From the NCBI GenBank assembly GCA_009103225.1, contig RHPI01002272.1, positions 13,451 through 77,450 of the forward strand: a stretch of 64,000 bases of DNA, given 5' to 3'. Below are positions 1 to 64,000 of this stretch, piece by piece. The position numbers and the translations under genes are program-made. This stretch comes from Chlorokybus atmophyticus. Taxonomy: Eukaryota; Plantae; Mesostigma and Chlorokybus algae. The notes beneath the pieces are model-generated. The model ran no database searches and had not been told where the DNA came from. It was given only the letters and a program-made list of their open reading frames with translations. Position 1 is the first letter of the stretch, and the number at the start of each line of letters is the position of its first letter.

Positions 1-1112
1 GCATCCGACGATGCAGGGCTGTGGCCTTGCCGTAGTCGTAATCCTCATCAATACCTGCTACTTGCATATCTCAAAGCGTAGCCAACATGATGAGCCTTGG
101 CAATGCTGCAAGATGCATTCGCATCTCTGCAGATTGCTCTGCTCCTTGCAGCGTGGGAAGGCTGCACAGCCCTCGACCACCCATTGGTGATCAAGAGATG
201 CGACTGCCACTGTAGTCAGAGCACAAAGCCTTGCCACCGGTGGTGTACCCAGCGATTGGGTCGCCCGACAAATAGCCGTCACAGTCAAAATACCAGCAGC
301 AGATGCTCTGCACCATAACCATCGCCTGCAGTGTCAGCAACACGTGCGTAGGTCGATGTCTATAATGGGTGTGCGTGCGTTGAGTGCTGTTGGTAAAACT
401 GGCTGTGCATGCATGTACATTTGTCAGCATGCATACTCGTACATGTAGGTTGACCTACCAAAGTGGCTGCATGCGTGAGCGCGTGTCAGCTTTGTTGGAG
501 AAGGTATGCGCGTGCGCGTATGCATATTGGTTCATGTGCCAGGCATAATAAACAGGTTTCCCGTCAGTCTGTAAGACGTGTTGATGTAAGCATACGTGTG
601 TACACTGTACACACATGATGTGTAATCGTGCACCATATATGTGCCCTAATCCAAGCATAGGTGCAAAATGAGCATGTGTGTGCGGCCGCTCTTACCTCAG
701 TAAGGTGAGGGTTACCATACCCTGCAGCGCCGATTGCCTCACCCGCCTACATACTTAGCGCACATACCAGCGAGCACATACAGGTTCTGGCAAGGCAGCC
801 CAATTGCTATACTTACTGCCGTCCTGCTCCTGCAGCGCTGCTTCCGTCCTCTTTATCTTGAAGTCTGTGTCAGTTAGCAGCAGCACCAGCAAGAGGCGGC
901 AATGGAAGCCACAACAGCAGGAGCCAACATACTGACAGATTTCGGCAGCGCCGTGAAGTGGAAGCACTGCCAAAGGTTCAACTCTTGCAGAGCAGCGAGG
1001 TTGCTGAAGGTCTCCAGCGGCAACGTCAAGTTGTCGCATAAGGCTAGGTCTACCCATTTGAGAACAGTGAGGCTGCCGAAGGACTCCGGCAGCGACGCCA
1101 AGCTATTGCAAG
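1..1112 (-). pseudogene. 3' end (last LRR units plus post-LRR exons) of a TIR-NB-LRR paralogue, cut at about 1113 by a transposon end
   Basis: ORF 874-1101 reads SLASLPESFGSLTVLKWVDLALCDNL..LAALQELNLWQC (LRR). The nucleotide sequence is collinear and similar to about 50200-51300 in the same orientation; the peptide IAGYTTGG..CSDY.GSRIS occurs in both copies. Confidence 0.85.
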
Positions 1113-1900
1113 CACATGGAAAAGTCAGCGCAAACCGCAGTGGTCACAACCGTTGTGACCATCAGATCACGGGTTGGGACTAGACTCACGACCACGAGCC
1201 TACAGTATGGTGGCGACGTCCGACGACCATTAATGGTGCAATGTTACCACCTTGTTGCTGGTTCGCGGACCATACTGGTGTGATTATAACCAAGATTCAC
1301 CGCCAGTATGGTGCCGAATAATCCGCACCAGTCATGGCGGTGAGGTTACACCAGATGTGGTGCATACGGTCAAGACCACCATAGTTGTGACCTTCATGCC
1401 ATGCATGGTGTGTTACCACCTCGTTGCTGGTCCGCGGACCACACTGGTATGGCTGTAACCGGTATTCATGCTGGCCACTGCGGCATGACAATTACACCAT
1501 TAATGGTTATGACGATTGACACCAGTGTGACATGACATTTATACCAGTCGTGGTCATGACGGTCGGCACCATGGCGGCCTAACCGTGACGCCATGTATGG
1601 TGGAAACAGTCATCACCACTATGGCATGACCGCCATAACCAGTGTTGGTCATGACATTCATGACCACCATGGTCCAATGATCACCACAAGCATGGTGCAC
1701 ACTTTCACAACGAGTATGGCACAATTGTTATGCCAGTGTTGGGAAGATGCATCACCACAAGAAACCATTATTGGTTGTGGCAGTTATACGATGCCTGATT
1801 TCATCGCCATGCGAACTGCAAAAAGCATGCATAAGAAATGTACAACAACGCCAGTTGGCAACTCGCAATGCACCTGGAGTGAAACTTGCAGAAGGCCAAG
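1113..1900. repeat. Probable CACTA-type left terminus and subterminal region with many short dispersed GTGGTC/GACCAC/ACCATG motifs
   Basis: LRR sequence stops abruptly at CACATGGAAAAGTCAGCGC (1113-1131), followed by dense short direct and inverted motifs. The same 14-mer GGAAAAGTCAGCGC starts a similar motif-rich tract at 25407. Confidence 0.55.
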
Positions 1901-1960
1901 CAAAGGTTTATTAGTGCAAGTACATTATGTATGTACAATTTGCTAGCCAAAACATGCTGC

Positions 1961-4439
1961 TTATAACCCTACTAGAGCGTCAGCTTGCGGCAACACGCAC
2001 GAAGCAGCCCTGCGTGCTGCCTTGCCAGGCATCAGATACTCAGCACGCCATTGCACTCCTGGCTTCTTCTTCGTTAACCACCACACAACCTCGTGGTCTC
2101 CCTCCCACTCGACCCAGCGCTTGTCAAATGCAACCCTCAGCAACTTGTCGATTCGCTCACGGGTGGTAAACAGCAGCTTGGGGTCCTTAACAGCAGCTCC
2201 GTACGTAACACGATGCGCAAGACCTCGTGCACAATGGAGTCTGAGGGGTTTTCCTTCACATCGCAGCAGACAGCAGCGGCGCGGAGCCGCGCTTCATAGG
2301 TTCCAGACAAGCTGGGGTCTGCATTTTGCAACCCCACGACAGTGTGAGACAGCAGCAGCTACGGCGATGACAACTATAACATATTGACTATGATTCACCT
2401 CTGTATCACCTTCGAGCGAAGGGACCTCACGCGGGGTGGCACAGGCGTGATCTTTAAAGCACCATTAAAAACAGTCAGCGATGCCGCAGTTTACATCATT
2501 GCTTTCACTGCAATTAGGGCAGGGGCATACAGCATCCTGTGTGCACAAAAATGATGGTCATGCGATTTCTCGACCCACCTGTTACACACATACACAAGCG
2601 CATACATATGAGTGAAACAGGCTGCAATTTAGTGCTGTGTACATGGAATTGAAATGTATCTCTTACCCGCTCGCTTAGACGATGCGCAGACTCTCCGTGC
2701 CAGCCGTCCTTCTTGGATGCTGGTATGCAAATGCGGGCATCCATCGCGCTCCGACACTCGCACGGCGCACACCACGTAACCTGGATGGCGTATGAGCGGC
2801 AGGATGCTCCTGGAGTTATGCTTTTTACAATCCCCGTTGCCATTGCAAATGTAGTGAACGCTGGCTCCCTAGCACAAGCAGCTAGTGAATCAGAACATGC
2901 ACTTGTCCATGCATATAAATTTGCAGCATTTGGCATGCTACAACAACGATGCGCCGCAACATACAATGTACCTTGCTGCAGATGCCTCTTGCAGCTGCAC
3001 ATCCGATGGCGGTGCAGTAACATGCTGTGCATCCAGCCATATGCCAAGCAGCACAATGTTCAAACCCTTCTGGTGGTTATACGGCTGAAGCACCCCGAGG
3101 TCTGACCAGCAGATGTGGAGTTTGCACACGACCTACCGATGCGAACTCGCTTGTCCCGCGCCGCTTGTTTGCGCTCTTCCACTGTGGGGCCGTTGCGGTT
3201 GCCGCGCTTGCAGCTGTTGATGACCTTCTCAATGAACTGCCTATGTATTCACACCCATGCGCATAAGTATGCACCTCACCATGTGCAGCAGCTGCAGAAT
3301 GTACAGACAATGCAGCAATGCATGAGACAACATGTGCACTCACCCTCATCCCATGCAAGTTTGTAGTCCCCCCAAACCAGGGGCTTGTGTTCGTTGAAGA
3401 CTTCTCTGATGCACTCTCGTCGCTTGTCGATGTAGGCTGAGCTACTCTCGAAGTTGGCATTCCTTGCAGAGCCGTCGGGGAAGTGCTTCTTAATGACTTG
3501 AAGCAGGATCCGCCAGTTGTCCTGCATGACCATGGACTGACCTTTTTAGTTCTGTGCCAAAAACTGCATGCCTGCGCAAACAACATAATCAGACCAAGTA
3601 AGACTGAGTGCGATTTCGAACGGAAAACTCTTAGCAGAAGACATACGGTGTCTATACCTGCATGCAGTCCGCACTATCATGTACCACGTTGCAATAAACC
3701 AAGAGCAGACACGAGCATGAGACTTATGAACGGCCTACAGCAAGTGCAAGGCACTTAGCAGCCACACTGCCTGGCGTTCCGCAAGCACAAGTTCCACATT
3801 TGAAACTGCGACATTGCAACAATGAATGCAACGTGTGTGTGACAGTAGCTGGGATCAAGGCAAGTGCTTATTCCAACAGCAGCGGCATGAAATCTCAGCG
3901 CAGGTGGATTCAATGTAGGCCATAACCGAGAGCAAGTGGATACTGCCTGTTGGGATGCCTGCGCTAGGGTCGCCTTTCACGCGGAAGCACCTTTGGGCGG
4001 TGGGGTCTGTCGGACTGCTTTGTGGTGTCGGGAAGCCAGGCTCCACAAGGTTGATGATGTCAGACTCGGTGCCGCTTGTGAGTGTCTGCAATGGCGGAGC
4101 GGCAGTTTCTATGTCATGCAAAAGCTTGGAGATGACTCTCACTGGCAGACTCATGGCGCGGAACAACTCGCAGTTGCACGCTAAATACGCTGCACCATCC
4201 ACCATGCTAGTTTTAAACAGCTTTGCAAAGTCGCCGCAGGCAATGATGATGGTGGTGTGCTCAACTATACCCTCCACTGTCAGGCTGCCTACACCCGCCA
4301 TGGTAGCTGCGCCGCCGCCGCCGCCGCCGAGAGCTGCTTCACTAACTTGCGCTGTGCCGCAAAATGGAGCGGTTGGGGAATTTACAGGCAATCGTTTGGA
4401 TTTTCGTGCAATGCGCGTTGACCTCACCAGGTTGACCAA
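1961..4439 (-). CDS. Multi-exon gene of unknown function, divergent from the transposase (possible TnpA-like accessory gene); boundaries approximate
   Basis: Protein-like minus-strand segments: 3855-4439 (MAGVGSLTVEGIVEHTTIIIACGDFAKLFK...), 3276-3533 (NWRILLQVIKKHFPDG...), 2514-3056 and 1961-2300 (RVAFDKRWVEWEGDHEVVWWLTKKK). No family recognised. Confidence 0.45.
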
Positions 4440-5559
4440 TCTAGAGTCTCCAAACGGACTCGGTAGCGCACTAGCGCACTAGCGCACGTGACGTTGTGCG
4501 GTCGGTAAACAGTAGGCGGCGGCTAATCTGGCCGCGGGCGTAGGCGGTGGCGGCGGGTGGTAGAGTGTGTGCGCTAGAGTGGCTAGCATGTTCACCAGTA
4601 TATCCAAGGTTACAAAACATCAACTTTGCGACAGAGCATTCAAGCGCAAGAGGCAAGAGGATGCGCATCTGTTAGGCCATGCAGAGCAGCAGGAAACTAC
4701 GCAGAGCGGCATGTCGCAGTCCCAAGTCTTGGATGGGTTTGAGCCGCATTCTGCCGCGACAGACAGTACGCATGCTGAAAGCATGCACCATGCTGGCTCA
4801 TGCACGAGACGGGCTCGCCTGCTGGCTCAAGTCGTGCATTGGTGTATGCTCTCTGCTGGTGTAGCAAATGCAAAGGGCTCAAGCAGGTATGATGCATGCT
4901 TGCAGCATTGGTCTACAGCGCTGAGAATACACGCCTAGTGCATGCCGCACGTTACTCACATGGTGTTGCGTGTTAGCCTATTAATACGTTGAAGATTGGA
5001 CGGCACCTTCGGCGCGACCAGTTGGCGCAGGAGATGGTGCATGGCCAGAAAGCGGCTTCACCACTGCAGCAAACAAATGAGCATGTGCGAAACATCCTAC
5101 AGGAGCATCTGAAACAAACCAATTAGGAGCACGAGTCCTCAAGGAGTATGTTGACAATGTTGACATACACATGTGCAAGTGACACGCCAACAATATCAAC
5201 ATAAGAGCATGACTGCTACTGCCATTAATGCCATACAAGTCTAGGGGTTTTATACCCCGCCAGTTTCTACACACGTCTACATTTGCAAGCACCGCGTGCA
5301 CGATACTCAGCCTTTCAACGCGCTCTAAGTTGCGCTGTTTAGCTCACGACTAGAGCTTTTCAACGAGCTAAACCACGTCTGCTAAGCTTACGTATCCACA
5401 AAGCTACACGGTTTCTCCCAACGCTCTACTCAGCATCTAGTCCGGAGTCCGTCCTGGCTCGACCGTCTTGCTAAGTCCGGAGTCCACGTGCTCGGCCCAT
5501 ACCTTCGACTCTGGACTCCTGTGTGGAGGGCAAGCTGACCGGATACAAGCATCACCCAT

Positions 5560-8518
5560 GTGATACCTTCAACAGACAAGACGCTGGAGTTTATCCGCAT
5601 CGCGGATGAACGCGCGCTATCTGCTGCATTTATTGACGACGTGTTGAGGTGGGCCTTTGGCGGCCCGCAAAGCCTTGCTGCAATTGCATCCAGAAATCAA
5701 TGGCGGGATGACGAGCATGCTGCAAGCAAGGTACCACACAGCCGGTTTCATGCTTTGGCTGCATTAGGTGCGAGTAGCGGCTGTTGCCAGCGAAGTGCCG
5801 GATGGGGCTGTGTACGTTCACTGTTGAGCTTTGCCATGGCAATTCATGTGACAACGCTGTTTCTTTTGCGTGCTGACGTCAGTGTATTGGCTACATAACA
5901 TGTTGAAGCAGATGGGCATGCCCGTGCCGCTGAAGTATCATGCTTGCGTGAAAGATGGGCACTGGCATCTCTTTGATCCGGTGCCATTGGAGCTTGAGCC
6001 CGCTGATGATGGCACCAACACCCCAAATGGCAGCGTAGGGAGGCGGAGATGCAGCTGCTAATGAAGGAGAAGTGTCCTACCTGCAGCGCTGAGCGTGGCA
6101 GCATTGTAACCTTTACTACCAGTCTTTAAAGGCTCGCCTGCAGCTGATGTTGAAGTCGCCCTCTGTGTGCGAGCAGCTGCTGGAGTCCTGGCGCAAACAG
6201 GGCAACTAATATCGCAAGTCAGCAAGCCATGCACCGGGAGCACAGAGGGAAGTGTGGGACGGCAAGAAGTGGAGGCGGTTTTCATGGTTCTGGGACCCTA
6301 GCCAGCCTATCGTGTTGCCCGTGTTCTGCACCTATTGCAAGCATATGCACATACCGGAACATGACATCCCAGCCGAAGGCCAGATGTTCCTGGCGGAGTG
6401 GGTGTTCAATTGTGTGAACAGTCTGTGCCCAAAACCCAATAACTGGCAGCTGCGCCAGTGTACATGGAAGTCCGCAAACTTGGCGCTTATTGGTCATTGG
6501 GACGGCTTTTCTACTGCCACCACATCGAAGCGCAGCACGTTGGCTGTGAGCCTCCAAGTCCCGAATGGTGGTGAGTGTAGTGGCTGCATGCAATGCTGCA
6601 TCTAGCCCACCTTTGGTATTCATTTCTTGTCTCCGCGCAAGCAAGAAGGTGAATTGAAAGAACAACTCGTTGCTACCTGTTATGTTCATACCCAAGGACT
6701 CTGTCCCCAACGTCCCAGACAACTTCGATGCCTTCTTGGAGCCACTGGTGTTGGAGCTACAGAAACTGTACGCCAATGGCATGCAGGTTGAGTATGCTCT
6801 GTCCAACGCGCACGTGCCAACAACACTGCCTGCCCGGGCAGCGGGTGAAGTGTGCATGGTGCGGGCCATGCTCTTTCTCTGGACAGGCGACCATCCAGCT
6901 CAATGCGATATGGGCAAGTTTACTGGTGCCGGTGCGAGATGCCCTTACAGGCGGTGCCATGTGGTGGGCAACGAGGAAAAACGCAAAGCTCATCATAAGA
7001 ATTGCGTGGAGCAGCCAGATCACACGTTTACGATTGACTTGGTGGCTTACGACACCAAGCGTTATGTGTATTCACTCAATCGTGAGGTGAACCGTCACCC
7101 CCCGCCTGCACGGAATGCAGCGGAGACACATGAGGTTGCGCTCCGCCATGAACCCGACGCTGCGGGCATCGCGCCTGAATAGGCGGTGCGCAAGGAACTT
7201 GGATTCAACACTGGCGTCAAGGGATACAGTCCCCTGTGGCGCTTGTATGACTTGTACGAGTTCGACCCAGTTCTCGACCTGGTGTTCGACACTATGCATG
7301 TCTTGGCTGAGAACATGGCCAAGTCGCTGTGCAAGCGCTTGATTGGCTCGGGGGGTGAGGCAACAGGTGGATCAAATGCATTGGCTCCAGCGGATAGGAA
7401 GAGGGTCCATGACCGTATCGAGGCGTTTCAGAAGTCACTTACCACACAGCTAAAGGCTGGTCGTTTTCCTCACGGAATTACATCCAGGCAAGTCTTGTGA
7501 GGTGTTGTTGGTAAAGGGGTTGGTGGTTGAAATACGATAATCATCTGCGCAAATTGCCAGATGAGCGCATTTGCAGCACACATCTGTTGACGGTGGCAGT
7601 TTGTAACCAGTTATGCTTCAACCTTGCAGGCTTGGCTAGTGGAAGGCTTAGGAACATCAGAAGTTCGTGCAGCTGATCATCCTGTACATTACAGACTTGC
7701 TTAAAACTGTGGAGCAAGGTCTATGCATGACTGTGCATGAGATATTCCGCATGTTCTATAACGTTACACGGGTTGATGGATGGACCAGAGGCCACATGGA
7801 CTACGTCAATGCCTTGTTGCGGCACTGGCGAGTCATGTCTTAAGAGTACTTGGGGACGAACAGCAAGGCGCTGGAGCACGCTGCAGGGGCTGGGCACTTG
7901 CTTGAGGACCTCGTTAATCATGGCACGCATGAGATCTACTGGTGCTATGTATACGAACGAAAAGTACACGAGCACCTGGAGTTGCACATCAACAAGAAGG
8001 AGTACGAGTTCACGTATATACACAATGCGCGGGAGTGGTTTGTGTGCACGGTGGAGCAGATCAAGCTCGACAACATTACTGGTCTTTGCGACAGCGAGCG
8101 AGCATTAGCGCACATCATGACGCACTACAGGCCTTCTATCCTGGAGAAGGTGACTGAAGTGCAGCCCCTCAATCGCAAGGGTTGGTACCAAGCGCGCAGC
8201 ATGGAAGCGGCTCGTGCTCTGTGGCGTGTCATTGAGTTGCATCCGCATTCCTCTATCGCTGAAGAGGCATTGGATTGCGTCCTCATTGGTGATAGTTCAG
8301 TGAAACTGCTGTCCGACAGGGACTTCAGTGGAGTAGATGGCGTGCTGCAGTCCATGAACTGTACAAAGCTAGAGACAGCATTGCAGGTGGCGACTCACTT
8401 CAGGGCCATCAGCATACGAGGCGTTATATACAGGCTGTCATTTTGTGCTGATGCTGCGATTTGCCATGTTAGACACCGTGTACTGAATTGTGCTCGGGGG
8501 TGGCAAGTCGCAGTTTAA
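5560..8518 (+). mobile_element. CACTA/EnSpm (CMC)-type DDE transposase (TnpD/Tnp2-like), degenerate
   Basis: Motifs LALIGHWDGF, FLEPLVLELQKL, LFLWTGDHPA..GKF.GAGARCPYRRC, FDTMHVLAEN and WCYVYERK match the En/Spm Tnp2 pattern. In-frame TAG at about 7180 plus frameshifts or introns. Confidence 0.8.
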
Positions 8519-8603
8519 GCAATGGTATGCATGCGTTTTGCCTGGTTACAGTGGTGCGGACGAATTGTGATTATAATGGTATATCGTGTTAATCTAACAG
8601 ACA

Positions 8604-9770
8604 ATGTGCGTTTGTAGGAAGCAAGAGGACGTGGTGTATTGCGTCAGTAAACGTGAGGTGGCCATCGCGCAACTGTCTAGCATCCTGGTCCACGAGCATG
8701 TGTACTGTAGATGCGTTTTGCGCCTGAGGGTGTACTTTATATTCCATGGTGACTTGCATGGTAACGTTGTCGGTGACATGGCGGCGACCCCTGTCGACAA
8801 GGACCGCAACACTACGTTGTATATTCCTGCCCGAGATGTGCTGCGCAAGGCAATGCTGTTATCGGTGCCCTTTAAGAGTGCGCCGGATACTGATCGCCTT
8901 GCATACGACGTGCATTGCACGGTGGTGAGGTTGCCATTGTCGGATGTGGATGGCCCAGTGCATCCGGTCAGTTGTGATGTAGTCGAGCTGCGAGAGGGGG
9001 ACAACACCATGTGGGACGAAACGATAATTGACGCTGTGTAGGCGTGTCTTGAACACGGACGATGTGCTGAAGGAGGCCTTAATTCAAGTCCTGGAGAGTG
9101 TAACGCGGGGCTTAGCCAACTAGGCCATGGCAGCAAAAGTAGCTACCATAAGAGGTTGTGTATGGCTTATCAATGCTTCATAAGCCCTTCGTAGCCTACT
9201 CCACATTAACCGGCAATACATACAACCCGGCTCTAACCGCGACTTTACCTGCACATCTAGTCTTTCATGACCGGTAGGGCTAGGTCGCGTCCGGTCATGA
9301 CCAGCCATTACCAGTCATGCCGCATAGTTTTCCGCGACGACTTGCCACGTTGCTGCGCGCAGGAGCAACCCAGCGCATTGACTCAGTCGACTTAACCTCA
9401 CAGTTAAATTCGTAACCATTCTCACTAACTACCTTGCATCGTTTCCGACGTTCGCGAAAATTTACCCACTCACTCGCAATTCCTTGCGCCCGATGGGACT
9501 CGATCTCATAACCTCTAGAATTTCAGCTCCGATACCAATGTAACGCGGGGCTTGGCCGACTAGGCCATGGCAGCAAAAGTCGCTACCATAAGAGGTTGTG
9601 TATTGCTTATCAATGCTTTATAAGCCCTTCTTAGCCTACTCCACATTAACCGGCATTACAGAGAGTGCGCCGGAGTTTGCACACAGTTTGAAGGACTCCG
9701 CCGTGGTAAGAGCCAAGTCAAGTACGCGGCGATGCGCGCGTCATTCGCTGCCAGGAGGTGATCCGTAGTG
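8604..9770 (+). pseudogene. Downstream coding segment of the CACTA element, interrupted by the TRIM
   Basis: ORF 8604-9041 continues as VLNTDDVLKEALIQVLE|SAPEFAHSLKDSAVVRAKS once 9099-9665 is removed. Confidence 0.55.
9099..9660 (-). mobile_element. TRIM (miniature non-autonomous LTR retrotransposon), 562 bp
   Basis: Two 122-bp direct repeats with TG...CA ends (9099-9220 and 9539-9660, few mismatches). 5-bp TSD GAGAG at 9094-9098 and 9661-9665. PBS TGGTATCGGAGC (initiator-Met type) on the minus strand at 9526-9537. No internal ORF. Confidence 0.95.
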
Positions 9771-10009
9771 GCGTGAAACACTACGTAAGACGCCCAGCTG
9801 GTTTGCAGCCTCTGCCTGACTGGCGAAGGCACCAAATGTACTTGTAGAGAGAGGTTTTACATAGCACGGACTAACCCTTAGAATCACTTGATGTTGGCTT
9901 ACATGCGAGCGTCTCAATGCAACCCAGCTACTCCAACTGCAACCTCATCGTGTTGTCTAATATGTGCGCATTCGCATGCAAATCATACCTGTGCAAACAA
10001 CTATTCCAG

Positions 10010-10070
10010 CCCTAACCCTAACCGATAACCCTAACCCTAACCCTAACCCTAGCCCCAACCCTAACCCTAA
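10010..10070. repeat. Interstitial telomere-like (CCCTAA)n / TTAGGG tract, partly degenerate
   Basis: About 10 units: ccctaa ccctaa ccgataa ccctaa ccctaa ccctaa ccctag ccccaa ccctaa ccctaa. Confidence 0.85.
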
Positions 10071-10589
10071 CTGCCTGCCCTTAGCCCCAGCCTTAACCCT
10101 TCCCCTTAACCACACCGCCAAACCTTTCACAAAGCCCGCACACATAATTACCATTACGTGTACGTATGCATACAGTGACCCATGCAAATGAGTGCCCTGT
10201 GCAATTGCATTGGATTGTCACTTTGCGAAGGAAGGAGAAAGCCAACTTGAACTCCTTGCACAACACGCGGAACCTATATTAGTATGACCTTTTGGGATGC
10301 TTGAACACTGTACTTAAGTAGGGAATAGAAGTGGAGTACCGTGCTGTTGAAGCAGACTCGTATTCGTATATACACAAATTAGTTGCAAACATGTATAGTA
10401 TACACACTACTACACATGTAGTGTAGGAAAGGAATTGCAACAGTGTATATTAGTAAAGAAGTATACTACATGTAACTATAGCGGTATACACAACATGCAT
10501 AGTTCAAGTAGGATTGTATGATTACAATATTACTACCATATACAATATGCACACGTATATGGCCTAGATATGTACGTGTGTATATTGCA

Positions 10590-11010
10590 ATACATCCTTA
10601 TAGTGTAGTGGAGTGTCAAAGTGTAGTAGAGTGTTGTAGAAGTGGCATTGCAGCAGTAGTGTAGTACCTGATAGGTAGAACTAAAGTCGTATACGATGGT
10701 GCAAGTAGGAACCATTAATAGCCATGCACAATGTGTAGGCATGCACCTTATGTACATACAATTGTAGTGGAGTATTGAAGTGTGGTAGAGTGTTGTAGAA
10801 GTGGCATATAGCATTGGTGTAGTGTACTTCAATATAATAATAATTTCTATAGACATATATATTGTTAACATACACCCTTTTTGCACAAGTACACTATATC
10901 AAGTGTTGTGAAGTGTTGAAGTGTAGTGGAGTGTTGTAGAAGTGCCACTATAAAGTAGTGTAGAAGTGTACAAAAAGCCTAACTGGCGTAGTATGCACTG
11001 TAGTAGAAGT
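10590..11010. repeat. Three degenerate copies of an approximately 60-bp GTAG-rich unit (gtgtagtagagtgttgtagaagtgg) spaced about 150-170 bp apart in an AT-rich tract
   Basis: Copies near 10620, 10780 and 10920. Confidence 0.6.
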
Positions 11011-11311
11011 GGGAATGTATATTAGCCAGATACCTTGTCGTTACATGGCAGTATTTAAGCGTGTACATGGCGATGCAATGGTGGGTGGGTGTGCCATATA
11101 CAGTGGCAGGCAGTTGGTGGAGTTTGGTGAAACACATAACCAAGTACAACACACGCATGCCTATGCACTACGCAACACACGGGGCGACACATGCACACAG
11201 CAAACAGCACATGTACACAATGCCAGCACGTGTACAGACCACACTGCCAGCTTGGCAAACCTACGACTCAACCATACAGCGTCTACTGCTGCCTCTCGCC
11301 CGAGCGAGCAA

Positions 11312-13300
11312 TCACAATCTCCCGAGCACGCTCAAGGCTGATGCGTTTGAAGACTGCACCAGATCGTCGACCCGAGCGTTCAGTTGGCTCTCATGCGCTG
11401 CCAGAATGGTTGATTGCTCCTTAACATCCACGGACTCAATGCTCGGGGCTGCTGTCTCGGGGGACCCTTCGAAGCCACCGGTGGGTGTGTCGGAGTCTTC
11501 ATCTCTTTTCTCCTGCACCGGTGAGTCGTCATGTTTGCTGCTCATCCCCAGCCTCTTGCTGACGCGCGGGCTCATGTGCATTGCTTTGCACGCTCTTGCT
11601 TTGATGTCCGCTGCTGGGTGTAGTGGCGTAAGAGAGGCTGGTGGGTCGACACCTAAAAGCGGCCACGCACCCTTGCGCTCGCCCTCCGGCATGTCCATTA
11701 CATCCTCCAGCACGACCTCCAGCATCGCTAAAAAGTCACACGAATTGAAGTCATGTTAACACAGTTGCAATGGCAGGCGATTGGCAAACCGTAAGATGGC
11801 ATGACTTTCAAACAGTGCTCACCTGGCGTGTTGACTACATGCACACCAAATAGGTGCTCCAAGAGGCCTTGATGCACCAGCACTTCGTAGGGAGTGGTTT
11901 AGTCGCTTGCCACACACTCGGGATCGGCCCACGTGAGTGCCTGCAGAGCGAACCGCCTCCACCGATGTCGCGGGCTCAGTTTGTTGTGCACATACAGGAT
12001 GCCCGTGTCGATCATTCCAACGAGATGAAGCACAGGGCTTCCTGGACCAGCAGGCACCGCTGACTCCAACGCGTCGCTCACGCAGGAGTCCCTTGGTACC
12101 TCCTCTTCATCCGCCCTCTCGAGTGCCTGCGTAATCTGTGTGAGTACAGCACGGCGCTCAGTCTGCGTCAGCGGTGGCAGGTCTAGCGGCGGCTCCTCAA
12201 CCACCTCGTAGCCCGTGAAGCTAACTCTCGGCAGACGGAGTTCTGCACATGCGTGATTGACCGAGGCTTAGAATATTCCCAACATTCCACAGCAGGCGGC
12301 CAATAGATTGCAAGACACGAGACGCGCGAGATGAATCTCCTTCCTGCCACCAGGTGAAGTCGCGCAGACGCACATATGCCCTTTTGGTTTCATATGCGCG
12401 ATATGAAACTGTTAGAAATCAACAGTGACGTGCCAATGCGACCGCTAGCAATAAATTCAAGTACAAAACCACCGTACCCCAGTTGACAATGAAGAAGCAA
12501 AGTAGGCCCATGTTCCGGGCTCTCTTTATACGGGTGTCGAATGTGCAACGCAGTGGGGCGGAGGACTTCCTCCTGCGAGGCACGTAGTCAAAACAGCGTC
12601 ACAAAAAGCATCTGTGCTTTTAATGCATCATAGTCCCCAACATCATTCGGAACGCACACTCACCGGTGGAAGTGTGAAGCGTATAGCTTTGCATACTGTG
12701 CGAAGTATACGTGTATGCGTATGTCGTCATGGAAGTCCACCATGCGAGATATTGCGTTGCGCAACACTCGCAGATCGCATAGACGCTTGGCGGATGCTCC
12801 CGCCATGGTCTTGGCGTCAGCGTACACATCTTCCCAAAGCAGCATGCAGTCCTTGTACTCCACAGGACCTAATTTCTGGAACAGTCTGTCAAACTGCTGC
12901 AACCCGCGCATCGCTGAAGGAAATGCCAAAGCACGGATTTTGTGCAGGGAGTGTGTCTCATCAATCCACCAGCTCCATGTCGTGTCTGCCTGTCCCGTTA
13001 TGTCCTCCAACTCCGGCACGTCCGTGATGTCAAGGAGCGAGACCTCCTCCTCCCCAATCGGTTCCGGAATTGGAAACTCCCAAACTTGCAGCCCCCCAAC
13101 TTCGCACATAGTCAACTGCAGCGGCCATCAGGGTGCGGGATGGTGCACTGCCAACATTACATTGGCGATCGGCAAATAACCATCCGCCGCCTCTTTGCGG
13201 AAGCAGCGACGGAATGCGACATGGAGGTGAACCAGGTAAGGCGCAGCACATACAGCCTCGGTGTTCTGCACGCAGGCTGTTAACAGAGAGCCAGCCTAGT
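11312..13300 (-). pseudogene. Multi-exon gene of unknown function with stops
   Basis: Protein-like ORFs 12660-13115, 11899-12204 and 11312-11725. A GT-AG intron at about 12613-12663 links to a further frame with TGA stops. No family recognised. Confidence 0.45.
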
Positions 13301-14007
13301 TGGGTCGTTGTTTGCTATTTGTTTGTTTTTGTTTGTTCGAGGCACACAATCAAGCGGTGTGTATCTTGTTCTATCACAGGGTGCGGTCTTGGTGGGCCAG
13401 GCAATTGACCCACAATCAATGAATTACGCGGTGAGTTGAGGCGCATATGCATGCCTTCTGTCTCTACCAAAAGGTGGCACAGTGTTTGCGTTTGCATCCT
13501 AGTTGTTTGAGCCATCACCACAGTTGCTATGAACAGTTTCATCACAATGTTGCATCACTCTCTTGCATAATAACAGGTGGACGCAAATGTGGTCCAGCCA
13601 CCTGCCCCACTCGACTTGACCAACAACATTCGTTCGGACTCTCATGCATGCTGCTGCTGTCCTGCACCTTGGTTGACATTGCCATTATGCACTTGCAATG
13701 CATGTGCCATGTCCAGATCCGCTGTAAGTCACAAGTAGTTGCCATGCAGGCGTTGCCTCTCTAAGCCACCACTAATGTCAATGCGGGTCTACCAAAAGAC
13801 GGTGCAGGAAGAGTCCTGGACAACACTGCACGTGGGGACAGTCACAATAGCTCCGACATGATATGCACAACTCTTGTCGAATGCATGTGTGTGGATCCCT
13901 ATTGATGCTTGGACAACAGCAGCGGCGCATATGCATCACTGCTTATGCACGGAGGCATACGCGCACGCAGTGGTGGTTGCACATGCAGTACACACACACA
14001 CATACAG

Positions 14008-15531
14008 ATAACACCCTACGGCAGGCACCACTTCGCCCCCTCACTGTCACATTGGCAGAGCTCCGCAAAGAGACTGCGCCTGGGGAGACTGATCCGGATT
14101 ACTGGCAAACCTTCCTTGGACTACTGGGCGAGGGGAAGACACTGGAGGAGGCGGCGGATGCAGCCGCGCTCGATGCTGACACCATACTCCAAGGCCGCAC
14201 TCTTGCACAACAATGCTCTAGCAACGACACGCCGCCTGCGAACATTGGCGAGGGAGGGGTTGTGGAGCCGCCTCACCCTGCTGCCAATGTAGCGACGCAG
14301 CCGGATGCGGACACAACACTCGCCACACGTCTGCAGCAAGCAGAAGAAAAGCAGCTCCGCCTACAACGCAAAGAGGACAAGTGCGTTGATCACGTCAACA
14401 CCCTGAAGAAAATGCTTGAGAAGGCGCAGGCAGACCTGAAGAGTGTCGGGCCGTTTAAAAGGGAGAGGCTCAACACAAAAAAGACCCAATCAAGCTCGAA
14501 ATTGAGGAATTTTAGGAGTCCCTGATGGCTGCTTGAAAAGCCCAACACCAGGTGCGAATATCATGTAGCACTTTACTCCGCTCTGCTGTAGCAACGCAAT
14601 GGTGGTGTATGTCACTTGCTGCCACCCGCCAACTATCAATTTGGTTGCATGGCGAATTGCCATTGAGCGCTACATTGGGGGTGCACAGCGTGTGTTGGCA
14701 AATCGCAAGTTGTATTTGCAGGCAGTTGCAGCACGCAAGGAAGCTGACCTCGAGATCAACTGGGCGAAAGTAGCTTTGCGCCAACAACAAGACATCGCAT
14801 CTCCCTCGGCCAAAGGCAAGAAGCGCAAGAGCCGGAGCCTATCTGCAAGCGTCTCACCGAAGAAGCGCATGGCCACAAGGGGGACCCCGAAGAAGCAACG
14901 GGAGTTGGCCAAAAAGGGAGCACAGGATTCACGCACCGGCAAGAAGTTATTGCTTAAAAATGCAACAGCACAGTCGGGGCAGACCGAGTCGCAGCAACAG
15001 CAGGCGAATTGGGAGCCGGCGCAGCCGGTGCAGCAAGAGGAGCAGACCATGGCCAGGCGCAAAAGCTGCAAGCCGCACAGGTACCGGCCCGGTATGGTGG
15101 CGCTGCGTGAAATAAGAAAGAATTAGAAGTCATGTGACACCTTGCTTCCTAAGATGCATGAGTGCATGCTGCACTTGCCAATGTCCAACAGCTGTGCGTC
15201 ACATGATGCATGACTTTTAAGTCCATCGCGTGCAGCTTCCATTTTGCCTGGTCCGAGAGGTGAGCGCAGGCTTCACGGGGGATAGAGGGCAATACAACTA
15301 CCAGGCTTCAGCCATGTCGGCGCTTCAAGAGGCAGCGGAGGCATTCATTGTGGAGCTTTCTGAGAAGAGGTTAGTGCCTCCTCACAGGAAACACTCTGGT
15401 TGTGGCAGCTTACCCACTGTATTCCTTGCAGCAACCTTTGCGCCATCCACGCCAAGCGCATCACCATTATGCCAAAGGACATGCAGCTGGTGCGACGCAT
15501 CGATGATAAAGGTCTGGGCAGCTACCAGTAG
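14008..15531 (+). pseudogene. Histone H3-fold (CENH3-like) gene with long coiled-coil and basic N-terminal extension, disabled
   Basis: KPHRYRPGMVALREIRKN*KSCDTLLPK | [45 protein letters not shown] | [23 protein letters not shown]. Intron 15370-15431 is GT-AG. TAG at 15124-15126 replaces the conserved Gln. ORF 14599-15126 runs at least 120 codons upstream of the fold. Confidence 0.85.
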
Positions 15532-15582
15532 GCATATGGGCATATGGGCGGTGGAGTGTATAGGGGTTTGGTGGCTGATGGG

Positions 15583-15592
15583 AGGGGGGGGN

Positions 15593-15674
<82 letters not shown>
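15583..15674. other. Poly-G run with an N, probable assembly or sequencing artefact (similar poly-C runs at about 39988-40057 and 42921-42960)
   Basis: Homopolymer containing a single n. Confidence 0.8.
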
Positions 15675-15677
<3 letters not shown>

Positions 15678-17674
15678 CAGCAACATGACTAGTGTATGTG
15701 CAACCTGTTCTGTATGTCATAAGGGTATTTGGTTGTGCTTTGCATGTGCCTGCTGACTGAACACACTGTACACATTGTATCTGCACACTGATCAGCAATG
15801 TGCACTGACTATCAACCAACTAGAAACACGTGGACATATGCAGCGTGTGCTTTGCAAGGGTGTGGGCAACCGCATTGACACACAGAAACATACAACACTT
15901 AGCCATGTAACCTGCATAAACAGCCAGTAAACAGAGTGAGCCGTTTCATAAAACACAGCAGCGCGGTATACCACACCAGCGCTGTCACACCTAATAACGA
16001 CACACAAGTATCTATACAGCTCGCATGCTGCCTCGCTCCTATTGCTAAGCCTACAAACTTATTTATGGTCCACAACTCGAGACAAGAAGTGCCAACCTAA
16101 TCTTCGGCTTCAGAGCTGTCCAAGCTGTTAGAGACTGCCATGCCGCAGTCCGCATCATTAGAAGTGGCGCTGTCGATCTCCGCTTGCTTTTCCTACGCTT
16201 TGTTGAACTTGGCCTTGAGCTTCTCAAAGTAAAGGCGCATGCGCTTCATGTTGTTCTTGTGTATGGACTTGCGGATACTGACTTTCACTATATGTGCAAT
16301 GCTATCAAAGTTGTGCATAGATTGCCTACATTGCAGAGCTCTAATGCATTGACCTCATTGATGGCCATCTCGTAGCTGCCTCCCTCTTCGTCGCACTCTT
16401 TCAGCAGCTCTTTGTTGATCCTTCAGTGCTCTCACATGTTCACACAAGCAGTAAGCAAGTGCTGTTGTCTGCACATGTAAGAGTCAATGCCTGATCATGC
16501 TTACCTCCCTGGCTAGCTTGGCAATTTCCTTGTTCTGGGTTGTCACCTGCTGAGTTAGGCGATAACCTGCAAAGCCAAGCACGGAGTTGGTGCATAAATT
16601 GACGCACAAATTCACGCAATACTCGTCCCCAGCGCATGTGTTGTACATTGCATGTGTCAATTTCTTCAACAGCTACAACCAGGCACCCCACACACCTCGA
16701 GTGGTGAACACACTCTGATCCCCACTGAAGGTTGATACTGAGCATATATACCACTTGCCGCTCTCCCGACCTGGCACACAGGATGTCCAAGGCCCAAGGC
16801 CTTGTCACTGTGTGCTGACCTAGCAGCACATGCTGACTGTGTTCAACACAGGACCTGTGTCATGCCTATCGCCCAAGCATGCCAGTCATCATCGGGCATG
16901 CCTACAGCGAGACCCTCGCCCGGCTTACCAGCATGGCAACCCGCGCGCGTCTCTGACCAGTAGCTAGGTCATGTCTCTAGAGTAGCTCATGACCATAGCC
17001 TACATAGGCACCGCGCGTAGCTGTTCAGTTGTGAGTTCAGTTACAAGTCAGGTTCTATATATCGAGTGAGAATTTCCTGTGGAAATAGCCTCGATATGAC
17101 CGTTAGCTTATGTTCCGGACAATCATGAGTTGACTTGTATAAGTAGGCACAGTGTTTACCGGATCAGCTGGTGACACTGTAAGTGAGAAAGCTAAGAGCT
17201 TGTGAAGCGATTTGAACAAAAAACACACCGTCCTGGTTCCCAAGAATCCCCTCACCGTGTGAGAGCCTGTGCATGTTCTTGTGCACTGTGCTTGTCCTTG
17301 CTGTGAGCTTTGTGTACTTGGTCGCGGTGTGCTTGTTGGCATCAGTCAAGGCATAGCATCCACGTGTTGCTTGCTCATTCACCTCACTGAACAGTGTAGT
17401 TTCTCTTCCACTCACGCAAAGAACTGTGTAAACAGCACTACCTATAGTAGTGGCTTGTTGACTTACATGGTCACCCTCTTTGCTCAAGTGAGTGTAGTTG
17501 CAGGCTCTACATCAGCATCGCAATCTGTAGTTGTACACATCACAGTGCAGTGTTGTCACCGTCATCGCATAGCGCGCACAGGCGCTAGTGTGTTGGGTGA
17601 TAGCAGCACTGGAGATCCCATTGTAGAGCACAAACACTCTACCCTTCATCCACTTTCACCATCGCATCAGCTGT

Positions 17675-19231
17675 ATGAGCAGGCCCACCCCTTTCTCGCC
17701 AATAGAAGAAGGGGACCTCAACAGCTGGAGCCCAACCTCCGACCTCACCTACGAGCGCGCAAGTGAAGGGAGCGATTACCGTAGCAGCAGAGGCTCACGC
17801 CCCGTCTCCGGCTTCACCTCCTCTCACTCCACTCCTCGTCAGCGAGCATCTGCACCACCGTTGGACAGTGACGACGAAGAGATGGAGCCTTCCAGCTCAA
17901 CCAACTCCCTACGCTTCTCCGGACGCCCTGGCACCACCTCACTTGACGAGTTCATCATCAAGTTCCACTCCAAGATGCGGCAGCAGGCCCTCAAGAGCAA
18001 GGACTGGACAGATGAGGTATCGTTTCATGTGTCCGCTCAATACCTTGATCACGAAGCACATGATGTGTGGAAGTCCGTCGCTGAGTTGCACAAGATTGAT
18101 GGCTATGGCGAGTTGGCCAGCACAATAGCCGCCACGTCACTGCACAGCCCATCGGTTACTGTCCCTGTAGCAGCGGCCCTGCCCGCCTCAGTTACGGGTC
18201 TCACTCTAGCTGCAGCCATGGAGAAGGCAAATAATGAAGAAGTTGAGGTGGTAGTGGCCTCATTGACTCCTGCAGAGATCGAAAGCAAGAAAGCCGAGCG
18301 CCGGATCAGGATACTCAACCGCACCGCTGCCATCATCAGGGAGCAACAAGAGGAGCAGCAAGCTGCAGCATTGAAGATGGGTATGCCCCTGCTACCAACA
18401 CCGAACTCGTGTGCTCCAGCGGGAGGCAGTGTTTTCACCCTCGGCTCAGTGGCATTGCGTGCACCCGCGCTCACGGTGGGCGCGGCCATGTCGGACTCCC
18501 CGTTGAAGGACCTCTACGCCGCACTCCGGCGCACCTTCCCACCTCAAACCAACAGCAAGGTGGAGGAGTTGAGGAGTTTTCGACGGAAGCACCACGAGGA
18601 CCCTCTCCGACTGTATTCACGGTTGGAAGGGTTGCTTAAAGACACTGACTACAAGATCGTCAGTGAGGAGGCGGCAGCAGTGGTGTATGTGGCCGAGTTG
18701 GATCCCACCCTGAGTGAGTCAACGCGCCTGACGCTGAACTACAGCAGGCCCCTCGGCTACACCCTTAAGGAAGCTTTCGAGACGGCACAAGCCATCCATA
18801 AGCGCGCAGTGTATGAGAAAGCGTGAGGCACTGCGGTTGGTGTCCAGCACCGCTTGGACTTGGACACCAACCGCAGTGCCTCACGGCCTATGGCAGGCGC
18901 AAGTGCAGAGCCTCTTCGGCGGGACCGCAGCCGAGAGCCGCAAGGCATCCATTACAAGGATAAACGGTCAGCTCATGCTGCCTTTGTGGCTCCAGTGCTG
19001 TGCCACCGGTGTCGTCGACATGGCCACTACCAAAAGGAGTGCACCGAAGATTACGGCAGCCTTGTGTGCGACCACTGCCACAAGACGGGACACTTGGAGA
19101 CAGTATGCTGGCTCAAGTTCCCTGAGCTGCGGCCCTCTATTGGCTACAACAACGGCAACAACGCGGTTGGCTACCGCGGCAACAACAACAACGGGGGCTA
19201 CAACAACAGCAATTGTCGTGGTGGTTGGTAG
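17675..19231 (+). CDS. gag: Gag with two CCHC zinc knuckles (frameshifted near 18800)
   Basis: FSGRPGTTSLDEFIIKF...YLDHEAHDVW. Knuckles CHRCRRHGHYQKEC and CDHCHKTGHLETVC. Confidence 0.85.
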
Positions 19232-21433
19232 ACACGGGGGGGCCTCGGTGCTGGAGGTTCCGGCGCTGGTTGTGGTGGCGGCGCAGGTGGATGCCGCCTC
19301 TGCGAAGCTGGAATCATGCCCGCGGGTGTACCCAATGACTGTGGAGGAAACCCCGGCGGACCCGGTGGTTGTGGGCCTGCCTCGCGTTCAGCTTGCTCCG
19401 CGGCGTACGTCCATCGAGCAGCATGAGCCGCTTCTCTGACCAATCTCCCTTCCCACGTGGCCGTGGGCTCGGTGTCCGTGTCGGTCCAATTATGATACTG
19501 AGGCATGGGCTGCAGGTACGGCGCGTAGTAGCTGTCGCCGCATGTCGTGAGTGATGGTGGGGACTCGCAAGATCCCTGCCATGTAGGCATCCCACCTTCC
19601 TTGTACCACTCCCACATCGAGCACGGTCATGGCGCGAGCGCGTAGGGTGCGCTGGAGGTCAGTCTGCTGTGCGTGTAGCTCATGAGCAATGGCGATGCGC
19701 CGCCGTTGCCGTGCGGCTTCCACCCCTGGCAGCCGCAGCATTGCCTCTTGCACTCCCTCCAGCGCGTCCGGGGCTGTGGTGGCAGCCTCGTCGTATGCTT
19801 GTCGCAGCGAACGAACGAATGCCCCCAACCATGATGCTCGGTTGCCAAAGGCAAACAGGGGGACAGCAGGGTGATTGGCAACGAGCCATGGCAGCCTTGA
19901 TGGCGCGCGTGGCACAGCTGGAGGAGAACAAGGAGCAGGACTATCAAGCCTGCTATTCTGCTAGGTGGGCACTGATGGCACCGAAACGGGATAGGGACAC
20001 TCCCACGCCGTCACGCGTACAACCATCCAGACGTGCGCGCAGGGAAGCTGGCGCGTTGTCAACAGCGGCATCGTCGGACGCCACAAGTGGTGCTGCCTTG
20101 GCAGCGACAACCACCGCTGGGACGATGCCGTCGACGACACCGTCAGCATCCACACCGACCACGACAGCAGGTGTCAGCACTCTTGGCACCACGCTGTCCC
20201 TGGTGGAGAGCACCCACGCCGCAACAACCATGGTCGTTGGGTTCGGAAGTGGTGAATCCACCACTCCTGCCTCCATCGAAGCGACCACATCAACCGCAAC
20301 TGCTGCCAACCTCACAGCCGCCACCTCAGTAACGACGACTGCTGCAGGTGCCACCACCATCGCCTCCAGTAGTGCTGCCATACACACTGCACCACTTCCT
20401 GAGGGACGCACGGCACCGCCTCCAGCGTTGGGCGTCACACAGCAAGTGCCACGCGGGCCACAAGCAGAGCGCGCCTGGGCGTCGGTTCTACACAACGTGG
20501 AACCCACCACCATTGCGTATGGACCAGGGGGGCAACGCACCATGCGCGTGGCACGCGATGATCGCATCTTGCCCCTACCACCTCCAGAGTACCACACGCT
20601 GCCGGAACCCACACAACAGCAGCTGGAGGACGAAATCCTCGCCGGCACTGCACCAGAGATGAGGGATCGTCTGTTCGGGGTCACCTACCGACGACCTGCG
20701 GTATTGGAGCTGGCCATCCAGTTGTTCCTGGCATTACACGCACGATTGTAGGGCGCACCCAGTCAAACGCAGCAACCCATGCCCGCTCAACAGATCGACT
20801 TTGAGCCCTCGCCACTGGACTCACTCGGCCTCCAGCGACACAAAATGCAAGATCTCGTGGTCACCTTGTCTGACATCGCGCTGGGCGCTGATCCCGCTCT
20901 CCGGGGGCTCACTCCAGGCAGTCGTCAAGAGCGTTTCTCTGCACTCGAACAGGCCCATCGTTATCGAATGGACCAAGCTGCCCAAGTGGACGCGCGCCGA
21001 CAAGCGTACGAAGCAGCACACGCCGTTATCGTACCGACCGGAGCGCCGGCAAATGTTGACAGCGCCTCCACGGCGCTGACCACAGCATACTCCACGGCAG
21101 TCGCCATCGAGCAGCCAGGACACGCAACTGTTGCATACCAAGCGAGGGCGTTGGCGCAACAATTGCGGGGGGTAATTGCCCCGCTGTTGCCTCCTCTGAA
21201 CGAAGACATGCCTGAGGATCAACGCGATGCAGGGCGAGGGTACCTCACCCCGCAAGGGGACACCACACAACGAGGAGGAGCTGGTATGGTGGGGGAGCAA
21301 CAACTCCGTACCGCACTCATCCGGCAAGCAGTCATGTTGCACAGGCCTGAGGGCAACACATTAAGACAGATGATGGGGATGCAAGAGGGCAGCGCCGCTC
21401 GAGACAACTGAGTCGGAGGTACAGACACCTCGT

Positions 21434-21880
21434 ATGAAGAGGCTGCGTATTGACGCCAATGCTGCCATGGTGGCCAACCAAGGCAAGCACGTTACCATCA
21501 ACGGTCTGGCGCCCAAGCGAGTAATGTTGGACACCGGAGCACAGCCTGTCATCATCAGGCGCTTCCTCGCGCGGTCCCTAGGCATAACCAGCTCCGACTT
21601 GGTGCCTTCCCCGTACGTGTTGGACACTGCCATAGGTAGCCGAGATAAGGTGATGGGAGTCACCAGGGAGGCCTTTTGCATTCGGTTGACAGGGCTGGAC
21701 CCAACCCACACGACCGAGATCGTCCAGCAATGTGTGGTCACCAATGCCGGCTCCTTCGACTTTCTGCTTGGGCAGGACTTCAACTTCCCTGTTGGCATGG
21801 GCCTCGACTGCTGGACAGAGAGAGCGTGGTTTCGGCCACATTGGGATGAGGATAACGGAGAGGTACAGGGTTTCCTGCTC
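21434..21880 (+). CDS. Retropepsin-type aspartic protease
   Basis: RVMLDTGAQPVII catalytic motif and downstream DFLLGQDF. Confidence 0.85.
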
Positions 21881-22257
21881 TCGGGTTGGTCTCGCGCACG
21901 CGCGCCCAACGCAAAATGGCTGCCATGGCCACACGCAGCCACGCCCGCACCCGGAAGGCTGTAATGGCCATACACGACGGCGCTCGGACGCAAGTTGCTG
22001 CTGGTGCCACGGCCCCGTGTCGAACCGTCGACTCCTCTCCCATCCCGTACAACGAGGAGCAGGAGGATGCCACCGTGGAAGTAGCATTACAAGACCCAGC
22101 TGAACGGCGCTGGCGCGCACAGGTGGACGCACACATCTTGCTCAACCATCCACTGATCACCACGCGCTTCCCCAACTACCAAAGCCACGTCAAGGTGCAA
22201 GACCACCATATGGTGGCCACCGGAGTGGTGGAGTTCCACACCTTTCGCAGGCAATAG

Positions 22258-23230
22258 GGCATCACAGTGTTGGAGCTGTTCGGAGGCATTTGCAGTGGTC
22301 TTGCTGCGGTCCTCAACACGGGCGTGAAGGTTGTCAAATATTATTACTGCGACCCAGACCCACACGCGCAAACGGTCCTCAAGCACCACTTACGCCAATT
22401 GCACGCCAGGTATCCACGTCAACTACCCCTCTCGGCGTTGCAAAGCAGCCTCAAAGCATTGCCACAGGACATCCGGCTGATCACTGAAGATCACCTACTG
22501 TCCCTCGGCAACGTCGACCTGTTAATAGCTGGATGGGAATGCCAAGGGCACTCCAGGGCAGGCAAGGGGCAAGGCCTCGAAAACCCTCGCTCCGGGCTGT
22601 TATGGGAGATGCTGAGGATCATCCACCTCCTTCAACACCACCAGATCTCCAGACCCCTGGGGTACATCATCGAAAATGTGCATTCAGAGGACGACAAGCG
22701 TCCGCACGTGGCCTCCAGCTACCGACAAGTTTGCTCCATTCTGGGGCACCCACTTAAGGTGAACGCGGCACGACATGGCTCGCGCGCACATCGTGTACGT
22801 GATAAATGGACAAATTTGGCCACCGTGGAGGAACTCATGACCGCCGAATACACACGCAGCGCTCGGCCGCGCAACCTGCTGGTCGACGACATCCTTAACC
22901 CCGGCCGCACAGCACAACCTGTCCTGCGTCATGACCACAACCACTTCTACCCGTGCAATCAGCGCGGTCAGCCCCGTCGCGCACTCCCAACATTGGTGTC
23001 CTACCCGGGCTCCTACGCATTTCGGAACGGTGGTGACGGAATGGTGTTCGATGCGACCACCAACAGGCTGAAAGAACCCAATGCACGCGAACGTGAACGC
23101 GCCATGGGATTCTTCCCCAACAGCATCACGGGCTCATCGCTGACGGACAGTCAGCAATGCCAGCTGCTTGGTCGCGCCATGGACCAGAACAGCATGGTAT
23201 GGCTGATGGAGCTGAGCTTCGCGTTGCAAA
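22258..23230 (+). CDS. C5 cytosine DNA methyltransferase domain within pol
   Basis: Motif I VLELFGG, IV LLIAGWECQGHS, VI YIIENV, VIII AHRVR, IX ERERAMGF, X LLGRAMD. In frame with the downstream RT (ORF 22267-24102); an upstream TAG is at 22255-22257. Confidence 0.9.
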
Positions 23231-23499
23231 ACCGCCACGTGTCCTTCGAAGATCTCGAATACTTGGCTGGGGGGTGGGCTGATCGCGTGGCCGACACCAA
23301 GGCAGCTCACACAGCCCTCGAGGTGATCCACATGGAGGAGCAAGCAGCAGTGACAGTGGAGGACATTCCTGTGGTTGCCAATGCAACCTCCTGGGACCAT
23401 GCCATTGGCCCGTTGGCCAAAGAAGACACTCGAGAGAAGCTGGAGGCTCTCCTCAACAAATGGAGGAGCCAATTCAGCTTCAATGTGAAGGAATTGGGT

Positions 23500-24645
23500 A
23501 CATGTTCAGTGTACCAGATGGACATCGAGCTGGTGGACACTGAGCCGGTGTTCCGACGACAATACAGGCTCTCAAAGTTGGAAGAAGACTTGGTGGAACA
23601 GAGATGTAAGGCGCTGCTGGATGCAGGCCTTATCGAAGAGTCCACATCGGACTTCGCAGCAGCAACCGTCATGCCACTGAAGAAGGATTCATTAGGCAAC
23701 TGGACAGAGCGACGCATGTGTGGCGACTATCGCCCCCTCAACAACAAGACCAAGCAAGACCGGTACCCCATGCCCACAGCAGAGGGTATTTTTGATGATG
23801 TGGGAGACTGCACAGACTTCAGCATCCTGGACATGCGTCAGGGGTACAACCAAATCGCCATCAAGGACGAGGACAAGCACAAGACCTCCCTCTGGGGCAA
23901 CCGACAGTTGTACCAATGGAAGGTAATGCCGTTCGGGCTGAAGAATGCCCCCGCCAAGTTTCAACGCGTCATGGACAAAGCCTTGAAGGGGCTGGACTGC
24001 GCGCGGTGCTACATCGATGTCATCCTCATCTTCAGCCGCAGCAACGAGGAGCATCTTCAGCACATCGAGCGGTGCTGGAACGACTCAAGGGAGTGGGGAT
24101 GACCGTACACCCCGACAAGTGTACCTTCTTCACCCACAAGGTGCCGTACTTAGGGCACATGATTGTGCCCCATGGTGTGTATGTGCAGCAGGCAAAAGTA
24201 GAGGCTCTGGCAGCTATCCCTGCCCCGACAGACCTCACACGCCTGCGCGCTTTCTTGGGACTTGCCAACTACTATCGCCGGTTCGTGAAGGACTTCGCGA
24301 AGATCGCAAGGCCCCTCAACGAGCTACTGAAGAAGGAGGTGGAGTTCGCGTGGAAGGAGCCGCAACAGCAGGCCTTCGAGGAGCTGAAGAGCAGGCTCAC
24401 CAGCGCTCCCATCCTTCAACGTCCGGACTACGCCAAGCCTTTCATCCTTCACACCGACTGGAGCAAGCTGGGGATGGGAGCGGTGCTGGTGCAGCACGAT
24501 GAGAACAAAAAGGAGCGGGTGGTGTCATACGCCAGCCGAAGCAACAACAGCGCCGAGGCCAACTATAGCAGCTACGAAGGGGAGTGCCTCGCTGCGGTGT
24601 GGGCCATCTCCTTCCGACCTTTCCTCTTTGGTCGACAGTTCCAAC
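23500..24645 (+). CDS. pol: Gypsy reverse transcriptase and RNase H, degenerate and truncated
   Basis: RMCGDYRPLN, LDMRQGYNQI, MPFGLKNAPAKFQR, CYIDV (YIDD altered), FLGLANYYRRFV, LHTDWSKLGMGAVL, NYSSYEGECLA. Frameshift near 24075; homology ends near 24645. Confidence 0.95.
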
Positions 24646-25406
24646 TTGGCTTGTTGACTTTGTATGCTACAGCACAGCATGTTCGTAGGAAGAACACCGA
24701 CTCCATCTGCCCGTACTACCCAGCAGCAGCACACCAGCTGCACGAAGCACTTGTCACCATGAGGGTGGAGGTCATCTTTCTGTTTTTGCTACGCGTTACA
24801 CAGGTGGCGCAGCAGCATGTCCAGCACAGCATGGCTGTCCATGCAGCTGTCCGAGACAGCGTGACCCTCGACTCCCCTCGACCCGACACCTGTCCCCATC
24901 ATATGACATCAACCTCGGGAATCGAACCTCGAGATTGTCAAACACAAGTAAACCTCGGATTTATGAACTGCAAAAATCCGTCCTATGCTTGTCCAAACAC
25001 ATTGGACTGGCAAATTGCAAGTCAGTCATGCGATTAGCCAGTTTAACCCGAGGTTCGCATGACTAACTTGCGATTTGCCAGTCCAATATGTTTGGAAAAG
25101 CACAGGACAGATTTTGGCAGTTCACAAATCCGAGGTTGACTTGTCCTGTGTTTGACAATCTCGAGGTTTGACAATCCCGAGGTTGATGTCCTATGATGGG
25201 ACAAGTCCTGTGTTAAACACAGTCAGCAAGCACTATGCCTTAAATTAGGTTGGCGTGAGGCAACATTGACGCACAAATGCACGCAGCATTGGCGCACACA
25301 CCCCTATGGATGCGGTGCGCATTTTACGAACTCACATTTCTTCTGCCACTTAATTAGCATTGCCTGTAAGTCATTGTCACCAGACCCTGCCGCCGCCGCC
25401 TCCGCC

Positions 25407-25795
25407 GGAAAAGTCAGCGCGAATCATACTCATGTGGATGACACCAGTGTGGTCGTGAATGGTCACACCACATGTGGCACGCCGTCAGGACCACCTATGG
25501 CCTACATAACAGTGATAACCACATGTGGCCAGCCGTCATGACCATTCAGACCCTACTGTATGTGGTCTAAATGCATACCATATTTGGCCTGAGTGTACAA
25601 TTTATGGTGATGAACTCACCATCACATGCATGTCGCCGGCAATCACGTCCATACACGGTCGTTCAATCATATCATCGAATAATAAGTCGCCGCCATGTGT
25701 GTTTGTGATGTTGTGACCATGCTGTCTTGGTGGTGTAGTCACACCATACTTGCAGGTTCATACCATGTATGGTTGGCCAGTCGTGTGCTCCATGC
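25407..25795. repeat. Second CACTA-type subterminal motif tract related to 1113-1900
   Basis: Starts with the identical GGAAAAGTCAGCGC and shows the same GTGGTC/GACCA/ACCATG motif richness. Confidence 0.5.
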
Positions 25796-26160
25796 GTTTG
25801 TTGTTGAAAACCAGAGTCTGTAGCATAGCGAGCCTGCCTAGCGCTTCAGGCACCTCCTTTAAACACTCACACTGTCGCCCTGTCGCACATTAGCTTTGCA
25901 GAACGGTAAGCTCACTAAACAGGCCCGCAGTGCCTGCAACCTGCTGCACACGCTTATGTCCAGCTCTTGCGGAGCAGCAAGCTCGCGCAAAGGACGCTGC
26001 GGCCTTTGAGCTGCCGCACCAGCTGAACTTGTCAATGTTCGTTGGGCAACTCGGGCAGCGTCGATGGGTCTGTCACACCTGTCTAGGTCTACGCCTAGAT
26101 TACCTGCTCTTGCAGATCAACAAGCTTGCCAAAAGACTTAACTTCCTTGGCGGTTATGCA
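25796..26160 (-). pseudogene. Degenerate LRR fragment
   Basis: Reverse complement gives CECLKEVPEALGRLAMLQTLVFN plus other LRR-like pieces with frameshifts. Confidence 0.6.
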
Positions 26161-28064
26161 AGTAAGCAAACAGCACTTGCATGAGAATGCATGTCAATAC
26201 ACACGATTACATACATGTACTTGGCAACCGTTGTATGTAATATGATACATGTATATATGCACGTATGTGTGCATGTAAGTATGCAATGCAGATTAACGAA
26301 TGTGTGATATGTGTAAATGGATTGTTTGTTTAAGTTATCGCATGCTATACATGTTATTCGTTATTTGTCACAACCTTCCATTTACTTTAAGCTGCTTTAT
26401 ACATGATACAATTTGGCAATTTTCTCTTACGGCATATAGACGCAACCATAGTACATAGTAAAGCCTTGCATCAACTTGACTGTTCAACATTTGTATGCTA
26501 CAACAACATCATATTGGCCTTGTATCAGTAGTACTACATATTGGAGGTAGGGCTGTGCACATCGCCACGTGTAACATGTGTGACGTTGCTAAGTTGCATG
26601 CCGATACCTTGCGAAGAGGCGCTACGCTTGTGATGATATGAAGCTAAGTGCACTTAATAATGACGGCGGCGGCGGCGCTACGGAGATGGTGGACAACTAT
26701 AGCTAGGCGTGGCGAAAAGAGTAGCAAGCAAGGCGCGTAGTAAACTGCGCTTACGGTCTAATGTACAATGTGCGATAACGTGCTGTGCTGCGGGTTGTCA
26801 CCATCTGCGTCACTATCGTTGTCAAGTGCTAGTGCTTGCGAGCATGCTAAACGCATTGTTTGTAGTGTGAAACATGGCCCAGCAGGCATAGTAGCGAAAG
26901 GAATTATTACAAAATGTCGTGTATTGCATATCAATATATAGATGGATGACTCCATAAGCCCTTTGGCCCATTTAGTGATAAAGCGGTATATAAACACTTT
27001 GAGTATGAATATAATGCTTATGTGCAATATCCGTGTGTCTCAAGCATTGGGTGGAGAAATCTCAAAGTATTTGCAAAAACACTAGTTGGTTCTTATGGTG
27101 TAAATGCGCATAAGCACGTGTTACACCCATTATGTATGTTCACTTGCTATTACAAACGGAAACATGGTTCTTAAAGTGTTAAATAAGTAAAGCACGGCCT
27201 GCAGTTGTAGGCTATTATGCAAGTTGCAATACATTTAAAAATCATGCACGTAGACTTCGTATTGCGCATTACAACGATGGTCATCTGCAACCTTCAGTTG
27301 CTCATATGCATCTCGTTGCATAAACGCGTGCAACACCTTTCAGCTCCTAAGGGTGTTTTATATATGAAGCATCAAAATGCTATTTCATGCTTAACAAGCT
27401 ACATAAGCAGTCACACGCATGCACACACCAGCATTACAAGCACAAAGCAAGCAAATTAACGGGGGCGCAGAGCAGCTAGGACCAACTAGAACGCAGCAAC
27501 CAACACGACTGCTCAGCAACTGCACAGCGGACGGGGCAGCACAGGGCAGGACGGGGCCAAGGGAAGGGGGTCACCACCTGCGCAGCAGAGGCGTGGTCAG
27601 GCCGGGCTTCACTAGCTTCACAGACGCGGACGACAACGACGACCACGACGCAGCACACAACTGACTGGCCCCCGCCGCCACATACGCTGCTCCGGCCCCT
27701 ATCCTGTTCACAACAACAAATCGACTGCAGGCGTTGTTAGAGCGTTAGTGAGCAGGGCTGTTAGTGAGCAGGGCCCTTAGCAATGCATGTCACATCACAT
27801 TAGTCATGTGCCATGCCAGTGGCTGAGCAGCAACGCCAGCACTAGGACCATGACCAGCAACCCAACTGAAGCATCGCAAGCATCACAAGGAACAAAACAC
27901 AAGCCACAGCATGCACAGCACCAGCATCACAGCACCACAAACACCATCCAGACCAGCAACACAAGCCACACCAGCATATGCATGCACCACACCAGCACCG
28001 ACAGTAATTTGCATGCGGGCTGGTAACCTGCTCCCCGCATGTACTCACCTCTTCTTACCTGAAC

Positions 28065-29960
28065 TCACCTGTCAGTCGCTGTGGTGACGTCCATCCTCCG
28101 CTTGATGAGGTGATAGAAGTGCTTGTATGTCACCCCGTACACCAGCCCTTGCCTCGTAGCCCACCTGCACAACACCGACAGCAAGACTGACAGGTCATAG
28201 CCTTGTACACACATCCCTGTCAACAAAGTGTGCAGTTCCTGCAAGCAATGTGCTCTACATGTAAGCAGTCTCACAAAACGAATGCATTGCAAAATGACTA
28301 TACCATGTTTTGCCGATCCGGCAGTGTCACTGGCAGGGTGTGGGCGCTCTCCATCATGGGATTCCCACGAACAATGGTAGCGTGATCTTACTGTACACTC
28401 TCGTACACAAGCCCACATCATGAGCCTGTAACACATTCATATCCAGGAAAGGCACCGAAGTGCCCGCAGCAAACTCAGTCAATGTCAAGATGTGCTGGGT
28501 AAATGCCACCCGCGAGTGCTGTGGTGACTGATACATGAACGCAGCAAACGCCGGTACATTCACCACCAACAGATCATCCACATACCGTACAATACTCATG
28601 GCAACCTTAGCAAGCAGTTCTGGTTGGCCCAACGCCTTGAGCCTGCGCATAAACTTGAGCTCATCATACCCCAAATGGAAGTTAGCCAGATACACGCCAG
28701 CGTTGTTGCTTATGGCAATGCCAATAGCTTGCTGGCGTATCTCATCCGTGGCAGTCTGCACGTACAAGCTATCCACCATGTACGACAGCATGACATGTAG
28801 TGTGGCACGTTTAAACTGACGTATTGTACGTGCATGTGTTTACCCTGTTAGGGCCACACCCCTAAACGTGTGTGGTCTCACCATTGTGGTATGTCACATA
28901 AAGGGTGTCAGCTCTATGGTGGTTGCGCTGAGCACAGGCAAAGAGTTCGTCATCCAGCTCCTGGATGCCTGTCACCAACTCTCCATGGCGTATGTTAGTG
29001 TACAAGTTGACAAAGTCAAACGTCCTCAACAGCATGTTGAGGACGTCCAATTGTGTTGCTTATCTGCTGACGAGCGTGAGGTATTGAAACCTTGCAGCAG
29101 GTCCAGCACGCCCATTGAGTCCTTCAATATCCAACTCTTGTGCATGCCCTGCACAGTCTCAGACCACAGAATGTGAAAGATTGGCAGCAGGCACTTACAA
29201 ATACAGGTCAACCACACACTAACAGAAGTCAGCAAAGTGTTGCAAGCCGCAGAAATAAATCTAGTTTTTTTTTTTTGTGAAGCTTGAGGGTTAAGTACAA
29301 GTGGGGCAGCCTAGCAGCGCCTCCAGGAACTGCCCTGTAGCCATGATGTTTTGTGAATGCCGCATGCCTCTGCAAAACCTCTACTTTGCTCTCATCCACC
29401 AACGTGTAAGTGTCAGTAGCCAACTCAGCCGAAAACAAGCACAAGTACTACCACTTGCACATGATGGCATAAGTGTAGTGGCAAAGACGCCACTACACTT
29501 ATCTACATCTGTGACGACAAAATGGTCATGTAACTCTCTCACCAACTGACGATCCAGAGCAGTCAATGTTGGTGCAGTTTGCACAGGTAAAACAGTGATG
29601 GTAGCTGCCTTCTGCGCCAAGGACGCTTCCACAGAGGATGCCCAATCAATGAACAGTCCTGGCTGGCCATACTTACCATCTAAGTTTTCTGCAAAGTTCA
29701 AAACGCCGCATTGCACAGCTGCCAGGCATGAGTGGGCACAGGTCGCAGCAGGGGGCCTGTACTTTATACCTGCGGCGAGGAGCTGAGCAAGAGTGGCTGA
29801 TTGCAACATAGAATAGTCACAGCCTACCACATGACCCAGCTGTGGATGTGCGGACAAGTGTGGTGCTTGACACAACCACCCAGCATCCAACATGCTCATC
29901 TGCACGGACATGGGCATGCATATCGGCACTGCTGCTACTGCGTCGATACGCAATCATGCA
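28065..29960 (-). mobile_element. Penelope-like retroelement reverse transcriptase, degenerate
   Basis: HPQLGHVVGCD..LAQLLAAGIKYRP, VTDVDK, PHLYLTLKLHK, FDFVNLYTNI.H, QQAIGIAISNNAGVYLANFHL, RYVDDLL, VPFLDM, TRVYSK and thumb segment GIVILQCIRFVR..QGY. Many frameshifts. Confidence 0.85.
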
Positions 29961-30544
29961 TGCGTGCATGCAATAAACGTGTGCATCTCGACTGTGATGC
30001 ACATGCGCTGAGTAAGCACAGAATGCAGGCATGCACTGTGCAAGGAGTGAACATGGTGAGTTCAGCGGCAGGTATGATCGCCCGCGGCTGACTGTTTGAC
30101 GGCATTGGTACAGGTTCTGCATGAGGCTCGGCGTTGCTCCCATCAACAGCGCTGTGCGGGTACCGAGCGCTGCGCTTTCCCAACCAGTGCGCACAACGCG
30201 GCTGGCTTGGGCAGTGCGGGCCATGGCTGGCAGCGCTGGTGATATGTAAGTCGTCGACGCCGCTGCAAATGCCGTGTGCCATCACTGTCGCAACATTCTT
30301 AGCTTCATGTGCTTGTCTGCAAACCAAATAGTATCGCCTTACTGCACTCAATCGTAGGCGCGTGCTTGGTAGCTTGGTATCTGTATAGCTCGGCTATTCC
30401 AGCTGGTTAGCTTTTGGCCAGTTCCCTTTGCCACCTTTTAGCAATCCCCATTGATGTAAGATTTGACTTTGTAAACTGAACCGCATCCTACCCACAAAGT
30501 AACTACATGTGCGTGGAAGGCAGCCACGCATGCAGCAGCAAACT

Positions 30545-31345
30545 TCTGTGTTCATCAGCTACTGTCAGAAGGACAAGTCACATGCGCAACCTGACGTGCG
30601 AAACCTAGCGGACAGATTACAAGCCGATGGATTGCTGTGTCTTTGTGGACTACATGAATGACGGGACAGTGTCGTGGCCTGTCTTTGTCGGACAGATGCT
30701 GGAGGACAGACCAATGCGCGCACGTTGTTTAGTTGCACCATTGGCCAGCCCCGTGTGACCGCAATTGCATGCATGGTGTGTGGTGTACTTAAGTTGCTGA
30801 GATGCTGGGTTCAGGTCGTTGTTGCCTGTGACGAGCACTACAAATTTGATTCCCTCAAAGAGCCAGTCTTAGACAGCATCGACTTGCTGGGCAGGGGTAC
30901 TCCTGACGAGTACACCAACATCCTTTACAAGGTGTATGAGCAACAATATTGAACGGGCTGGCTGGTGCCAGTAAACTTTATGCCTCCTGGTGAGATAAGC
31001 CACGTCCCCAGCCAGATTGTCAAGTTCAGTTACTATTCCATCAATTGGCAGATTAAGGTGAGAGACAGGGTTTCCACTGTGACTGAGCTTGCTGGCTGAC
31101 TAAAGAGTACCTATCAGACGGCTCTAGTTGACCTGCCGATCAGCTCCCCTTGATGCTACGCATCAGCATGTGTGTGCTTACGCTGTATGTTCAAGTAGTT
31201 ATGAGCAGTACTTGATCAACACGCTTGCAGAACCCTGCTGACCAAAGGTACGACGACTTGCTGAAGCGCTTGCATAGTATCTCACCGTTTGTGACAGCAG
31301 CTGGAGCTACTGCCACGGGGCGCCGCCAGCTAGCACTGCTCTAAA
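30545..31345 (+). pseudogene. SEFIR (TIR-superfamily) domain, copy 1, three exons
   Basis: SVFISYCQKDKSH..VRNLADRLQADG..VFVDY..SWPVFVGQM | VVVACDEHY..GRGTPDEYTNILYKVYEQ..WLVPVNF..HVPSQI (exon 30815-31057) | NPADQRYDDLLKRL (from 31231). One frameshift and one TGA (30950). Confidence 0.75.
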
Positions 31346-31396
31346 CGACAGGTGATGGTTGTTACAGGCCTAAATGACAAAAAGAAGGTCGACGGA

Positions 31397-32248
31397 TGCA
31401 GCTGCTGATGGGATGGCAAGTGCTCGATCAGGCTTGTGTTTTGGTCCTTCACGTCGCAGTCAATGCACTGGCAGCAAGTGCGTAGCACCAGTACCAGTGC
31501 GTTCCTTGGAGTAACTGCTGATTGCTATGCACGAGTCGCCGATCTTCAGCAGCAGCTATCGCCAGCTCCTCGTCACAGGCGTACTTGTCAGTCAGAGAGT
31601 TGTTTGAAAACGAGGACATTCTCATCATCAATCTGTGGAGGGAGAGAGCTCAACCTGCAATGGACAGGCTTGTTGAGTTTTAAAACTCTTGCTCAGATTT
31701 CTACAGCAAATGTGCTCTCACCAATTGTGCTCTTACCAACAAGATGGCAGCCCTGAAGCGAAGCTCCTGCAGCTTATAAAAAACGCGCGCAGGTATGCGC
31801 CTATTGCGTTGCTTATAGCTACCTTGCCAGAGCACACACCCAGTGCGCACATCCACGTTTGCACAGCCTCTTTGTCGCCTATGACCGCCCCTTCACTTCC
31901 ATTGTGTACATGCAGGGTGGTCTATGACTTTTGGTACAAGGCATGAAATTGGTACACGACCAGGCTGCTGCCTGTGGATTTCTTAGCATCCGCAAGCATT
32001 GGGTTGGCAGAGGAAACGATTACAGACTGCTTGTGGAACCCATTGATATTGCAAATTATTACCGCCTGAAGCTGTGCGAGCAGTGGCGCGAAGGCAATCG
32101 TCATTACCTGGAGGCGAACAACCGTCCAGTTCAATACGTGTTTCTGGAACTTCGGTACGAGAAGTACAACCCAGGTAGCGTTGCACCCTCGTCAACGGAC
32201 CATGCGCTTCATGAAGCAGACGCGGTTGAGGCCAGCGCGCAGCTGTAG
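31397..32248 (+). pseudogene. EDS1/PAD4-type EP domain, copy 1, no lipase domain seen
   Basis: PAMDRLVEF*NSCSDFYSK, then NAR|RVVYDFWYK..HWVGRGNDYRLLVEPIDIANYYRLK..GNRHYLEANNRPVQY. GT-AG intron 31793-31915; stops and frameshifts present. Confidence 0.8.
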
Positions 32249-32354
32249 AGCTCGCATGCAAGCGCGTGCTCACTACAGCTATGGCAACCAGCAACGCTTC
32301 CAATTGCCATTTGGGTGAGTCACCTCGTACAGCTAGGTTGCAACTCTGAACACT

Positions 32355-35300
32355 TTACAAGGCGGATGGTAATGTACATACAGGACGGTATGCAGTAGAT
32401 GGTTGAAAAGCCAACAGAGGCTTAGCGCACTGCAATACTAGTGCAAACACCAGAAAACATTGCAGTTGCAGGGCTTGATGCAAAACAAAGTCATGCGCCA
32501 ACATGTCCACCATACCATTGTTGACAAGTATGATGTTGCTGGCTTCATGTATAACACATGTGTTCCAAGTTAGTGTGGACCCCAACTGTGTGCAAGTTTT
32601 TTGCGTCAACATGTCTACCTTATCACTGATATTGGAAGGCCTAAGCGCTTTGAGGCATGTAAGGCAGGCAGTGCAGGATGAATTACCCCATCTTTCCTGG
32701 GCGGCACAGCTGCCTGCGGATGAGGCAAACATGGTTCAAGCTTGTGCCTAGCAGCTTTGACAAACACCTGTCCAACTTTCTTAACACAATGTCGGGTTGT
32801 CCATTGGCGGCTTCAAACAGTAGCGTCTTGCACTGCCCTCTTGTTGACGACCTTGACTACGCTCTTCCTTGGCATGGAGTCCTTGGAAGGACTTCCGAGA
32901 TCAGCGTGTACAAGCCCCCCGCAACAACATGCCACTGCATCCTCATTGAACGATTGAGCATGATTGATTCTGTGTGACGCTGCAGCTGCAATCTCATACT
33001 GCAAAAGCACTAAAGCAGGGTATATAAAGCGCTTTCACTGTGTACAATGTGTGACAATGGCTGCAGCCATGAGAGCAACAATTGCCGTGCACGCAATACC
33101 GTACGGTAAGCATATGCATATCTGCAAGCTACAACTGCTTTCTCTGCACACTGGTATATATGTCAAGCTTGCTCAACTGAACTGCCAAGCCAACTGAAAA
33201 ATTTTCTGGAATTGGTGGAGGTGCACTAATGGACTTGACTAGTAGCTGAACTTTTCGGCAGGGCTTGTGGTCAGCTATGTAGAGGATTTCAGTAGGAGTA
33301 AAGCGCCCTGAGAATTTTCGATCTGTTTGGACATCAAGTGCAAACCACTCAGAGTTGCTATCTTCGTTTGCATTTGCATTCATAGATCCCCTCAACTCCC
33401 TGCATCAAACAAGCTAGGCTCAATTGTGTCACCTTCACCAAGCTCAGGCATACAATGCTTGGCCAACAACGTCTCAACCCACCAGCATGCAGGGTCGCGA
33501 TCGGGGCAGTCGTTCGCGCTGGTTACGCAGTAAGCTTCAACAACGTGCTCTTGGTCGTCCTTAAAAGTGTATGACAGCCAGCTACCTGTGTTGAAAGCAA
33601 ACTGGTCAAGACAATAAGAGCATAATGAAACGCGTGCAGCATTGTGTATGAACTTGAACTTATTGCTCTTGTCTGCACACGCATCACGTCAGCCACGTCA
33701 ACATGTGAGCTTGTCACTCACTCCAAGCCTCTCCAGTTCTGAAGGCAAGCCATTTGGTCTGGACATGGCCATCAAATGCGCAAATACCCAACTCATGCGG
33801 ACGCCTTTCACCCGAGCACTTCACCCACCCACCAGCTATGCGTGGGCCGAGCATTGCCAGCTGCTTCCAATGCTTGGCGCTGCCAACTTGTGTTGCTGTT
33901 TCTTCTACAATATCGAGCAAGCCTGGATGCACGTCTATAAGCCCTTATACACGTCACCCCGTCACATTAGTCATATGCATGCGCCAGCAATCACCGTTGA
34001 GTTCTTGCTTGTCGAGGATACCCTGGAAGACGTCAAGCCCTTCAACAAGGACCGTCAACGCGTCCACCGGTAAGGGCTTATGCTGCAACTGCTGCCGGCA
34101 AACTCTCACTTTCTCCTGCAATTCTTCAAGCCAGGTGCTAAGGGCCGCATCTGTGGTGTAGCGCCGAAGCTGCTTGTGCATTGCGTTCATAATGCAACTT
34201 GCGGCTTCATCGCAAGCCGGAAGTCTATCTGCTCAAGCCAGCAAAGGGTCAGCACCATCCCTGGTGCCATTGATGAGAGCAAATACAAAAGAGGCAAAGA
34301 ACAGTGACAACAGATGAGAGAAAATGATGCTGTTCCTACCTTTAGATTTCGCCATCTGGAACATTGTGGCAACTCGCCTGAAGTTGGTACTTGCTTCGCG
34401 CTCCAACTGCGCTTCCAGCTGGTGCCACACAAGCTTTTTGCAATTGCGAATATGTTCAGGCACCTTGAGTAAGTTATTCCCCCAAATCCGTAACTCCTCC
34501 AAATGTTGCAACGACAGCTCGGGTAGGTTGTTAAGCTTATTGGAATCCAACACCAGTTTCTTCAACTGTTGCAAGCGATTGACTTCTTGAGGTACCTCGA
34601 CCAGATCATTTTGTGACACATCCAGCACTTCAAGGTGATGCAGTTCCCACAGCTCATTGGCTGGCAATGATGCCAAACGAGTGTTGCACAGAATTAAATA
34701 GCGGAGGTCCTTCATCTTGCACACCTGTCAGGAAGCTGATGAGCGGCGCAGCATGGGAAGGAGGAAGGGGGCATATGCCCCCTATGCACTGATGCAGGAA
34801 AGATGCGCATTTACGACCAGCTGTTGCTCGTATGCCCCGACCTGCAGTATTGTTCATAGTACATTGCCAGCATTGCACGCCCCTCACCTGCTGTAACAAG
34901 CCTTCTGGGTTACAATCGACATCTATTGAGCGCCAATGCTTGAGCTTCGGGAGCTCCAAATTGGGAATGGCACGCAATTTGCTGCAGAAGTCCAAACTAA
35001 GGAAAAGCAGATGTGGCAGCTTTAAACAAACTACTGTGGGTGCTGTGAGGGATGTCAAGGAGACGCAATAAGCGAGATCCAACATCTGCAGCAGGCATGA
35101 GATCAGTGGCATACTTGCATGCATGCAGATGCGGGCAGTGAGAGAGCTGCACCTGCAGATTTGTAAACTTATTGATGTCCGGCAGGATGACAAGTCTACC
35201 GCAACGTGTCAACACCAGCGTTTGCAGTGAGGGCAGCTGCAGACAAAAAGAACCAGGACAGGGTGTAATTGAAGCTCTGCCAAGCACGAATAAGAATATT

Positions 35301-37180
35301 TCATTCCGTTTTGCAACTCACTTGGATATTTGCCTCTGCATCCCAGAGCTGCTCAAAACTGCCAAGGGACAAATCCAAAGCATAAAGTTTGTTGTATACT
35401 GCTGCTTCGATCACTTGCACGTTGCGCAGCATGTTCACTTGTAAGGATACCAAGTGCTGTGCACTGCCTTGTAGAACCAAGTATGAAGCACAGTTCACAG
35501 CCAGTAGCCGCAGGCCTGGCCCGAATTCATCTGGTGCAACCCGCTCACGATTGAGTTCGACCTGTATCTCCGAAAATTCGCCCTGCAGTTGACACTCAGC
35601 CTGTCTCAGTACTCTGGCCAATCTGAGGCCTTGACAACTTTCACAATCTCACTATGCTGTGCATGGCGCAATGCACTGTGACAGCAACACGGCGGTAAGC
35701 GACAGGAGCGCCTAGTCTGGACACATACAAAGTAATGTGCGGCACACCTGCTGAGGGATTCCGCTGACATGATGCAACGTCGAAGGTTGGAGACATGAAA
35801 GCTGTTGCGGGGCTACCGTCTTTTTCAATTGCGTTCCTAGAATCACTAGCAAATCATGCATCACCAACAATCTACCAGCTATCTCTGGGTGTTCTTCCAC
35901 ACTTATAAGGGAGCTCTCTTGGAGGTTGAGTAGCACACGAGGAATTCCCCTTCGAAGGTCTGCAAGATCTCCAGGGCTGGTCCAGATGTACACTCCAGCT
36001 CGATACCCGCTATAAGTGCGTAGAAACGGATAGCACGCCAGGTCTTGAAATGCATCACGTTCCTTGCTTCCAAGGCGGGTCAAGCTGAACTCAAGGATGC
36101 TGAATATGCCATCTTCCTTCTCACCATGTAAACTTTGCATTTCTGGTAGCCGCTCCAGATAGTGAAGAAACTCAACACGACTTTGATTACGCAGCGCACT
36201 TCCAATCACCTGAAGTGCCAGTGGCAGTCCACCGCACGCCTCCACAATGGATTTAACGACAGGTGCACATACTCGGAAGGACTGCCCGCGCTCACCTGCA
36301 GCGCATACGTGCTCATGCAGCTCGTTACAAAGGAAATAATCACTCAGGTTGAACTCGTCCGTACAAGCGTTGTAAATAATGCCAGCAAACTCGTCTTGTT
36401 CCTTGCGAGTGTGCTGCCGGTATGCATGTCTGCAGAACAGGGTGATAGCATCTAGTGGCCCTAAACACGACACTTGCAGAATTTCCACATTCCCCGGGTA
36501 CTCCAGCCACCTGCGCTCCCAGGAAGTGAGAATCACCTTGCTGCCTGCAGCCACGGGCACCAGCAAATAGTCCGCTTGCTCCTTGGTAGTGACATTATCC
36601 ACGACAAGCAGGACTTGCTCGTTTCTAAGGCGTTCTGTAAGTAACTGTCGTCCATCGCTCAAGTCGAGCCCAACATTGTCATCGGCAGGGGTCTTACAGA
36701 GGGCCCTCAGCATGGCTCGCTGCTGTTCCTTCAGTGCCACGGTGCTCTCTCCTGGATCAAGTGTGATGAAGCAGCTTCTTCCGCAATAGTCTGCGACAAA
36801 GTAATTGTACACATGCTTGGCTATGGTAGTTTTGCCCACACCTCGCATGCCAAGCAGTCCCACCACCGTGTGCGTTTCCAAACGCTTTATAACAGGTGCA
36901 GAGCGTGCATGGATGTCAACAGCCTCAACTGTAGCCACGGGCTTATGATGTATGCTCAGCTTTTGGCAAACCCAATGGACGACTTGTGTGGTGAGTTCCA
37001 CTTCATTCCTGCACATGCAACGATACCAGCAGATCACAAAACTGGAAGGATGCGAGATTTTGGGCACAGACATTGTTCGTACAACACAACAAACAGTACG
37101 CTGGCATACAGCAGTCCGATTCTAGCACCCAAAGCGTCAACTAGATGCCGCCAGCTCAGCAGCAAGCAACACAGACACAG

Positions 37181-37263
<83 letters not shown>

Positions 37264-38060
37264 CACTTGAACTCATTGCTTCTGATGCCTGGTATATCGA
37301 AAAGCTTTGCCATAGCCTGTAGCCAGTTTTTTCTTGTCTCCTCGTGCACCTGTTGCCCTTCTTCTATGGGTTGCTGTTTGATCAAGTCGAACTGCTGCTT
37401 CTGCAACTTTTCAAACCCGGTGAGTGGGGGGGTGGGGAGGGGGGTGGGGAGGGGGTGGGGTGGTTGTTCCTCGCTCCAGTAGAACACAGGTACGATGTTT
37501 TTGCTTTCGTTAATCGCTTTCACCAGCTCTGTTAGGCAGTCTATCGACTCCGAAAATCGCTGGGAGAGAATGACAACGACAACCTGTGCAGCGCTCAAGG
37601 CGTCCAACATACTTTGCTGCGCACTTGGGCTCCCTTTCAGATCATTGTCATCAAGAAAGGGTTTGATAGAGTAGTTGGTGCGTTTCAACGCCTCATAGAT
37701 ATACGAGGCGAATGTTCTCTTGGTGTCGGGTCCTCGATGGCATATGAACACATTCCACTGCACACACTCAGTCAGTGCTGAACAATACACAATGCGGTTG
37801 TCACACACACACACACGCGCAGGCGCAGGCGCACATATAAATGTATATAAGTGTATATGCATATAATGGAGCATTGGGTTCCTGTGTGACGAGCAATTTG
37901 AGACTGGTCGCGTCAGCGACACCATGTGACGCAAAGAGATACCCACACAATGCCCAATCACATGAGGAAGTCTCAGGGAGCTTACTGCGGGTGCCGGGTC
38001 TTTGAGATTGTCAATGCTACAACCTTCAGCAAGTGTACTGAGAGATCCCAATGAAGTCAT
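32355..38060 (-). CDS. TIR-NB-ARC-LRR (TNL) immune receptor 1 with extended C-terminal exons; some lesions likely, 3' boundary approximate
   Basis: TIR VFICHRGPDTKRTF..SIDCLTEL (37267-37777). NB-ARC P-loop GMRGVGKTT, LLVVDNV, GLPLAL, MHDLL (35712-37008). LRR exons about 33950-35620. Confidence 0.9.
37187..37260. repeat. (GA)n microsatellite in the TIR/NB-ARC intron
   Basis: Directly visible, next to the GTGAGT donor (minus strand) at 37261-37266. Confidence 0.95.
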
Positions 38061-39099
38061 GACTGCGGGCAAGCGGGCTAAACAGAGAACGACGTGGTAC
38101 TGTCCTCAGTGTGCCCGCACTGCTGCTTCACAAATCAACCCTGCGATTAGTTCGTGAAGAGGCGAGTGCCGAGATGAACTTCAATTACCCTCACATGCGA
38201 TATGGGCGGATATACAAGGCATCTATTAGTGGTCAACTTTTATGTCTGGCCGGCTGCATGCATGCAAGATATGCGATCAGCGATATGCACGTGTGCAAGG
38301 CGTCTGTTAGTGGGCGTCGATTCATGTCTGGCCGTCTGCATGCATGCATGCTCGCAGTGTACTCTGAATCAAAGAACGGATGTGACCGCATCCGCATAGT
38401 CATCGTGTATGCGCATTGAGCTAAGGCAGGTAGGGTCAGAGAAGCTGTGCCAAAGGCAGTGGCCAGTCACAAGGTCACTGTGCATTCTGGCATGGCAAGT
38501 ACGTACAGCTGCTAGGCGACGACCTCACGCCCGCCGCTGCCTGCCCACAGCAGCGAGGAGTGAGCCTCGCTGAGGTGCAAGAGCGACTCTGGACTGGCGG
38601 AAGAAGCAATCGCAAGCAGCGCTGCCAATCCGCTGGGCGTGGGGCGCAAGGAGGCCGGCACCGGCGGCCGCAACACCGGCAGCAGAGGCAATATCCGCCA
38701 ATCCTGGTCGGGGCAGTGGCCAGCGCGGCACAATATCTGATGCCATTTGGCTACACGTTCTGGGCTCCTGAGGTTCCTCTGACCCTTTTCCTCTGCGGTC
38801 GTACCACCATTCCAAACCACCTAGGTGTTCCTCTCGCACCGCCGACAAACTGCGAAGGGCACGTTTCAGGCCTGAAACGTGCCCTCCGCATTTGGTCGCG
38901 GTGTGAGAGGAACCGCTGGCGGTGGCGGCGGGGGCGGGCAATGTGGAGGGCGAGGGCGCGGGCACAAGACTAGCACAACATGCACCCAACACTGGCAGCC
39001 ATCTTCGCCCTGCAGCTCGCTTGCCTCTACTGCTTCCAGCAAGCAGAGTCAGTGATTGCATGTGCCCGGTGCGGGTCTCTCGTCTGCGACTCTCGCTAG

Positions 39100-39988
39100 G
39101 CGGAGCAATATGCTCCCGGTTTGAGCAACAATGACGCCTTGATATGATTTTGTCATGTCAAGGAAACCTTTGCGTGGGCCTATTACTGGTCTGCACGAGT
39201 TCAACTACAACAACCAACTTCATGCATTAAACATGCTCAAGCGTTCGCTTTATGCTTCTTGCCGTTGTGATGCTTCCATGAAAGCCGCTGTAAGACGTAG
39301 CTCGCTCTGGCTAAGTGCTACTCACTACAAGCAGTTTGACGGAGATGAATCATTACGGTCAGACTGCCGCAATAACAGCTGCGCAGATCTTGTTGGCGTT
39401 GCCTGCGAAGTCCAGCGGCGTAGCTGGCCTAAGCTGGCGTTCGCCTTGATTGCTACCTGTTGTTAGGTTTGCTGGTGTACATATCTTCCTAGGATTTTGC
39501 AGCTGTACACGGCCAGACTTCCGTGGCGGCAAACATGTGGACAGCTGCAAATACTAGCCAGGACATCGCTGACTACATGACGACATGCAAGCACCGATGG
39601 CCTGACTACCACATGCTATATTTGAATTCGTAAGTATCATTGGTTGAAGATTTATACTCTCGTGTGCGCAGGCTGCATCAGCACCATGCTGCCCATGCTG
39701 CTACACTGTGTTAGCCAGCCAGGGGCCTTATAACGTCATTAATGGTGGACCCAACAGCTTTAAGGTATCTTTAGATGAATTCCTTTGTGCCAATGCTTTG
39801 GAGAGCGCCATAACACCTGGGGAAGTCACGACCGTGAGACCCTTTGCTGGCGGTCAACAGGTGCGGGTCCACACATGGGCAACAATCATGTCTTGCTATG
39901 CATTGCATTTTGTCTTTTATGATCAAGCCTGCAAGGCTGCCGGGGTAATAAGCCAGAACATGTTGACAATGCATGCTTACGTGGTGAT

Positions 39989-40036
<48 letters not shown>

Positions 40037-41830
40037 NCCCCCCCCCCCCCCCCCCCCTGTCCGAATGCTGGTGCTAAAGCTGTTGCACACGAACACCACA
40101 TGCCAGCGCTTGGGGGCAGCTTTGGTTGCGGATTGCCAATACGCCTCCGCGACAATCTCCCCAAAAACAGGATGCAGCATCTATTCTGATGCAGGAACCT
40201 GCAGCTGCGCCCTGGGTCTGCTCCTCCCACAGCAACGCCAGTCAGCTCACCACCACCATCGTTATTGCCACCGGGCGGATTGCCAGGCAGGGCATTATAC
40301 TGTCATCTGCTATGCAACCATGTGTTCAACGGGCCAGTCAAAGCAGTATGCAGACACACAACTAAGGGCGTGAACATGTCTACGTCTGTTTGTACCACAC
40401 TGTGTGGTCGTCGTTGCGTCGGTCATCTTCTTGCAGTTGCTGCCCGCAACTGTGCAATGCATGCATGTGTTGAGAGACTCTGACTGGTTATAACGCAGGT
40501 TGGAAACTTGCGCTCAAAATAATTGCTAGTTTTGTTGGAGCATGTTTGGTGGTGGATGGGCTATGTTATTGACACAGCCTGCGAGCGTTCTGCCGCAGTC
40601 AAGGTATTATGCAACCAAACAGAGGCACTGCCACAGTATGGCATACGTTGCAAAATATGAATAGATCGTCGTGGTCAGGCTGTCAGATGTATACAAGTCT
40701 TGCGCATGGTTCCTTAGTACTCTCTGCGTGCATGTGAAAACTGCACAGTAATACACCCGCGTGCATGCAGAAAGTAGCTCGGTTCAATTGGGAAATAAAC
40801 ATGTGGCACAATCACAGGTTGTACAGGTCGTCGCTGGGAGGCGGTTAAAGTCAGACAGTTCGACCGCAGGTGAGCGAGTTGCGGCCATGATTATTATCAT
40901 TGTGCTGCTCTTACCGTTGAGCAGTGGTGGTGTATGCTCATGCGGGCATTGTAGCGGCTAGTCGCATGCATGCTTGCCTAGGAAATCAATAACACTGGCG
41001 ACAGTGCATCTGTGCACACATGTAGAGCCATGCTTGTTATGCATTCGCCAAATGCAGCATAAACTGTTGACAACTCATGTACTGCTGCTTGCAATTTGGA
41101 GCGAACAGTCTTGGTGTAGTGTCCTTCAGCGATACTGGGTCTAAAGCATATTGCATCAGTACAAACCAGCTTTGAGATCATCCTGTCCGCAGTGTTGCAC
41201 ACAGGTGATGATACGCTGGTACCAAGCGCGGTAAATGGTATTCATAACGGGGCTGAGCCTATTGATAGCACTACAACCGTTGCGGCTGCAGGCAACGCGC
41301 GTGTGGCAGAAAGAGCAACCCATCCCATTCTAGAATTTGAGGCCACGCATGCATCATCGGCGCCAGCAGGTGAGCTGCACTGCGCAGTTATGCTGCATAT
41401 GTTGCATGTACATCAAATGCAGGACATGCATGCGCATGCACATGTACACACAACACCTGCAGACAGATGTTACCACCTTGTGCATATGTTCTTTGGCTTG
41501 CAATTTTGTACATAGCATTTCAAGTCATGTGTGCTTTATTGCTCATGATGTTCCCCCAACTGAGTTGCACAGCCAGTGCAAAGTAAGATGAAGTGAGTCA
41601 AACTTCACATGGCATGCTAAGTTATTCGGTCTAGAATCGTAGAGTCGACTCCATCGCAAGGCATGCAAGTTGAATGTCACCGGTGCTGCGTGCAGGTGCA
41701 CCCACACCAGTTGCTGTTGGGCAACCTGCTGCTGCGGCGGCGGCGGCGGCGGCTCATGCCGTAGCCGGAACCTCAACCAGTGCGGCTGCAGCAGGGTGCC
41801 TTAACTTGGCGTTGTGTACATCTTGCTTAT
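39100..41830 (+). pseudogene. Unresolved multi-exon coding region upstream of SEFIR copy 2 (possible extracellular/TM part)
   Basis: Splice-bounded protein-like pieces, e.g. MWTAANTSQDIADYMTTCKHRWPDYHMLYLN|gtaagt, GPYNVINGGPNSFKVSLDEFLCANAL and an Ala-rich linker at 41695-41800. Hydrophobic stretches near 40390-40440 and 40885-40920. Confidence 0.35.
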
Positions 41831-41910
41831 TATGGCGTGCTGCAGACCCTGCACACCTAATGCTGTGACTCTGTTGCACTTCACTCTAACCCATGATGTT
41901 TTTTTTGTAG

Positions 41911-42597
41911 GCCGTCGAGTGTGCATACCTCTGTGTTTATCAGCTATTGTCAGACGGATCCAGAGCATAGAACGCGAGTGAGGCAGCTAGGAAGCAAGTT
42001 GCGAGACGGACGGTATCACGGTCATCGTTGACTACAAGCATGACGAATCATTGTCATGGCCTGATTTCATCATACAAATGGTGGCACCAGGGGTGAAGGT
42101 GGGCATGCACTATACATGTGCTCAACTCTGTTACTTGATTGAATGAGCAACACCCGTGATCGTCGGGTTTGCAGGTCATTGTTGCTTGTGATGAGCATTA
42201 TGCGAGACACTGTCAAGGCCAGCGACCGCCCGGGGTGGGCCCCACATTACCACTCCCCTCATCACCAGGTGAGGGGAGCGGTATTGGCGTTCGCATTGAG
42301 ATGAACCTTATTTCCAACAAGCTGTACGAGCAACCAAACAATGCTCGTTGGCTAGTGCCAGTGCTGTTCGTACCGCCTGGCAGAAGAAAGCACGTGCCAA
42401 GGCAAATTGCAATGTACGATCACGTCATCATAAAGTGGCAAGAGCAGGTCAGACGGAAGCACTGTTTGGGTGCTGCTTGTAAGGTGCTGATGTGACGCCA
42501 CTAATTTTTGACCCGCGCACCCGCTCATCAACTCTTACAATTTCAGGAGCTTGATGGGCAAGGTTAAAATCAATTATTGCGACGCTTTTCAGCCTAA
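41911..42597 (+). pseudogene. SEFIR domain, copy 2, three exons
   Basis: SVFISYCQTDPEHRTRVRQLGSKLR-DGITVIVDY..SWPDFIIQM (41911-42098) | VIVACDEHY..GIGVRIEMNLISNKLYEQPNNARWLVPVLF..HVPRQI (42175-42447) | ELDGQG*NQLLRRF. Intron positions match copy 1. Confidence 0.8.
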
Positions 42598-42919
42598 GAA
42601 CTGAGTTTACGCCTTTGTTCAGTATAGAGAGGAGTGTGATTCATGTCACAACCACCTTGCGTTGTCAACACTTGGTCAGCCCAACAGCTGTCATTTTATC
42701 CGCTAGTACGAAACTTGCTCCTTCCGAGGGAGTACTTGAACTTTAATGTCGAAGATCAATCCCTCAGGGAGAGTTTTATCATTCGTTTATAATAAGGAAC
42801 CATTAATATAGTAAGTCGTAATGTGCATCCAATTGCTTTGCGCGATAGTTGAGTTTACATTGAGCATCTGCCACAATGCGTTTGGGATTGATGATAATGC
42901 AACTCATTATCGCAACACT

Positions 42920-42959
<40 letters not shown>

Positions 42960-43558
42960 NGGGTCTGTGCATAATAGCGCACCAGGAAGTACACGCCGGG
43001 TGACTCATGATACTGCAAAAGCAGAGCTAAAAGCAAGACAAATAGCAGATGCTCACCTTGCCAAATGCAGTGTATGCGTGCCTACCAACACGTGGTGCAT
43101 CAAGTAAGTTCATGCATCTTTGAAGTTGTGCCGCACAACTTCAAAGATGCATGAAAAGGAAGGGCAGCACTTGCACCTGCTGTGCACCTGCTCACCAAGT
43201 TACTGCGGGCTGCAATATGCTTCATGCATGGACCTGTCGTCAAGGCATGACATGACATATCCACGGCCATCATTGTCACGATTATCAAGCTGTAACATAT
43301 GCACACCAATCTATTGACTCATCACTTTAACTGCAACGTTTGCCCACCCTCGTTGACACAGCGCACAAATGGCATACCGGTCGCATGCCAATGACCGTCA
43401 TGCCATGCACACATATCCGGCTAGACCATATGCATACACACCAGCGAATGTTGTGCAGATGTATACAAACAACTACATATTGCAACCGTCTGCAGACAAA
43501 GCCTGCTATGTCGCCGCGCCAATTGACAAGTGTGAGGTGGGCAAGGTTCCGAAAGATG

Positions 43559-44260
43559 CTAACTACCTAAACGCCTCACCCACCTTAACAGCTTGCGAAG
43601 TGACGTTAGTGACTCCGCTTTATCATTGGAGAGCTGATGAGCCCGCTGCCTGAGGATATGATTGGGCTCCCGGGCCTCTCTCACCCCAGCAGTGACGAGC
43701 TCCTGCAATGCGTTGTTGATTGAGCTCTCTTGCCTCTCGGGGTACGCATTGCGGTATGCCTGCTCCAGCAGGTAATAACGCCGCGGCCGCACAACAGCCT
43801 CAGCAACCGAGAGACGAAGGTAATGCTTGCCGGTGGAGGCATAAAAATTCGCACCCTTTGGAGAATACCAGTTGGCAATGTCAATGGGCTCCACCAGCAA
43901 CCGATAGTTGTTGCCTCTTGCGAGCCAGTCGCTTGTGGAAGAAAGAATGTCCTCTGGGATGGAACCGCGCTCGTACTGCGTGGTAACCCAATCCCAAAAA
44001 TTCTTAAGTTTTACCCGAGCTTTCTCAATCTGCGGTGGCCGGTTCTATTTGAAGCCAACATAGTAGTCTTGTTCGTCCTGGTACTGCTTGATAACATCCA
44101 TCGCGTCATCAACACCATCGTACTTCATAGACAGCTCTGCTGCCTGCCTGTTTCGAGCATCTTCCCTGTTGCGCACAAAAGCATACAGTCCAAACAGGAA
44201 CCCGAGCAAGCCGACCAGACAGGCGAGGATGCTGGGCCAGGGAGGCGCTGGTTCAGCCAT
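43559..44260 (-). CDS. Transmembrane-anchored stand-alone EP-domain protein, copy 2 (intronless, one internal TAG at 44045-44047)
   Basis: MAEPAPPWPSILACLVGLLGFLFGLYAFV (TM)..DAMDVIKQYQDEQDYYVGFK*NRPPQIEKARVKLKNFWDWVTTQYERGSIPEDILSSTSDWLARGNNYRLLVEPIDIANWY..GKHYL..RPRRY. Confidence 0.85.
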
Positions 44261-47200
44261 CTGTTGGGTTGTAATAAGCCCCACGCGTGCATGCGCTCTT
44301 GCTCTTGCTCCTTCCCCTTTGTACAGCGGACTCGGGCACTGCGCATGCACGTGTTGATGTTCAGTTCACTGTTCAATTGATCCCCATTGCTTAGAGCGGA
44401 CATGTTGCAACACCCCGCAGCAGTGCAAACGCTCCTGCAACCAAAATTGATTGCAGACTTACTCAACGTGTGTAAGCTAAGCTGCCCCAAACCAAGCACC
44501 AGCCCAGCCAAGCTGTGGTGACTCGGACTGGCACGACTCAGTTCAGCTGGCGAGCATGATGGCAGCAACTGCTTACGGACATGTTTACAGCATGGCTAAC
44601 GGGAGCGCTCGCATTAAGCAACAGCAACAACATTACAAGTTTAAAAGCCAACTACTTGCTACAGCGGCCAGGGTGGAGCAAGAAACGCAAGCAGTACAGT
44701 GCTACGCCGGTATATGTGCATGCATGTAAGCCAGCGTGAGCAAGCTGTTGCACTGGTCGATACATAAACAGGCAGCACTGATGGCGTCTTGCACCTTCTA
44801 GCTAGCAAGCTAAACCAACCTCTCACCAGGTTTGAGCTTCAGGCTTCCTTGCTCCAGCAGCAACCTCTGGAGTTGAAGCCAACAGCTTCAGAGCAAGGAC
44901 AGCGCCTCCTTGCTGACCCAGCCAGCCAGCAACCTCGTCGGGCTACCGCAGCGCCCCTTCCTACAGGCGCAAGTTGCCCATACCCTTACCCCTTCAGCGC
45001 AACGGCAGCGTCGCCGCCCGTCGCCCCCTCCTCCCTCCCGCCCACAGCGTCAACAAGCTGGCTCAACTTAACGCGAGCATTCCATTTATGAGGGGTAGGA
45101 GAAAGTCTTGCGGCCAGCACTTGACTTCGTCTCATCGGCTGCATGCGACTTGAAACATGTCTCCGGGTCCAAAAGAACGAGATACCGGTAGGTTACAGAA
45201 TAGTGTCGTCTTCTGACAAAGTCTTTGTTACAACTTGCAGTATGGGCTCTGGTGTTTGGGTTTCAATGAGCGAGATGTTAAGACGCTATGCGACAGAGGA
45301 GACCTGAATGCCCGTGCACTATGTGCTAGAGATTGGCGGCGGAGTGGGTGGGGCGGAGCTGAGCCGTCATGCAGGCCGCTCTACCTACTGCTGGAGATAA
45401 GTGGTGCAAGCCGCTGACGGTTGGAGCAACTACGCCCTCCTCCCCGCCAGCCGGCTGCGCAGTGCAAAAGCTAGCGTTGGCTGCAAACACGGTGCGCTAT
45501 ACCTTCTGCTGTTGAGTAGGCTGCGCGTGTTTGCTGCTGTCGCACAACAAGTCTGCTTGGGCAGGGCAATCAGAAGTTACGTAGTACTCGAATAACGTGC
45601 TTTGCAATGGATAGCCAGCTGCAGCCAGTGTAGCAAGCTGGTTGCAGCTAGTTGCAACAATCAAGTAGGGTTGTTTGTGGTTCAGAAATATTGTCACTGA
45701 GCCGTGCTCCTGCAGACAAGGTTCTAAAAGTCATCGATGATCAATTCTTGTGACGCAGCGAGGTGTCTGCAGGTACGAGTGGCTTGACAATTGAAGATAG
45801 CAGTATCTGAAGGTAGGCATTGACGCGCCAAGTAGTAGTGATTAGTCCTCGTGATATAAATTCTGCACGACGCTGTCATGCCACTGCTTGCATTTCAGAC
45901 ACGTTGCTGACAACATAACAGCAGCCAGCTCGTTGCTGTCATGTTCTCCATCAGTCAAATCAATCCTGCGTTCCGCGGCCAGCATGCATGTTTGCGTGCA
46001 TTTTATGCTGCGTACGGGTATCTGCAACACGTCCTATTGCAGGTGAGTGGTAGGTGTTGGCAAGCAACTGCCTCGCATCTGCCACTACCTGCTCAACCAG
46101 TAATTTTTGCAAGAGCTTTGATCCACAAAACTGTGTCTGGACTCAAACACAGATTTGAAAAATCAGTTGTAAGCAGCCCCCCACTCCCAAGTAGCTGCCC
46201 TTGTGAATGCCGTGCTTGTAGTGGTGTATCTGACCCTGCTGAAGGTTAAGCCCTTTTGTCGTTGATATCACCTTGTGGATGTGTGGCTGCATCGGCTTCG
46301 TGGCTCTCGTGCGTGCGTGCGTGCGTGCGTGGAAACTGCAATTGTATGTGTGTCTGTGTGCGTGTGTGCGCGTGCGCGCATGAGCGCATGCGCGGACACA
46401 CGTGCGCGTCATGGTACATGCATGTAAACTACACAACAAGCGGGCACATCGCAGGGGTCGCCTTCCACCATTGCATCATCACTTGTCGTAGCCATTGTGT
46501 GACCAAGTACATGTACTAATGGCTTGATGTTAGCTATGGATGCACAACAGATCAGCAGCACTGCTACCAGTTGTACCAATCGCGCTGAAGTACAACTTAC
46601 ATCAGAGTGCAGAGGCTTTCTAACTGTTGTAATCATCACTTGCTGGGTCGTTGTTAAGCATGCACATTGTCATGGTAGACTAGTGATAGCACACAATCTG
46701 GTAAGCGTTCCATGAACACATCTACAAACCATCAGTCAACTGTACAGTCAACCACCTGCAGTAGTCATAGTCAACTTATACAGCACATTGCCATTAAAGC
46801 TAGTGTGAAATGATGATGCAATGGTTGCTATACTTGTGAGTTATAAACATACTTGGCTGACAACCACTCCAAGTGCACTTGCACACATGAGTCATGTGTC
46901 CACGTATGTGTCGAAACAGTTGTCTGCGAGTCAATTGTTACTGGTTGCCATTGAGACAGGTATTGTCTGCATGTGTAGCATGTGCAAGTTTACAGGCAAT
47001 AAGCAGCAATAACGTCTACATGTCACAATGCGGTGCTGGCTAAAGTAGAGTGACAATGCCGCAACAGCATAGCGACAACCGCAACGACCGAATCACACAT
47101 TCAGCCAGCCGTCTACCCACCTCAACACTCTTGTCACCAGCATTGCCACCATGTACCTGGGCTGCGCGGACCCGTGGCCCACCCGCACGACCACGCTCGC

Positions 47201-49199
47201 TCGCGTCTACCTCATCACGCATGAACCAGCGCGTGAGGCCTGCAGGTACACCCCCCTGCAACGTGTACACGTAATCTGCAGTTGTTAATGAATGCTGTTA
47301 CCCAAGTACGCATAGTATGTCATGTAGATAACACGCACTCGCACTCGCACATGCACAGTGTGTACTGGATGCGGTAGGTACAAGAGACTCCCACACGGTA
47401 CAAACGGCACAATGTGTGGCGGTAGTGCGTACAAGTCGCTTGTAACACTTGTAAGTGCAAGGCATCCTGTCCAGATTGATCAGTGACGATTAGGTTTACC
47501 GCAAGCAATAAGCCTACCGAAAATCTGGGATTGCATTTGTTTTATTGACAGTCGGCAACTTTGATTTACTGTGTACTTGACATTTGGGCTGTCATGTCGT
47601 GTGCATGCAGGCAGGTGCGCTAGTGTGAAATTAGCGCGCATGATTGTGCGTGCAAAAGGGCTGTGGTCGTGTACCAGGAGTGTGCGTAGATGTACCAAGA
47701 GAGACAGCAACAGATCAGGGTACAGCGGTGCGCATGCACGAGAACGCAGTAAAGTTCGGGGAGGGGGGAAGGAAAAAGGAAAAGGGGAGAGAAGAGCAAG
47801 GATGGTAGGGGCGGGGGAGAGAGAGAGATTGGACGACGGCAGGTTGACTTCTACTTACAAAGAAAAAAAGAAACAGTGGTTGCTACGCACCCAGCCTTTC
47901 ACCCACTGCCTCCGCCTCCTCCTCCTCCTCATGCGCCGCCGCCGCCGTTACCGAACCCTGCCTCGCTACCGGCCGGTGATGCAAGATTGAAGCGATTGAG
48001 AGCTCATCATCAGCTTGTCCTCGTTGGCGGGGGCGGCGGCAGCATCGTCGTCTTCGCCGTGCAGGCGTCATCGTCGCCTGTTGGGTGGCTGCCTCCAGCT
48101 CGGACATACCAACACAGAGGTTGGCTCCCACTCCGTCGCCTCTCCTGTGCGAATCATGCTCTCAATCCCACACTTGCAAGCATCCAGCTGCCTGTTTGGG
48201 TGTGGTTGAGCATGTGCGCATGTAAGGTGAATGTGTCGAGAATGCGTAACCGCGTGAGTACGAGCGCATGTGAGCATGCGCCAGTGTAAGTGCAACGTAA
48301 GTGTAAGAGCAAGAGTACATGTCTGTGACTATGTAGTTGAAGAACATGTGAACATGTATGTGCGAGACTGCATGTGTGGATGAGTGGTAGCGCTTCAGTT
48401 TAATTCAGTGGCTGTGCTTGTATAGGCTGTAGGGTTCAGCCTTTGTCAACACATGCAGAGTGTCGTGCTGTTGTTCTTTGTCCGCTGTCCAACAACCATA
48501 TCCGCATGCAGTTGACAGCACCCTTGAAAGTACCATGCTTGGTGTTGTAGTTGCTTTGGGAATGTAGTCTGTCTCAGTATTATACCCGATTCACTTGCTA
48601 GCATGGATGCAGCATGCGTAGTAAGCCACCCAACCATTGTTTTCTTTACAACAGGCAGCGCGGAGAGAGCCGCAGTGATATATGACGCAGGGATACAAAC
48701 CTTGCAGCATCCAGCATGGACTGAAGTAGCGTTCTCGTGCGCTCGGAACAGTTTTTATTCCTTCGCTGGTCATACTCAGTGTAGGCAGGCTGCCTACACC
48801 AACAAAGCTGGCTAGTGCGCATAGCCTCGCCTAGCAGCGACTGTAGCATCAGGCCATGATGCATGCCAAGCGGCTTGTCGCATAGCCTTACCCAACTAGG
48901 GATAGCTGTGCGGCAAATGGTTGGTTGCCTATGATAGGGGGCAATGTGGTTGCACACGCACGATCACATGGGGAGACTTGCCATCATGTATAGTATACGA
49001 CTGTAGGGTACAAGTGTAGACTACAAGTGTTGCTAGACAACGATACACTCGTCATTCATGTAAAGGATGGGACATGGTCCACCCTGTTTGGGGTGCAAGT
49101 GAATCAACCGAAGTTGTACATTTGGTACAATAAAAGCCAGCCAGCGCCCTATCCGTGCAGTCAAAATCTCTGTCAGCAAGGCAGGCTCTTGAAAAAGAG

Positions 49200-49900
49200 G
49201 CCTTTACAAACGCTGCCATTGTGCGCTGACCGATCTGCGGAGCAGCTGTCGCAATACACCTCGTCCAACAAGAACTCTATCCCCGCCAACACTGTGGGGC
49301 TCGCAGTACTCCACGAACCAGCACTTGCGGATGTTGGTATACGCCATCAGAAGGTACATCTGCGCAAGGTGGTGCGNNNNNNNNNNNNNNNNNNNNNNNN
49401 NNNNNNNNNNNNNNNNNNNNNNNNNNNNNNNNNNNNNNNNNNNNNNNNNNNNNNNNNNNNNNNNNNNNNNNNNNNNNNNNNNNNNNNNNNNNNNNNNNNN
49501 NNNNNNNNNNNNNNNNNNNNNNNNNNNNNNNNNNNNNNNNNNNNNNNNNNNNNNNNNNNNNNNNNNNNNNNNNNNNNNNNNNNNNNNNNNNNNNNNNNNN
49601 NNNNNNNNNNNNNNNNNNNNNNNNNNNNNNNNNNNNNNNGGGGGGCGTGGGGGCGTGTTATTCTGCCTGATCTTGCGGGTGAGTGGGCCATGCTTACCAG
49701 CAGGCAGATCCCATCGGGTAAAGCACTGATAGGTAGTCGCACTAAGGGTGTTTCAACGAGCAGAACTATTCGACCAACTTGTTGTAGTTTTGTACTATAG
49801 CCAGCCCGGGCATGTCAGTCAATCCTTGTGCAATCTTCGGATATAACGTTCCCAAGCACGATTAGCATGCAATGCTTCATTGCAATTGACGTCACCCTGG
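49200..49900 (-). pseudogene. Possible YqaJ/lambda-exonuclease-family PD-(D/E)xK nuclease fragment spanning an assembly gap
   Basis: AMKH..HARAGY..QQVG..PISALPDGI upstream of the gap and HHLAQMYLLMAYTNIRKCWFVEY downstream. The expected ExK motif would lie within the N-run. Confidence 0.4.
49377..49639. other. Assembly gap (N-run); a second gap is at 57212-57530
   Basis: Runs of n. Confidence 1.
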
Positions 49901-50049
49901 AATAACTCTCCATACCCTCTTCACCTAGTTTGCTTTGATATTAGCAGACAAAATGGCAACAGGCACATATTCGCCGTACTAACAGGTGTCGTGCAACAGC
50001 ACAGCTCTTGCAGCCTACGACCGTTTATATTGTAAATAGTAACAATCAG

Positions 50050-53000
50050 GCATGGAAGGCGCCTATCGCTCCTGTCTGTCTCAAAGGGCGTTCACCTCGT
50101 CGTACATGCCCTGCCTTTAAAGCGCCAGTGCCGGGTTGTCAGAAGAAGCTGTCGCCTTGTAGAGGCCAACGAGCCTAAGCTTTGCTTTGGAACTCGCCAG
50201 CACCCGTCGATGCAGGGCTGTGGCCTTGCCGAAGTCGTGATTTTGATCAATAGCAACTGCTATGCAATTGTCAAAAGCGTAGCCAACATGATGAGCCTTG
50301 GCGACGCTGCAAGATGTGCTCGCATCTGCGCAAATTGCTCTGCTCCTTGCAGCGTGGGAAGGCTACACAGCCCTCGACCACCCATTGGTGACCAAGAGAT
50401 GCGACTGCCATTGTAGTCAGAGCACCAAGCCCTGCCACCGGTGGTGTACCCAGCGATTGGGTGGGTCGCCTGACAAATAGCCAACACAGTCAGTACACCA
50501 GCAGCAGGTGCTTAACACCATAACCATCGCGTGCAGTGTCAGCAACATGTGTGTAGGTCGGTGTCTTAAAGTGGGTGTGCGTGTGTTGAGTGTCGTTTGC
50601 GAATCTGGATGTGCATGCAGATGTTTCAGTCAGCATGCATACTAGTATGTGTAAGTCGACCTACCAGAGTGGCTGCGTGCGTGAGCGCGTGTCAGCTTGT
50701 GTTGGAGAAGGTGTGTGCGCATGCGCGTGCTTGCATTGGTCGACGTACGCGTGTGCATACGGTGCCTGTGCCAGGCATAAAGCACAGTGTCCAGTCAGTC
50801 TGTAAGACTCGTTGCAGTACGCATATGTATGAACATGAGTAACTGTGCACAATGTGTGTACGCCACTTTGAGCAGCTGTGCGAAACGAGCATGTGTGTGT
50901 GGCCGCTCTTACCCTGGTACGGTGAGGGGCAACCATACCCTGCATTGCCTCACCCTCCTACATACCATTGCGCACATACCAGTGAGACAACATAAGGATT
51001 CTGGCAAAGCTGCCAAACCGCTGTACTGTAATTGCTTCCGTCCTGCTCCTGCAGCGCTGCGATTGCACTGGTAGATCAGTATAAAGCTGACGTTGAAGCA
51101 GACTTACTTCTCTCCTCCTCCTCTTCCGCCGCCTCCCGCTGGTGCTGCTGCAGCACAGCCACAACAACAGGAGCCAACCTACTGACAAATTACGGCAGCG
51201 ACGCCAAGTTGTTGCACCCGGGTTAGGTACGTATATTGCAGAGCAGCGAGGTTGCCAAAGGATTCCGGCAGCAATGCCAAGCTGACGCACCTGGTTAGGT
51301 CCACCCTTGCAGCGCAGCGAGGTTGCCGAAGGACTCCGGCAGCGATGCCAAGCGGTTGCAAGCGTTCAGGTCCAGCTCTTGCAGAGCAGCGAGCTTGCCG
51401 AAGGACTCCGGCAGCGACGCCAAGTTGTAGCACCACCTCAGGTCCAACTTTTTCAGAGCAGCGAGGTTGCCGAAGGACGCCGGCAGCGACGCCAAGTTGT
51501 CGCACCGACTCAGGTCCAACTTTTTCAGAGCAGCGAGGTTGCCGAAGGACGCCAGCAGCGACGCCAAGCTGTCGCACTCGCTCAGGTCCAGCTCTTGCAG
51601 AGCAGCGAGGTTGCCGAAGGACGCCGGCAGCGACGCCAAGCTGTCGCACTCGCTCAGGTCCAGCTCTTGCAGAGCAGCGAGGTTGCCGAAGGACGCCGGC
51701 AGCGACGCCAAGCTGTAGCACTCGCTCAGGTCCAGCTCTTGCAGAGCAGCGAGGTTGCCGAAGGACTCCGGCAGCGACGCCAAGCTGTGGTGGCACTCGC
51801 TCAGGTCCAACTTTTGCAGAGCAGCGAGGTTGCCGAAGGACTCCGGCAGCGACGCCAAGCTGTCGCAACACCTCAGGTGCAACTTTTGCAGAGCAGCGAG
51901 GTTGCCGAAGGACTCCGGCAGCCATGCCAAGTCGTAGCACCTGTTTAGGTTCAGATTTTGCAGAGCAGCGAGTTTGCCGAAGGACTCCCGTAGCGACGCC
52001 AAGCTCTGGCACTCGGCTAGGTGCAGCTCTTGCAGCTTAGCGAGTTTGCCGAAGGACTCCGGCAATGCCGCCAAGCTCTGGCACTCGGCTAGGTGCAGCT
52101 CTTGCAGCTTAGCGAGTTTGCCGAAGGACTCCGGCAATGCCGCCAAGCTTCTGCACCCACTCAGGTCCAGCGCTTGCAGCTCAGCAAGTTCACCAAAGGA
52201 TTCCGGCAGCGCCGCCAAGCTCGTGCACTGGCGCACGTCCAGCGTTTGCAGCTCAGCGAGTTTGCTGACAGACTCGGGGAGCATGCTCAAACGCCATGCA
52301 GTGAGATGCAGAGCCTGTAGCCTAGTAAGCTCGCCAAGCACAGGCACCTCCATTAGACGGTTCTGTCTGCGATTGCCAGTGGGGTAGACCCGCAGCTCCA
52401 GGACTTGCAGCTCCTTGAGGTTTCTTAAGAACTCAGTCCGCAGCCTTGTGACATTGAACTGTCTGGTGTTGATTACATGTACGATGAGGACGACCAATGT
52501 TGTGTGTGCAGCGGCATTGCATAAGAAATTGTTCAAGGCTGAACAGCTCGCACTTTTCCACTCCAGATATACCAGGTCTTTCAGAACCCACTTGGTCACG
52601 CAGAATGCTTTTTTAATTGAATGCACGAAAGAGTCGCACGCAGTAGTTGCACGCAAGAGTCGCACGCAGCAGCCTTCTTTCTTCCTTGTTTTTCTTTGTT
52701 GTTGGCACGCAAGAGTGTGAGTGTAAACTTCGCCATCCCAATCAATCGTACCAAGGTCCAGCATGCGGAGGCGAGGCATGAAGGCCATGCCTCGTAATGG
52801 TGGGCTGCTGTTGACACCAGTCCAGGACATAGTCTCGGCGTTGTCAAAGCCCTGCATGCAACAACAACAACCCAATGATCAGCAATACCCACGTGTTCAC
52901 TCCACCAGCATGTTGTAACACAATCCTAGAACGTCGTGAATTGCAAGTTCTCATCGGATGCATGCATGCAGCAATCCTTGACAGGCCAGTAGAAAGGGAC

Positions 53001-54949
53001 ATGAGGTGAAGGAACCAAGATGGAACGTGGGCATTGCAAGCACCTTCATGGATATGGCGCTCAATGCCTTTGGCGACCAGATGTGCCTGGGCGGGTTGGC
53101 ACAATCGGCAATCATTCGCCCCATGTCGCGAAGTTGGTCATGCACTGAAAGGATTGTAGCTTTGCCATAAGCCACAGTCCTATAACCACGCCGCTGCCAA
53201 GGTCCAATAGTGTGAATAGTGCGAATATCATCCTCCGGGTCTCCACTTAAGCGAACGAGGGACCACTCCACCAGGCAATTCAACGCATCTGACCCGCCCC
53301 ACGCTGGAAGCAGCATGTCCTTGCTCTTCCCCAATGCAAAGCAGCAGATATCCAAAAACACTTGCTGCGTCTCGGGTTGTAGATAGTCGTAGCTGAGCTT
53401 GAGCTTGTCCCAGAGCTTGTTGTCAGCTGTACCTGCCACTGCGGTTGCCTGCTGCAGTCGCCACAGTGCGTCTTTCCAAGCCTGCACATCACCCTTTCTG
53501 CGCGTGTGGAGAAAGGAGCCCACGACCTCCAGTGCAAGCGGCAGGCCCTCACACGCCTCGATGATATCTTCAACAATGGTCTTCAGATCTGCAGGCACTA
53601 CTTGCGATCTGAAGGCATGTTGACAGAACAGTTCTCTAGGGTACTGACCATTGAGTGGACCAACATCCTCCACCAACGTATGCTTCTCATGCCCCTTGAT
53701 TAAGTTGCAACTACGAGAGGTCACCAGCACACGACTGCCGGTACCAAGCAGAGGGCTGGCGTCGTCTAAACCGAAAGGACCAAGCAGGGCTGCTTCTTGA
53801 TCGTTACTCCAAATGTCATCAACAACGAGCAGCACCTTCTGCCCTTGCAAGCGTGCCTTGAGAGTTGCCTTTCCTTCAGCAATGGAGTTGAATTTATAAC
53901 TAGAGTTGGGACCACTCCCAAGCTGTTCAAGCATCTGCTGTTGCAGCTGTACCAGCCTCCCATTGTTTTGGCATGGTTCGTTTCCGACCTCTAGAAAGCA
54001 GCAGCTGCCAGCAAATGTGCTGCGCAGTTTATTGTAGATTGCCATTGCCAGCGTAGTCTTCCCAATGCCACCCATGCCCCATAGCCCTAGTAAGACGACC
54101 TTGCTTCCTCTGGTAGCAGCACTCAACTTCTCGAGTACAGCTTTAACGCGGCGATCGATGTCCACCGGGTTTGCGGCAACATCCAAAGGTGGGCGGTCCA
54201 ACGTTTCCAGCACGTCGTCCACCACTTTCTTGGCTAAACAAACCGGGTCACTGACAAACAATAGCAACCATCAGGAAACCACACATGACAACCTTAGTGG
54301 AGATGTTTCCCAGTGACACCTTACCCATTCTCAAGCCTCAGGCCCGTTTTTCCAAATGCTTTTGCGAGCGCATCACGGTATGCAGACTCATTCTGGATAT
54401 ATCGCTGCTGGCCACTCAGGCATGCGCTGAAAGCACAAAACGTGTTTGTAACCAGGAACGCAGCTGCCTGACTGACAAGTGACAGAGTGTAGGAAAGAAT
54501 GCTCACCTGCGTATACTTTGCTGAATTGTGACTTGTAGGCTGTCAAAGTCGTCATCGAAGAAGATGGGCTTGACGATGTTGGTTGGATTCTCCATCATGA
54601 TGCGCAGCTCTTCCAGGCAGTACCAGGAGTCCCCGTAGTTACGTGACAGAACAGGCATTCTGATGCAAGCGGACTGTACATTTTGGGTGATCACAGTCCA
54701 GGCTTCGTCCCCGGGCTGCAAGCTGAGCTCATCCACAAAGCAGGTCAAGTTCACTTGCTTCAGAAGGTGACTTAGAAAGTAAACGAAGTTCTTCTTGACG
54801 TCCCCTCTATGGCTCAAGAAAATGTCACTGCCAGGGCGAGGGATGGTCTTCGACGGAGTCCATTTGCCTGTGATGTCAACGTGTAAGTTGGTTGTCAGTG
54901 GACTCAAGGTGACTGTAGACAATGGCACTTGATGAATTGAAATCTGCAA
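50050..54949 (-). CDS. TIR-NB-ARC-LRR (TNL) immune receptor 2; last LRRs and post-LRR exons disrupted
   Basis: TIR DIFLSHRGDVKKNFV..SWYCLEEL (54503-54949). NB-ARC GMGGIGKTT, LLVVDDIW, VLVTSR, GLPLAL, VHDQLRDMGR (52951-54267). LRR ORF 51295-52875. Frameshifts and a TAA near 51190-51300. Confidence 0.95.
51240..52260 (-). repeat. About 14 tandem 72-bp (24-aa) LRR units, central ones nearly identical in DNA
   Basis: Unit LASLPESFGNLAALQELDLSECxS; DNA unit gccgaaggac.ccggcagcgacgccaagctg..gcactcgctcaggtccagctcttgcagagcagcgaggtt. Confidence 0.95.
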
Positions 54950-57900
54950 CCTTCTTGCACATCAAGCTGCAAAGAGTAGCGCGAAACACATGCGCAGCAT
55001 ATGCAGCACCACAATCAGAAAGGCGCATCTGTGTTGTTCACCAGCTTACCGTCCTGATTTGCATTTGAAGCAGACATTGAGACAACCAAGCAAGCTCCCC
55101 CGTGTTAGCCTGCAGCAACAAGTGTTACTTGAGCTCACAATGCCTGTGCGCAACCATGACACACGCACGCAACCACATGTATAGGCTGCCGATACTCAAG
55201 TATATAGCTGCACTAGCAGCACGGTGCTTGCCAGCGGAATGCAATGGAGGGCATGGACTGCACACTGATGACAGGCAGCGTGTGCTTGTGCTACCTGCGC
55301 ATGCAGTCTCTGGCCGCAACAATTCCGTGCGCAACTCTAACGACAATGCACCAAGCAAGCCCTAAAGTGAGTGTACCAAGAACCGTACATGGCTGCAGGC
55401 GAGTTCGACTCTACGCGCAATGTATCGTGAACGGCCACTTGTAATAACTCACTACCTATGAGGCTGCGGCCTAGCACAATGATAAACTGAACGTTTGCCG
55501 ACCAGTGGAGTGGTTTTCGCTGACGGATGCGCTTGGACAATATGTAATGAAGTTAAGTTCCTGCCATGGCGCTGCCGTCCAACGCCAGCACCGCCAGCTT
55601 GCAAGTGGCATGCATGTCTGTCAAGCATTGCATGGCCTATCTGCGTTTGGCTAGCTAGCTGGCATGCTGCTCTGGCATGCTTGCTCGCGACAACCAGCGG
55701 CGAGCAAACATGCCGCACACGACCAGAAACGGCAACGCACCTTCACCCGGTGCGGTCCAAGTCAGGCTTCAGCTGCGCTTTGCGTCCTGTCGGCCAACGT
55801 GCTTGTCCGCCTGCAGCTTGTGTGGGTCGTCGTCGTCGCCCCTCGCGCCTTCCGCCGCTGCTCAGCGCTTGCTCTGGTCCATGCCCATGCCGCCCGCTGC
55901 GTCCTCTCAAGGCTGACGCGGAGCCAGGTACCGTGACAAAGTGCCGCGGGAGAGCAACTCCAGATCGATGAACAAGTTGAGCGGGTTCGAAGCTGTCGCG
56001 CATCATCAATGTCATGACTTTGTCCTTGAATCAGGCGCCAAATAGCCTACCGCTGACCCTGACCGGTAACAGTGCTACCGGTAGGCCTGTACAAAGATGT
56101 CAAGAAAACCGCGTCGTATACCGGTAGCTGGTCCTGTAGTATGGTAGGTCTCCCGAACCCTTTGATACCGGTATCAATTCCCGGATTAATGTCATGTGCA
56201 TGATGTGCTTTCAAGTCATGTCATGCCTGCACATGCGTTAAGCAAGCTCACGCCTACTGCGGGGCAGCCAGCCACGGGCTCCACCCTGGGCCGGAGGATT
56301 CTGGCGCACATCTTGGCTTTTCTCATGCTCATGCTTGTAACAAGCATGAACTTGTGAAGTGACATGCGAAATCAAACACTCAGGCTTGTTTGCTCGACTT
56401 GCCGGCGGCACGACACGTGGCTGTGCGTTGAGGTGGTGGCGGGCGGGCGGCAGTGTGTGTCCGCCGCTGGGCTGGAAGAGCTCTCTAGGAGGGTGGTGAC
56501 AGAAGCGCAGCGCAGCAGGCGCCAGCTTCGTCTGTCAGCGCCATGCCATGCTGGGCGGCGCTGGCGGCTTAGCAGTTGCCAACGGCGCCAGCTGGGAGCT
56601 AGCACGCCGGACGTCTGACGTAGATGGCTACAGCTGCAAGCACGGCTTCGGCCTTCCAGGCAGGTGCTCTGGGCAGGCAGCAATGGCGAGGCATTGCTGC
56701 CTGCCCTCCACAAAGCTTGTGTAGCAGCTGAACCAACTTCACAGTTCGTGACTCAGCATTGTACCGCACAACTACCACAGGTCAACTGATCAGCGCCTGT
56801 GTGCCATACAGTGTATGTTCTCATGCATGTGTCCGTGTACATAGACGCATGTGTGTGTGCATGCATGCGCCTATGTACACGGACGCATGCATGCGCACAT
56901 CTGCGCGTGCGCACGCATACATACACTCACATCTTCACATACAACCCTTTGGATGTGTGCTTCTTGCAGCCATCAGTACTTTAGCTCCTTGTGAGCAGCA
57001 CCGTATTCATGGCAAGCCTGCTGTTGTATTTGAGTATGTGCAGTTGTTCTGTTGTCAACGTCAATAGGGCCTTACTGCAGGCAGCAACAGTACTAGCTTG
57101 GTGCAGTTGCAGAGCAAGAAGTTGTCGTGCACGATGTAAACTGTTAATTATCGAATTGATACAGTCTGCTTCTGCTGTAGTGAACTCAGCTAACAACGCT
57201 TGACACCCCCCNNNNNNNNNNNNNNNNNNNNNNNNNNNNNNNNNNNNNNNNNNNNNNNNNNNNNNNNNNNNNNNNNNNNNNNNNNNNNNNNNNNNNNNNN
57301 NNNNNNNNNNNNNNNNNNNNNNNNNNNNNNNNNNNNNNNNNNNNNNNNNNNNNNNNNNNNNNNNNNNNNNNNNNNNNNNNNNNNNNNNNNNNNNNNNNNN
57401 NNNNNNNNNNNNNNNNNNNNNNNNNNNNNNNNNNNNNNNNNNNNNNNNNNNNNNNNNNNNNNNNNNNNNNNNNNNNNNNNNNNNNNNNNNNNNNNNNNNN
57501 NNNNNNNNNNNNNNNNNNNNNNNNNNNNNNACTCGTATGCCCACGCAACCACTTCTGTTACCGCACATGTGTGCACACGCGGTCAGATCCGTCAGTTAGG
57601 AGTGCACACACACTGTGTGTGGCATGCTTGCATGCCCCGAGGGGGGAGGTTGTCATTGTTTGTTTGTCTCAGCAGAGTTAATAGCTCTACAGCACTCAGT
57701 TTCTTTGAACTGCAATTTTGCACAGGAGTTGGGCGCGCTGCACTCATTGTAAGGCTGGCCTGCACCGCGCTTGGCTTAGCAGTAGAAGCAGAAGCGCTTG
57801 CTGGATGGGCGGACTGGCATTCTATAGGCTGCCTGCGGTGCTGACTGCAGCTGCATCCTTAATCACTGGCGCTGGCTACTGGAACCATACATATCTCCAC

Positions 57901-60900
57901 CGTTGTAGTGCTGGATATTATCAGAACTTGGCCGCACCTAACAATGCTGCTATTGCGTAAGCTTAAAGTTGGTTAGCTTAGGCGTGAAGACTATTGAACA
58001 CCGCGGCCGAATCTGCCTCAGTAACCTCCTGGTTGGCGTGGGCGGCCGCAGCAGTGGCAGGATGTGGAGCGGCTGTTGTTGTGGAGGTGCCGCTAGCTGT
58101 GCTGGACATCGTTGAAACAGGTGGTAGTGTTTTGCAAACTGACTGTGGGCGGCGTTGCCCTCAAGCTGGTCCCATTTTGGCACAGCCTAGCAGGTATGTG
58201 GCAGGCGTGAGGTTGACAGCACCGAACCACGCAATCCATGTACAAGTGACGTAGCATTATCAACACTGCATTGTGTTCTTCAACCGACATTGCACATTGC
58301 TTTGTGCACACTCTCCACGGCCAAGTGTCAGCACGTGCAGGACAGAGTGGGTTTTACTGTGATAACTCTTCCTCTGCGTTCGACGTGCCCACTCTTTCAA
58401 CACACTACACACGTATCGTCTCTCCCTCTGTCTCTTCCCCCACTCTCTCTCCCCGATGCCCCGAACACCCCACTCACAATCCGTGTTCTCACCCTCCTTC
58501 TATCACCAACTCCACACCCTCCCTCTCCACAGAAGCTTATAAGCAGCCACCGCCTCGCCCTTGTCCCCGCCAATGTACACGCGCGCAAGGCCGATGTCCG
58601 GTCCGGCGGCGATCACGCGCGTTAAAGAGGGTGAGAGCGGTGCGGTGAAGGGTAGGAGAAGGTCGGGAGAGATGAGTTAGAGAGGAGTCGATCTCCTCCT
58701 CGCCCTGCGCACCGCCAAGGCGGGTGTGGTCGTGTTGGGTGGGTGGTGGTGGCGAGAGGGCGACAAGAGCCAGGGATTTGTCACGCTCCCATGTCGCGCT
58801 CTGTGGTCCAAGGAGGAGTGGGTGTGTCACACACACGCTCGCACACGCACGCACGCACGCGCGCGCGCGCACACATTCATGCAGCAACACTCACCTCTCT
58901 CCTCTTCAACACGCTCCCTTCTGCCGTGATGGTATCCCCCCCCGCTCTCCCCCTCCTCACCTCCTCCCTGCCCCTCTCAAAGCGTCCCTCACCCGGATCT
59001 CGCAGGCAAGAGAGTCTCAAGTGGTGTTGATGGTGTCTGCGGCGGATGTTGTTGTCGTCTGCGGTGTGGATGTTGGTGTCGTGGAGTGTGGAGTGTGGGC
59101 GCTCGCGCGCGGCGTGGCTCGACATGAGGGCAGATATGTCGCGCAACCATCCTGCTTGTGCTGATGGAGGTTTGTACAGCAAGTGAAGAAGGAATACACA
59201 ATACTCAACAAGTTGTAGTCATTGTGATGCTGACTGACTGCCAATCCACACATTGGGCGCGGCGGTGATGGTGGGCATGTAGGGACAGGAATTCCATGTC
59301 AATGTATGCATGGTTTTAATGTTTGCCAAAGGCTAACGTAGCAACACACATTCCAAGCGCATACGAAACAATACTTGAAATAGAAACACACTCGTTCTAT
59401 GGCAGACCACAGCCGCAGCAAGTTCCGTAACCACCTGTGCATTGCTGCTGTATCAGACCGGGGCCCTTTGCGTGCTCATCCATCCACTCTCGCCCATACC
59501 CAAAATTCCATGTGAATCACCGTCTCATCGTAGGCTGAGGTTCCAATGTGCTCGTTTCGCTTGCCAGTGCAAGGTCCTTGCAGATCAGCATTTTCCCCAA
59601 ATTATTATTAAGCAAAATAACTAGAAAGCCAGCATCATGACAACATGTGCAAGCGACAGCGACAGACAAGTATGGCCGAGGTGGTCACCGTCATCTCCAT
59701 TCTTTGCCCCGAGCTGCTTTGCCAGATCTGTAGCAGCAACACCTCTTGCTGTCGCAGCAGAGTTTTCTGTTGTTGCAGAGGCCTGTGATTGTGTAGCAGC
59801 GCTGCCAGCAACAACAAAATGAGAGATGCCTCTGCTCTCGGCATCAACATCTGCACGAAGGCTTTCAAACTGCCTCTCCAGATTTTCAAGTTCAATCAAG
59901 CACTGCAGTGCCTGGTTTACAACCTCCGTTTTGGAAACGATGACGATGATGGTGAAGGCTGCCAACGCAACCTATAATCGCGTGCTTCACATTGGCAATG
60001 CAACAAACCAGTTTTACAACGATCTACACCGTATAGCATCGTCACAACCAATGTCATGGGTATGGCTTCTCACCCCAGCAATGACTGAGTTGACAGGAAG
60101 CATGGGGATGAGATTGCGAGCATACAAGCACACGATTTCATCATCAACAAAAGGAGAGGCCAGCCCGACCCGCTCGCACGTTGAGCCGCACGCACCTTCG
60201 AGCCGTCTGAAGCCTCCGTTGAGCTCACAGACCAATGCGCCTGCTAGGACCAGCAGTAGCCCAGAAACACCATTGGCATGACAGCCAATGACAGGTCAGC
60301 AGACGGCACTGTACAAACAGAGCATCTACAGCCAATGTGCACAAGAGCCTTGCAGCTCGCATAGTCAGTGTTGCTGCAATTGTCATTGCTGCTGTTGTCC
60401 TCTTCAGGTTGTTAAGGTCTTCAGAGTATTGTAGTACTAGGCTGGTTGTTTGAAAGAGGTTGGGGGAGCTGGGTCATCCCCACCCCTACCCCCACCCTGG
60501 CGTGGGGTGAGGTTAAGGTGCTTTCATGTCATGGCAGTTGCTTCACCTAAAGAACGGTGCGATGGGTGTGGCGCAAGTCAAGGCAGTTGCTGCTCGTCAC
60601 TTCTCTCTGGCGCACGTCCAAGCTCTTTGTCCCTGTTGCACCTGCTACACTGAGTATCTGAATCTCTCTTCCACACTTGGACCATACCATGCTTTTCATA
60701 CCAGTTCATGCCTTTCATGTCAACCATAGCAGTACAAGCGGTTGCCTGAGGCTGCCAATCGGTGAATGGACCCATCTGTTGCAATACCCCCCTGTCTGCC
60801 CAACTCCAGTTGCAGAAGTCTGCGCGGTTCAACTGAGGTTGATGCGTGCTGTGGGTGCAGTTGACTATGTGCCTGTGAATGGGTGCGGAGAGCCATAATT

Positions 60901-61091
60901 GTGTGTGTCTCAGTGAACTTCCTGTGGATTGTGGAAGCATAGCATAGGAGATCCCCGCGATGTGACCCTATGGTTACATATCCAGTACTCAACTCAGCAC
61001 CACTGGCTCAGCAAAAAAGCTCAACTCATGCATGGCATCATCATACAACAGTGCAACACATATTCCCATCAACAAGAGGACTCTCAATGAT

Positions 61092-62490
61092 TCAATAGAA
61101 AATCCTTTTGCCGGACGCAAACGCGACAAACACCCCCGTACTCGCCACGCCATGCACCGCGGGGACCGCGAAGACGCCGAACCAATACCCCGCAGTATCC
61201 TCTGAATCAACATCAGAAGCATTGCTGGCTGCGAGCATGAAGCCCGTGAGTGCGACGCCGATGACGCGAGCGTGCCGGGAGTGTTGGACTGCGCCAACAA
61301 CACGCCAGCCTGGCGTGGGGCGATGTCCATGTGGTTGACGGAGAAGCCGCCTCGTGCCAACGCGCACATGGCGAGTGTTACCGTCGCATACGCCACCGCT
61401 GTACCACTAGTTGTAGCCATGGGCATCAACAACAGCGCTGCTGCGGATGCATCGAACCTGATCGTGTTGAGGAGCTTGCGCGTGTAACCCACGTTGTAGT
61501 GTTTGTGCACAATGAGGTGATCCGCCACCACGCCGCCCACGTTGGAGAACACGAACATCATGAAGAAGGCAACATCTTAAAGGGACCCAACGAAGCCAGC
61601 CGCGCATGCAAGCCTTGCTCAAAATAGGGTGGCATCCAGCTCATGAGCATGTACAACGCGTAGTGGAACACAAATCTATTGATGATGATGGCCCACACGG
61701 GTGGACTCGACAGCAGGCGGCTCCACGGGTTAGTTGCTTGCGGCCGTTTGCGCGTCTTCCGGCCTCATTGTCCAACATGTTGTTGTTGCCGCTGGCGTGG
61801 GCGTGGCCGTTCTCTTGTTCAGGTCGATGGAAGAAGACTTCAGGCCCGTCTGCTGCAACGTCACGGAGTCAGCACCCGCCGGCTCCGTGCTCATGCGAAT
61901 CCACAACAACACCCAACATATGCCCGCCAGACCCACCACACCAAAGGTGGCCAATACCAAAGGTGGCCAACACATCTAAGAGTGTCAACACACGCACTCC
62001 GTATGACTGCGTGGCCCACAAAGAGTAGCACTTGGACAATGATATACACAGGTCTGACTGATTGACTGCTTGAAATTGCTTCAGTTGATGGAAGAACAGC
62101 AAGAGAGTGAGAGAGGCACAACTCTACATAGCATAGGAGTGGGGTGTTACAGTATCCAAGATGGAGAGAATGTGACGGGGGACACGACAACATGAAGTAC
62201 ATGAGTTGCTTACTTGATAATACGAGCATGGATATCGCCGACCCCAAATACATCCCCGACGTGGTTAGCGACACCGCTCTCGACCTTTCGTGCGCCGGTA
62301 TCCACGCCGCGAGGACGGTGTATAGTGCCGGAAAGATGACTCCCTGCGCTTCCCCACGTCACCACGCGCGGCCACCATCACCGCCACGCCAGCGCCGGAC
62401 ACGCGCGTCGGCATGAGGAGGGAAGCTAGGGTCCATAAGGCGAAGGAAGGGATGAGGACGCGACGGCCGCCGTACTTGGCAGCGGCCTAA
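61092..62490 (-). pseudogene. MFS anion/phosphate transporter of the SLC17/PHT4 family (PHT4;6-like), degenerate
   Basis: IPGG*AAAKYGGRRVL, GEAQGVIFPALYTVLAAWIPAHERSRAVSLTTSGMYLG, GGVVADHLI, RGGFSVNHMDIAPR.AG...SNTPGTLA and GKRIFY*. Stop codon and frameshifts present. Confidence 0.85.
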
Positions 62491-62568
62491 CCGCCAGGAA
62501 TCTGGGGTTGGGGCAGTCAATCAGAGATGAAACAGGACTGCAGCTTGTCATGTGGTAGCAACAGCAAC

Positions 62569-62658
62569 GGCAACAGCACCACCACCACCACCACCACCAC
62601 CACCACCACAACAACAACAACAAGCAACCAGCAACAACAACAACAACGACGACAACAG
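62569..62658. repeat. Compound (CAC)n(CAA)n trinucleotide microsatellite
   Basis: Directly visible. Confidence 0.9.
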
Positions 62659-63546
62659 CATGATGTAAGCGCATGAATTGCATGTGCTTGCGTGACATAC
62701 AAAGGACAGCTGGTCGCTGTAGTTACAAAATGGTGTGTGTCTGACATTGACGCACACTCCAATGTACAAGAATAAACACACGCACGCATGCACGCGTCTG
62801 TTCTGTTGTGGAGAGACAAGCACGTACAGAGTGTACACGTGCAGGATTATCTTGCGCGTTGGTACCGTAAGTGTTGAAGATTTGGTGAATGTGCGAATGG
62901 GGTCCTGCTCAAGTCAACTGTGTCATTGTACAACACGCCCTGTGCGAGGGTCACACACATGACGCTTCGCCGCAAAGTATGTGACACTGTCACAGTGACA
63001 GTATCCATTCAAGGCGCACCACATGTGGTGCATTGACAAGACAACCTGCAAGACAGCCTCATCGCTGTGTGTGCAGCATGCGATCTGACTTGACCCGCAC
63101 AGGTATTGGCAAGGCATGAATCGCGTTTTGCATCCGATTGGAAATGCACGCTGTGTATCTGCATGTTAGCTGACGTTACCGGCAAGGTACACGTGAGGTG
63201 TTGCGTGCCATGCAGGAAAGAAAACCAGCAGCATCACCTGCGGCTTGCAGTTAACCAACAGCAGCCAACGCCACAGCGCAAGATAGGAGGGAAGAGGAGG
63301 CGGCCGCCCGCAAACATACATACGCTCCTCCGCCGCCATCGCTGCCCAACGCCGCTCAGCCAAGCCAAGCAACTTGTGGATTGGTGTAATACTTGACAGA
63401 ATGCAATATCAGATCGCCCATGCATGGGCAGTCTGCCCATGACGCCCGGGTGCCCAACCTCACTTCATCCTCTCGAGCACAGTAGCCTGCTGTCTGCCTG
63501 CTGGTTGTGACCGTTGCGGCGGCGGCGGCGGCAAGGCTTGGGTGGC

Positions 63547-63803
63547 AGCGGCGGCCGGCTTTGGGGGGTGTGACGTGTGCTGTGGGTAAGCAACCCACAC
63601 TAGCTGAGCGCGCCTGTCTTGGGCATGCGCGGTGAGGCTGCGTGTGTGGGTTTGCAAACCCTAGCCTAGTTCACGTTAGCGGCGACCGGCTTTGGGGGTT
63701 TGTGACGTGTGCTGTGGGTAAGCAACCCACACTAGCTGAGCGCGCCTGTCTTGGGCATGCGCGGCGAGGCTGTGTGTGTGGGTTTGCAAACACTAGCCTT
63801 AGT
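63547..63803. repeat. Two-copy tandem duplication, period 131 bp
   Basis: 63547-63671 and 63678-63803 share gtgacgtgtgctgtgggtaagcaacccacactagctgagcgcgcctgtcttgggcatgcgcgg with few mismatches. Confidence 0.9.
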
Positions 63804-64000
63804 TGACATCAACGCCTCTCACGCCAGAAAGCGTCGGGGTGGGCTGCTGCTGGTTGATGTGGCGGCGGCGGCGGTGGTGAGGGCACTCGGCTAGGGGAGT
63901 TGGATTAGCGTTCATGCGGTGCAGTGCTCCGCAATCCGCGGAGGAGGAGGCGGCGGCATAGCGGCAGAGCAGAGCGGTTGGTCTCTCTCCTTCCCCTCCC

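Follow-up and report, generated by a model that had tools for sequence, protein, structure and literature searches.

The locus at positions 30530 to 32248 on the forward strand of a 64,000-nucleotide stretch of Chlorokybus atmophyticus DNA (the whole of this stretch is referred to here as the window) is best explained as a pseudogene, the decayed copy of a gene that encoded a SEFIR domain, a linker, and an EP domain on a single chain. We put the probability of this reading at about 0.8 and prefer it to two genes in tandem. Because intact sister genes exist, the SEFIR-EP fusion is real and the copy in the window is its relic, one that very probably gives no protein product in the Chlorokybus genome. 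So far, the one-chain architecture has been seen only in Chlorokybus. The first-pass annotation had described a SEFIR/TIR-like coding stretch followed by an EP stretch on the same strand, and this description stands, with a plus-strand beginning at 30530 or 30545 and an end at TAG 32246-32248 (Table 1).

Table 1. Features of the relic and of its surroundings in the window
Feature	Position	Strand	Basis or comment
SEFIR first strand and helix (MQQQTSVFISYCQKDKSHAQPDVRNLADRLQ), frame A	30530..30622	+	aligns with P0015 68-92
Lesion 1, +1 frame change	30623..30638	+	16 nt against 15 in intact paralogue P0015
SEFIR second strand and helix (VFVDYMNDGTVSWPVFVGQMLED), frame B	30639..30712	+	aligns with P0015 98-119
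Presumed intron 1, acceptor cag 30812-30814	30713..30814	+	homology resumes at 30815 (VVVACDEHY); placed by inference, not from RNA
SEFIR core exon (VVVACDEHY...GRGTPDEYTNILYKVYEQQY*TGWLVPVNFMPPG...KFSYYSINWQIK)	30815..31057	+	ungapped against P0015 123-199
Lesion 2, in-frame TGA	30950-30952	+	within SEFIR core exon
Presumed intron 2, GT..AG	31058..31230	+	donor 31058-31059, acceptor 31229-31230
Linker exon (NPADQRYDDLLKRLHSISPFV...) into TAA 31342-31344	31231..31344	+	31249-31293 aligns with P0015 212-226, YDTLVKHLGSVPAFV
Degenerate stretch or lost intron	31345..31560	+	several stops in the same frame (frame starting 30481)
First EP-region helix (ASSSSQAYLSVRELFENEDILIINLWRERAQPAMDRLVEF; LSVRELFENE...AMDRLVEF)	31561..31680	+	aligns with P0015 236-278, E 0.001 in local search
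Lesion, TAA 31681-31683 and frame change	31681..31742	+	112 nt against ~34 codons expected; frames differ either side
EP helix piece (DGSPEAKLLQLIKNAR-R)	31743..31792	+	aligns with P0015 292-308
Intron 3, GT..AG, 123 nt	31793..31915	+	splice sites by sequence; retained in the sole RNA contig
EP helix (VVYDFWYKA*NWYTTRLLPVD)	31916..31981	+	aligns with P0005 531-556 and P0015 308-339
EP core (FLSIRKHWVGRGNDYRLLVEPIDIANYYRLKLCEQWREGNRHYLEANNRPVQYVFLE...), stop TAG 32246-32248	31979..32248	+	Pfam EDS1_EP E 1.2e-8
Antisense spliced transcript	31085..32400	-	1235-nt contig, run X1, 0 mismatches
TIR-NB-ARC-LRR gene, convergent on the relic	34236..38072	-	Pfam TIR 2.8e-15, NB-ARC 3.7e-22, LRR_14 7.7e-13
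Second, diverged SEFIR copy	41924..42459	+	tblastn with copy-1 pieces and P0015
Second EP gene, membrane-anchored and stand-alone, convergent on SEFIR copy 2	43562..44260	-	Pfam EDS1_EP 2.1e-13

Intact relatives carry the same domains in the same order

The public proteome of Chlorokybus atmophyticus contains intact paralogues of the kind that the annotation had proposed to look for. P0015 (gene model Chrsp103S01043; 415 amino acids) and P0080 (Chrsp235S03603; 416 amino acids) each carry SEFIR, TIR_2, and EDS1_EP; their uninterrupted state and the intron positions of the paralogues are taken from public gene models. The Pfam SEFIR profile (PF08357, STIR clan) scored 41 bits on P0015 and 38 bits on P0080 (cut-off, 23), both proteins also passed TIR_2, and EDS1_EP reached 39.6 to 42.7 bits on the intact paralogues over profile positions 14 to 125 of 211. 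Along the intact chain, a membrane anchor at the N terminus is followed by a SEFIR/TIR_2 domain of bacterial type, ~40 residues of linker, and a short EP domain.

Eight ordered segments of the locus, the linker included, aligned to residues 68 to 415 of P0015, which span SEFIR, linker, and EP. Since the order of the locus is that of these residues, it descends from one fusion gene and not from two tandem genes. When strand and order were compared with the P0015-type family, SEFIR, linker, and EP all lay on one strand, and the linker is common to P0015, P0080, P0081, and P0017. The proposal that the SEFIR and EP stretches belong together is therefore borne out by P0015 and P0080, which carry both on one chain in the order of the locus. 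Identity between these proteins and the locus is 41% over SEFIR (P0015 residues 68 to 199; tblastn, E 5e-29) and 60 to 63% over EP. They differ from the locus in having open frames with a membrane anchor, whereas the locus is frame-shifted and stop-ridden and lacks the anchor exon. No such exon was found upstream of the locus, and the sole match in the window to P0015 residues 1 to 38 lies at 57805-57918, 27 kb away. Pfam detected no lipase family in the window pieces, P0015, P0080, or P0017; the N-terminal domain is SEFIR/TIR_2.

The closest relative of the locus is P0005 (Chlat1 model Chrsp5S06985), in which residues 457 to 640 are the relevant part. Both share RPVQY and the out-of-frame reading RTDYKP. 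In contrast to the locus, P0005 is modelled as an anchor-EP-TIR protein joined to a partial SEFIR-EP with an open EP, and the window has no such upstream gene.

Chance similarity was rejected on the E-values and the fold match. A scaffold of seed-plant origin, which the annotation had named as a way for its reading to fail, does not apply here: the genome is that of a streptophyte alga, and its closest protein matches are models from Chlorokybus. Both contamination from a seed plant and a chimeric assembly were rejected on the 74 to 88% identity to those models and on sequencing runs under the same organism label that contain the stretch.

The SEFIR part is broken by a frame change and a nonsense codon

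When the eight separate frames of the locus were compared with Pfam, only EDS1_EP and a weak TIR_2 match (E 0.016, a 43-amino-acid piece) were returned. The profile comparison suggested in the annotation was thus successful for EDS1_EP, which passed on a window frame; the SEFIR pieces alone fell below the thresholds because the broken pieces are too short. On the basis of homology (E 5e-29), these pieces are taken to belong with P0015 and P0080. Frame A closes at TGA 30659, and homology goes on in frame B from 30639. The frame B piece is 82% identical to P0005 residues 457 to 490, and it lacks a clear canonical donor where relatives end this exon. A contig from run X2 confirms the letters at 30529-30685 with 0 mismatches.

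The first-pass annotation had divided the SEFIR domain into three exons. Where it had supposed an intron, at about 30950 to 30964, the coding sequence runs on with a TGA in frame, the window reading VYEQQY*TGWLVPV where P0015 reads VYEEQNLSGWLVPV. An intron at 30950 was rejected because the P0015 alignment is ungapped across the position, which marks 30950 as a nonsense codon. The core exon ends at the donor AAG/GTGAGAG. An intron also seems to be kept at the position of intron 2 in model P0081, and the RNA contig is unspliced there from 31085 onward.

The glutamate of GTPDE, which the annotation had placed at the equivalent of the TIR catalytic position, is encoded at 30908-30910. In the alignment with the Bacillus cereus SEFIR protein, with the GxGT motif as anchor, that protein's own glutamate lies 2 residues off, and the placement is ambiguous. 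When the SEFIR family was set against the TIR domains of the window (hhalign), only the first 35 N-terminal columns aligned, with a probability of 1.3%, which was of no use for placing the residue. The P0015 model has low confidence around SEFIR (pLDDT <50 over residues 128 to 216) because the SEFIR alignment is shallow, with homologues found only in Chlorokybus.

The linker crosses the apparent gene boundary

The annotation had left room for two tandem genes: one with SEFIR alone, closing at TAA 31342-31344, and one with EP alone after it, linked and not fused. We consider this very unlikely. The stop is followed by ~200 nucleotides without homology, the second pair in the window consists of clearly separate SEFIR and EP genes on opposite strands, and stand-alone EP proteins such as P0001 and P0007 are known. 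Against these points, the piece that follows the SEFIR core, 31231-31293 (YDDLLKRLHSISPFV), is homologous to the P0015 linker, and 31249-31293 aligns with the linker and 31561-31680 with the first EP helix of P0015 and P0080, their order and frame preserved. Homology therefore spans the TAA at 31342-31344, which is no gene boundary. In addition, the conserved helices are not preceded by a start codon, signal, or anchor belonging to the EP part itself, and disabling lesions lie in both halves anyway. As the homology of the linker shows, the copy at 30530-32248 derives from a gene that was already fused.

The distance from the end of the linker match (31293) to the next match is ~98 codons, compared with 17 residues in the intact paralogues (P0015 residues 226 to 244 compared). 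As an alternative to decay, 31345-31560 could be an intron.

The EP part matches the EDS1 family in sequence and fold

The last 105-codon frame of the locus, 31931-32245, scored 35.3 bits against Pfam EDS1_EP (PF18117; gathering cut-off, 23.1 bits), with an E-value of 1.2e-8 over profile positions 60 to 107 of 211. Among solved structures (phmmer), this EP frame matched EDS1 (8zf0_B, E 6.9e-5) and PAD4 (7xey_B, E 2.3e-4), with EDS1 and PAD4 chains spanning E 7e-5 to 4e-4, and it also matched SAG101. The EP motif is present as the annotation described it, VEPIDIANYYR...GNRHYLEANNRPVQY. The EP core is 74% identical to P0005 residues 552 to 640 and 63% identical to P0015 residues 330 to 415, and the EP part matched P0015 at E 6e-29 (tblastn). 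Within the EP helix, TGA 31944-31946 stands where the relative P0005 has tryptophan, and one nucleotide has been lost from a T run at 31979-31981.

The superposition on EDS1-PAD4 that the annotation had suggested was made with the AlphaFold model of P0015 (pLDDT 83 to 96 over the EP part). The model superposed on PAD4 residues 292 to 448 with a Z-score of 17 to 18, an rmsd of 1.7 to 2.0 Å, and 28 to 30% identity, and on EDS1 residues 362 to 545 with a Z-score of 13 to 17; the next fold had a Z-score of ~7. In Foldseek, the top 16 matches of the model were all EDS1-family chains.

Most lesions are repeated in read contigs, and the RNA is antisense

Three frame changes (30623-30638, 31681-31742, and 31979-31981) and four stops (30950, 31342, 31681, and 31944) break the reading frame throughout the conserved domains, and the stops fall inside conserved strands or helices. 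The annotation was right that this copy has lesions and understated them: the frame changes three times, at least three or four stops come too early, and mRNA from the plus strand was not seen. Contigs from two separate runs matched the window letter for letter at 30529-30685, 30715-30870, and 31085-32400, although run X2 is possibly the source of the assembly itself and the independence of its contigs is uncertain. The coverage reaches every lesion except TGA 30950, and because the read contigs repeat them exactly, these lesions are not assembly errors.

In RNA run X1, a contig skips 82 nucleotides with CT..AC ends, which correspond to a minus-strand intron from 31736 to 31655 (GTAAGAG...TTGCAG), and is continuous over 31735-32400; the spliced RNA covers 31085-32400 with a k-mer depth of 44. 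This RNA is antisense, because a minus-strand GT..AG intron has been spliced and the plus-strand intron 31793-31915 has been kept; the basis of this call is a single assembled contig, unstranded, of a small run labelled "RNA?", and only its splice-site letters give the direction. The longest Met-started open reading frame of the transcript is ~60 amino acids, and it is apparently non-coding. No plus-strand spliced mRNA of the locus was seen in this one small run, which is weak evidence, and a weak plus-strand mRNA may exist, since contigs drop rare forms. Run X3, from the same study as X1, contained nothing of 30.4 to 32.4 kb and part of 32.4 to 34.3 kb, an interval that is partly present in three RNA runs. 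This antisense molecule could be either a separate RNA or part of a TIR-NB-ARC-LRR transcript with a long 3' extension.

These data bear on whether the gene still works, its lesions being strain polymorphisms, errors, or features bypassed by splicing, frameshifting, or editing to give a shorter SEFIR-EP or EP-only product. Such a gene is improbable. The region is transcribed; the model of P0005, which is 74 to 82% identical, has an open EP and a partial SEFIR and splices EYTNILK straight to VVKDFWYKAW; and the recurrence of the +1 frame change at one position in three loci might point to a cause besides decay. However, the conserved FW...LPxDF helix pair contains both TGA 31944 and the single-nucleotide loss at 31979-31981, so that no splice can skip them and still keep the domain, and the RNA contig carries both lesions exactly while being spliced on the other strand. 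Moreover, the longest Met-started plus-strand frame with the EP motif has 105 codons and is without the first two long helices.

It is very unlikely that the relic has been co-opted as a regulatory antisense RNA that pairs with the mRNAs of intact SEFIR-EP paralogues or feeds small-RNA silencing. The spliced minus-strand RNA over 31085-32400, with its depth in X1 and its lack of a long open reading frame, is compatible with such a role, as is an EP core 60 to 74% identical in protein to the paralogues. The RNA was seen in one run only, however, and the X3 pattern fits variable read-through from the convergent TIR-NB-ARC-LRR gene. We retain the pseudogene as the best explanation. Not every SEFIR-EP match in the Chlorokybus genome is a live gene, and the copy at 30530-32248 is unsuited to experiments.

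The relic lies in a cluster of immune genes

The relic shares the window with two TIR-NB-ARC-LRR genes and with a second pair composed of a SEFIR copy and a membrane-anchored EP gene. The second EP gene is 88% identical to Chlorokybus model P0001 and has an in-frame stop at 44045-44047, where P0001 has lysine. Flanked by transposons and by the convergent TIR-NB-ARC-LRR gene, the relic lies in an immune gene cluster that evolves by birth and death, and the locus shows this turnover of the family within an NLR cluster, as is seen for plant immune genes. SEFIR copy 2 also has a +1 frame change, which arose from a GACG duplication near 42000. It would be odd for independent decay to give SEFIR copies 1 and 2, and by inference the P0005 locus as well, a frame change of the same sign at almost the same place.

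Relation to EDS1-family and SEFIR proteins

Reviews and surveys restrict the "EP proteins" of the EDS1 family to seed plants (PMC10834447, PMC9806590), and TIR signalling in algae, bryophytes, and ferns is therefore left open. The annotation repeated this restriction, which the surveys still state; it needs softening, since UniProt also gives chlorophyte proteins the name "EDS1 EP domain-containing protein." A literature search found no paper on SEFIR with Chlorokybus or on SEFIR with EDS1.

The locus shares with the EP domains of EDS1, PAD4, and SAG101 (PF18117; 7xey, 7xjp, 4nfu, 8zf0) the motif block W..RG..YR.LVEP(I/L)DIANYYR....HYLE..NRP..Y. The residues that contact pRib-ADP are listed in 10.1101/2022.04.01.486681 as EDS1 D469, N472, Y473, T482, and R493 and PAD4 K379/K380, Y383, and F387; the equivalents given below were taken from HMMER alignments. 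The EDS1 contacts Asp469, Asn472, and Tyr473 (DIANYY) are kept in the locus, and PAD4 K379 corresponds to lysine. In contrast, the equivalent of EDS1 Arg493 is glutamine in the locus (RPVQY) and tyrosine in P0015, and PAD4 Tyr383 and Phe387 are replaced in the locus by glycine and aspartate, respectively. The seed-plant family has a lipase-like domain where the Chlorokybus family has SEFIR. A complete seed-plant EP domain occupies ~211 profile positions, or ~240 residues, whereas the Chlorokybus chains stop ~100 residues earlier; because only the first ~125 of the 211 positions are present, the Chlorokybus EP lacks the C-terminal half.

We infer that the family links a SEFIR producer to an EP receiver. 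In intact members, the SEFIR part would oligomerise, cleave NAD+, or do both, by analogy with bacterial SEFIR. The EP part would then serve as a nucleotide-binding or EP-EP pairing module that couples to partners such as the neighbouring TIR-NB-ARC-LRR proteins; the fold and D-I-A-N-Y-Y motif of this short domain match the EP region of EDS1 and PAD4 that contacts TIR-made ribosyl nucleotides. As a tentative and rather doubtful extension, an early streptophyte alga may have run a TIR-type pathway with the SEFIR maker and the EP catcher on one chain beside TIR-NLRs, a pathway of which the relic would be one trace among many. The EP module, as a nucleotide sensor, would in that case be hundreds of millions of years older than seed plants, and the lipase-like domain would have joined it later to give EDS1 and PAD4. 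A further twist to this extension would have the antisense RNA of the dead copy tune the live paralogues. The fusion of a lipase-less EP, which has the PAD4/EDS1 fold and the DIANYY ligand motif, with a SEFIR/TIR-like domain, clustered with TIR-NLRs in Chlorokybus, is a concrete and testable candidate for a TIR-to-EP link from before seed plants.

When homologues of the SEFIR region were sought by shared words, all that came back were Chlorokybus proteins. The SEFIR family profile matched B. cereus SEFIR 5y8f (structures 5y8e/5y8f) at E 0.0016 over 87 positions, and the nearest ESM Atlas clusters to the SEFIR part were bacterial SEFIR/TIR_2 proteins (0.94). Bacterial SEFIR is counted among the NAD+-degrading defence domains (10.64898/2026.09.04.749371). 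The Chlorokybus family is set apart from bacterial SEFIR defence proteins, such as the Bacillus sp. NIO-1130 system, by its eukaryotic host, its introns, and its EP fusion. The SEFIR domains of the animal IL-17 receptor and Act1 belong to the same Pfam family as the Chlorokybus SEFIR and act as adaptors through SEFIR-SEFIR contacts. Animal 9ot1 chains resembled the P0015 model weakly, in a region of low confidence, with a target-normalised TM score of 0.47 and a Z-score of 6.2 (Foldseek, VIA-align).

Pieces of a SEFIR and an EP domain at one locus

Coding-like pieces of two domains lie on the plus strand between an ATG at 30530 and a TAG at 32246-32248. Scoring 35.3 bits (E 1.2e-8) against a curated threshold of 23.1, the frame 31931-32245 of this relic matched positions 60-107 of the 211 in the Pfam EDS1_EP profile, and 89 residues from 31979 matched solved chains of EDS1, PAD4, and SAG101 (8zf0_B, 6.9e-5; 7xey_B, 2.3e-4). 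The block common to the relic EP and these chains is WV.RGN.YRLLVEPIDIANYYR...HYLEANNRP.QY. The upstream SEFIR pieces start with VFISYCQ..., followed by VVVACDEHY...GRGTPDEYTNILYKVYE...GWLVPVNFMPPG. The SEFIR and EP pair proposed in the first-pass annotation is genuine, well outside what chance would produce; the Pfam search that it suggested recovered the EP part on the relic frame, whereas the SEFIR pieces alone are too short (best match, TIR_2, E 0.016).

Intact relatives are single chains in Chlorokybus

The second EP copy of the window (43562-44044, minus strand), which is better preserved, served as query in an exhaustive HMMER search that returned 79 proteins with E <= 0.001. The top matches were Chlorokybus atmophyticus gene models (EukProt EP00898/JGI Chlat1); among the others were short chlorophyte proteins named "EDS1 EP domain-containing" (Elliptochloris bilobata, [Myrmecia] bisecta), numerous proteins from metagenomes, and full-length conifer EDS1-family proteins (e.g., Taxus and Picea). 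Protein identity to the window was 88% for P0001, a stand-alone membrane-anchored EP model, and 74-82% for the C-terminal part of P0005 (Chrsp5S06985), the closest relative of the relic; none of the relatives found was identical to the window pieces. A seed-plant origin of the window was ruled out, since its best relatives are Chlorokybus models with 74-88% identity. The window therefore belongs to an alga of the Chlorokybus type, probably a strain other than Chlat1.

Two Chlat1 models, P0015 (Chrsp103S01043, 415 aa) and P0080 (Chrsp235S03603, 416 aa), are 82% identical to each other; each combines a membrane anchor with Pfam SEFIR (41 and 38 bits, respectively; cut-off, 23), TIR_2, and EDS1_EP in a single chain. 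In the paralogue P0017, leucine-rich repeats precede a SEFIR of reduced length and an EP domain, and in P0005 an anchor-EP-TIR is joined to a partial SEFIR-EP. The EP protein P0030 ([Myrmecia] bisecta KAK9811796.1) has weak, sub-threshold N-terminal matches to MLKL_N (E 8e-4) and CotH, which hint that algal EP domains may be joined to death/signalling modules besides SEFIR and TIR.

Published surveys define EP proteins as lipase plus EP and place them in seed plants only (PMC10834447; PMC9806590; 10.1101/572826). Literature searches turned up no paper linking SEFIR to either EDS1 or Chlorokybus. Eukaryotic TIR/SEFIR domains were compiled in a 2026 atlas that scanned EukProt, where these proteins are found (PMC13142454). 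The Pfam pair SEFIR and EDS1_EP is precomputed on the public Chlat1 models; the data are therefore public, and the SEFIR-EP family is apparently undescribed. What is new is an EDS1-type EP domain within a lipase-less, SEFIR-fused algal architecture, and the interest lies more in this family than in the dead copy at 30530-32248.

The relic descends from a one-chain gene and has decayed

When P0015 was aligned to all three plus-strand frames of the window, eight segments were found along the locus with their order kept. The linker is common to P0015, P0080, P0081 (a further paralogue), and P0017 in the family alignment. Because the alignment is ordered, the pieces flanking the TAA at 31342-31344 are homologous to the P0015 linker and first EP helix. 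This stop, read earlier as the apparent end of the SEFIR part, does not mark a border between two genes, and sequence comparison indicates that the relic locus goes back to one SEFIR-EP gene. The fusion reading thus holds both for the family and for how this locus arose.

Features of the relic locus and its immune-gene neighbors (window coordinates)
Feature	Position	Strand	Evidence
P0015 68-92	30545-30622	+	alignment
P0015 98-119	30639-30707	+	alignment
P0015 123-199	30815-31051	+	alignment
P0015 212-226, linker YDTLVKHLGSVPAFV	31249-31293, YDDLLKRLHSISPFV	+	alignment
P0015 236-278	31561-31680	+	alignment
P0015 292-308	31743-31793	+	alignment
P0015 308-333	31914-31985	+	alignment
P0015 330-415	31979-32239	+	alignment
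Lesion 1, +1 frame change	30623-30638	+	16 nt vs 15 expected from intact paralogues
Lesion 2, in-frame TGA	30950-30952	+	ungapped: VYEQQY*TGWLVPV vs VYEEQNLSGWLVPV
Lesion 3, TAA, then ~200 nt with more same-frame stops	31342-31344	+	17 residues there in paralogues
Lesion 4, TAA and frame change before 31743	31681-31683	+	vs intact paralogues
Lesion 5, TGA	31944-31946	+	Trp in P0005
Lesion 6, one T lost	31979-31981	+	vs intact paralogues
TIR-NB-ARC-LRR gene (TNL)	38072-34236	-	Pfam TIR 2.8e-15, NB-ARC 3.7e-22, LRR
SEFIR gene, copy 2	41924-42459	+	+1 frame change via GACG duplication
Membrane-anchored stand-alone EP gene	44260-43562	-	EDS1_EP 2.1e-13
Second NLR, TIR-NB-ARC-LRR	54826-51298	-	three domain matches
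Second NLR, TIR match	54826-54515	-	
Second NLR, NB-ARC	54267-52954	-	Pfam 7.4e-30
Second NLR, long LRR region	52875-51298	-	LRR_14, 4.6e-62

Six lesions were identified in the relic. The second, previously read as an intron, is an in-frame stop inside an ungapped alignment. No canonical donor was seen at the expected end of relic exon 1, and no membrane-anchor exon was found upstream; the sole match to P0015 1-38 in the window is an orphan at 57805-57918 (+; 71% over 38 residues), and the window downstream of it showed neither a SEFIR nor an EP exon. Contigs of two public runs equal the window with 0 differences over 30529-30685, 30715-30870, and 31085-32400, which confirms the lesions other than TGA 30950 outside the assembly, although one run may be the assembly's own data.

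The relic and SEFIR copy 2 both show a +1 frame change at nearly the same place in SEFIR, where the first helix meets the second strand (lesion 1 and ~41995-42012 [+], the latter a GACG GACG duplication). The P0005 model contains the out-of-frame residues RTDYKP, which imply a +1 shift a few bases farther upstream, so its locus also appears to carry one. Simple independent decay would not explain three same-sign events at one place, as judged from these sequences.

A 1235-nt contig from X1, a small public run labelled "RNA?", spans 31085-31652 and 31735-32400. The 82 nt skipped end in CT..AC, which corresponds to a minus-strand GT..AG intron (GTAAGAG...TTGCAG), and the contig retains the plus-strand intron 31793-31915 and reads through the plus-strand lesions. 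On its minus strand, the longest Met-started open reading frame has ~60 codons. No plus-strand mRNA of the relic was seen in the small unstranded RNA data. The relic 30530-32248 is a pseudogene overlapped by antisense RNA. This RNA may represent the 3' end of the TNL transcript, either long or produced by read-through, since three RNA runs with the same organism label partly cover the 32.4-34.3 kb between the relic and the convergent TNL stop. At 32394-32447 lies a short repeat, whose 54 bases are all that a second X1 contig matches (4 differences); on either side that contig runs into unrelated sequence. The repeat is the probable reason for the end of the antisense contig at 32400.

Fold and predicted ligand pocket of the intact members

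AlphaFold2 with the family alignment gave pLDDT values of 83-96 for P0015 residues 241-415 and a low-confidence model of the SEFIR part, for which the alignment is only five sequences deep. The best 16 Foldseek matches of the model in the PDB were all EDS1, PAD4, or SAG101 chains. The structural superposition called for earlier bore out the EP assignment: in VIA-align, P0015 244-400 fits PAD4 292-448 (Z 17-18; rmsd, 1.7-2.0 Å; 28-30% identity) and EDS1 362-545 (Z 13-17), with the next fold at Z ~7. Matches of the SEFIR part to TIR-APAZ, TIR-STING, bacterial TIRs, and Act1/IL-17R SEFIR (Z 6-7) are only suggestive, given the low-confidence model. Its ESM Atlas neighbors are bacterial SEFIR/TIR_2 clusters (score, 0.94), and the family profile matches a B. 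cereus SEFIR structure (E 0.0016). These two results and Pfam agree in assigning the algal SEFIR to the bacterial type.

EDS1-PAD4 recognises the phosphoribosyl group of pRib-ADP through EDS1 Asp469, Asn472, and Tyr473; EDS1 Thr482 and Arg493 together with PAD4 Lys379/380, Tyr383, and Phe387 make additional contacts (10.1101/2022.04.01.486681). In HMMER alignments, the alga retains the D, N, and Y of EDS1 DIANYY but lacks PAD4 Tyr383 and Phe387. At the Arg493 position, the relic has Gln and P0015 has Tyr, yet the algal membrane-anchored EP subfamily has Arg (RPRRY). Because D, N, and Y are kept, the predicted pocket core is conserved in the algal EP. Bacterial SEFIR is counted among NAD+-degrading defence domains (10.64898/2026.09.04.749371). 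In live members, the protein would be anchored in the membrane, the SEFIR domains would assemble and possibly cleave NAD+, and the EP part would bind a nucleotide product, or pair with another EP domain, and so pass the event on.

Immune-gene surroundings

The relic is flanked by transposon remains and a convergent TNL, past which lies a second, diverged SEFIR/EP pair. With the fusion relic and the separate convergent SEFIR/EP genes, SEFIR-EP-TNL linkage occurs twice within 15 kb. The stand-alone EP gene has an in-frame stop at 44045-44047 (GFK*NRPP) where the 88%-identical, orthologue-like P0001 has Lys (GFKKNRPP); either this gene, too, may be broken or the stop may reflect a polymorphic or erroneous letter. 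Just 3' of SEFIR copy 2, at ~42935-42970, a CCN/GGN codon run (poly-Pro/poly-Gly in translation) contains an N; the run probably reflects a gap in the assembly, and the 3' end of copy 2 could lie hidden there. The repeats of the second NLR resemble the LRR front of P0017. A retroelement open reading frame at 22267-24099 (+) combines, within a single frame, matches to a reverse transcriptase (RVT_1, 1.3e-18) and to a C-5 cytosine DNA methylase (6.6e-10).

Follow-up and report, generated by a model that had tools for sequence, protein, structure and literature searches.

A probable fast-turnover NLR cluster with decaying, lipase-less EP-family genes in the streptophyte alga Chlorokybus atmophyticus

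The stretch of Chlorokybus atmophyticus DNA analysed here (64,000 nucleotides, hereafter the window) in all likelihood represents a fast-turnover NLR cluster, in which two old and divergent TIR-NB-ARC-LRR (TNL) genes stand amid decaying copies of a lipase-less EP family. It corresponds to scaffold Chrsp114 of JGI Chlat1, the exons of the public gene model Chrsp114S01650 (P0151) being 100% identical to the window. The EP family has two main forms: in one, EP is joined to a bacterial-type SEFIR domain, a pair that in some cases forms the end of a TNL; in the other, EP is joined to a single membrane helix.

Layout and state of the locus

Motif scans of the window returned exactly two EP cores (LVEPIDIA at 32030-32053 on the plus strand and at 43874-43897 on the minus strand) and exactly two SEFIR starts (VFISYC at 30548 and 41933). 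The initial annotation had described two SEFIR, two EP and two TNL units as a candidate undescribed immune cluster; their placement is borne out while their intactness is not, as four of the six are broken. In particular, the reading frame across the conserved domains is interrupted in SEFIR1-EP1, SEFIR2 and TM-EP2, with stops at 30950, 31681, 31944 and 44045 and frameshifts near 30635, 31990 and 42005. Two of these lesions, the SEFIR2 frameshift and the TM-EP2 TAG, are reproduced by RNA contigs of three runs, which are assembler contigs that lose rare variants and are thus compatible with a minor intact allele. The RNA contigs were placed on 40600-46500, and the lesions of SEFIR1-EP1 and the models of both TNL genes come from the assembly alone. 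A working 24-kb module finds no support at this locus because the TNL genes sit among broken EP-gene copies: every local SEFIR/EP unit is disrupted, two of them with confirmation in RNA.

The proposal that SEFIR and EP lie side by side twice also has to be revised, as the first pair is the relic of one fused gene and the second consists of two separate convergent transcripts. A single recent duplication was correctly excluded, since EP1 and EP2 are 42% identical and the two NB-ARC domains about 26%. No nuclease-like domain was recovered by a Pfam scan of ten open reading frames between 45.2 and 50.7 kb, where a nuclease-like gene had been suggested, and Pfam scans of the remaining large reading frames of the window identified only a Ty3/gypsy element at 22267-25037. 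A lipase domain, either Lipase_3 or EDS1-like, is absent from the window and from the Chlorokybus EP proteins scanned.

Identity of the EP and SEFIR domains

The gathering cut-offs of Pfam were used as criteria, namely 23.1 bits for EP (PF18117) and 23 bits for SEFIR (PF08357). The algal EP domain can be called short because the match to PF18117 covers only approximately positions 10-122 of 211, the C-terminal half being unmatched. Searches with the EP profile retrieve seed-plant proteins of 600-690 amino acids, and the one that was checked (P0025) combines Lipase_3 with EP. An AlphaFold2 model of the EP domain reached a pLDDT of 87.1, and the best nine chains in VIA-align were all EP domains of EDS1, PAD4 or SAG101 (Z 6.7-8.8 over 116-130 residues), with unrelated chains at Z 4.2 or below. 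Foldseek E-values for the same model were 0.28 or higher and not significant by themselves. The EP assignment holds by Pfam score together with the fold match to EDS1, PAD4 and SAG101.

The residues of EDS1 that contact pRib-ADP are D469, N472, Y473, K478, T482 and R493 (bioRxiv 10.1101/2022.04.01.486681). The equivalents of D469 and N472 are retained in both EP1 and EP2, and the position of Y473 is occupied by Tyr in EP1 and by Trp in EP2. The equivalent of R493 is Arg in EP2 (RPRRY) and Gln in EP1 (RPVQY), while K478 and T482 fall in a region without confident alignment.

As for SEFIR, PF08357 gives 41 bits for the intact protein P0004, with TIR_2 scoring nearly as high, and the bacterial bSEFIR profile gives 74 bits; across the SEFIR parts of P0004 and P0152, the bSEFIR scores range from 74 to 79 bits. 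The bSEFIR alignment to P0004 extends to residue 367. This extension is treated as an alignment run-on and not as a sign that EP derives from bacterial SEFIR proteins, because the EP-only protein P0001 fails to match bSEFIR.

Decay of the SEFIR-containing copies

SEFIR1-EP1 (30545-32245, plus strand) was delineated by tblastn colinearity and reading of the DNA as the pseudogene of one SEFIR-EP fusion. Its alignment follows, in order, residues 68-415 of P0004, an intact SEFIR-EP protein; stops interrupt the aligned segments, and segments that overlap are in different frames. The stops are a TGA at 30950-30952, a TAA at 31681-31683 and a TGA at 31944-31946; at least two frameshifts lie within 30609-30658 and within 31979-32009, and a splice donor near 30700 has apparently been lost. 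On PF18117 the EP1 reading frame (31931-32248) reaches 35.3 bits and so passes the cut-off, and P0002 on scaffold Chrsp5 matches it in its C-terminal part with 74-82% identity. SEFIR1 is linked to SEFIR only by way of P0004 (tblastn E 5e-29). The unit as a whole is an old pseudogene.

SEFIR2 (40523-42828, plus strand) is a spliced and expressed transcript, as defined by RNA contigs from three runs. Its exons comprise one ending at about 40603, followed by 40818-40869, 41292-41369, 41696-41795, 41911-42098, 42175-42447 and 42547-42828 or beyond, and the introns have GT..AG joints in the contigs of the three runs. Over the exon at 41910-42096, RNA and genome agree with 0 differences and 0 gaps, and a +1 frameshift located within 41991-42028 is thus present in the RNA. 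The upstream reading frame terminates with RYHGHR and a stop, and the downstream SEFIR frame with ELDGQG and a stop. The spliced translation contains no EP domain, and the conserved GTHDEYTN stretch is missing. The remaining similarity to SEFIR is seen with P0004 (tblastn E 2e-15) and with bSEFIR (17 bits, E 8e-4). SEFIR2 is a transcribed, frameshifted remnant without EP.

SEFIR1 and SEFIR2 each require a +1 shift in a common homologous region of 40-50 nt, where P0004, P0152 and P0006, which are intact, show no break. We tentatively explain the match as a coincidence in a lesion-rich relic; an ancestral shared frameshift would look the same, because the shifts can be placed only to within 38-50 nt and SEFIR1 is rich in lesions.

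A membrane-anchored EP gene cut by a stop codon

TM-EP2 (43326-45013, minus strand) combines a membrane anchor with EP and was modelled from RNA contigs and from the paralogue P0001. It has an intron at 44339-44826, a start ATG at 44263-44261, an in-frame TAG at 44045-44047 and a poly(A) site at 43326, marked by a T21 loose end in the RNA contigs. The open reading frame of the spliced mRNA predicts a product of 71 amino acids without EP, and the EP frame continues open beyond the TAG for 161 codons (43562-44044). The intact paralogue P0001, 88% identical in a single aligned segment, has Lys at the position of the TAG. The public gene model (P0151) masks this codon with a 15-nt 'intron', and the RNA contigs over 43952-44099 show 0 differences from the genome and no 15-nt splice. 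PF18117 matches P0151 with 49.6 bits and P0001 with 55.6 bits; taken by itself, the short EP2 piece reaches 17.1 bits and stays under the cut-off of 23.1. Lineage-specific changes number 2 in the window EP2 and 3 in P0001, so that the window copy has diverged no further than its intact paralogue and the stop arose recently. TM-EP2 is therefore a young nonsense allele and can encode only a membrane stub of 71 residues.

The gene is highly expressed and otherwise well conserved. Readthrough of the TAG is possible, as is a very recent, perhaps strain-specific, mutation. The context of the stop (AAA TAG AAC CGG) is, to our knowledge, unlike known readthrough contexts. Both readthrough of this TAG and programmed +1 frameshifting in the SEFIR copies were judged unlikely from sequence context and from the continuity of the intact paralogues.

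These lesions bear on whether the locus might still be a working defence module, with the apparent damage due to assembly errors or to recoding by TAG readthrough and +1 ribosomal frameshifting. Such a reading would draw on the splicing and good expression of SEFIR2 and TM-EP2, on an EP frame in TM-EP2 that stays open and is no more derived than that of its intact paralogue, and on the need for a +1 shift in the homologous region of both SEFIR copies. However, the TAG and the frameshift are exactly reproduced by independent RNA assemblies, SEFIR1-EP1 carries at least five lesions of three kinds, and SEFIR2 lacks the GTHDEYTN stretch and EP in addition to its frameshift. The shift sites, moreover, are unlike known +1 sites, P0004, P0152 and P0006 read through the region without interruption, and the TAG context argues against readthrough as noted above. 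We consider a working module very unlikely.

A further possibility is that the truncated products themselves are functional, for instance if the 71-residue TM-EP2 stub or the N-terminal SEFIR2 fragment served as decoys or dominant-negative regulators of the intact paralogues. Both transcripts are strong in the RNA contigs, and a stop in the last exon, as in TM-EP2, should shield a transcript from nonsense-mediated decay. The proposal is nevertheless speculative, with neither a signal of selection nor conserved truncated homologues behind it, and we give it hardly any credence. A decaying set of EP-family copies is the reading retained for these units.

The TNL genes and their tails

TNL1 (34236-38105, minus strand) was defined by Pfam and encodes a TIR domain at 37266-38105 (57 bits), an NB-ARC domain at 35715-37121 (79 bits) and an LRR region at 34236-35648 (LRR_14, 48 bits), the last spread over three frames by introns or frameshifts. 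The TIR motif CLTEL lies at 37524-37538 and the P-loop GMRGVGKT at 36828-36851. RNA runs contain 31-62% of the words sampled from 30400-36400. TNL2 (51295-54961, minus strand), likewise defined by Pfam, consists of three large open exons and a small one, with TIR at 54506-54961 (TIR_2, 48 bits), NB-ARC at 52954-54270 (104 bits) and LRR at 51298-52875 (LRR_14, 210 bits). Its CLEEL motif lies at 54605-54619, its P-loop GMGGIGKT at 54055-54078, and the reading frame ends at 51295-51297. The nearest named relatives of its NB-ARC are annotated as 'TMV resistance protein N-like', at about 33% identity, and a search with this domain found no Chlat1 model within the length range searched.

Both genes thus have TIR, NB-ARC with P-loop and LRR in order, each on one strand, and their large exons are open, TNL2 terminating at a frameshifted LRR unit. 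By sequence, TNL1 and TNL2 look largely intact. The earlier observation that both TIR domains keep the catalytic Glu is upheld, as CLTEL and CLEEL align with WCLMEL of flax L6, and both proteins are probably still TIR NADase receptors.

Downstream of TNL2, translation and tblastn revealed a decayed 3' tail (50165-51307, minus strand). It starts with an extra LRR unit in another frame (51203-51307) and continues with a linker stump that reads '...VVAVLQQHQ...', contains a stop (approximately 51019-51100) and matches the linker that precedes SEFIR in P0006. Residues 73-372 of P0006 align to 51996-51019, and 50165-50263 resembles the first exon of the SEFIR-EP model P0153 (residues 2-34, 61%, E 3e-7). 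These remnants indicate that TNL2 has lost a former SEFIR-EP tail. An assembly gap of 263 N (49377-49639), whose flanks carry no recognisable open reading frame or domain, might conceal the missing tail; the claims made here are independent of the gap sequence.

A truncated duplicate of this tail occupies the start of the window (1-1113, minus strand), with LRR units at 922-1113 followed by downstream sequence, and self-blastn aligns it to 50200-51363 with 75.3% identity over 1190 nt. The TNL remnant that had been noted at this position is only an LRR tail, with no NB-ARC or TIR beside it.

Two stray fragments complete the picture. At 48790-48931 on the plus strand, sequence split between two frames may be what remains of the C-terminal tail of a P0003/P0007-type gene for membrane-anchored EP; it is a weak lead, resting on a weak tblastn match (E 0.057-0.37) and on translations read by eye. 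At 57805-57918 on the plus strand, tblastn detects an orphan stretch that resembles the N-terminal exon, encoding a hydrophobic helix, of SEFIR-EP genes of the P0004 type and is 71% identical to residues 1-38 of P0004 (E 1e-11). A motif scan found no SEFIR or EP downstream of it up to the end of the window. The orphan stretch lies shortly after a gap at 57212-57530.

EP and TIR-type domains in Chlorokybus and other green algae

Beyond the window, six annotated Chlorokybus proteins couple EP to SEFIR, TIR or LRR-SEFIR. SEFIR-EP is found in P0004 and P0152, TIR in P0002 and an LRR-SEFIR tail in P0006; P0005 and P0153 are counted with the proviso that their SEFIR part was identified only by similarity to P0004. 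The intact annotated fusion proteins are spread over at least five Chlorokybus scaffolds. In assemblies of other green algae, TIR and/or NB-ARC lies within 10 kb of EP in five of nine loci, given here as a raw count.

These data bear on the alternative that the co-location is functionally meaningless, the SEFIR-EP and TM-EP pieces being neutral fragments that segmental duplication or transposable elements carried into a repeat-rich region in which TNLs happen to lie. The local copies are indeed pseudogenes, the 74-82% identical copy of SEFIR1-EP1 is appended to the P0002 model on Chrsp5, a second copy of the TNL2 tail occupies the first kilobase of the window, and the Ty3/gypsy element lies in the same window. 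Against this, EP is covalently joined to SEFIR, TIR or LRR-SEFIR in intact proteins on those five or more scaffolds, the TNL2 tail is one such fusion formerly present at the locus itself, and the proportion of other algal loci with TIR or NB-ARC nearby is far above chance under rough assumptions. We regard neutral spread as unlikely. Neutral evolution of the copies, which the initial annotation had named as an argument against its proposal, accordingly applies to the copies at this locus and not to the EP family, and the link of EP to TIR-family domains that it had suggested receives support at the family level from the Chlorokybus fusions, the TNL2 stump and the five algal loci.

The suggestion that the arrangement predates the fusion of lipase and EP in seed plants fares differently. 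Lipase-like and EP domains occur together in two loci of other algae (L003 and L006), including the chlorophyte Elliptochloris bilobata, and in genes of the Elliptochloris type a short EP is combined with a lipase domain like that of EDS1/PAD4. The claim is unsupported because chlorophytes such as E. bilobata already have lipase-like-EP genes.

In the literature searched, robust EP homology is taken to be confined to seed plants. No paper there brings SEFIR together with EDS1, and the top-ranked publications retrieved for EDS1 or PAD4 in trebouxiophytes and lichen algae mention neither protein. We tentatively propose, with somewhat less than even confidence, that EP is no seed-plant invention but has since ancient times accompanied TIR-type immune enzymes in the green algae, in a system of which the Chrsp114 cluster would be a decaying piece. 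The proposal draws on the fusion of EP to SEFIR, TIR and TNL proteins in Chlorokybus, on its position beside TIR or NLR genes in at least five other algal assemblies, and on its union with an EDS1/PAD4-like lipase domain in chlorophytes such as E. bilobata. In the intact members, a TIR or SEFIR enzyme would probably produce a nucleotide-derived signal, and EP would probably read or relay it, in cis in the fusions or from a neighbouring gene. Two observations suggest EP as the signal reader: it recurs next to, or fused with, TIR-type domains, and its EPxDIANY motif retains the Asp, Asn and Tyr/Trp that contact pRib-ADP in Arabidopsis EDS1.

If true, the TIR-to-EP signalling logic of EDS1 would predate land plants. 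This would bear on the open question of how signals pass from TIR receptors in those plants and algae that have no EDS1. The locus itself is mostly a graveyard and unsuited to functional tests. It adds a TNL that once had a SEFIR-EP tail and a correction to a public gene model in which a stop codon is masked, and it prompted the checks that found EP beside TIR/NLR genes in several unrelated green algae and lipase-like-EP genes in chlorophytes.

Relation to known immune systems

The algal EP domain shares with EDS1, PAD4 and SAG101 the helical fold and the signature FWD...W...YRxLVEPxDIANYYR...HYL...RPxRY. The equivalents of EDS1 D469 and N472 and a Tyr/Trp at Y473 are kept, and the R493 equivalent is kept in the membrane-anchored subfamily, which includes the window EP2, and is Tyr or Gln in the SEFIR-EP subfamily. 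Unlike the EDS1 family, Chlorokybus EP proteins have no lipase-like domain and carry instead a membrane helix, SEFIR, TIR or a TNL. The bacterial SEFIR anti-phage protein (PADLOC bSEFIR) shares with the algal SEFIR the VFISY start and the conserved VxVACDEHY strand, whereas the algal gene is eukaryotic, contains introns and is fused to EP, its window copies are broken and an NADase activity is only presumed.

A coupling of the kind proposed here, that of a TIR-type enzyme to a small-molecule-binding partner, would be analogous to the genetic coupling of plant TIR proteins to EDS1-PAD4 or EDS1-SAG101 and of ThsB to ThsA in Thoeris, although the algal coupling is often a covalent fusion. Plant birth-and-death TNL clusters likewise show divergent TNL paralogues, truncated duplicates and pseudogenes side by side; compared with them, Chlorokybus is among the streptophyte algae most distant from land plants. 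As in NLRs with integrated domains, one Chlorokybus TNL formerly had an extra C-terminal module, which differs in being SEFIR-EP, a putative signalling pair, and not an effector-target decoy.

Decay of the NLR and EP gene cluster in Chlorokybus

The locus in the window belongs to a larger cluster of NLR and EP genes, EP being the domain (PF18117) of EDS1, PAD4 and SAG101, and is in decay. The six-unit immune cluster proposed in the initial annotation at 30545-54949 (two SEFIR, two lipase-less EP and two TIR-NB-ARC-LRR, or TNL, genes) is largely real as sequence homology but does not represent a working six-gene module. In particular, SEFIR1 and EP1, described as adjacent genes, are one dead gene. 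Indeed, residues 68-415 of P0004, an intact annotated Chlorokybus protein of 415 aa with Pfam scores of 41 bits for SEFIR and 39.6 bits for EDS1_EP, are colinear with 30545-32239 on the plus strand, and the aligned segments contain three plus-strand stops (TGA at 30950, TAA at 31681 and TGA at 31944). Near 30609-30658 and 31979-32009, segments read in different frames share coordinates, overlaps that are frameshifts since they leave introns no room, and near 30700 the exon end expected from P0004 and P0002 is replaced by donor-less sequence. The relic shares 74-82% identity with the C-terminal region of P0002, an EP model on scaffold Chrsp5, so that a related copy has been dispersed. An orphan stretch at 57805-57918 (plus strand), which adjoins the end of the assembly gap 57212-57530, shares 71% identity with residues 1-38 of P0004, a hydrophobic helix, and is followed by no SEFIR or EP sequence within the window.

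SEFIR2 is broken too, although it is expressed. In three RNA runs, contigs define a spliced transcript containing five GT..AG introns in the stretch covered, and a contig end matching 40572-40601 would place a sixth at about 40604-40817. From a likely start at 40556, the message encodes an Ala/Pro-rich linker and then 'SVFISYCQ...KLRDG', after which it goes out of frame and reaches a stop; the remaining SEFIR domain lies in the +1 frame and stops shortly past the last splice. RNA and genome agree without difference or gap over exon 41910-42096. The spliced message contains no EP domain, and the conserved stretch GTHDEYTN is lost from this copy as well.

The gene TM-EP2 (membrane helix plus EP) is expressed as well, yet a stop precedes its EP domain. 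The exons of its public model P0151 (Chrsp114S01650), one of the JGI Chlat1 models of Chlorokybus atmophyticus, match minus-strand 45135-43113 at 100% identity, and the window therefore belongs to scaffold Chrsp114. The intact paralogue P0001 (Chrsp114S01653, 258 aa) aligns to TM-EP2 in one segment at 88% identity and has Lys where TM-EP2 has a TAG (44045-44047). P0151 skips this TAG by a 15-nt GT..AG 'intron' (44033-44047, minus strand) and gains a 3' exon (43113-43178, minus strand), neither of which is backed by the RNA contigs: contigs spanning 43952-44099 cross the TAG unspliced with zero differences, the sole splice is at 44338/44827, in conflict with the N-terminal extension of P0151, and the poly(A) end is at 43326. 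The RNA-supported ORF thus amounts to 71 aa, a membrane helix with a short tail, while beyond the TAG the EP frame continues without a stop for 161 codons. The nonsense mutation is young, as TM-EP2 is not more derived than P0001 (two and three lineage changes, respectively, relative to outgroups). Intact P0001 is also expressed, since its P-to-Q and T-to-N differences appear in variant RNA contigs, at 43833 and 43860. Nearby, a plus-strand transcript at 45327-46127, which three RNA runs show spliced at a GT..AG intron (45491-45771), lacks any recognisable protein domain.

The two TNL genes appear to fare better. TNL1 (34236-38105) and TNL2 (51295-54961), both on the minus strand, carry Pfam TIR, NB-ARC and LRR in order, and motif scans found the P-loops GMRGVGKT and GMGGIGKT and the TIR motifs CLTEL and CLEEL, respectively. 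In alignments to solved structures, the latter fall on WCLMEL of the flax L6 TIR, a motif that contains the catalytic Glu, and the proposal that both TIRs retain this residue holds. The low identity between their NB-ARC domains, about 26%, makes the pair old paralogues; for the TNL2 NB-ARC, the nearest named kin belong to land-plant TNLs labelled 'TMV resistance protein N-like' (about 33% identity). The large exons of both are open in frames read from the assembly, the LRR of TNL1 being spread over three frames, and judged from the assembly both genes are likely intact.

Beyond the stop of TNL2 at 51295, one extra LRR unit lies in another frame, followed by a stop-bearing stump, 'LASLP-stop-FVSRLAPVVVAVLQQHQ'. 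This stump is homologous to the linker preceding SEFIR in P0006, an LRR-SEFIR-EP model on Chrsp114, the scaffold of the window, so that TNL2 was formerly a TNL-SEFIR-EP gene. Its SEFIR-EP tail is lost, or possibly hidden in the gap 49377-49639, on either side of which the flanking sequence has no recognisable frame. The TNL remnant reported at the window start is a duplicate, 75% identical, but of the TNL2 tail region only. The nuclease-like gene placed beside TNL2 was not recovered, as a Pfam scan of ORFs found no such domain between TM-EP2 and TNL2. Elsewhere in the window, a Ty3/gypsy-type element at 22267-25037 (plus strand) carries reverse transcriptase and RNase H, and its 611-aa ORF also matches C-5 cytosine DNA methylase (39 bits).

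Identity of the EP and SEFIR domains

Several lines of evidence identify the EP domain. Its Pfam scores exceed the cut-off, its signature is common to a 36-sequence alignment, and a profile made from both EP ORFs of the window gave 169 matches, including proteins of 600-690 aa; the one checked among these, P0025, is of the seed-plant EDS1 type (Lipase_3 plus EP). An AlphaFold2 model of the EP2 ORF (pLDDT 87) has as its nine top structural matches only EP domains of EDS1, PAD4 and SAG101 (Z 6.7-8.8, 22-27% identity), against Z of at most 4.2 for unrelated chains. The Chlorokybus EP is short, covering profile positions of about 10-122 of 211. Among the pRib-ADP contacts of EDS1, both EP1 and EP2 retain the Asp and Asn of EPxDIAN, which is followed by Tyr in the former and by Trp in the latter, and the R493 equivalent is conserved only in the membrane-anchored EP subfamily.

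On the PADLOC bacterial SEFIR model (bSEFIR), P0004 and the EP protein P0152 score 74-79 bits, and SEFIR2 of the window 17 bits. Positions 37-285 of this model align to residues 63-367 of P0004, past SEFIR up to the EP core. The extension is probably alignment run-on, as the EP-only P0001 has no bSEFIR match.

EP genes and their TIR and NB-ARC neighbourhood

In the searchable literature, EP proteins are viewed as restricted to seed plants and we found no paper combining SEFIR with EDS1; in the genome paper of Chlorokybus, neither EDS1 and PAD4 nor NLR-type immune genes are mentioned. At least nine scaffolds encode annotated EP proteins of this alga, and six of the proteins (P0004, P0152, P0153, P0005, P0006 and P0002) join EP to SEFIR, TIR or LRR-SEFIR, the SEFIR part of P0005 and P0153 being partial and assigned by similarity to P0004 without a Pfam match. 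Chlorophytes, too, have EP proteins without a lipase domain, for example Elliptochloris bilobata KAK9825429.1 and [Myrmecia] bisecta KAK9811796.1.

The proposed link between EP and TIR-family genes is supported at the family level and across species, but the locus itself is decaying. When nine EP loci of other assemblies were scanned with a single panel of TIR, NB-ARC and SEFIR queries, five had TIR and/or NB-ARC sequence within 10 kb of EP, with chance adjacency at about 1-9% per locus, a rough estimate assuming that each genome has from tens up to a few hundred of these genes. Within this distance, a lipase-less EP gene is accompanied by a TIR-NB-ARC gene in L001 (ENA ERZ19610909), by a TIR ORF in L002 (GCA_030012885.1) and by a TIR-NB-ARC gene on either side in L004 ([Myrmecia] bisecta); in L005 (JGI 3300060285), the lipase-less EP gene is flanked by two TNL-type genes, one a full TNL by Pfam, and a TIR-only ORF, and L006 (ENA ERZ22854972 NODE_514) has an EP-TIR fusion (9753-11069), 37-43% identical to P0002. 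Another locus, in the Ascophyllum nodosum assembly (L009, GCA_964200345.2), has an annotated EP-domain protein, CAM9723916.1, on a contig that is a candidate brown-alga or associated-green-alga sequence.

Lipase-like-plus-EP genes in green algae

The module had been suggested to possibly predate the lipase-EP fusion, a view that the loci L003 and L006 do not support. Five colinear pieces matching seed-plant EDS1-family proteins run from a GHSLGG elbow to the EP core both in L003 (Elliptochloris bilobata GCA_040144335.1, JALJOU010000074.1, 6966-10577, plus strand) and in L006 (8375 to 5088, minus strand). Among solved structures, the second lipase piece significantly matches only EDS1, PAD4 and SAG101 in L006 (exon 7516-7764, E 4.9e-11) and likewise in L003 (7628-7780, E 1.5e-7; PAD4 and EDS1 best). 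In L003, from a trebouxiophyte alga, the pieces likely form one lipase-like-plus-EP gene, split in GenBank into a 213-aa model and KAK9825429.1. Given such genes in green algae, the lipase-less state of Chlorokybus need not predate the lipase-EP union. The lipase-like-plus-EP gene of L006 stands head-to-head with the EP-TIR gene, with 1.6 kb between them.

What the first reader, a model, noticed from the sequence alone, without database searches (positions are those of the whole stretch)
43559..44260. Stand-alone, membrane-anchored EP-domain protein without a lipase domain
Seen: a 233-codon intronless frame with one TAG. An N-terminal hydrophobic helix (ILACLVGLLGFLFGLYAFV) followed by basic residues leads straight into an EP core: QY..EQDYYVGFK ~ WYK..GYYDSFK; RVKLKNFWD ~ R..LA.FWD; W...G..YRLLVEPIDIANWY ~ W......Y..LVEPLDIA.YY; GKHY..RPRRY ~ G.Y...GR..RY. 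Established: known EP domains are soluble and C-terminal to a lipase-like domain. Inference: a new TM-EP architecture showing that EP can be a mobile, independent module; lack of introns suggests retrocopy or horizontal origin.
Basis: partly seen in the sequence, partly recalled or inferred. Interest (0 to 1): 0.85.

Follow-up and report, generated by a model that had tools for sequence, protein, structure and literature searches.

The report
Stop-broken algal membrane-anchored EP-domain gene
An early-branching green alga (Chlorokybus) transcribes a small gene for one membrane helix plus a short "EP" domain, the sensor half of the seed-plant immune hub EDS1, with no lipase half; this copy is cut by a real stop codon while an intact sister copy is expressed beside it.

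Summary
A minus-strand frame (44260..43559) of 233 codons has one in-frame TAG (44047-44045). It encodes an N-terminal membrane helix followed by a genuine short EP domain: Pfam EDS1_EP 50.8 bits (cutoff 23.1), family profile vs EDS1 E=1.6e-31, and a confident AlphaFold model whose 22 best PDB matches are all EDS1/PAD4/SAG101.

RNA contigs show a spliced, polyadenylated mRNA. Its upstream exon is non-coding, so no lipase exon joins. The TAG is present in RNA of three runs. A second, Lys-encoding form is co-expressed; it is the annotated Chlorokybus gene Chrsp114S01653. This copy is therefore most likely a recently silenced paralogue.

"Intronless, retrocopy or horizontal origin" is not supported: a 488-nt 5'UTR intron is shared by both copies. 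The architecture is also not unique. TM-EP is a family in Chlorokybus and in environmental eukaryotic contigs, and shorter EP proteins occur in trebouxiophyte algae. Four independent loci have TIR genes within 10 kb.

The scan had already found sister TM-EP genes on other DNA of this same genome.

In passing: an EDS1-type lipase-like part lies upstream of a short EP, collinear with seed-plant EDS1, in Elliptochloris bilobata and two metagenomic contigs.

The parts
44827..45031 (-). Exon 1, non-coding 5'UTR (the 5' end is approximate)
   Evidence: RNA contigs join 44827 to 44338 (table 5). X4 record 28 reaches 45031, and an adapter loose end lies at 45013. The main frame has two stops in this exon, the last one 4 codons before the junction.
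44339..44826 (-). 5'UTR intron, 488 nt, GT..AG on the minus strand
   Evidence: Joint 44338/44827 has depth 429.9 in X1 and also appears in X4. The donor GTGAGA and acceptor CAG were read. The paralogous form shows the equivalent joint (44338/44820).
44261..44338 (-). 5'UTR part of exon 2; holds an out-of-frame upstream ATG (44292) opening a 55-codon overlapping uORF
44048..44260 (-). Coding piece 1 (71 aa): short N-terminal tail, TM helix (residues 11-29 = 44174-44230), basic stretch, stalk helix ending in the YY..FK motif
   Evidence: 96% identical to P0001; hydropathy and flanking charges; one long helix 8-61 in the model of the intact sister
44045..44047 (-). Premature TAG at codon 72, in the loop just before the conserved EP core; the sister gene has AAG (Lys) here
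   Evidence: RNA contigs identical to the window across 43952-44099 occur in X1, X2 and X4. A second form with 44047 A>T is also present.
43562..44044 (-). Coding piece 2 (161 aa): short EP domain (conserved core about 43754-44032) plus a variable C-terminal tail
   Evidence: Pfam EDS1_EP E=2.1e-13; PDB PAD4 1.5e-7, EDS1, SAG101; 87% identical to P0001
43559..43561 (-). Terminal stop codon (TAG)
43326..43558 (-). 3'UTR; poly(A) addition at 43326
   Evidence: X1 contig 43326-43769 carries a 21-T loose end before 43326 that is not in the genome.
41930..42432 (+). Neighbour: SEFIR-type domain remnant, convergent with the TM-EP gene
   Evidence: tblastn with P0008 and P0005. No Pfam hit on the 108-aa ORF alone.
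34654..38072 (-). Neighbour: TIR-NB-ARC-LRR gene 1 (TIR 37263-38072, NB-ARC 35712-37073, LRR about 34918-35272)
51295..54826 (-). Neighbour: TIR-NB-ARC-LRR gene 2 (LRR 51295-52875, NB-ARC 52951-54267, TIR 54515-54826)
30545..32245 (+). Neighbour: SEFIR-EP gene copy, the second EP domain in the window
   Evidence: tblastn with P0008, P0005, P0006 and P0009, and with seed-plant EP domains

Best explanation
This is a real, transcribed member of a Chlorokybus gene family encoding small single-pass membrane proteins. Each has a 4-10-residue outer tail, one TM helix, a basic stretch, a stalk helix and a cytosol-facing short EP domain, equivalent to about the first 55-60% of the EDS1/PAD4/SAG101 EP domain, with no lipase-like domain. 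This copy is the closest paralogue of the annotated gene Chrsp114S01653 (P0001). It carries a genuine nonsense codon at position 72, immediately before the EP core. As read, it can make only a 71-residue helix peptide, so it is most likely a recently silenced, still-expressed paralogue. Because the stop lies in the last exon, the mRNA may escape junction-dependent decay, which would fit its abundance (inference). For the family, the inferred mechanism is this: the EP domain, held at a membrane, reads or relays nucleotide signals made by the TIR/SEFIR proteins that these genes are fused to or clustered with. That would be a lipase-less, membrane-bound counterpart of EDS1-type signal perception. 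Shown: gene structure, expression, the stop, EP homology and fold, the anchor, the family and the TIR neighbourhood. Inferred: membrane topology, ligand sensing and loss of function.
For: Gene structure and expression: spliced joint 44338/44827, a poly(A) tail at 43326, and RNA contigs in three runs from two studies. The upstream exon is non-coding. TAG: contigs identical to the window across the TAG in X1, X2 and X4. Sister gene: the second expressed form differs at exactly the residues of P0001, including *72K. Among the listed differences, 11 codons are synonymous and 12 are not, roughly dN/dS 0.3-0.4, so constraint acted over most of the divergence. EP homology: Pfam 50.8 bits; family profile vs EDS1 1.6e-31, PAD4 5.5e-28, SAG101 2.5e-15, covering AtEDS1 367-503. 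Fold: AF2 pLDDT 85.5, pTM 0.77; the top 22 PDB hits are all EDS1/PAD4/SAG101, TMq up to 0.57; seed-plant EDS1-family models lead in AFDB. Anchor: KD 2.5 helix; the C-flank is more positive in 19 of 21 TM-EP proteins. Family. TIR link: fusions in P0005, P0008 and P0009; two TNL genes and SEFIR copies in the window; TIR genes within 10 kb at L002/L003, L005 and L007. In seed plants, TIR-made nucleotides bind between the two EP domains (10.1101/2022.05.02.490369; PMC12856790).
Against: The EDS1 cavity residues are only partly kept. The R493 equivalent is Arg here but in only 18 of 36 family members. The K440 equivalent is Glu here, and the His476 position is not conserved. The near-invariant residues (W, EP, D, A, Y, RP) look structural. 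The C-terminal about 40% of the seed-plant EP domain is missing. Three of seven independent short-EP loci have no TIR gene within 10 kb. No DNA contig covered the TAG: run X3 had no contig over 43850-44536, so confirmation rests on RNA contigs. Contig depths are poor measures of expression. Nothing here tests ligand binding, localisation or translation.
Confidence: 0.7

Rival explanations
1. The TAG copy is still functional. Either the stop is read through to give the full TM-EP protein, or the 71-residue helix-plus-stalk peptide acts on its own, for example by pairing with intact TM-EP paralogues as a regulator or decoy.
For: The mRNA is as abundant as that of the intact sister in three RNA runs. 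The part after the stop still shows the family's pattern of a conserved core and a variable tail. The 71-aa piece is 96% identical to the sister.
Against: The codon after the stop (TAG AAC CGG) is not one of the read-through contexts known to me (own knowledge). There is no ATG in the downstream piece for re-initiation. A recent nonsense mutation would leave the same conservation pattern. A last-exon stop explains the mRNA abundance without any function.
Confidence: 0.12
2. The hydrophobic segment is a cleaved signal peptide or a type II anchor, so the EP domain is secreted or lumenal rather than cytosolic.
For: The segment is N-terminal and preceded by only 8-10 residues.
Against: The hydrophobic run is about 21 residues, long for a signal peptide (own knowledge). 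It is followed at once by a basic cluster, and the C-flank is more positive in 19 of 21 family members. The model continues it as one long helix into the stalk. All known EP partners and TIR products are cytosolic (literature cited above).
Confidence: 0.08
3. The TAG is an assembly or sequencing error, or a variant of one strain or culture only, and the gene is intact in the organism.
For: The one DNA run laid (X3) has no contig over the TAG. Logan contigs drop rare variants.
Against: Contigs with zero differences from the window across 43952-44099, TAG included, occur in three RNA runs from two studies (2013 and 2021). They sit alongside a clearly distinct second form, 10 differences in 148 nt.
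Confidence: 0.05
4. The gene is a retrocopy or a horizontally acquired module, as the first reader inferred from the lack of introns.
For: The coding frame has no intron.
Against: There is a spliced 488-nt 5'UTR intron, shared with the paralogue, and no genomic poly(A) tract. The copy is nested in a Chlorokybus clade of TM-EP paralogues (96/90 support). Relatives occur in other green algae. No confirmed relative was found in prokaryotic or viral collections.
Confidence: 0.04

Closest known systems
EP domain of seed-plant EDS1, PAD4 and SAG101 (Pfam PF18117)
   Same: Clear sequence homology (Pfam above cutoff; profile E=1.6e-31 to EDS1) and the same helical fold. The core motifs FW, W..RG..YR.LVEP.DIANYY, HY and RP.RY are shared. 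It is associated with TIR-domain genes.
   Different: It has no lipase-like domain and an N-terminal membrane helix instead. Only about the first 55-60% of the EP domain is present (AtEDS1 about 367-503). The cavity residues are partly replaced. It falls on the non-seed-plant side of a 100/100 branch.
Chlorokybus atmophyticus gene model Chrsp114S01653 (P0001, JGI Chlat1 / EukProt EP00898)
   Same: It is the sister copy: 96% identity before the stop and 87% after it, with the same TM-EP layout and the same 5'UTR intron. Both are expressed.
   Different: P0001 has Lys (AAG) where this copy has TAG. Its annotated first 30 residues lie in what the RNA shows to be intron or 5'UTR, so its true start is probably Met31 (inference).
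Other Chlorokybus EP proteins (P0002-P0009): TM-EP, TM-EP-TIR-EP, SEFIR-EP, LRR-SEFIR-EP
   Same: They share the same short EP module. P0002-P0004 and P0007 share the TM-EP layout.
   Different: They are 22-45% identical. Some are fused to TIR/SEFIR or to NLR parts.
Type II Thoeris ThsA of bacteria (membrane helices plus a Macro sensor domain that reads a TIR-made signal). Analogy from my own knowledge, not tested.
   Same: The proposed logic is the same: a small membrane-anchored sensor encoded next to TIR enzymes.
   Different: The sensor fold is unrelated. PADLOC gave no match. No evidence of membrane disruption by TM-EP.
Bacterial DUF4760 (PF15956) small membrane proteins
   Same: N-terminal TM helix followed by a helical domain of similar size. 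The pointers are weak: Pfam E=0.03, ESM Atlas feature score 0.92, Foldseek probability 0.97 and 0.72.
   Different: Below the Pfam cutoff and seen in only 1 of 36 members. TM-scores of 0.32-0.41 are under the same-fold range. The EP core motif is absent from 185,579 prokaryotic species genomes.

Membership tests
EDS1 family (EDS1/PAD4/SAG101) | N-terminal lipase-like alpha/beta-hydrolase domain | tested here: not met
   No Lipase_3 hit. The upstream exon is non-coding. Ten seed-plant EDS1-family proteins hit the window only with their EP parts.
EDS1 family (EDS1/PAD4/SAG101) | EP domain recognised by Pfam PF18117 above its curated cutoff | tested here: met
   50.8 bits vs 23.1 for the piece after the TAG; 55.6 bits for the intact sister.
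EDS1 family (EDS1/PAD4/SAG101) | Full-length EP domain (about 211 profile positions, including the C-terminal helices) | tested here: not met
   Only profile positions 31-99 (this copy) or about 5-124 (family) match. The profile alignment ends near AtEDS1 503 of 623.
EDS1 family (EDS1/PAD4/SAG101) | EP helical-bundle fold | tested here: met
   AF2 pLDDT 85.5. The top 22 PDB matches are all EDS1/PAD4/SAG101, probability 0.90-1.0, TMq 0.38-0.57. This was tested on the intact sister, not on this copy.
EDS1 family (EDS1/PAD4/SAG101) | Positively charged cavity residues (EDS1 K440/K441, K478, R493; PMC6377607) and His476 | tested here: inconclusive
   The R493 equivalent is Arg here, but in only 18 of 36 members. 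The K440 equivalent is Glu here (Lys in 11 of 36). The K441 equivalent is Arg here. The 476-478 loop is not alignable with confidence.
EDS1 family (EDS1/PAD4/SAG101) | Heterodimer formation driven by the lipase-like domains (LLIF helix) | not testable with these tools
   There is no lipase-like domain, so that interface cannot exist. EP-EP pairing could not be modelled here.
EDS1 family (EDS1/PAD4/SAG101) | Placement inside the seed-plant EP clade | tested here: not met
   The seed-plant-type cores form one side of a 100/100 branch and this copy lies on the other. The 'seed-plant' label was inferred from similarity to full lipase-EP proteins, not from taxonomy.
Algal short TM-EP family | Single N-terminal TM helix followed by a basic flank | tested here: met
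Algal short TM-EP family | Short EP core with the family motifs, total length about 190-260 aa | tested here: met
   233 codons here
Algal short TM-EP family | Uninterrupted reading frame | tested here: not met
   TAG at codon 72, confirmed in RNA contigs
Algal short TM-EP family | Phylogenetic placement with TM-EP paralogues | tested here: met
   Sister to P0001 (100/100), within a clade with P0002-P0004 (96/90)
Processed retrocopy | No introns and a genomic poly(A) tract at the 3' end | tested here: not met
   A spliced 5'UTR intron is shared with the paralogue. The poly(A) is a loose end not encoded at 43300-43326.
DUF4760 (PF15956) | Pfam match above the curated cutoff, recurring across members | tested here: not met
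   14.8-14.9 bits vs cutoff 25; 1 of 36 members
DUF4760 (PF15956) | Shared fold | tested here: inconclusive
   Foldseek probability 0.97 and 0.72, but TM-scores of 0.32-0.41. The Atlas shape search gave nothing. hhalign was not possible because no DUF4760 sequences were available.

The most novel reading that the evidence does not exclude
TM-EP proteins are membrane-bound receptors or adaptors for TIR/SEFIR-made nucleotide signals in green algae. That would make them an older, lipase-less form of EDS1-type signal perception. EP would then be an ancient green-lineage module that was joined to different partners (membrane helix, SEFIR, TIR, NLR) and, already in chlorophyte algae, to an EDS1-type lipase-like domain. 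This locus would be a recently silenced member of that system.
Probability: 0.3. Interest if true: 0.85.

Novelty: new variant of a known kind. Interest (0 to 1): 0.58.

Why it matters
The EP domain is treated in the literature as the hallmark of the seed-plant EDS1 family (PMC10834447, PMC9806590). One recent preprint concedes only "short EP-like sequences" in green algae (10.64898/2026.05.20.726525). Yet TIR domains from non-seed lineages, Chlorokybus included, were tested in Nicotiana and most such TIR domains needed EDS1 to trigger cell death (same preprint). This raises the question of what reads TIR signals in organisms without EDS1. A robustly homologous, lipase-less, membrane-anchored EP family, fused to or clustered with TIR/SEFIR/NLR genes in an early-branching streptophyte alga, gives a concrete candidate that can be expressed and assayed. 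This particular copy adds two things. It shows the family turns over, being an expressed paralogue with a fresh nonsense codon. It also gives clean transcript evidence that no lipase exon is attached.

Tried and rejected
1. Lipase exon spliced in from upstream: rejected. Exon 1 has in-frame stops, and there is no lipase-like exon in the window.

2. Retrocopy: rejected, because of the shared 5'UTR intron and non-templated poly(A) tail.

3. A second TM-EP copy inside the window to explain the Lys form: none found, so the sister gene lies elsewhere.

4. Exact look-up of P0001's contig: not on record. A proper codon-level dN/dS was therefore impossible, and I used only the differences listed by read laying.

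5. Bacterial origin or the DUF4760 / abortive-infection lead: three weak pointers. Against it, the Pfam hit recurs in only 1 of 36 members, PADLOC is empty, the Atlas shape search is uninformative, and no EP-motif relative was confirmed in GTDB genomes or IMG/VR. It stays an untested lead.

6. The search for related loci with the broad alignment A1 failed for lack of a conserved stretch. It was repeated with A2.

7. Cavity-residue conservation as evidence for ligand binding: mixed, so not used as support.

8. MLKL_N-like region in the Myrmecia EP protein: below cutoff, kept only as a lead.

9. Literature search for a prior description of TM-EP or algal lipase-EP genes: nothing in the held library beyond the one sentence in the 2026 preprint. 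Its references 32, 53 and 54 could not be read.

Full report
**Observation**

The frame lies on the minus strand. It has ATG at 44260-44258, an in-frame TAG at 44047-44045 (codon 72) and a terminal TAG at 43561-43559, 233 codons in all. The first 71 residues contain a 19-21-residue hydrophobic helix (mean Kyte-Doolittle 2.51, residues 11-29) followed by RNREDARNR. The 161 residues after the TAG match Pfam EDS1_EP at E=2.1e-13, 50.8 bits against a curated cutoff of 23.1, and nothing else.

**Organism and sister gene**

The only close protein in 5.8 billion is P0001, a 258-aa model of Chlorokybus atmophyticus (JGI Chlat1, Chrsp114S01653) that already carries the Pfam EP label. It is 96% identical to the piece before the TAG and 87% to the piece after it. 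It has Lys where this copy has the stop.

**Transcript**

Contigs of three RNA runs from two studies (2013 and 2021), laid on 43000-47000, show these features:
- Coverage of 43326-44338.
- A 21-T loose end before 43326. This is a poly(A) tail on the minus-strand mRNA and is not encoded in the genome.
- A joint from 44338 to 44827 whose skipped ends are GT..AG on the minus strand.

The gene therefore has a 488-nt intron. The upstream exon (about 45031-44827) carries two stops in the main frame, the last one four codons before the junction. No in-frame ATG precedes 44260, so the exon is 5'UTR. Ten seed-plant EDS1-family proteins hit the window only with their EP parts.

**The TAG is real**

Contigs with zero differences from the window across 43952-44099, which includes the TAG, occur in X1, X2 and X4. 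Each sits beside a second form with 10 differences in 148 nt, one of which is 44047 A>T, giving AAG. Translating the listed differences reproduces exactly the residues of P0001: A40V, M45I, *72K, K80R, V83G, L106F, P134Q, T143N and so on. Both genes are therefore expressed in the same cultures. The window holds only one copy, so the sister lies elsewhere. The sister shows the equivalent splice joint (44338/44820), so the duplication copied the intron. That excludes retroposition.

Among the listed differences, 11 codons are synonymous and 12 are not. This is roughly dN/dS 0.3-0.4, so constraint acted over most of the divergence and the stop is probably recent.

Two caveats apply. The DNA run had no contig over the TAG. 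Contig depth is also a poor measure of expression.

**Homology and fold**

A 36-sequence family alignment (A1) gives a profile that matches rice EDS1 at 1.6e-31, PAD4 at 5.5e-28, Arabidopsis EDS1 at 6.9e-25 (residues 367-503) and SAG101 at 2.5e-15. The whole soluble part, starting just after the helix, is therefore homologous to about the first 55-60% of the seed-plant EP domain. The C-terminal part is absent; Pfam positions beyond about 124 of 211 never match.

AlphaFold2 on the intact sister with A1 gives pLDDT 85.5 and pTM 0.77, all helical, with one long helix (8-61) running from the membrane segment into a stalk. The top 22 Foldseek PDB matches are all EDS1, PAD4 or SAG101 (probability 0.90-1.0, TMq up to 0.57). 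The next fold, translin, has probability below 0.3. AFDB clusters give seed-plant EDS1-family models first.

**Cavity residues**

EDS1 K440/K441, K478 and R493 line the EP cavity (PMC6377607). TIR-made nucleotides bind between the two EP domains, with EDS1 His476 and R493 involved (10.1101/2022.05.02.490369; PMC12856790). Bridging through:
- The R493 equivalent is Arg in this copy, but in only 18 of 36 family members.
- The K440 equivalent is Glu here.
- The near-invariant Arg aligns to EDS1 R490.

Residue conservation neither supports nor excludes ligand binding.

**Anchor and topology**

In 19 of 21 TM-EP proteins the flank after the helix is more positive than the 4-15 residues before it. 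By the positive-inside rule, the EP domain should face the cytosol. This is inference.

**Family**

An exhaustive HMMER search of 1.84 billion representatives with P0001 found 107 proteins.

| Group | Members | Evidence |
|---|---|---|
| Chlorokybus TM-EP | P0001-P0004, P0007 | |
| Chlorokybus TM-EP-TIR-EP | P0005 | |
| Chlorokybus EP without a detected helix | P0006 | |
| Chlorokybus SEFIR-EP | P0008 | |
| Chlorokybus LRR-SEFIR-EP | P0009 | |
| Short EP proteins only 30-45% identical to seed-plant members | about 60 clusters | |
| Complete environmental TM-EP proteins, 186-313 aa, from JGI, ENA and Logan assemblies | about 12 clusters; 9 scanned, all above the Pfam cutoff | |

Named sources include the trebouxiophytes Elliptochloris bilobata and [Myrmecia] bisecta, and a record filed under Ascophyllum nodosum. 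Two of the contigs carry eukaryote-type neighbours: a split aaRS with WHEP-TRS (L004) and SART-1 (L006). A motif scan of 185,579 prokaryotic species genomes and of IMG/VR confirmed no relative.

In a maximum-likelihood tree of 86 EP cores, all seed-plant-type cores lie on one side of a 100/100 branch. This copy pairs with P0001 (100/100) inside a Chlorokybus TM-EP clade (96/90). Environmental TM-EP proteins are scattered over several clades. The root is unknown, and the seed-plant label was inferred from similarity to full lipase-EP proteins.

**Context**

In the window the gene sits between two TIR-NB-ARC-LRR genes (34654-38072 and 51295-54826, both minus strand). It lies next to a SEFIR remnant (41930-42432) and 11 kb from a SEFIR-EP copy. 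Elsewhere:
- One environmental contig carries TIR-NB-ARC, TM-EP, a 1019-aa TNL, a second EP and a TIR-only gene within about 30 kb.
- L005 has an EP ORF directly followed by a TIR ORF.
- L007 has a TIR gene 4 kb away.
- Three loci (L001, L004, L006) have none within 10 kb.

**Interpretation**

The locus is an expressed, recently silenced paralogue of a membrane-anchored short-EP family. For the family, the fusions and neighbourhoods, together with the only known role of EP domains, make a role in reading or relaying TIR/SEFIR signals at a membrane the most likely mechanism. This step is inferred, not shown.

The main rivals are:
- Residual function of this copy, through read-through or an active 71-aa peptide.
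- A secreted or lumenal EP domain.
- An erroneous TAG.
- A retrocopy or horizontal origin.

**Prior knowledge**

The held literature treats EP proteins as confined to seed plants (PMC10834447, PMC9806590). [quoted passage not shown] I found no description of the membrane anchor or of the TIR clustering.

The scan itself had already followed up sister genes on other pieces of this genome: intact TM-EP, TM-EP-TIR, a transposon-broken TM-EP and SEFIR-EP. My results were obtained independently and agree with them.

**In passing: a lipase-like part upstream of EP in green algae**

Ten seed-plant EDS1-family proteins align collinearly, in separate exon-like blocks, to one strand of three loci:
- L005 (ENA ERZ22854972)
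- L008 (ENA ERZ26867466)
- L009 (Elliptochloris bilobata JALJOU010000074.1)

In L005 the blocks are lipase-like parts at about residues 44-158, 137-180 and 263-327, followed by EP parts at about 415-505. The L005 lipase ORF keeps GHSLGG. Its 44-residue second exon hits only EDS1, PAD4 and SAG101 in the whole PDB, at 6e-9 to 5e-5. The EP exon is of the algal short type. L005 and L008 share conserved exon blocks separated by unconserved spacers. NCBI annotates two separate genes at the Elliptochloris locus, and no RNA evidence was examined, so a single lipase-EP transcript is not shown.

**Limits**

- Run and organism names were coded.
- Logan contigs show presence, not absence.
- The structure was predicted for the intact sister, not for this copy.
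- The organisms behind the metagenomic contigs are unknown.

Noticed in passing
L005:5088-8375 (minus); L008:5189-8504 (plus); L009:4804-8628 (plus; Elliptochloris bilobata JALJOU010000074.1): An EDS1-type lipase-like part (GHSLGG kept in L005) lies upstream of a short EP on the same strand. In all three loci the blocks are collinear with ten seed-plant EDS1-family proteins. One 44-aa exon hits only EDS1/PAD4/SAG101 in the PDB. This may be a lipase-EP (EDS1-like) gene in green algae. NCBI annotates two genes at the Elliptochloris locus, and no RNA evidence was checked.
   Followed up: partly
L003:165-17607 and L002:569-12514 (overlapping stretches of one region, on JGI contigs from metagenomes 3300060284 and 3300060285): An unknown organism carries TIR-NB-ARC (567 aa), TM-EP (P0111), a 1019-aa TIR-NB-ARC-LRR, a second EP gene (P0010) and a TIR-only gene within about 30 kb. 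This echoes the Chlorokybus cluster.
   Followed up: partly
L005:10001-11168 (plus): An EP ORF (P0015) is directly followed by a TIR_2 ORF, 44% identical to the TIR of Chlorokybus P0005. It is probably an EP-TIR fusion gene in a second organism. In the tree, P0015 groups with the first EP of P0005.
   Followed up: partly
P0022 ([Myrmecia] bisecta KAK9811796.1), residues 8-88: An EP protein whose N-terminal region gives a sub-threshold MLKL_N match (E=8e-4, 19.4 bits vs cutoff 27). If real, a membrane-executioner type domain would be fused to EP.
   Followed up: no
window 44128-44292 (minus): An out-of-frame upstream ATG at 44292, 32 nt before the main start, opens a 55-codon uORF that overlaps the start of the TM-EP frame. 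It could damp translation of both paralogues.
   Followed up: no
window 45327-45490 and 45772-46127 (plus): A divergently transcribed, spliced (GT..AG) RNA lies next to the TM-EP 5' end. Its longest ORF is 102 aa and was not searched against any family library. It may be a non-coding or unannotated transcript sharing the promoter region.
   Followed up: partly
P0001 residues 1-30 (equivalent to window 44261-44350): The public gene model's first 30 residues (starting MYRQ) correspond to sequence that RNA shows to be intron end plus 5'UTR. This copy has no ATG there. The true start of the sister protein is probably its Met31.
   Followed up: partly
P0001 and TM-EP family vs bacterial DUF4760 (PF15956): Three weak, independent pointers link TM-EP to bacterial DUF4760 and 'abortive infection' small membrane proteins: Pfam E=0.03, ESM Atlas feature score 0.92, and Foldseek AFDB probability 0.97 and 0.72 with TM-scores of 0.32-0.41. 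None reaches significance, and no profile-profile test was possible.
   Followed up: partly
AFDB cluster hits A0A1D3CUH7 (207 aa), C5KH53 (269 aa, 'Transmembrane protein'), A0A7S0DJB3 (233 aa): Small proteins with no family name (one labelled only 'Transmembrane protein') match the TM-EP model at Foldseek probability 0.97-1.0 (TM by hit 0.37-0.58). By their UniProt accession ranges they may be protist proteins (my reading, unchecked). The TM-plus-helical-bundle layout may reach beyond green algae.
   Followed up: no
P0033 (CAM9723916.1, filed under Ascophyllum nodosum), contig 462,671 bp: A short EP protein is deposited under a brown alga. It clusters tightly with environmental green-type short EPs, so it may come from an associated organism in that assembly.
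   Followed up: no
window 42925-42960: A run of about 35 C ends in a single N just downstream of the SEFIR remnant. It is likely an assembly-difficult homopolymer.
   Followed up: no
L001 (ENA ERZ19610909 ptg000166l, 678 kb): The contig carrying the divergent TM-EP P0068 also has NrdD, a MutS_V fragment, NUMOD4, RING and a LINE-type RT with endonuclease. It could be a eukaryote or a giant virus; this was not resolved.
   Followed up: no
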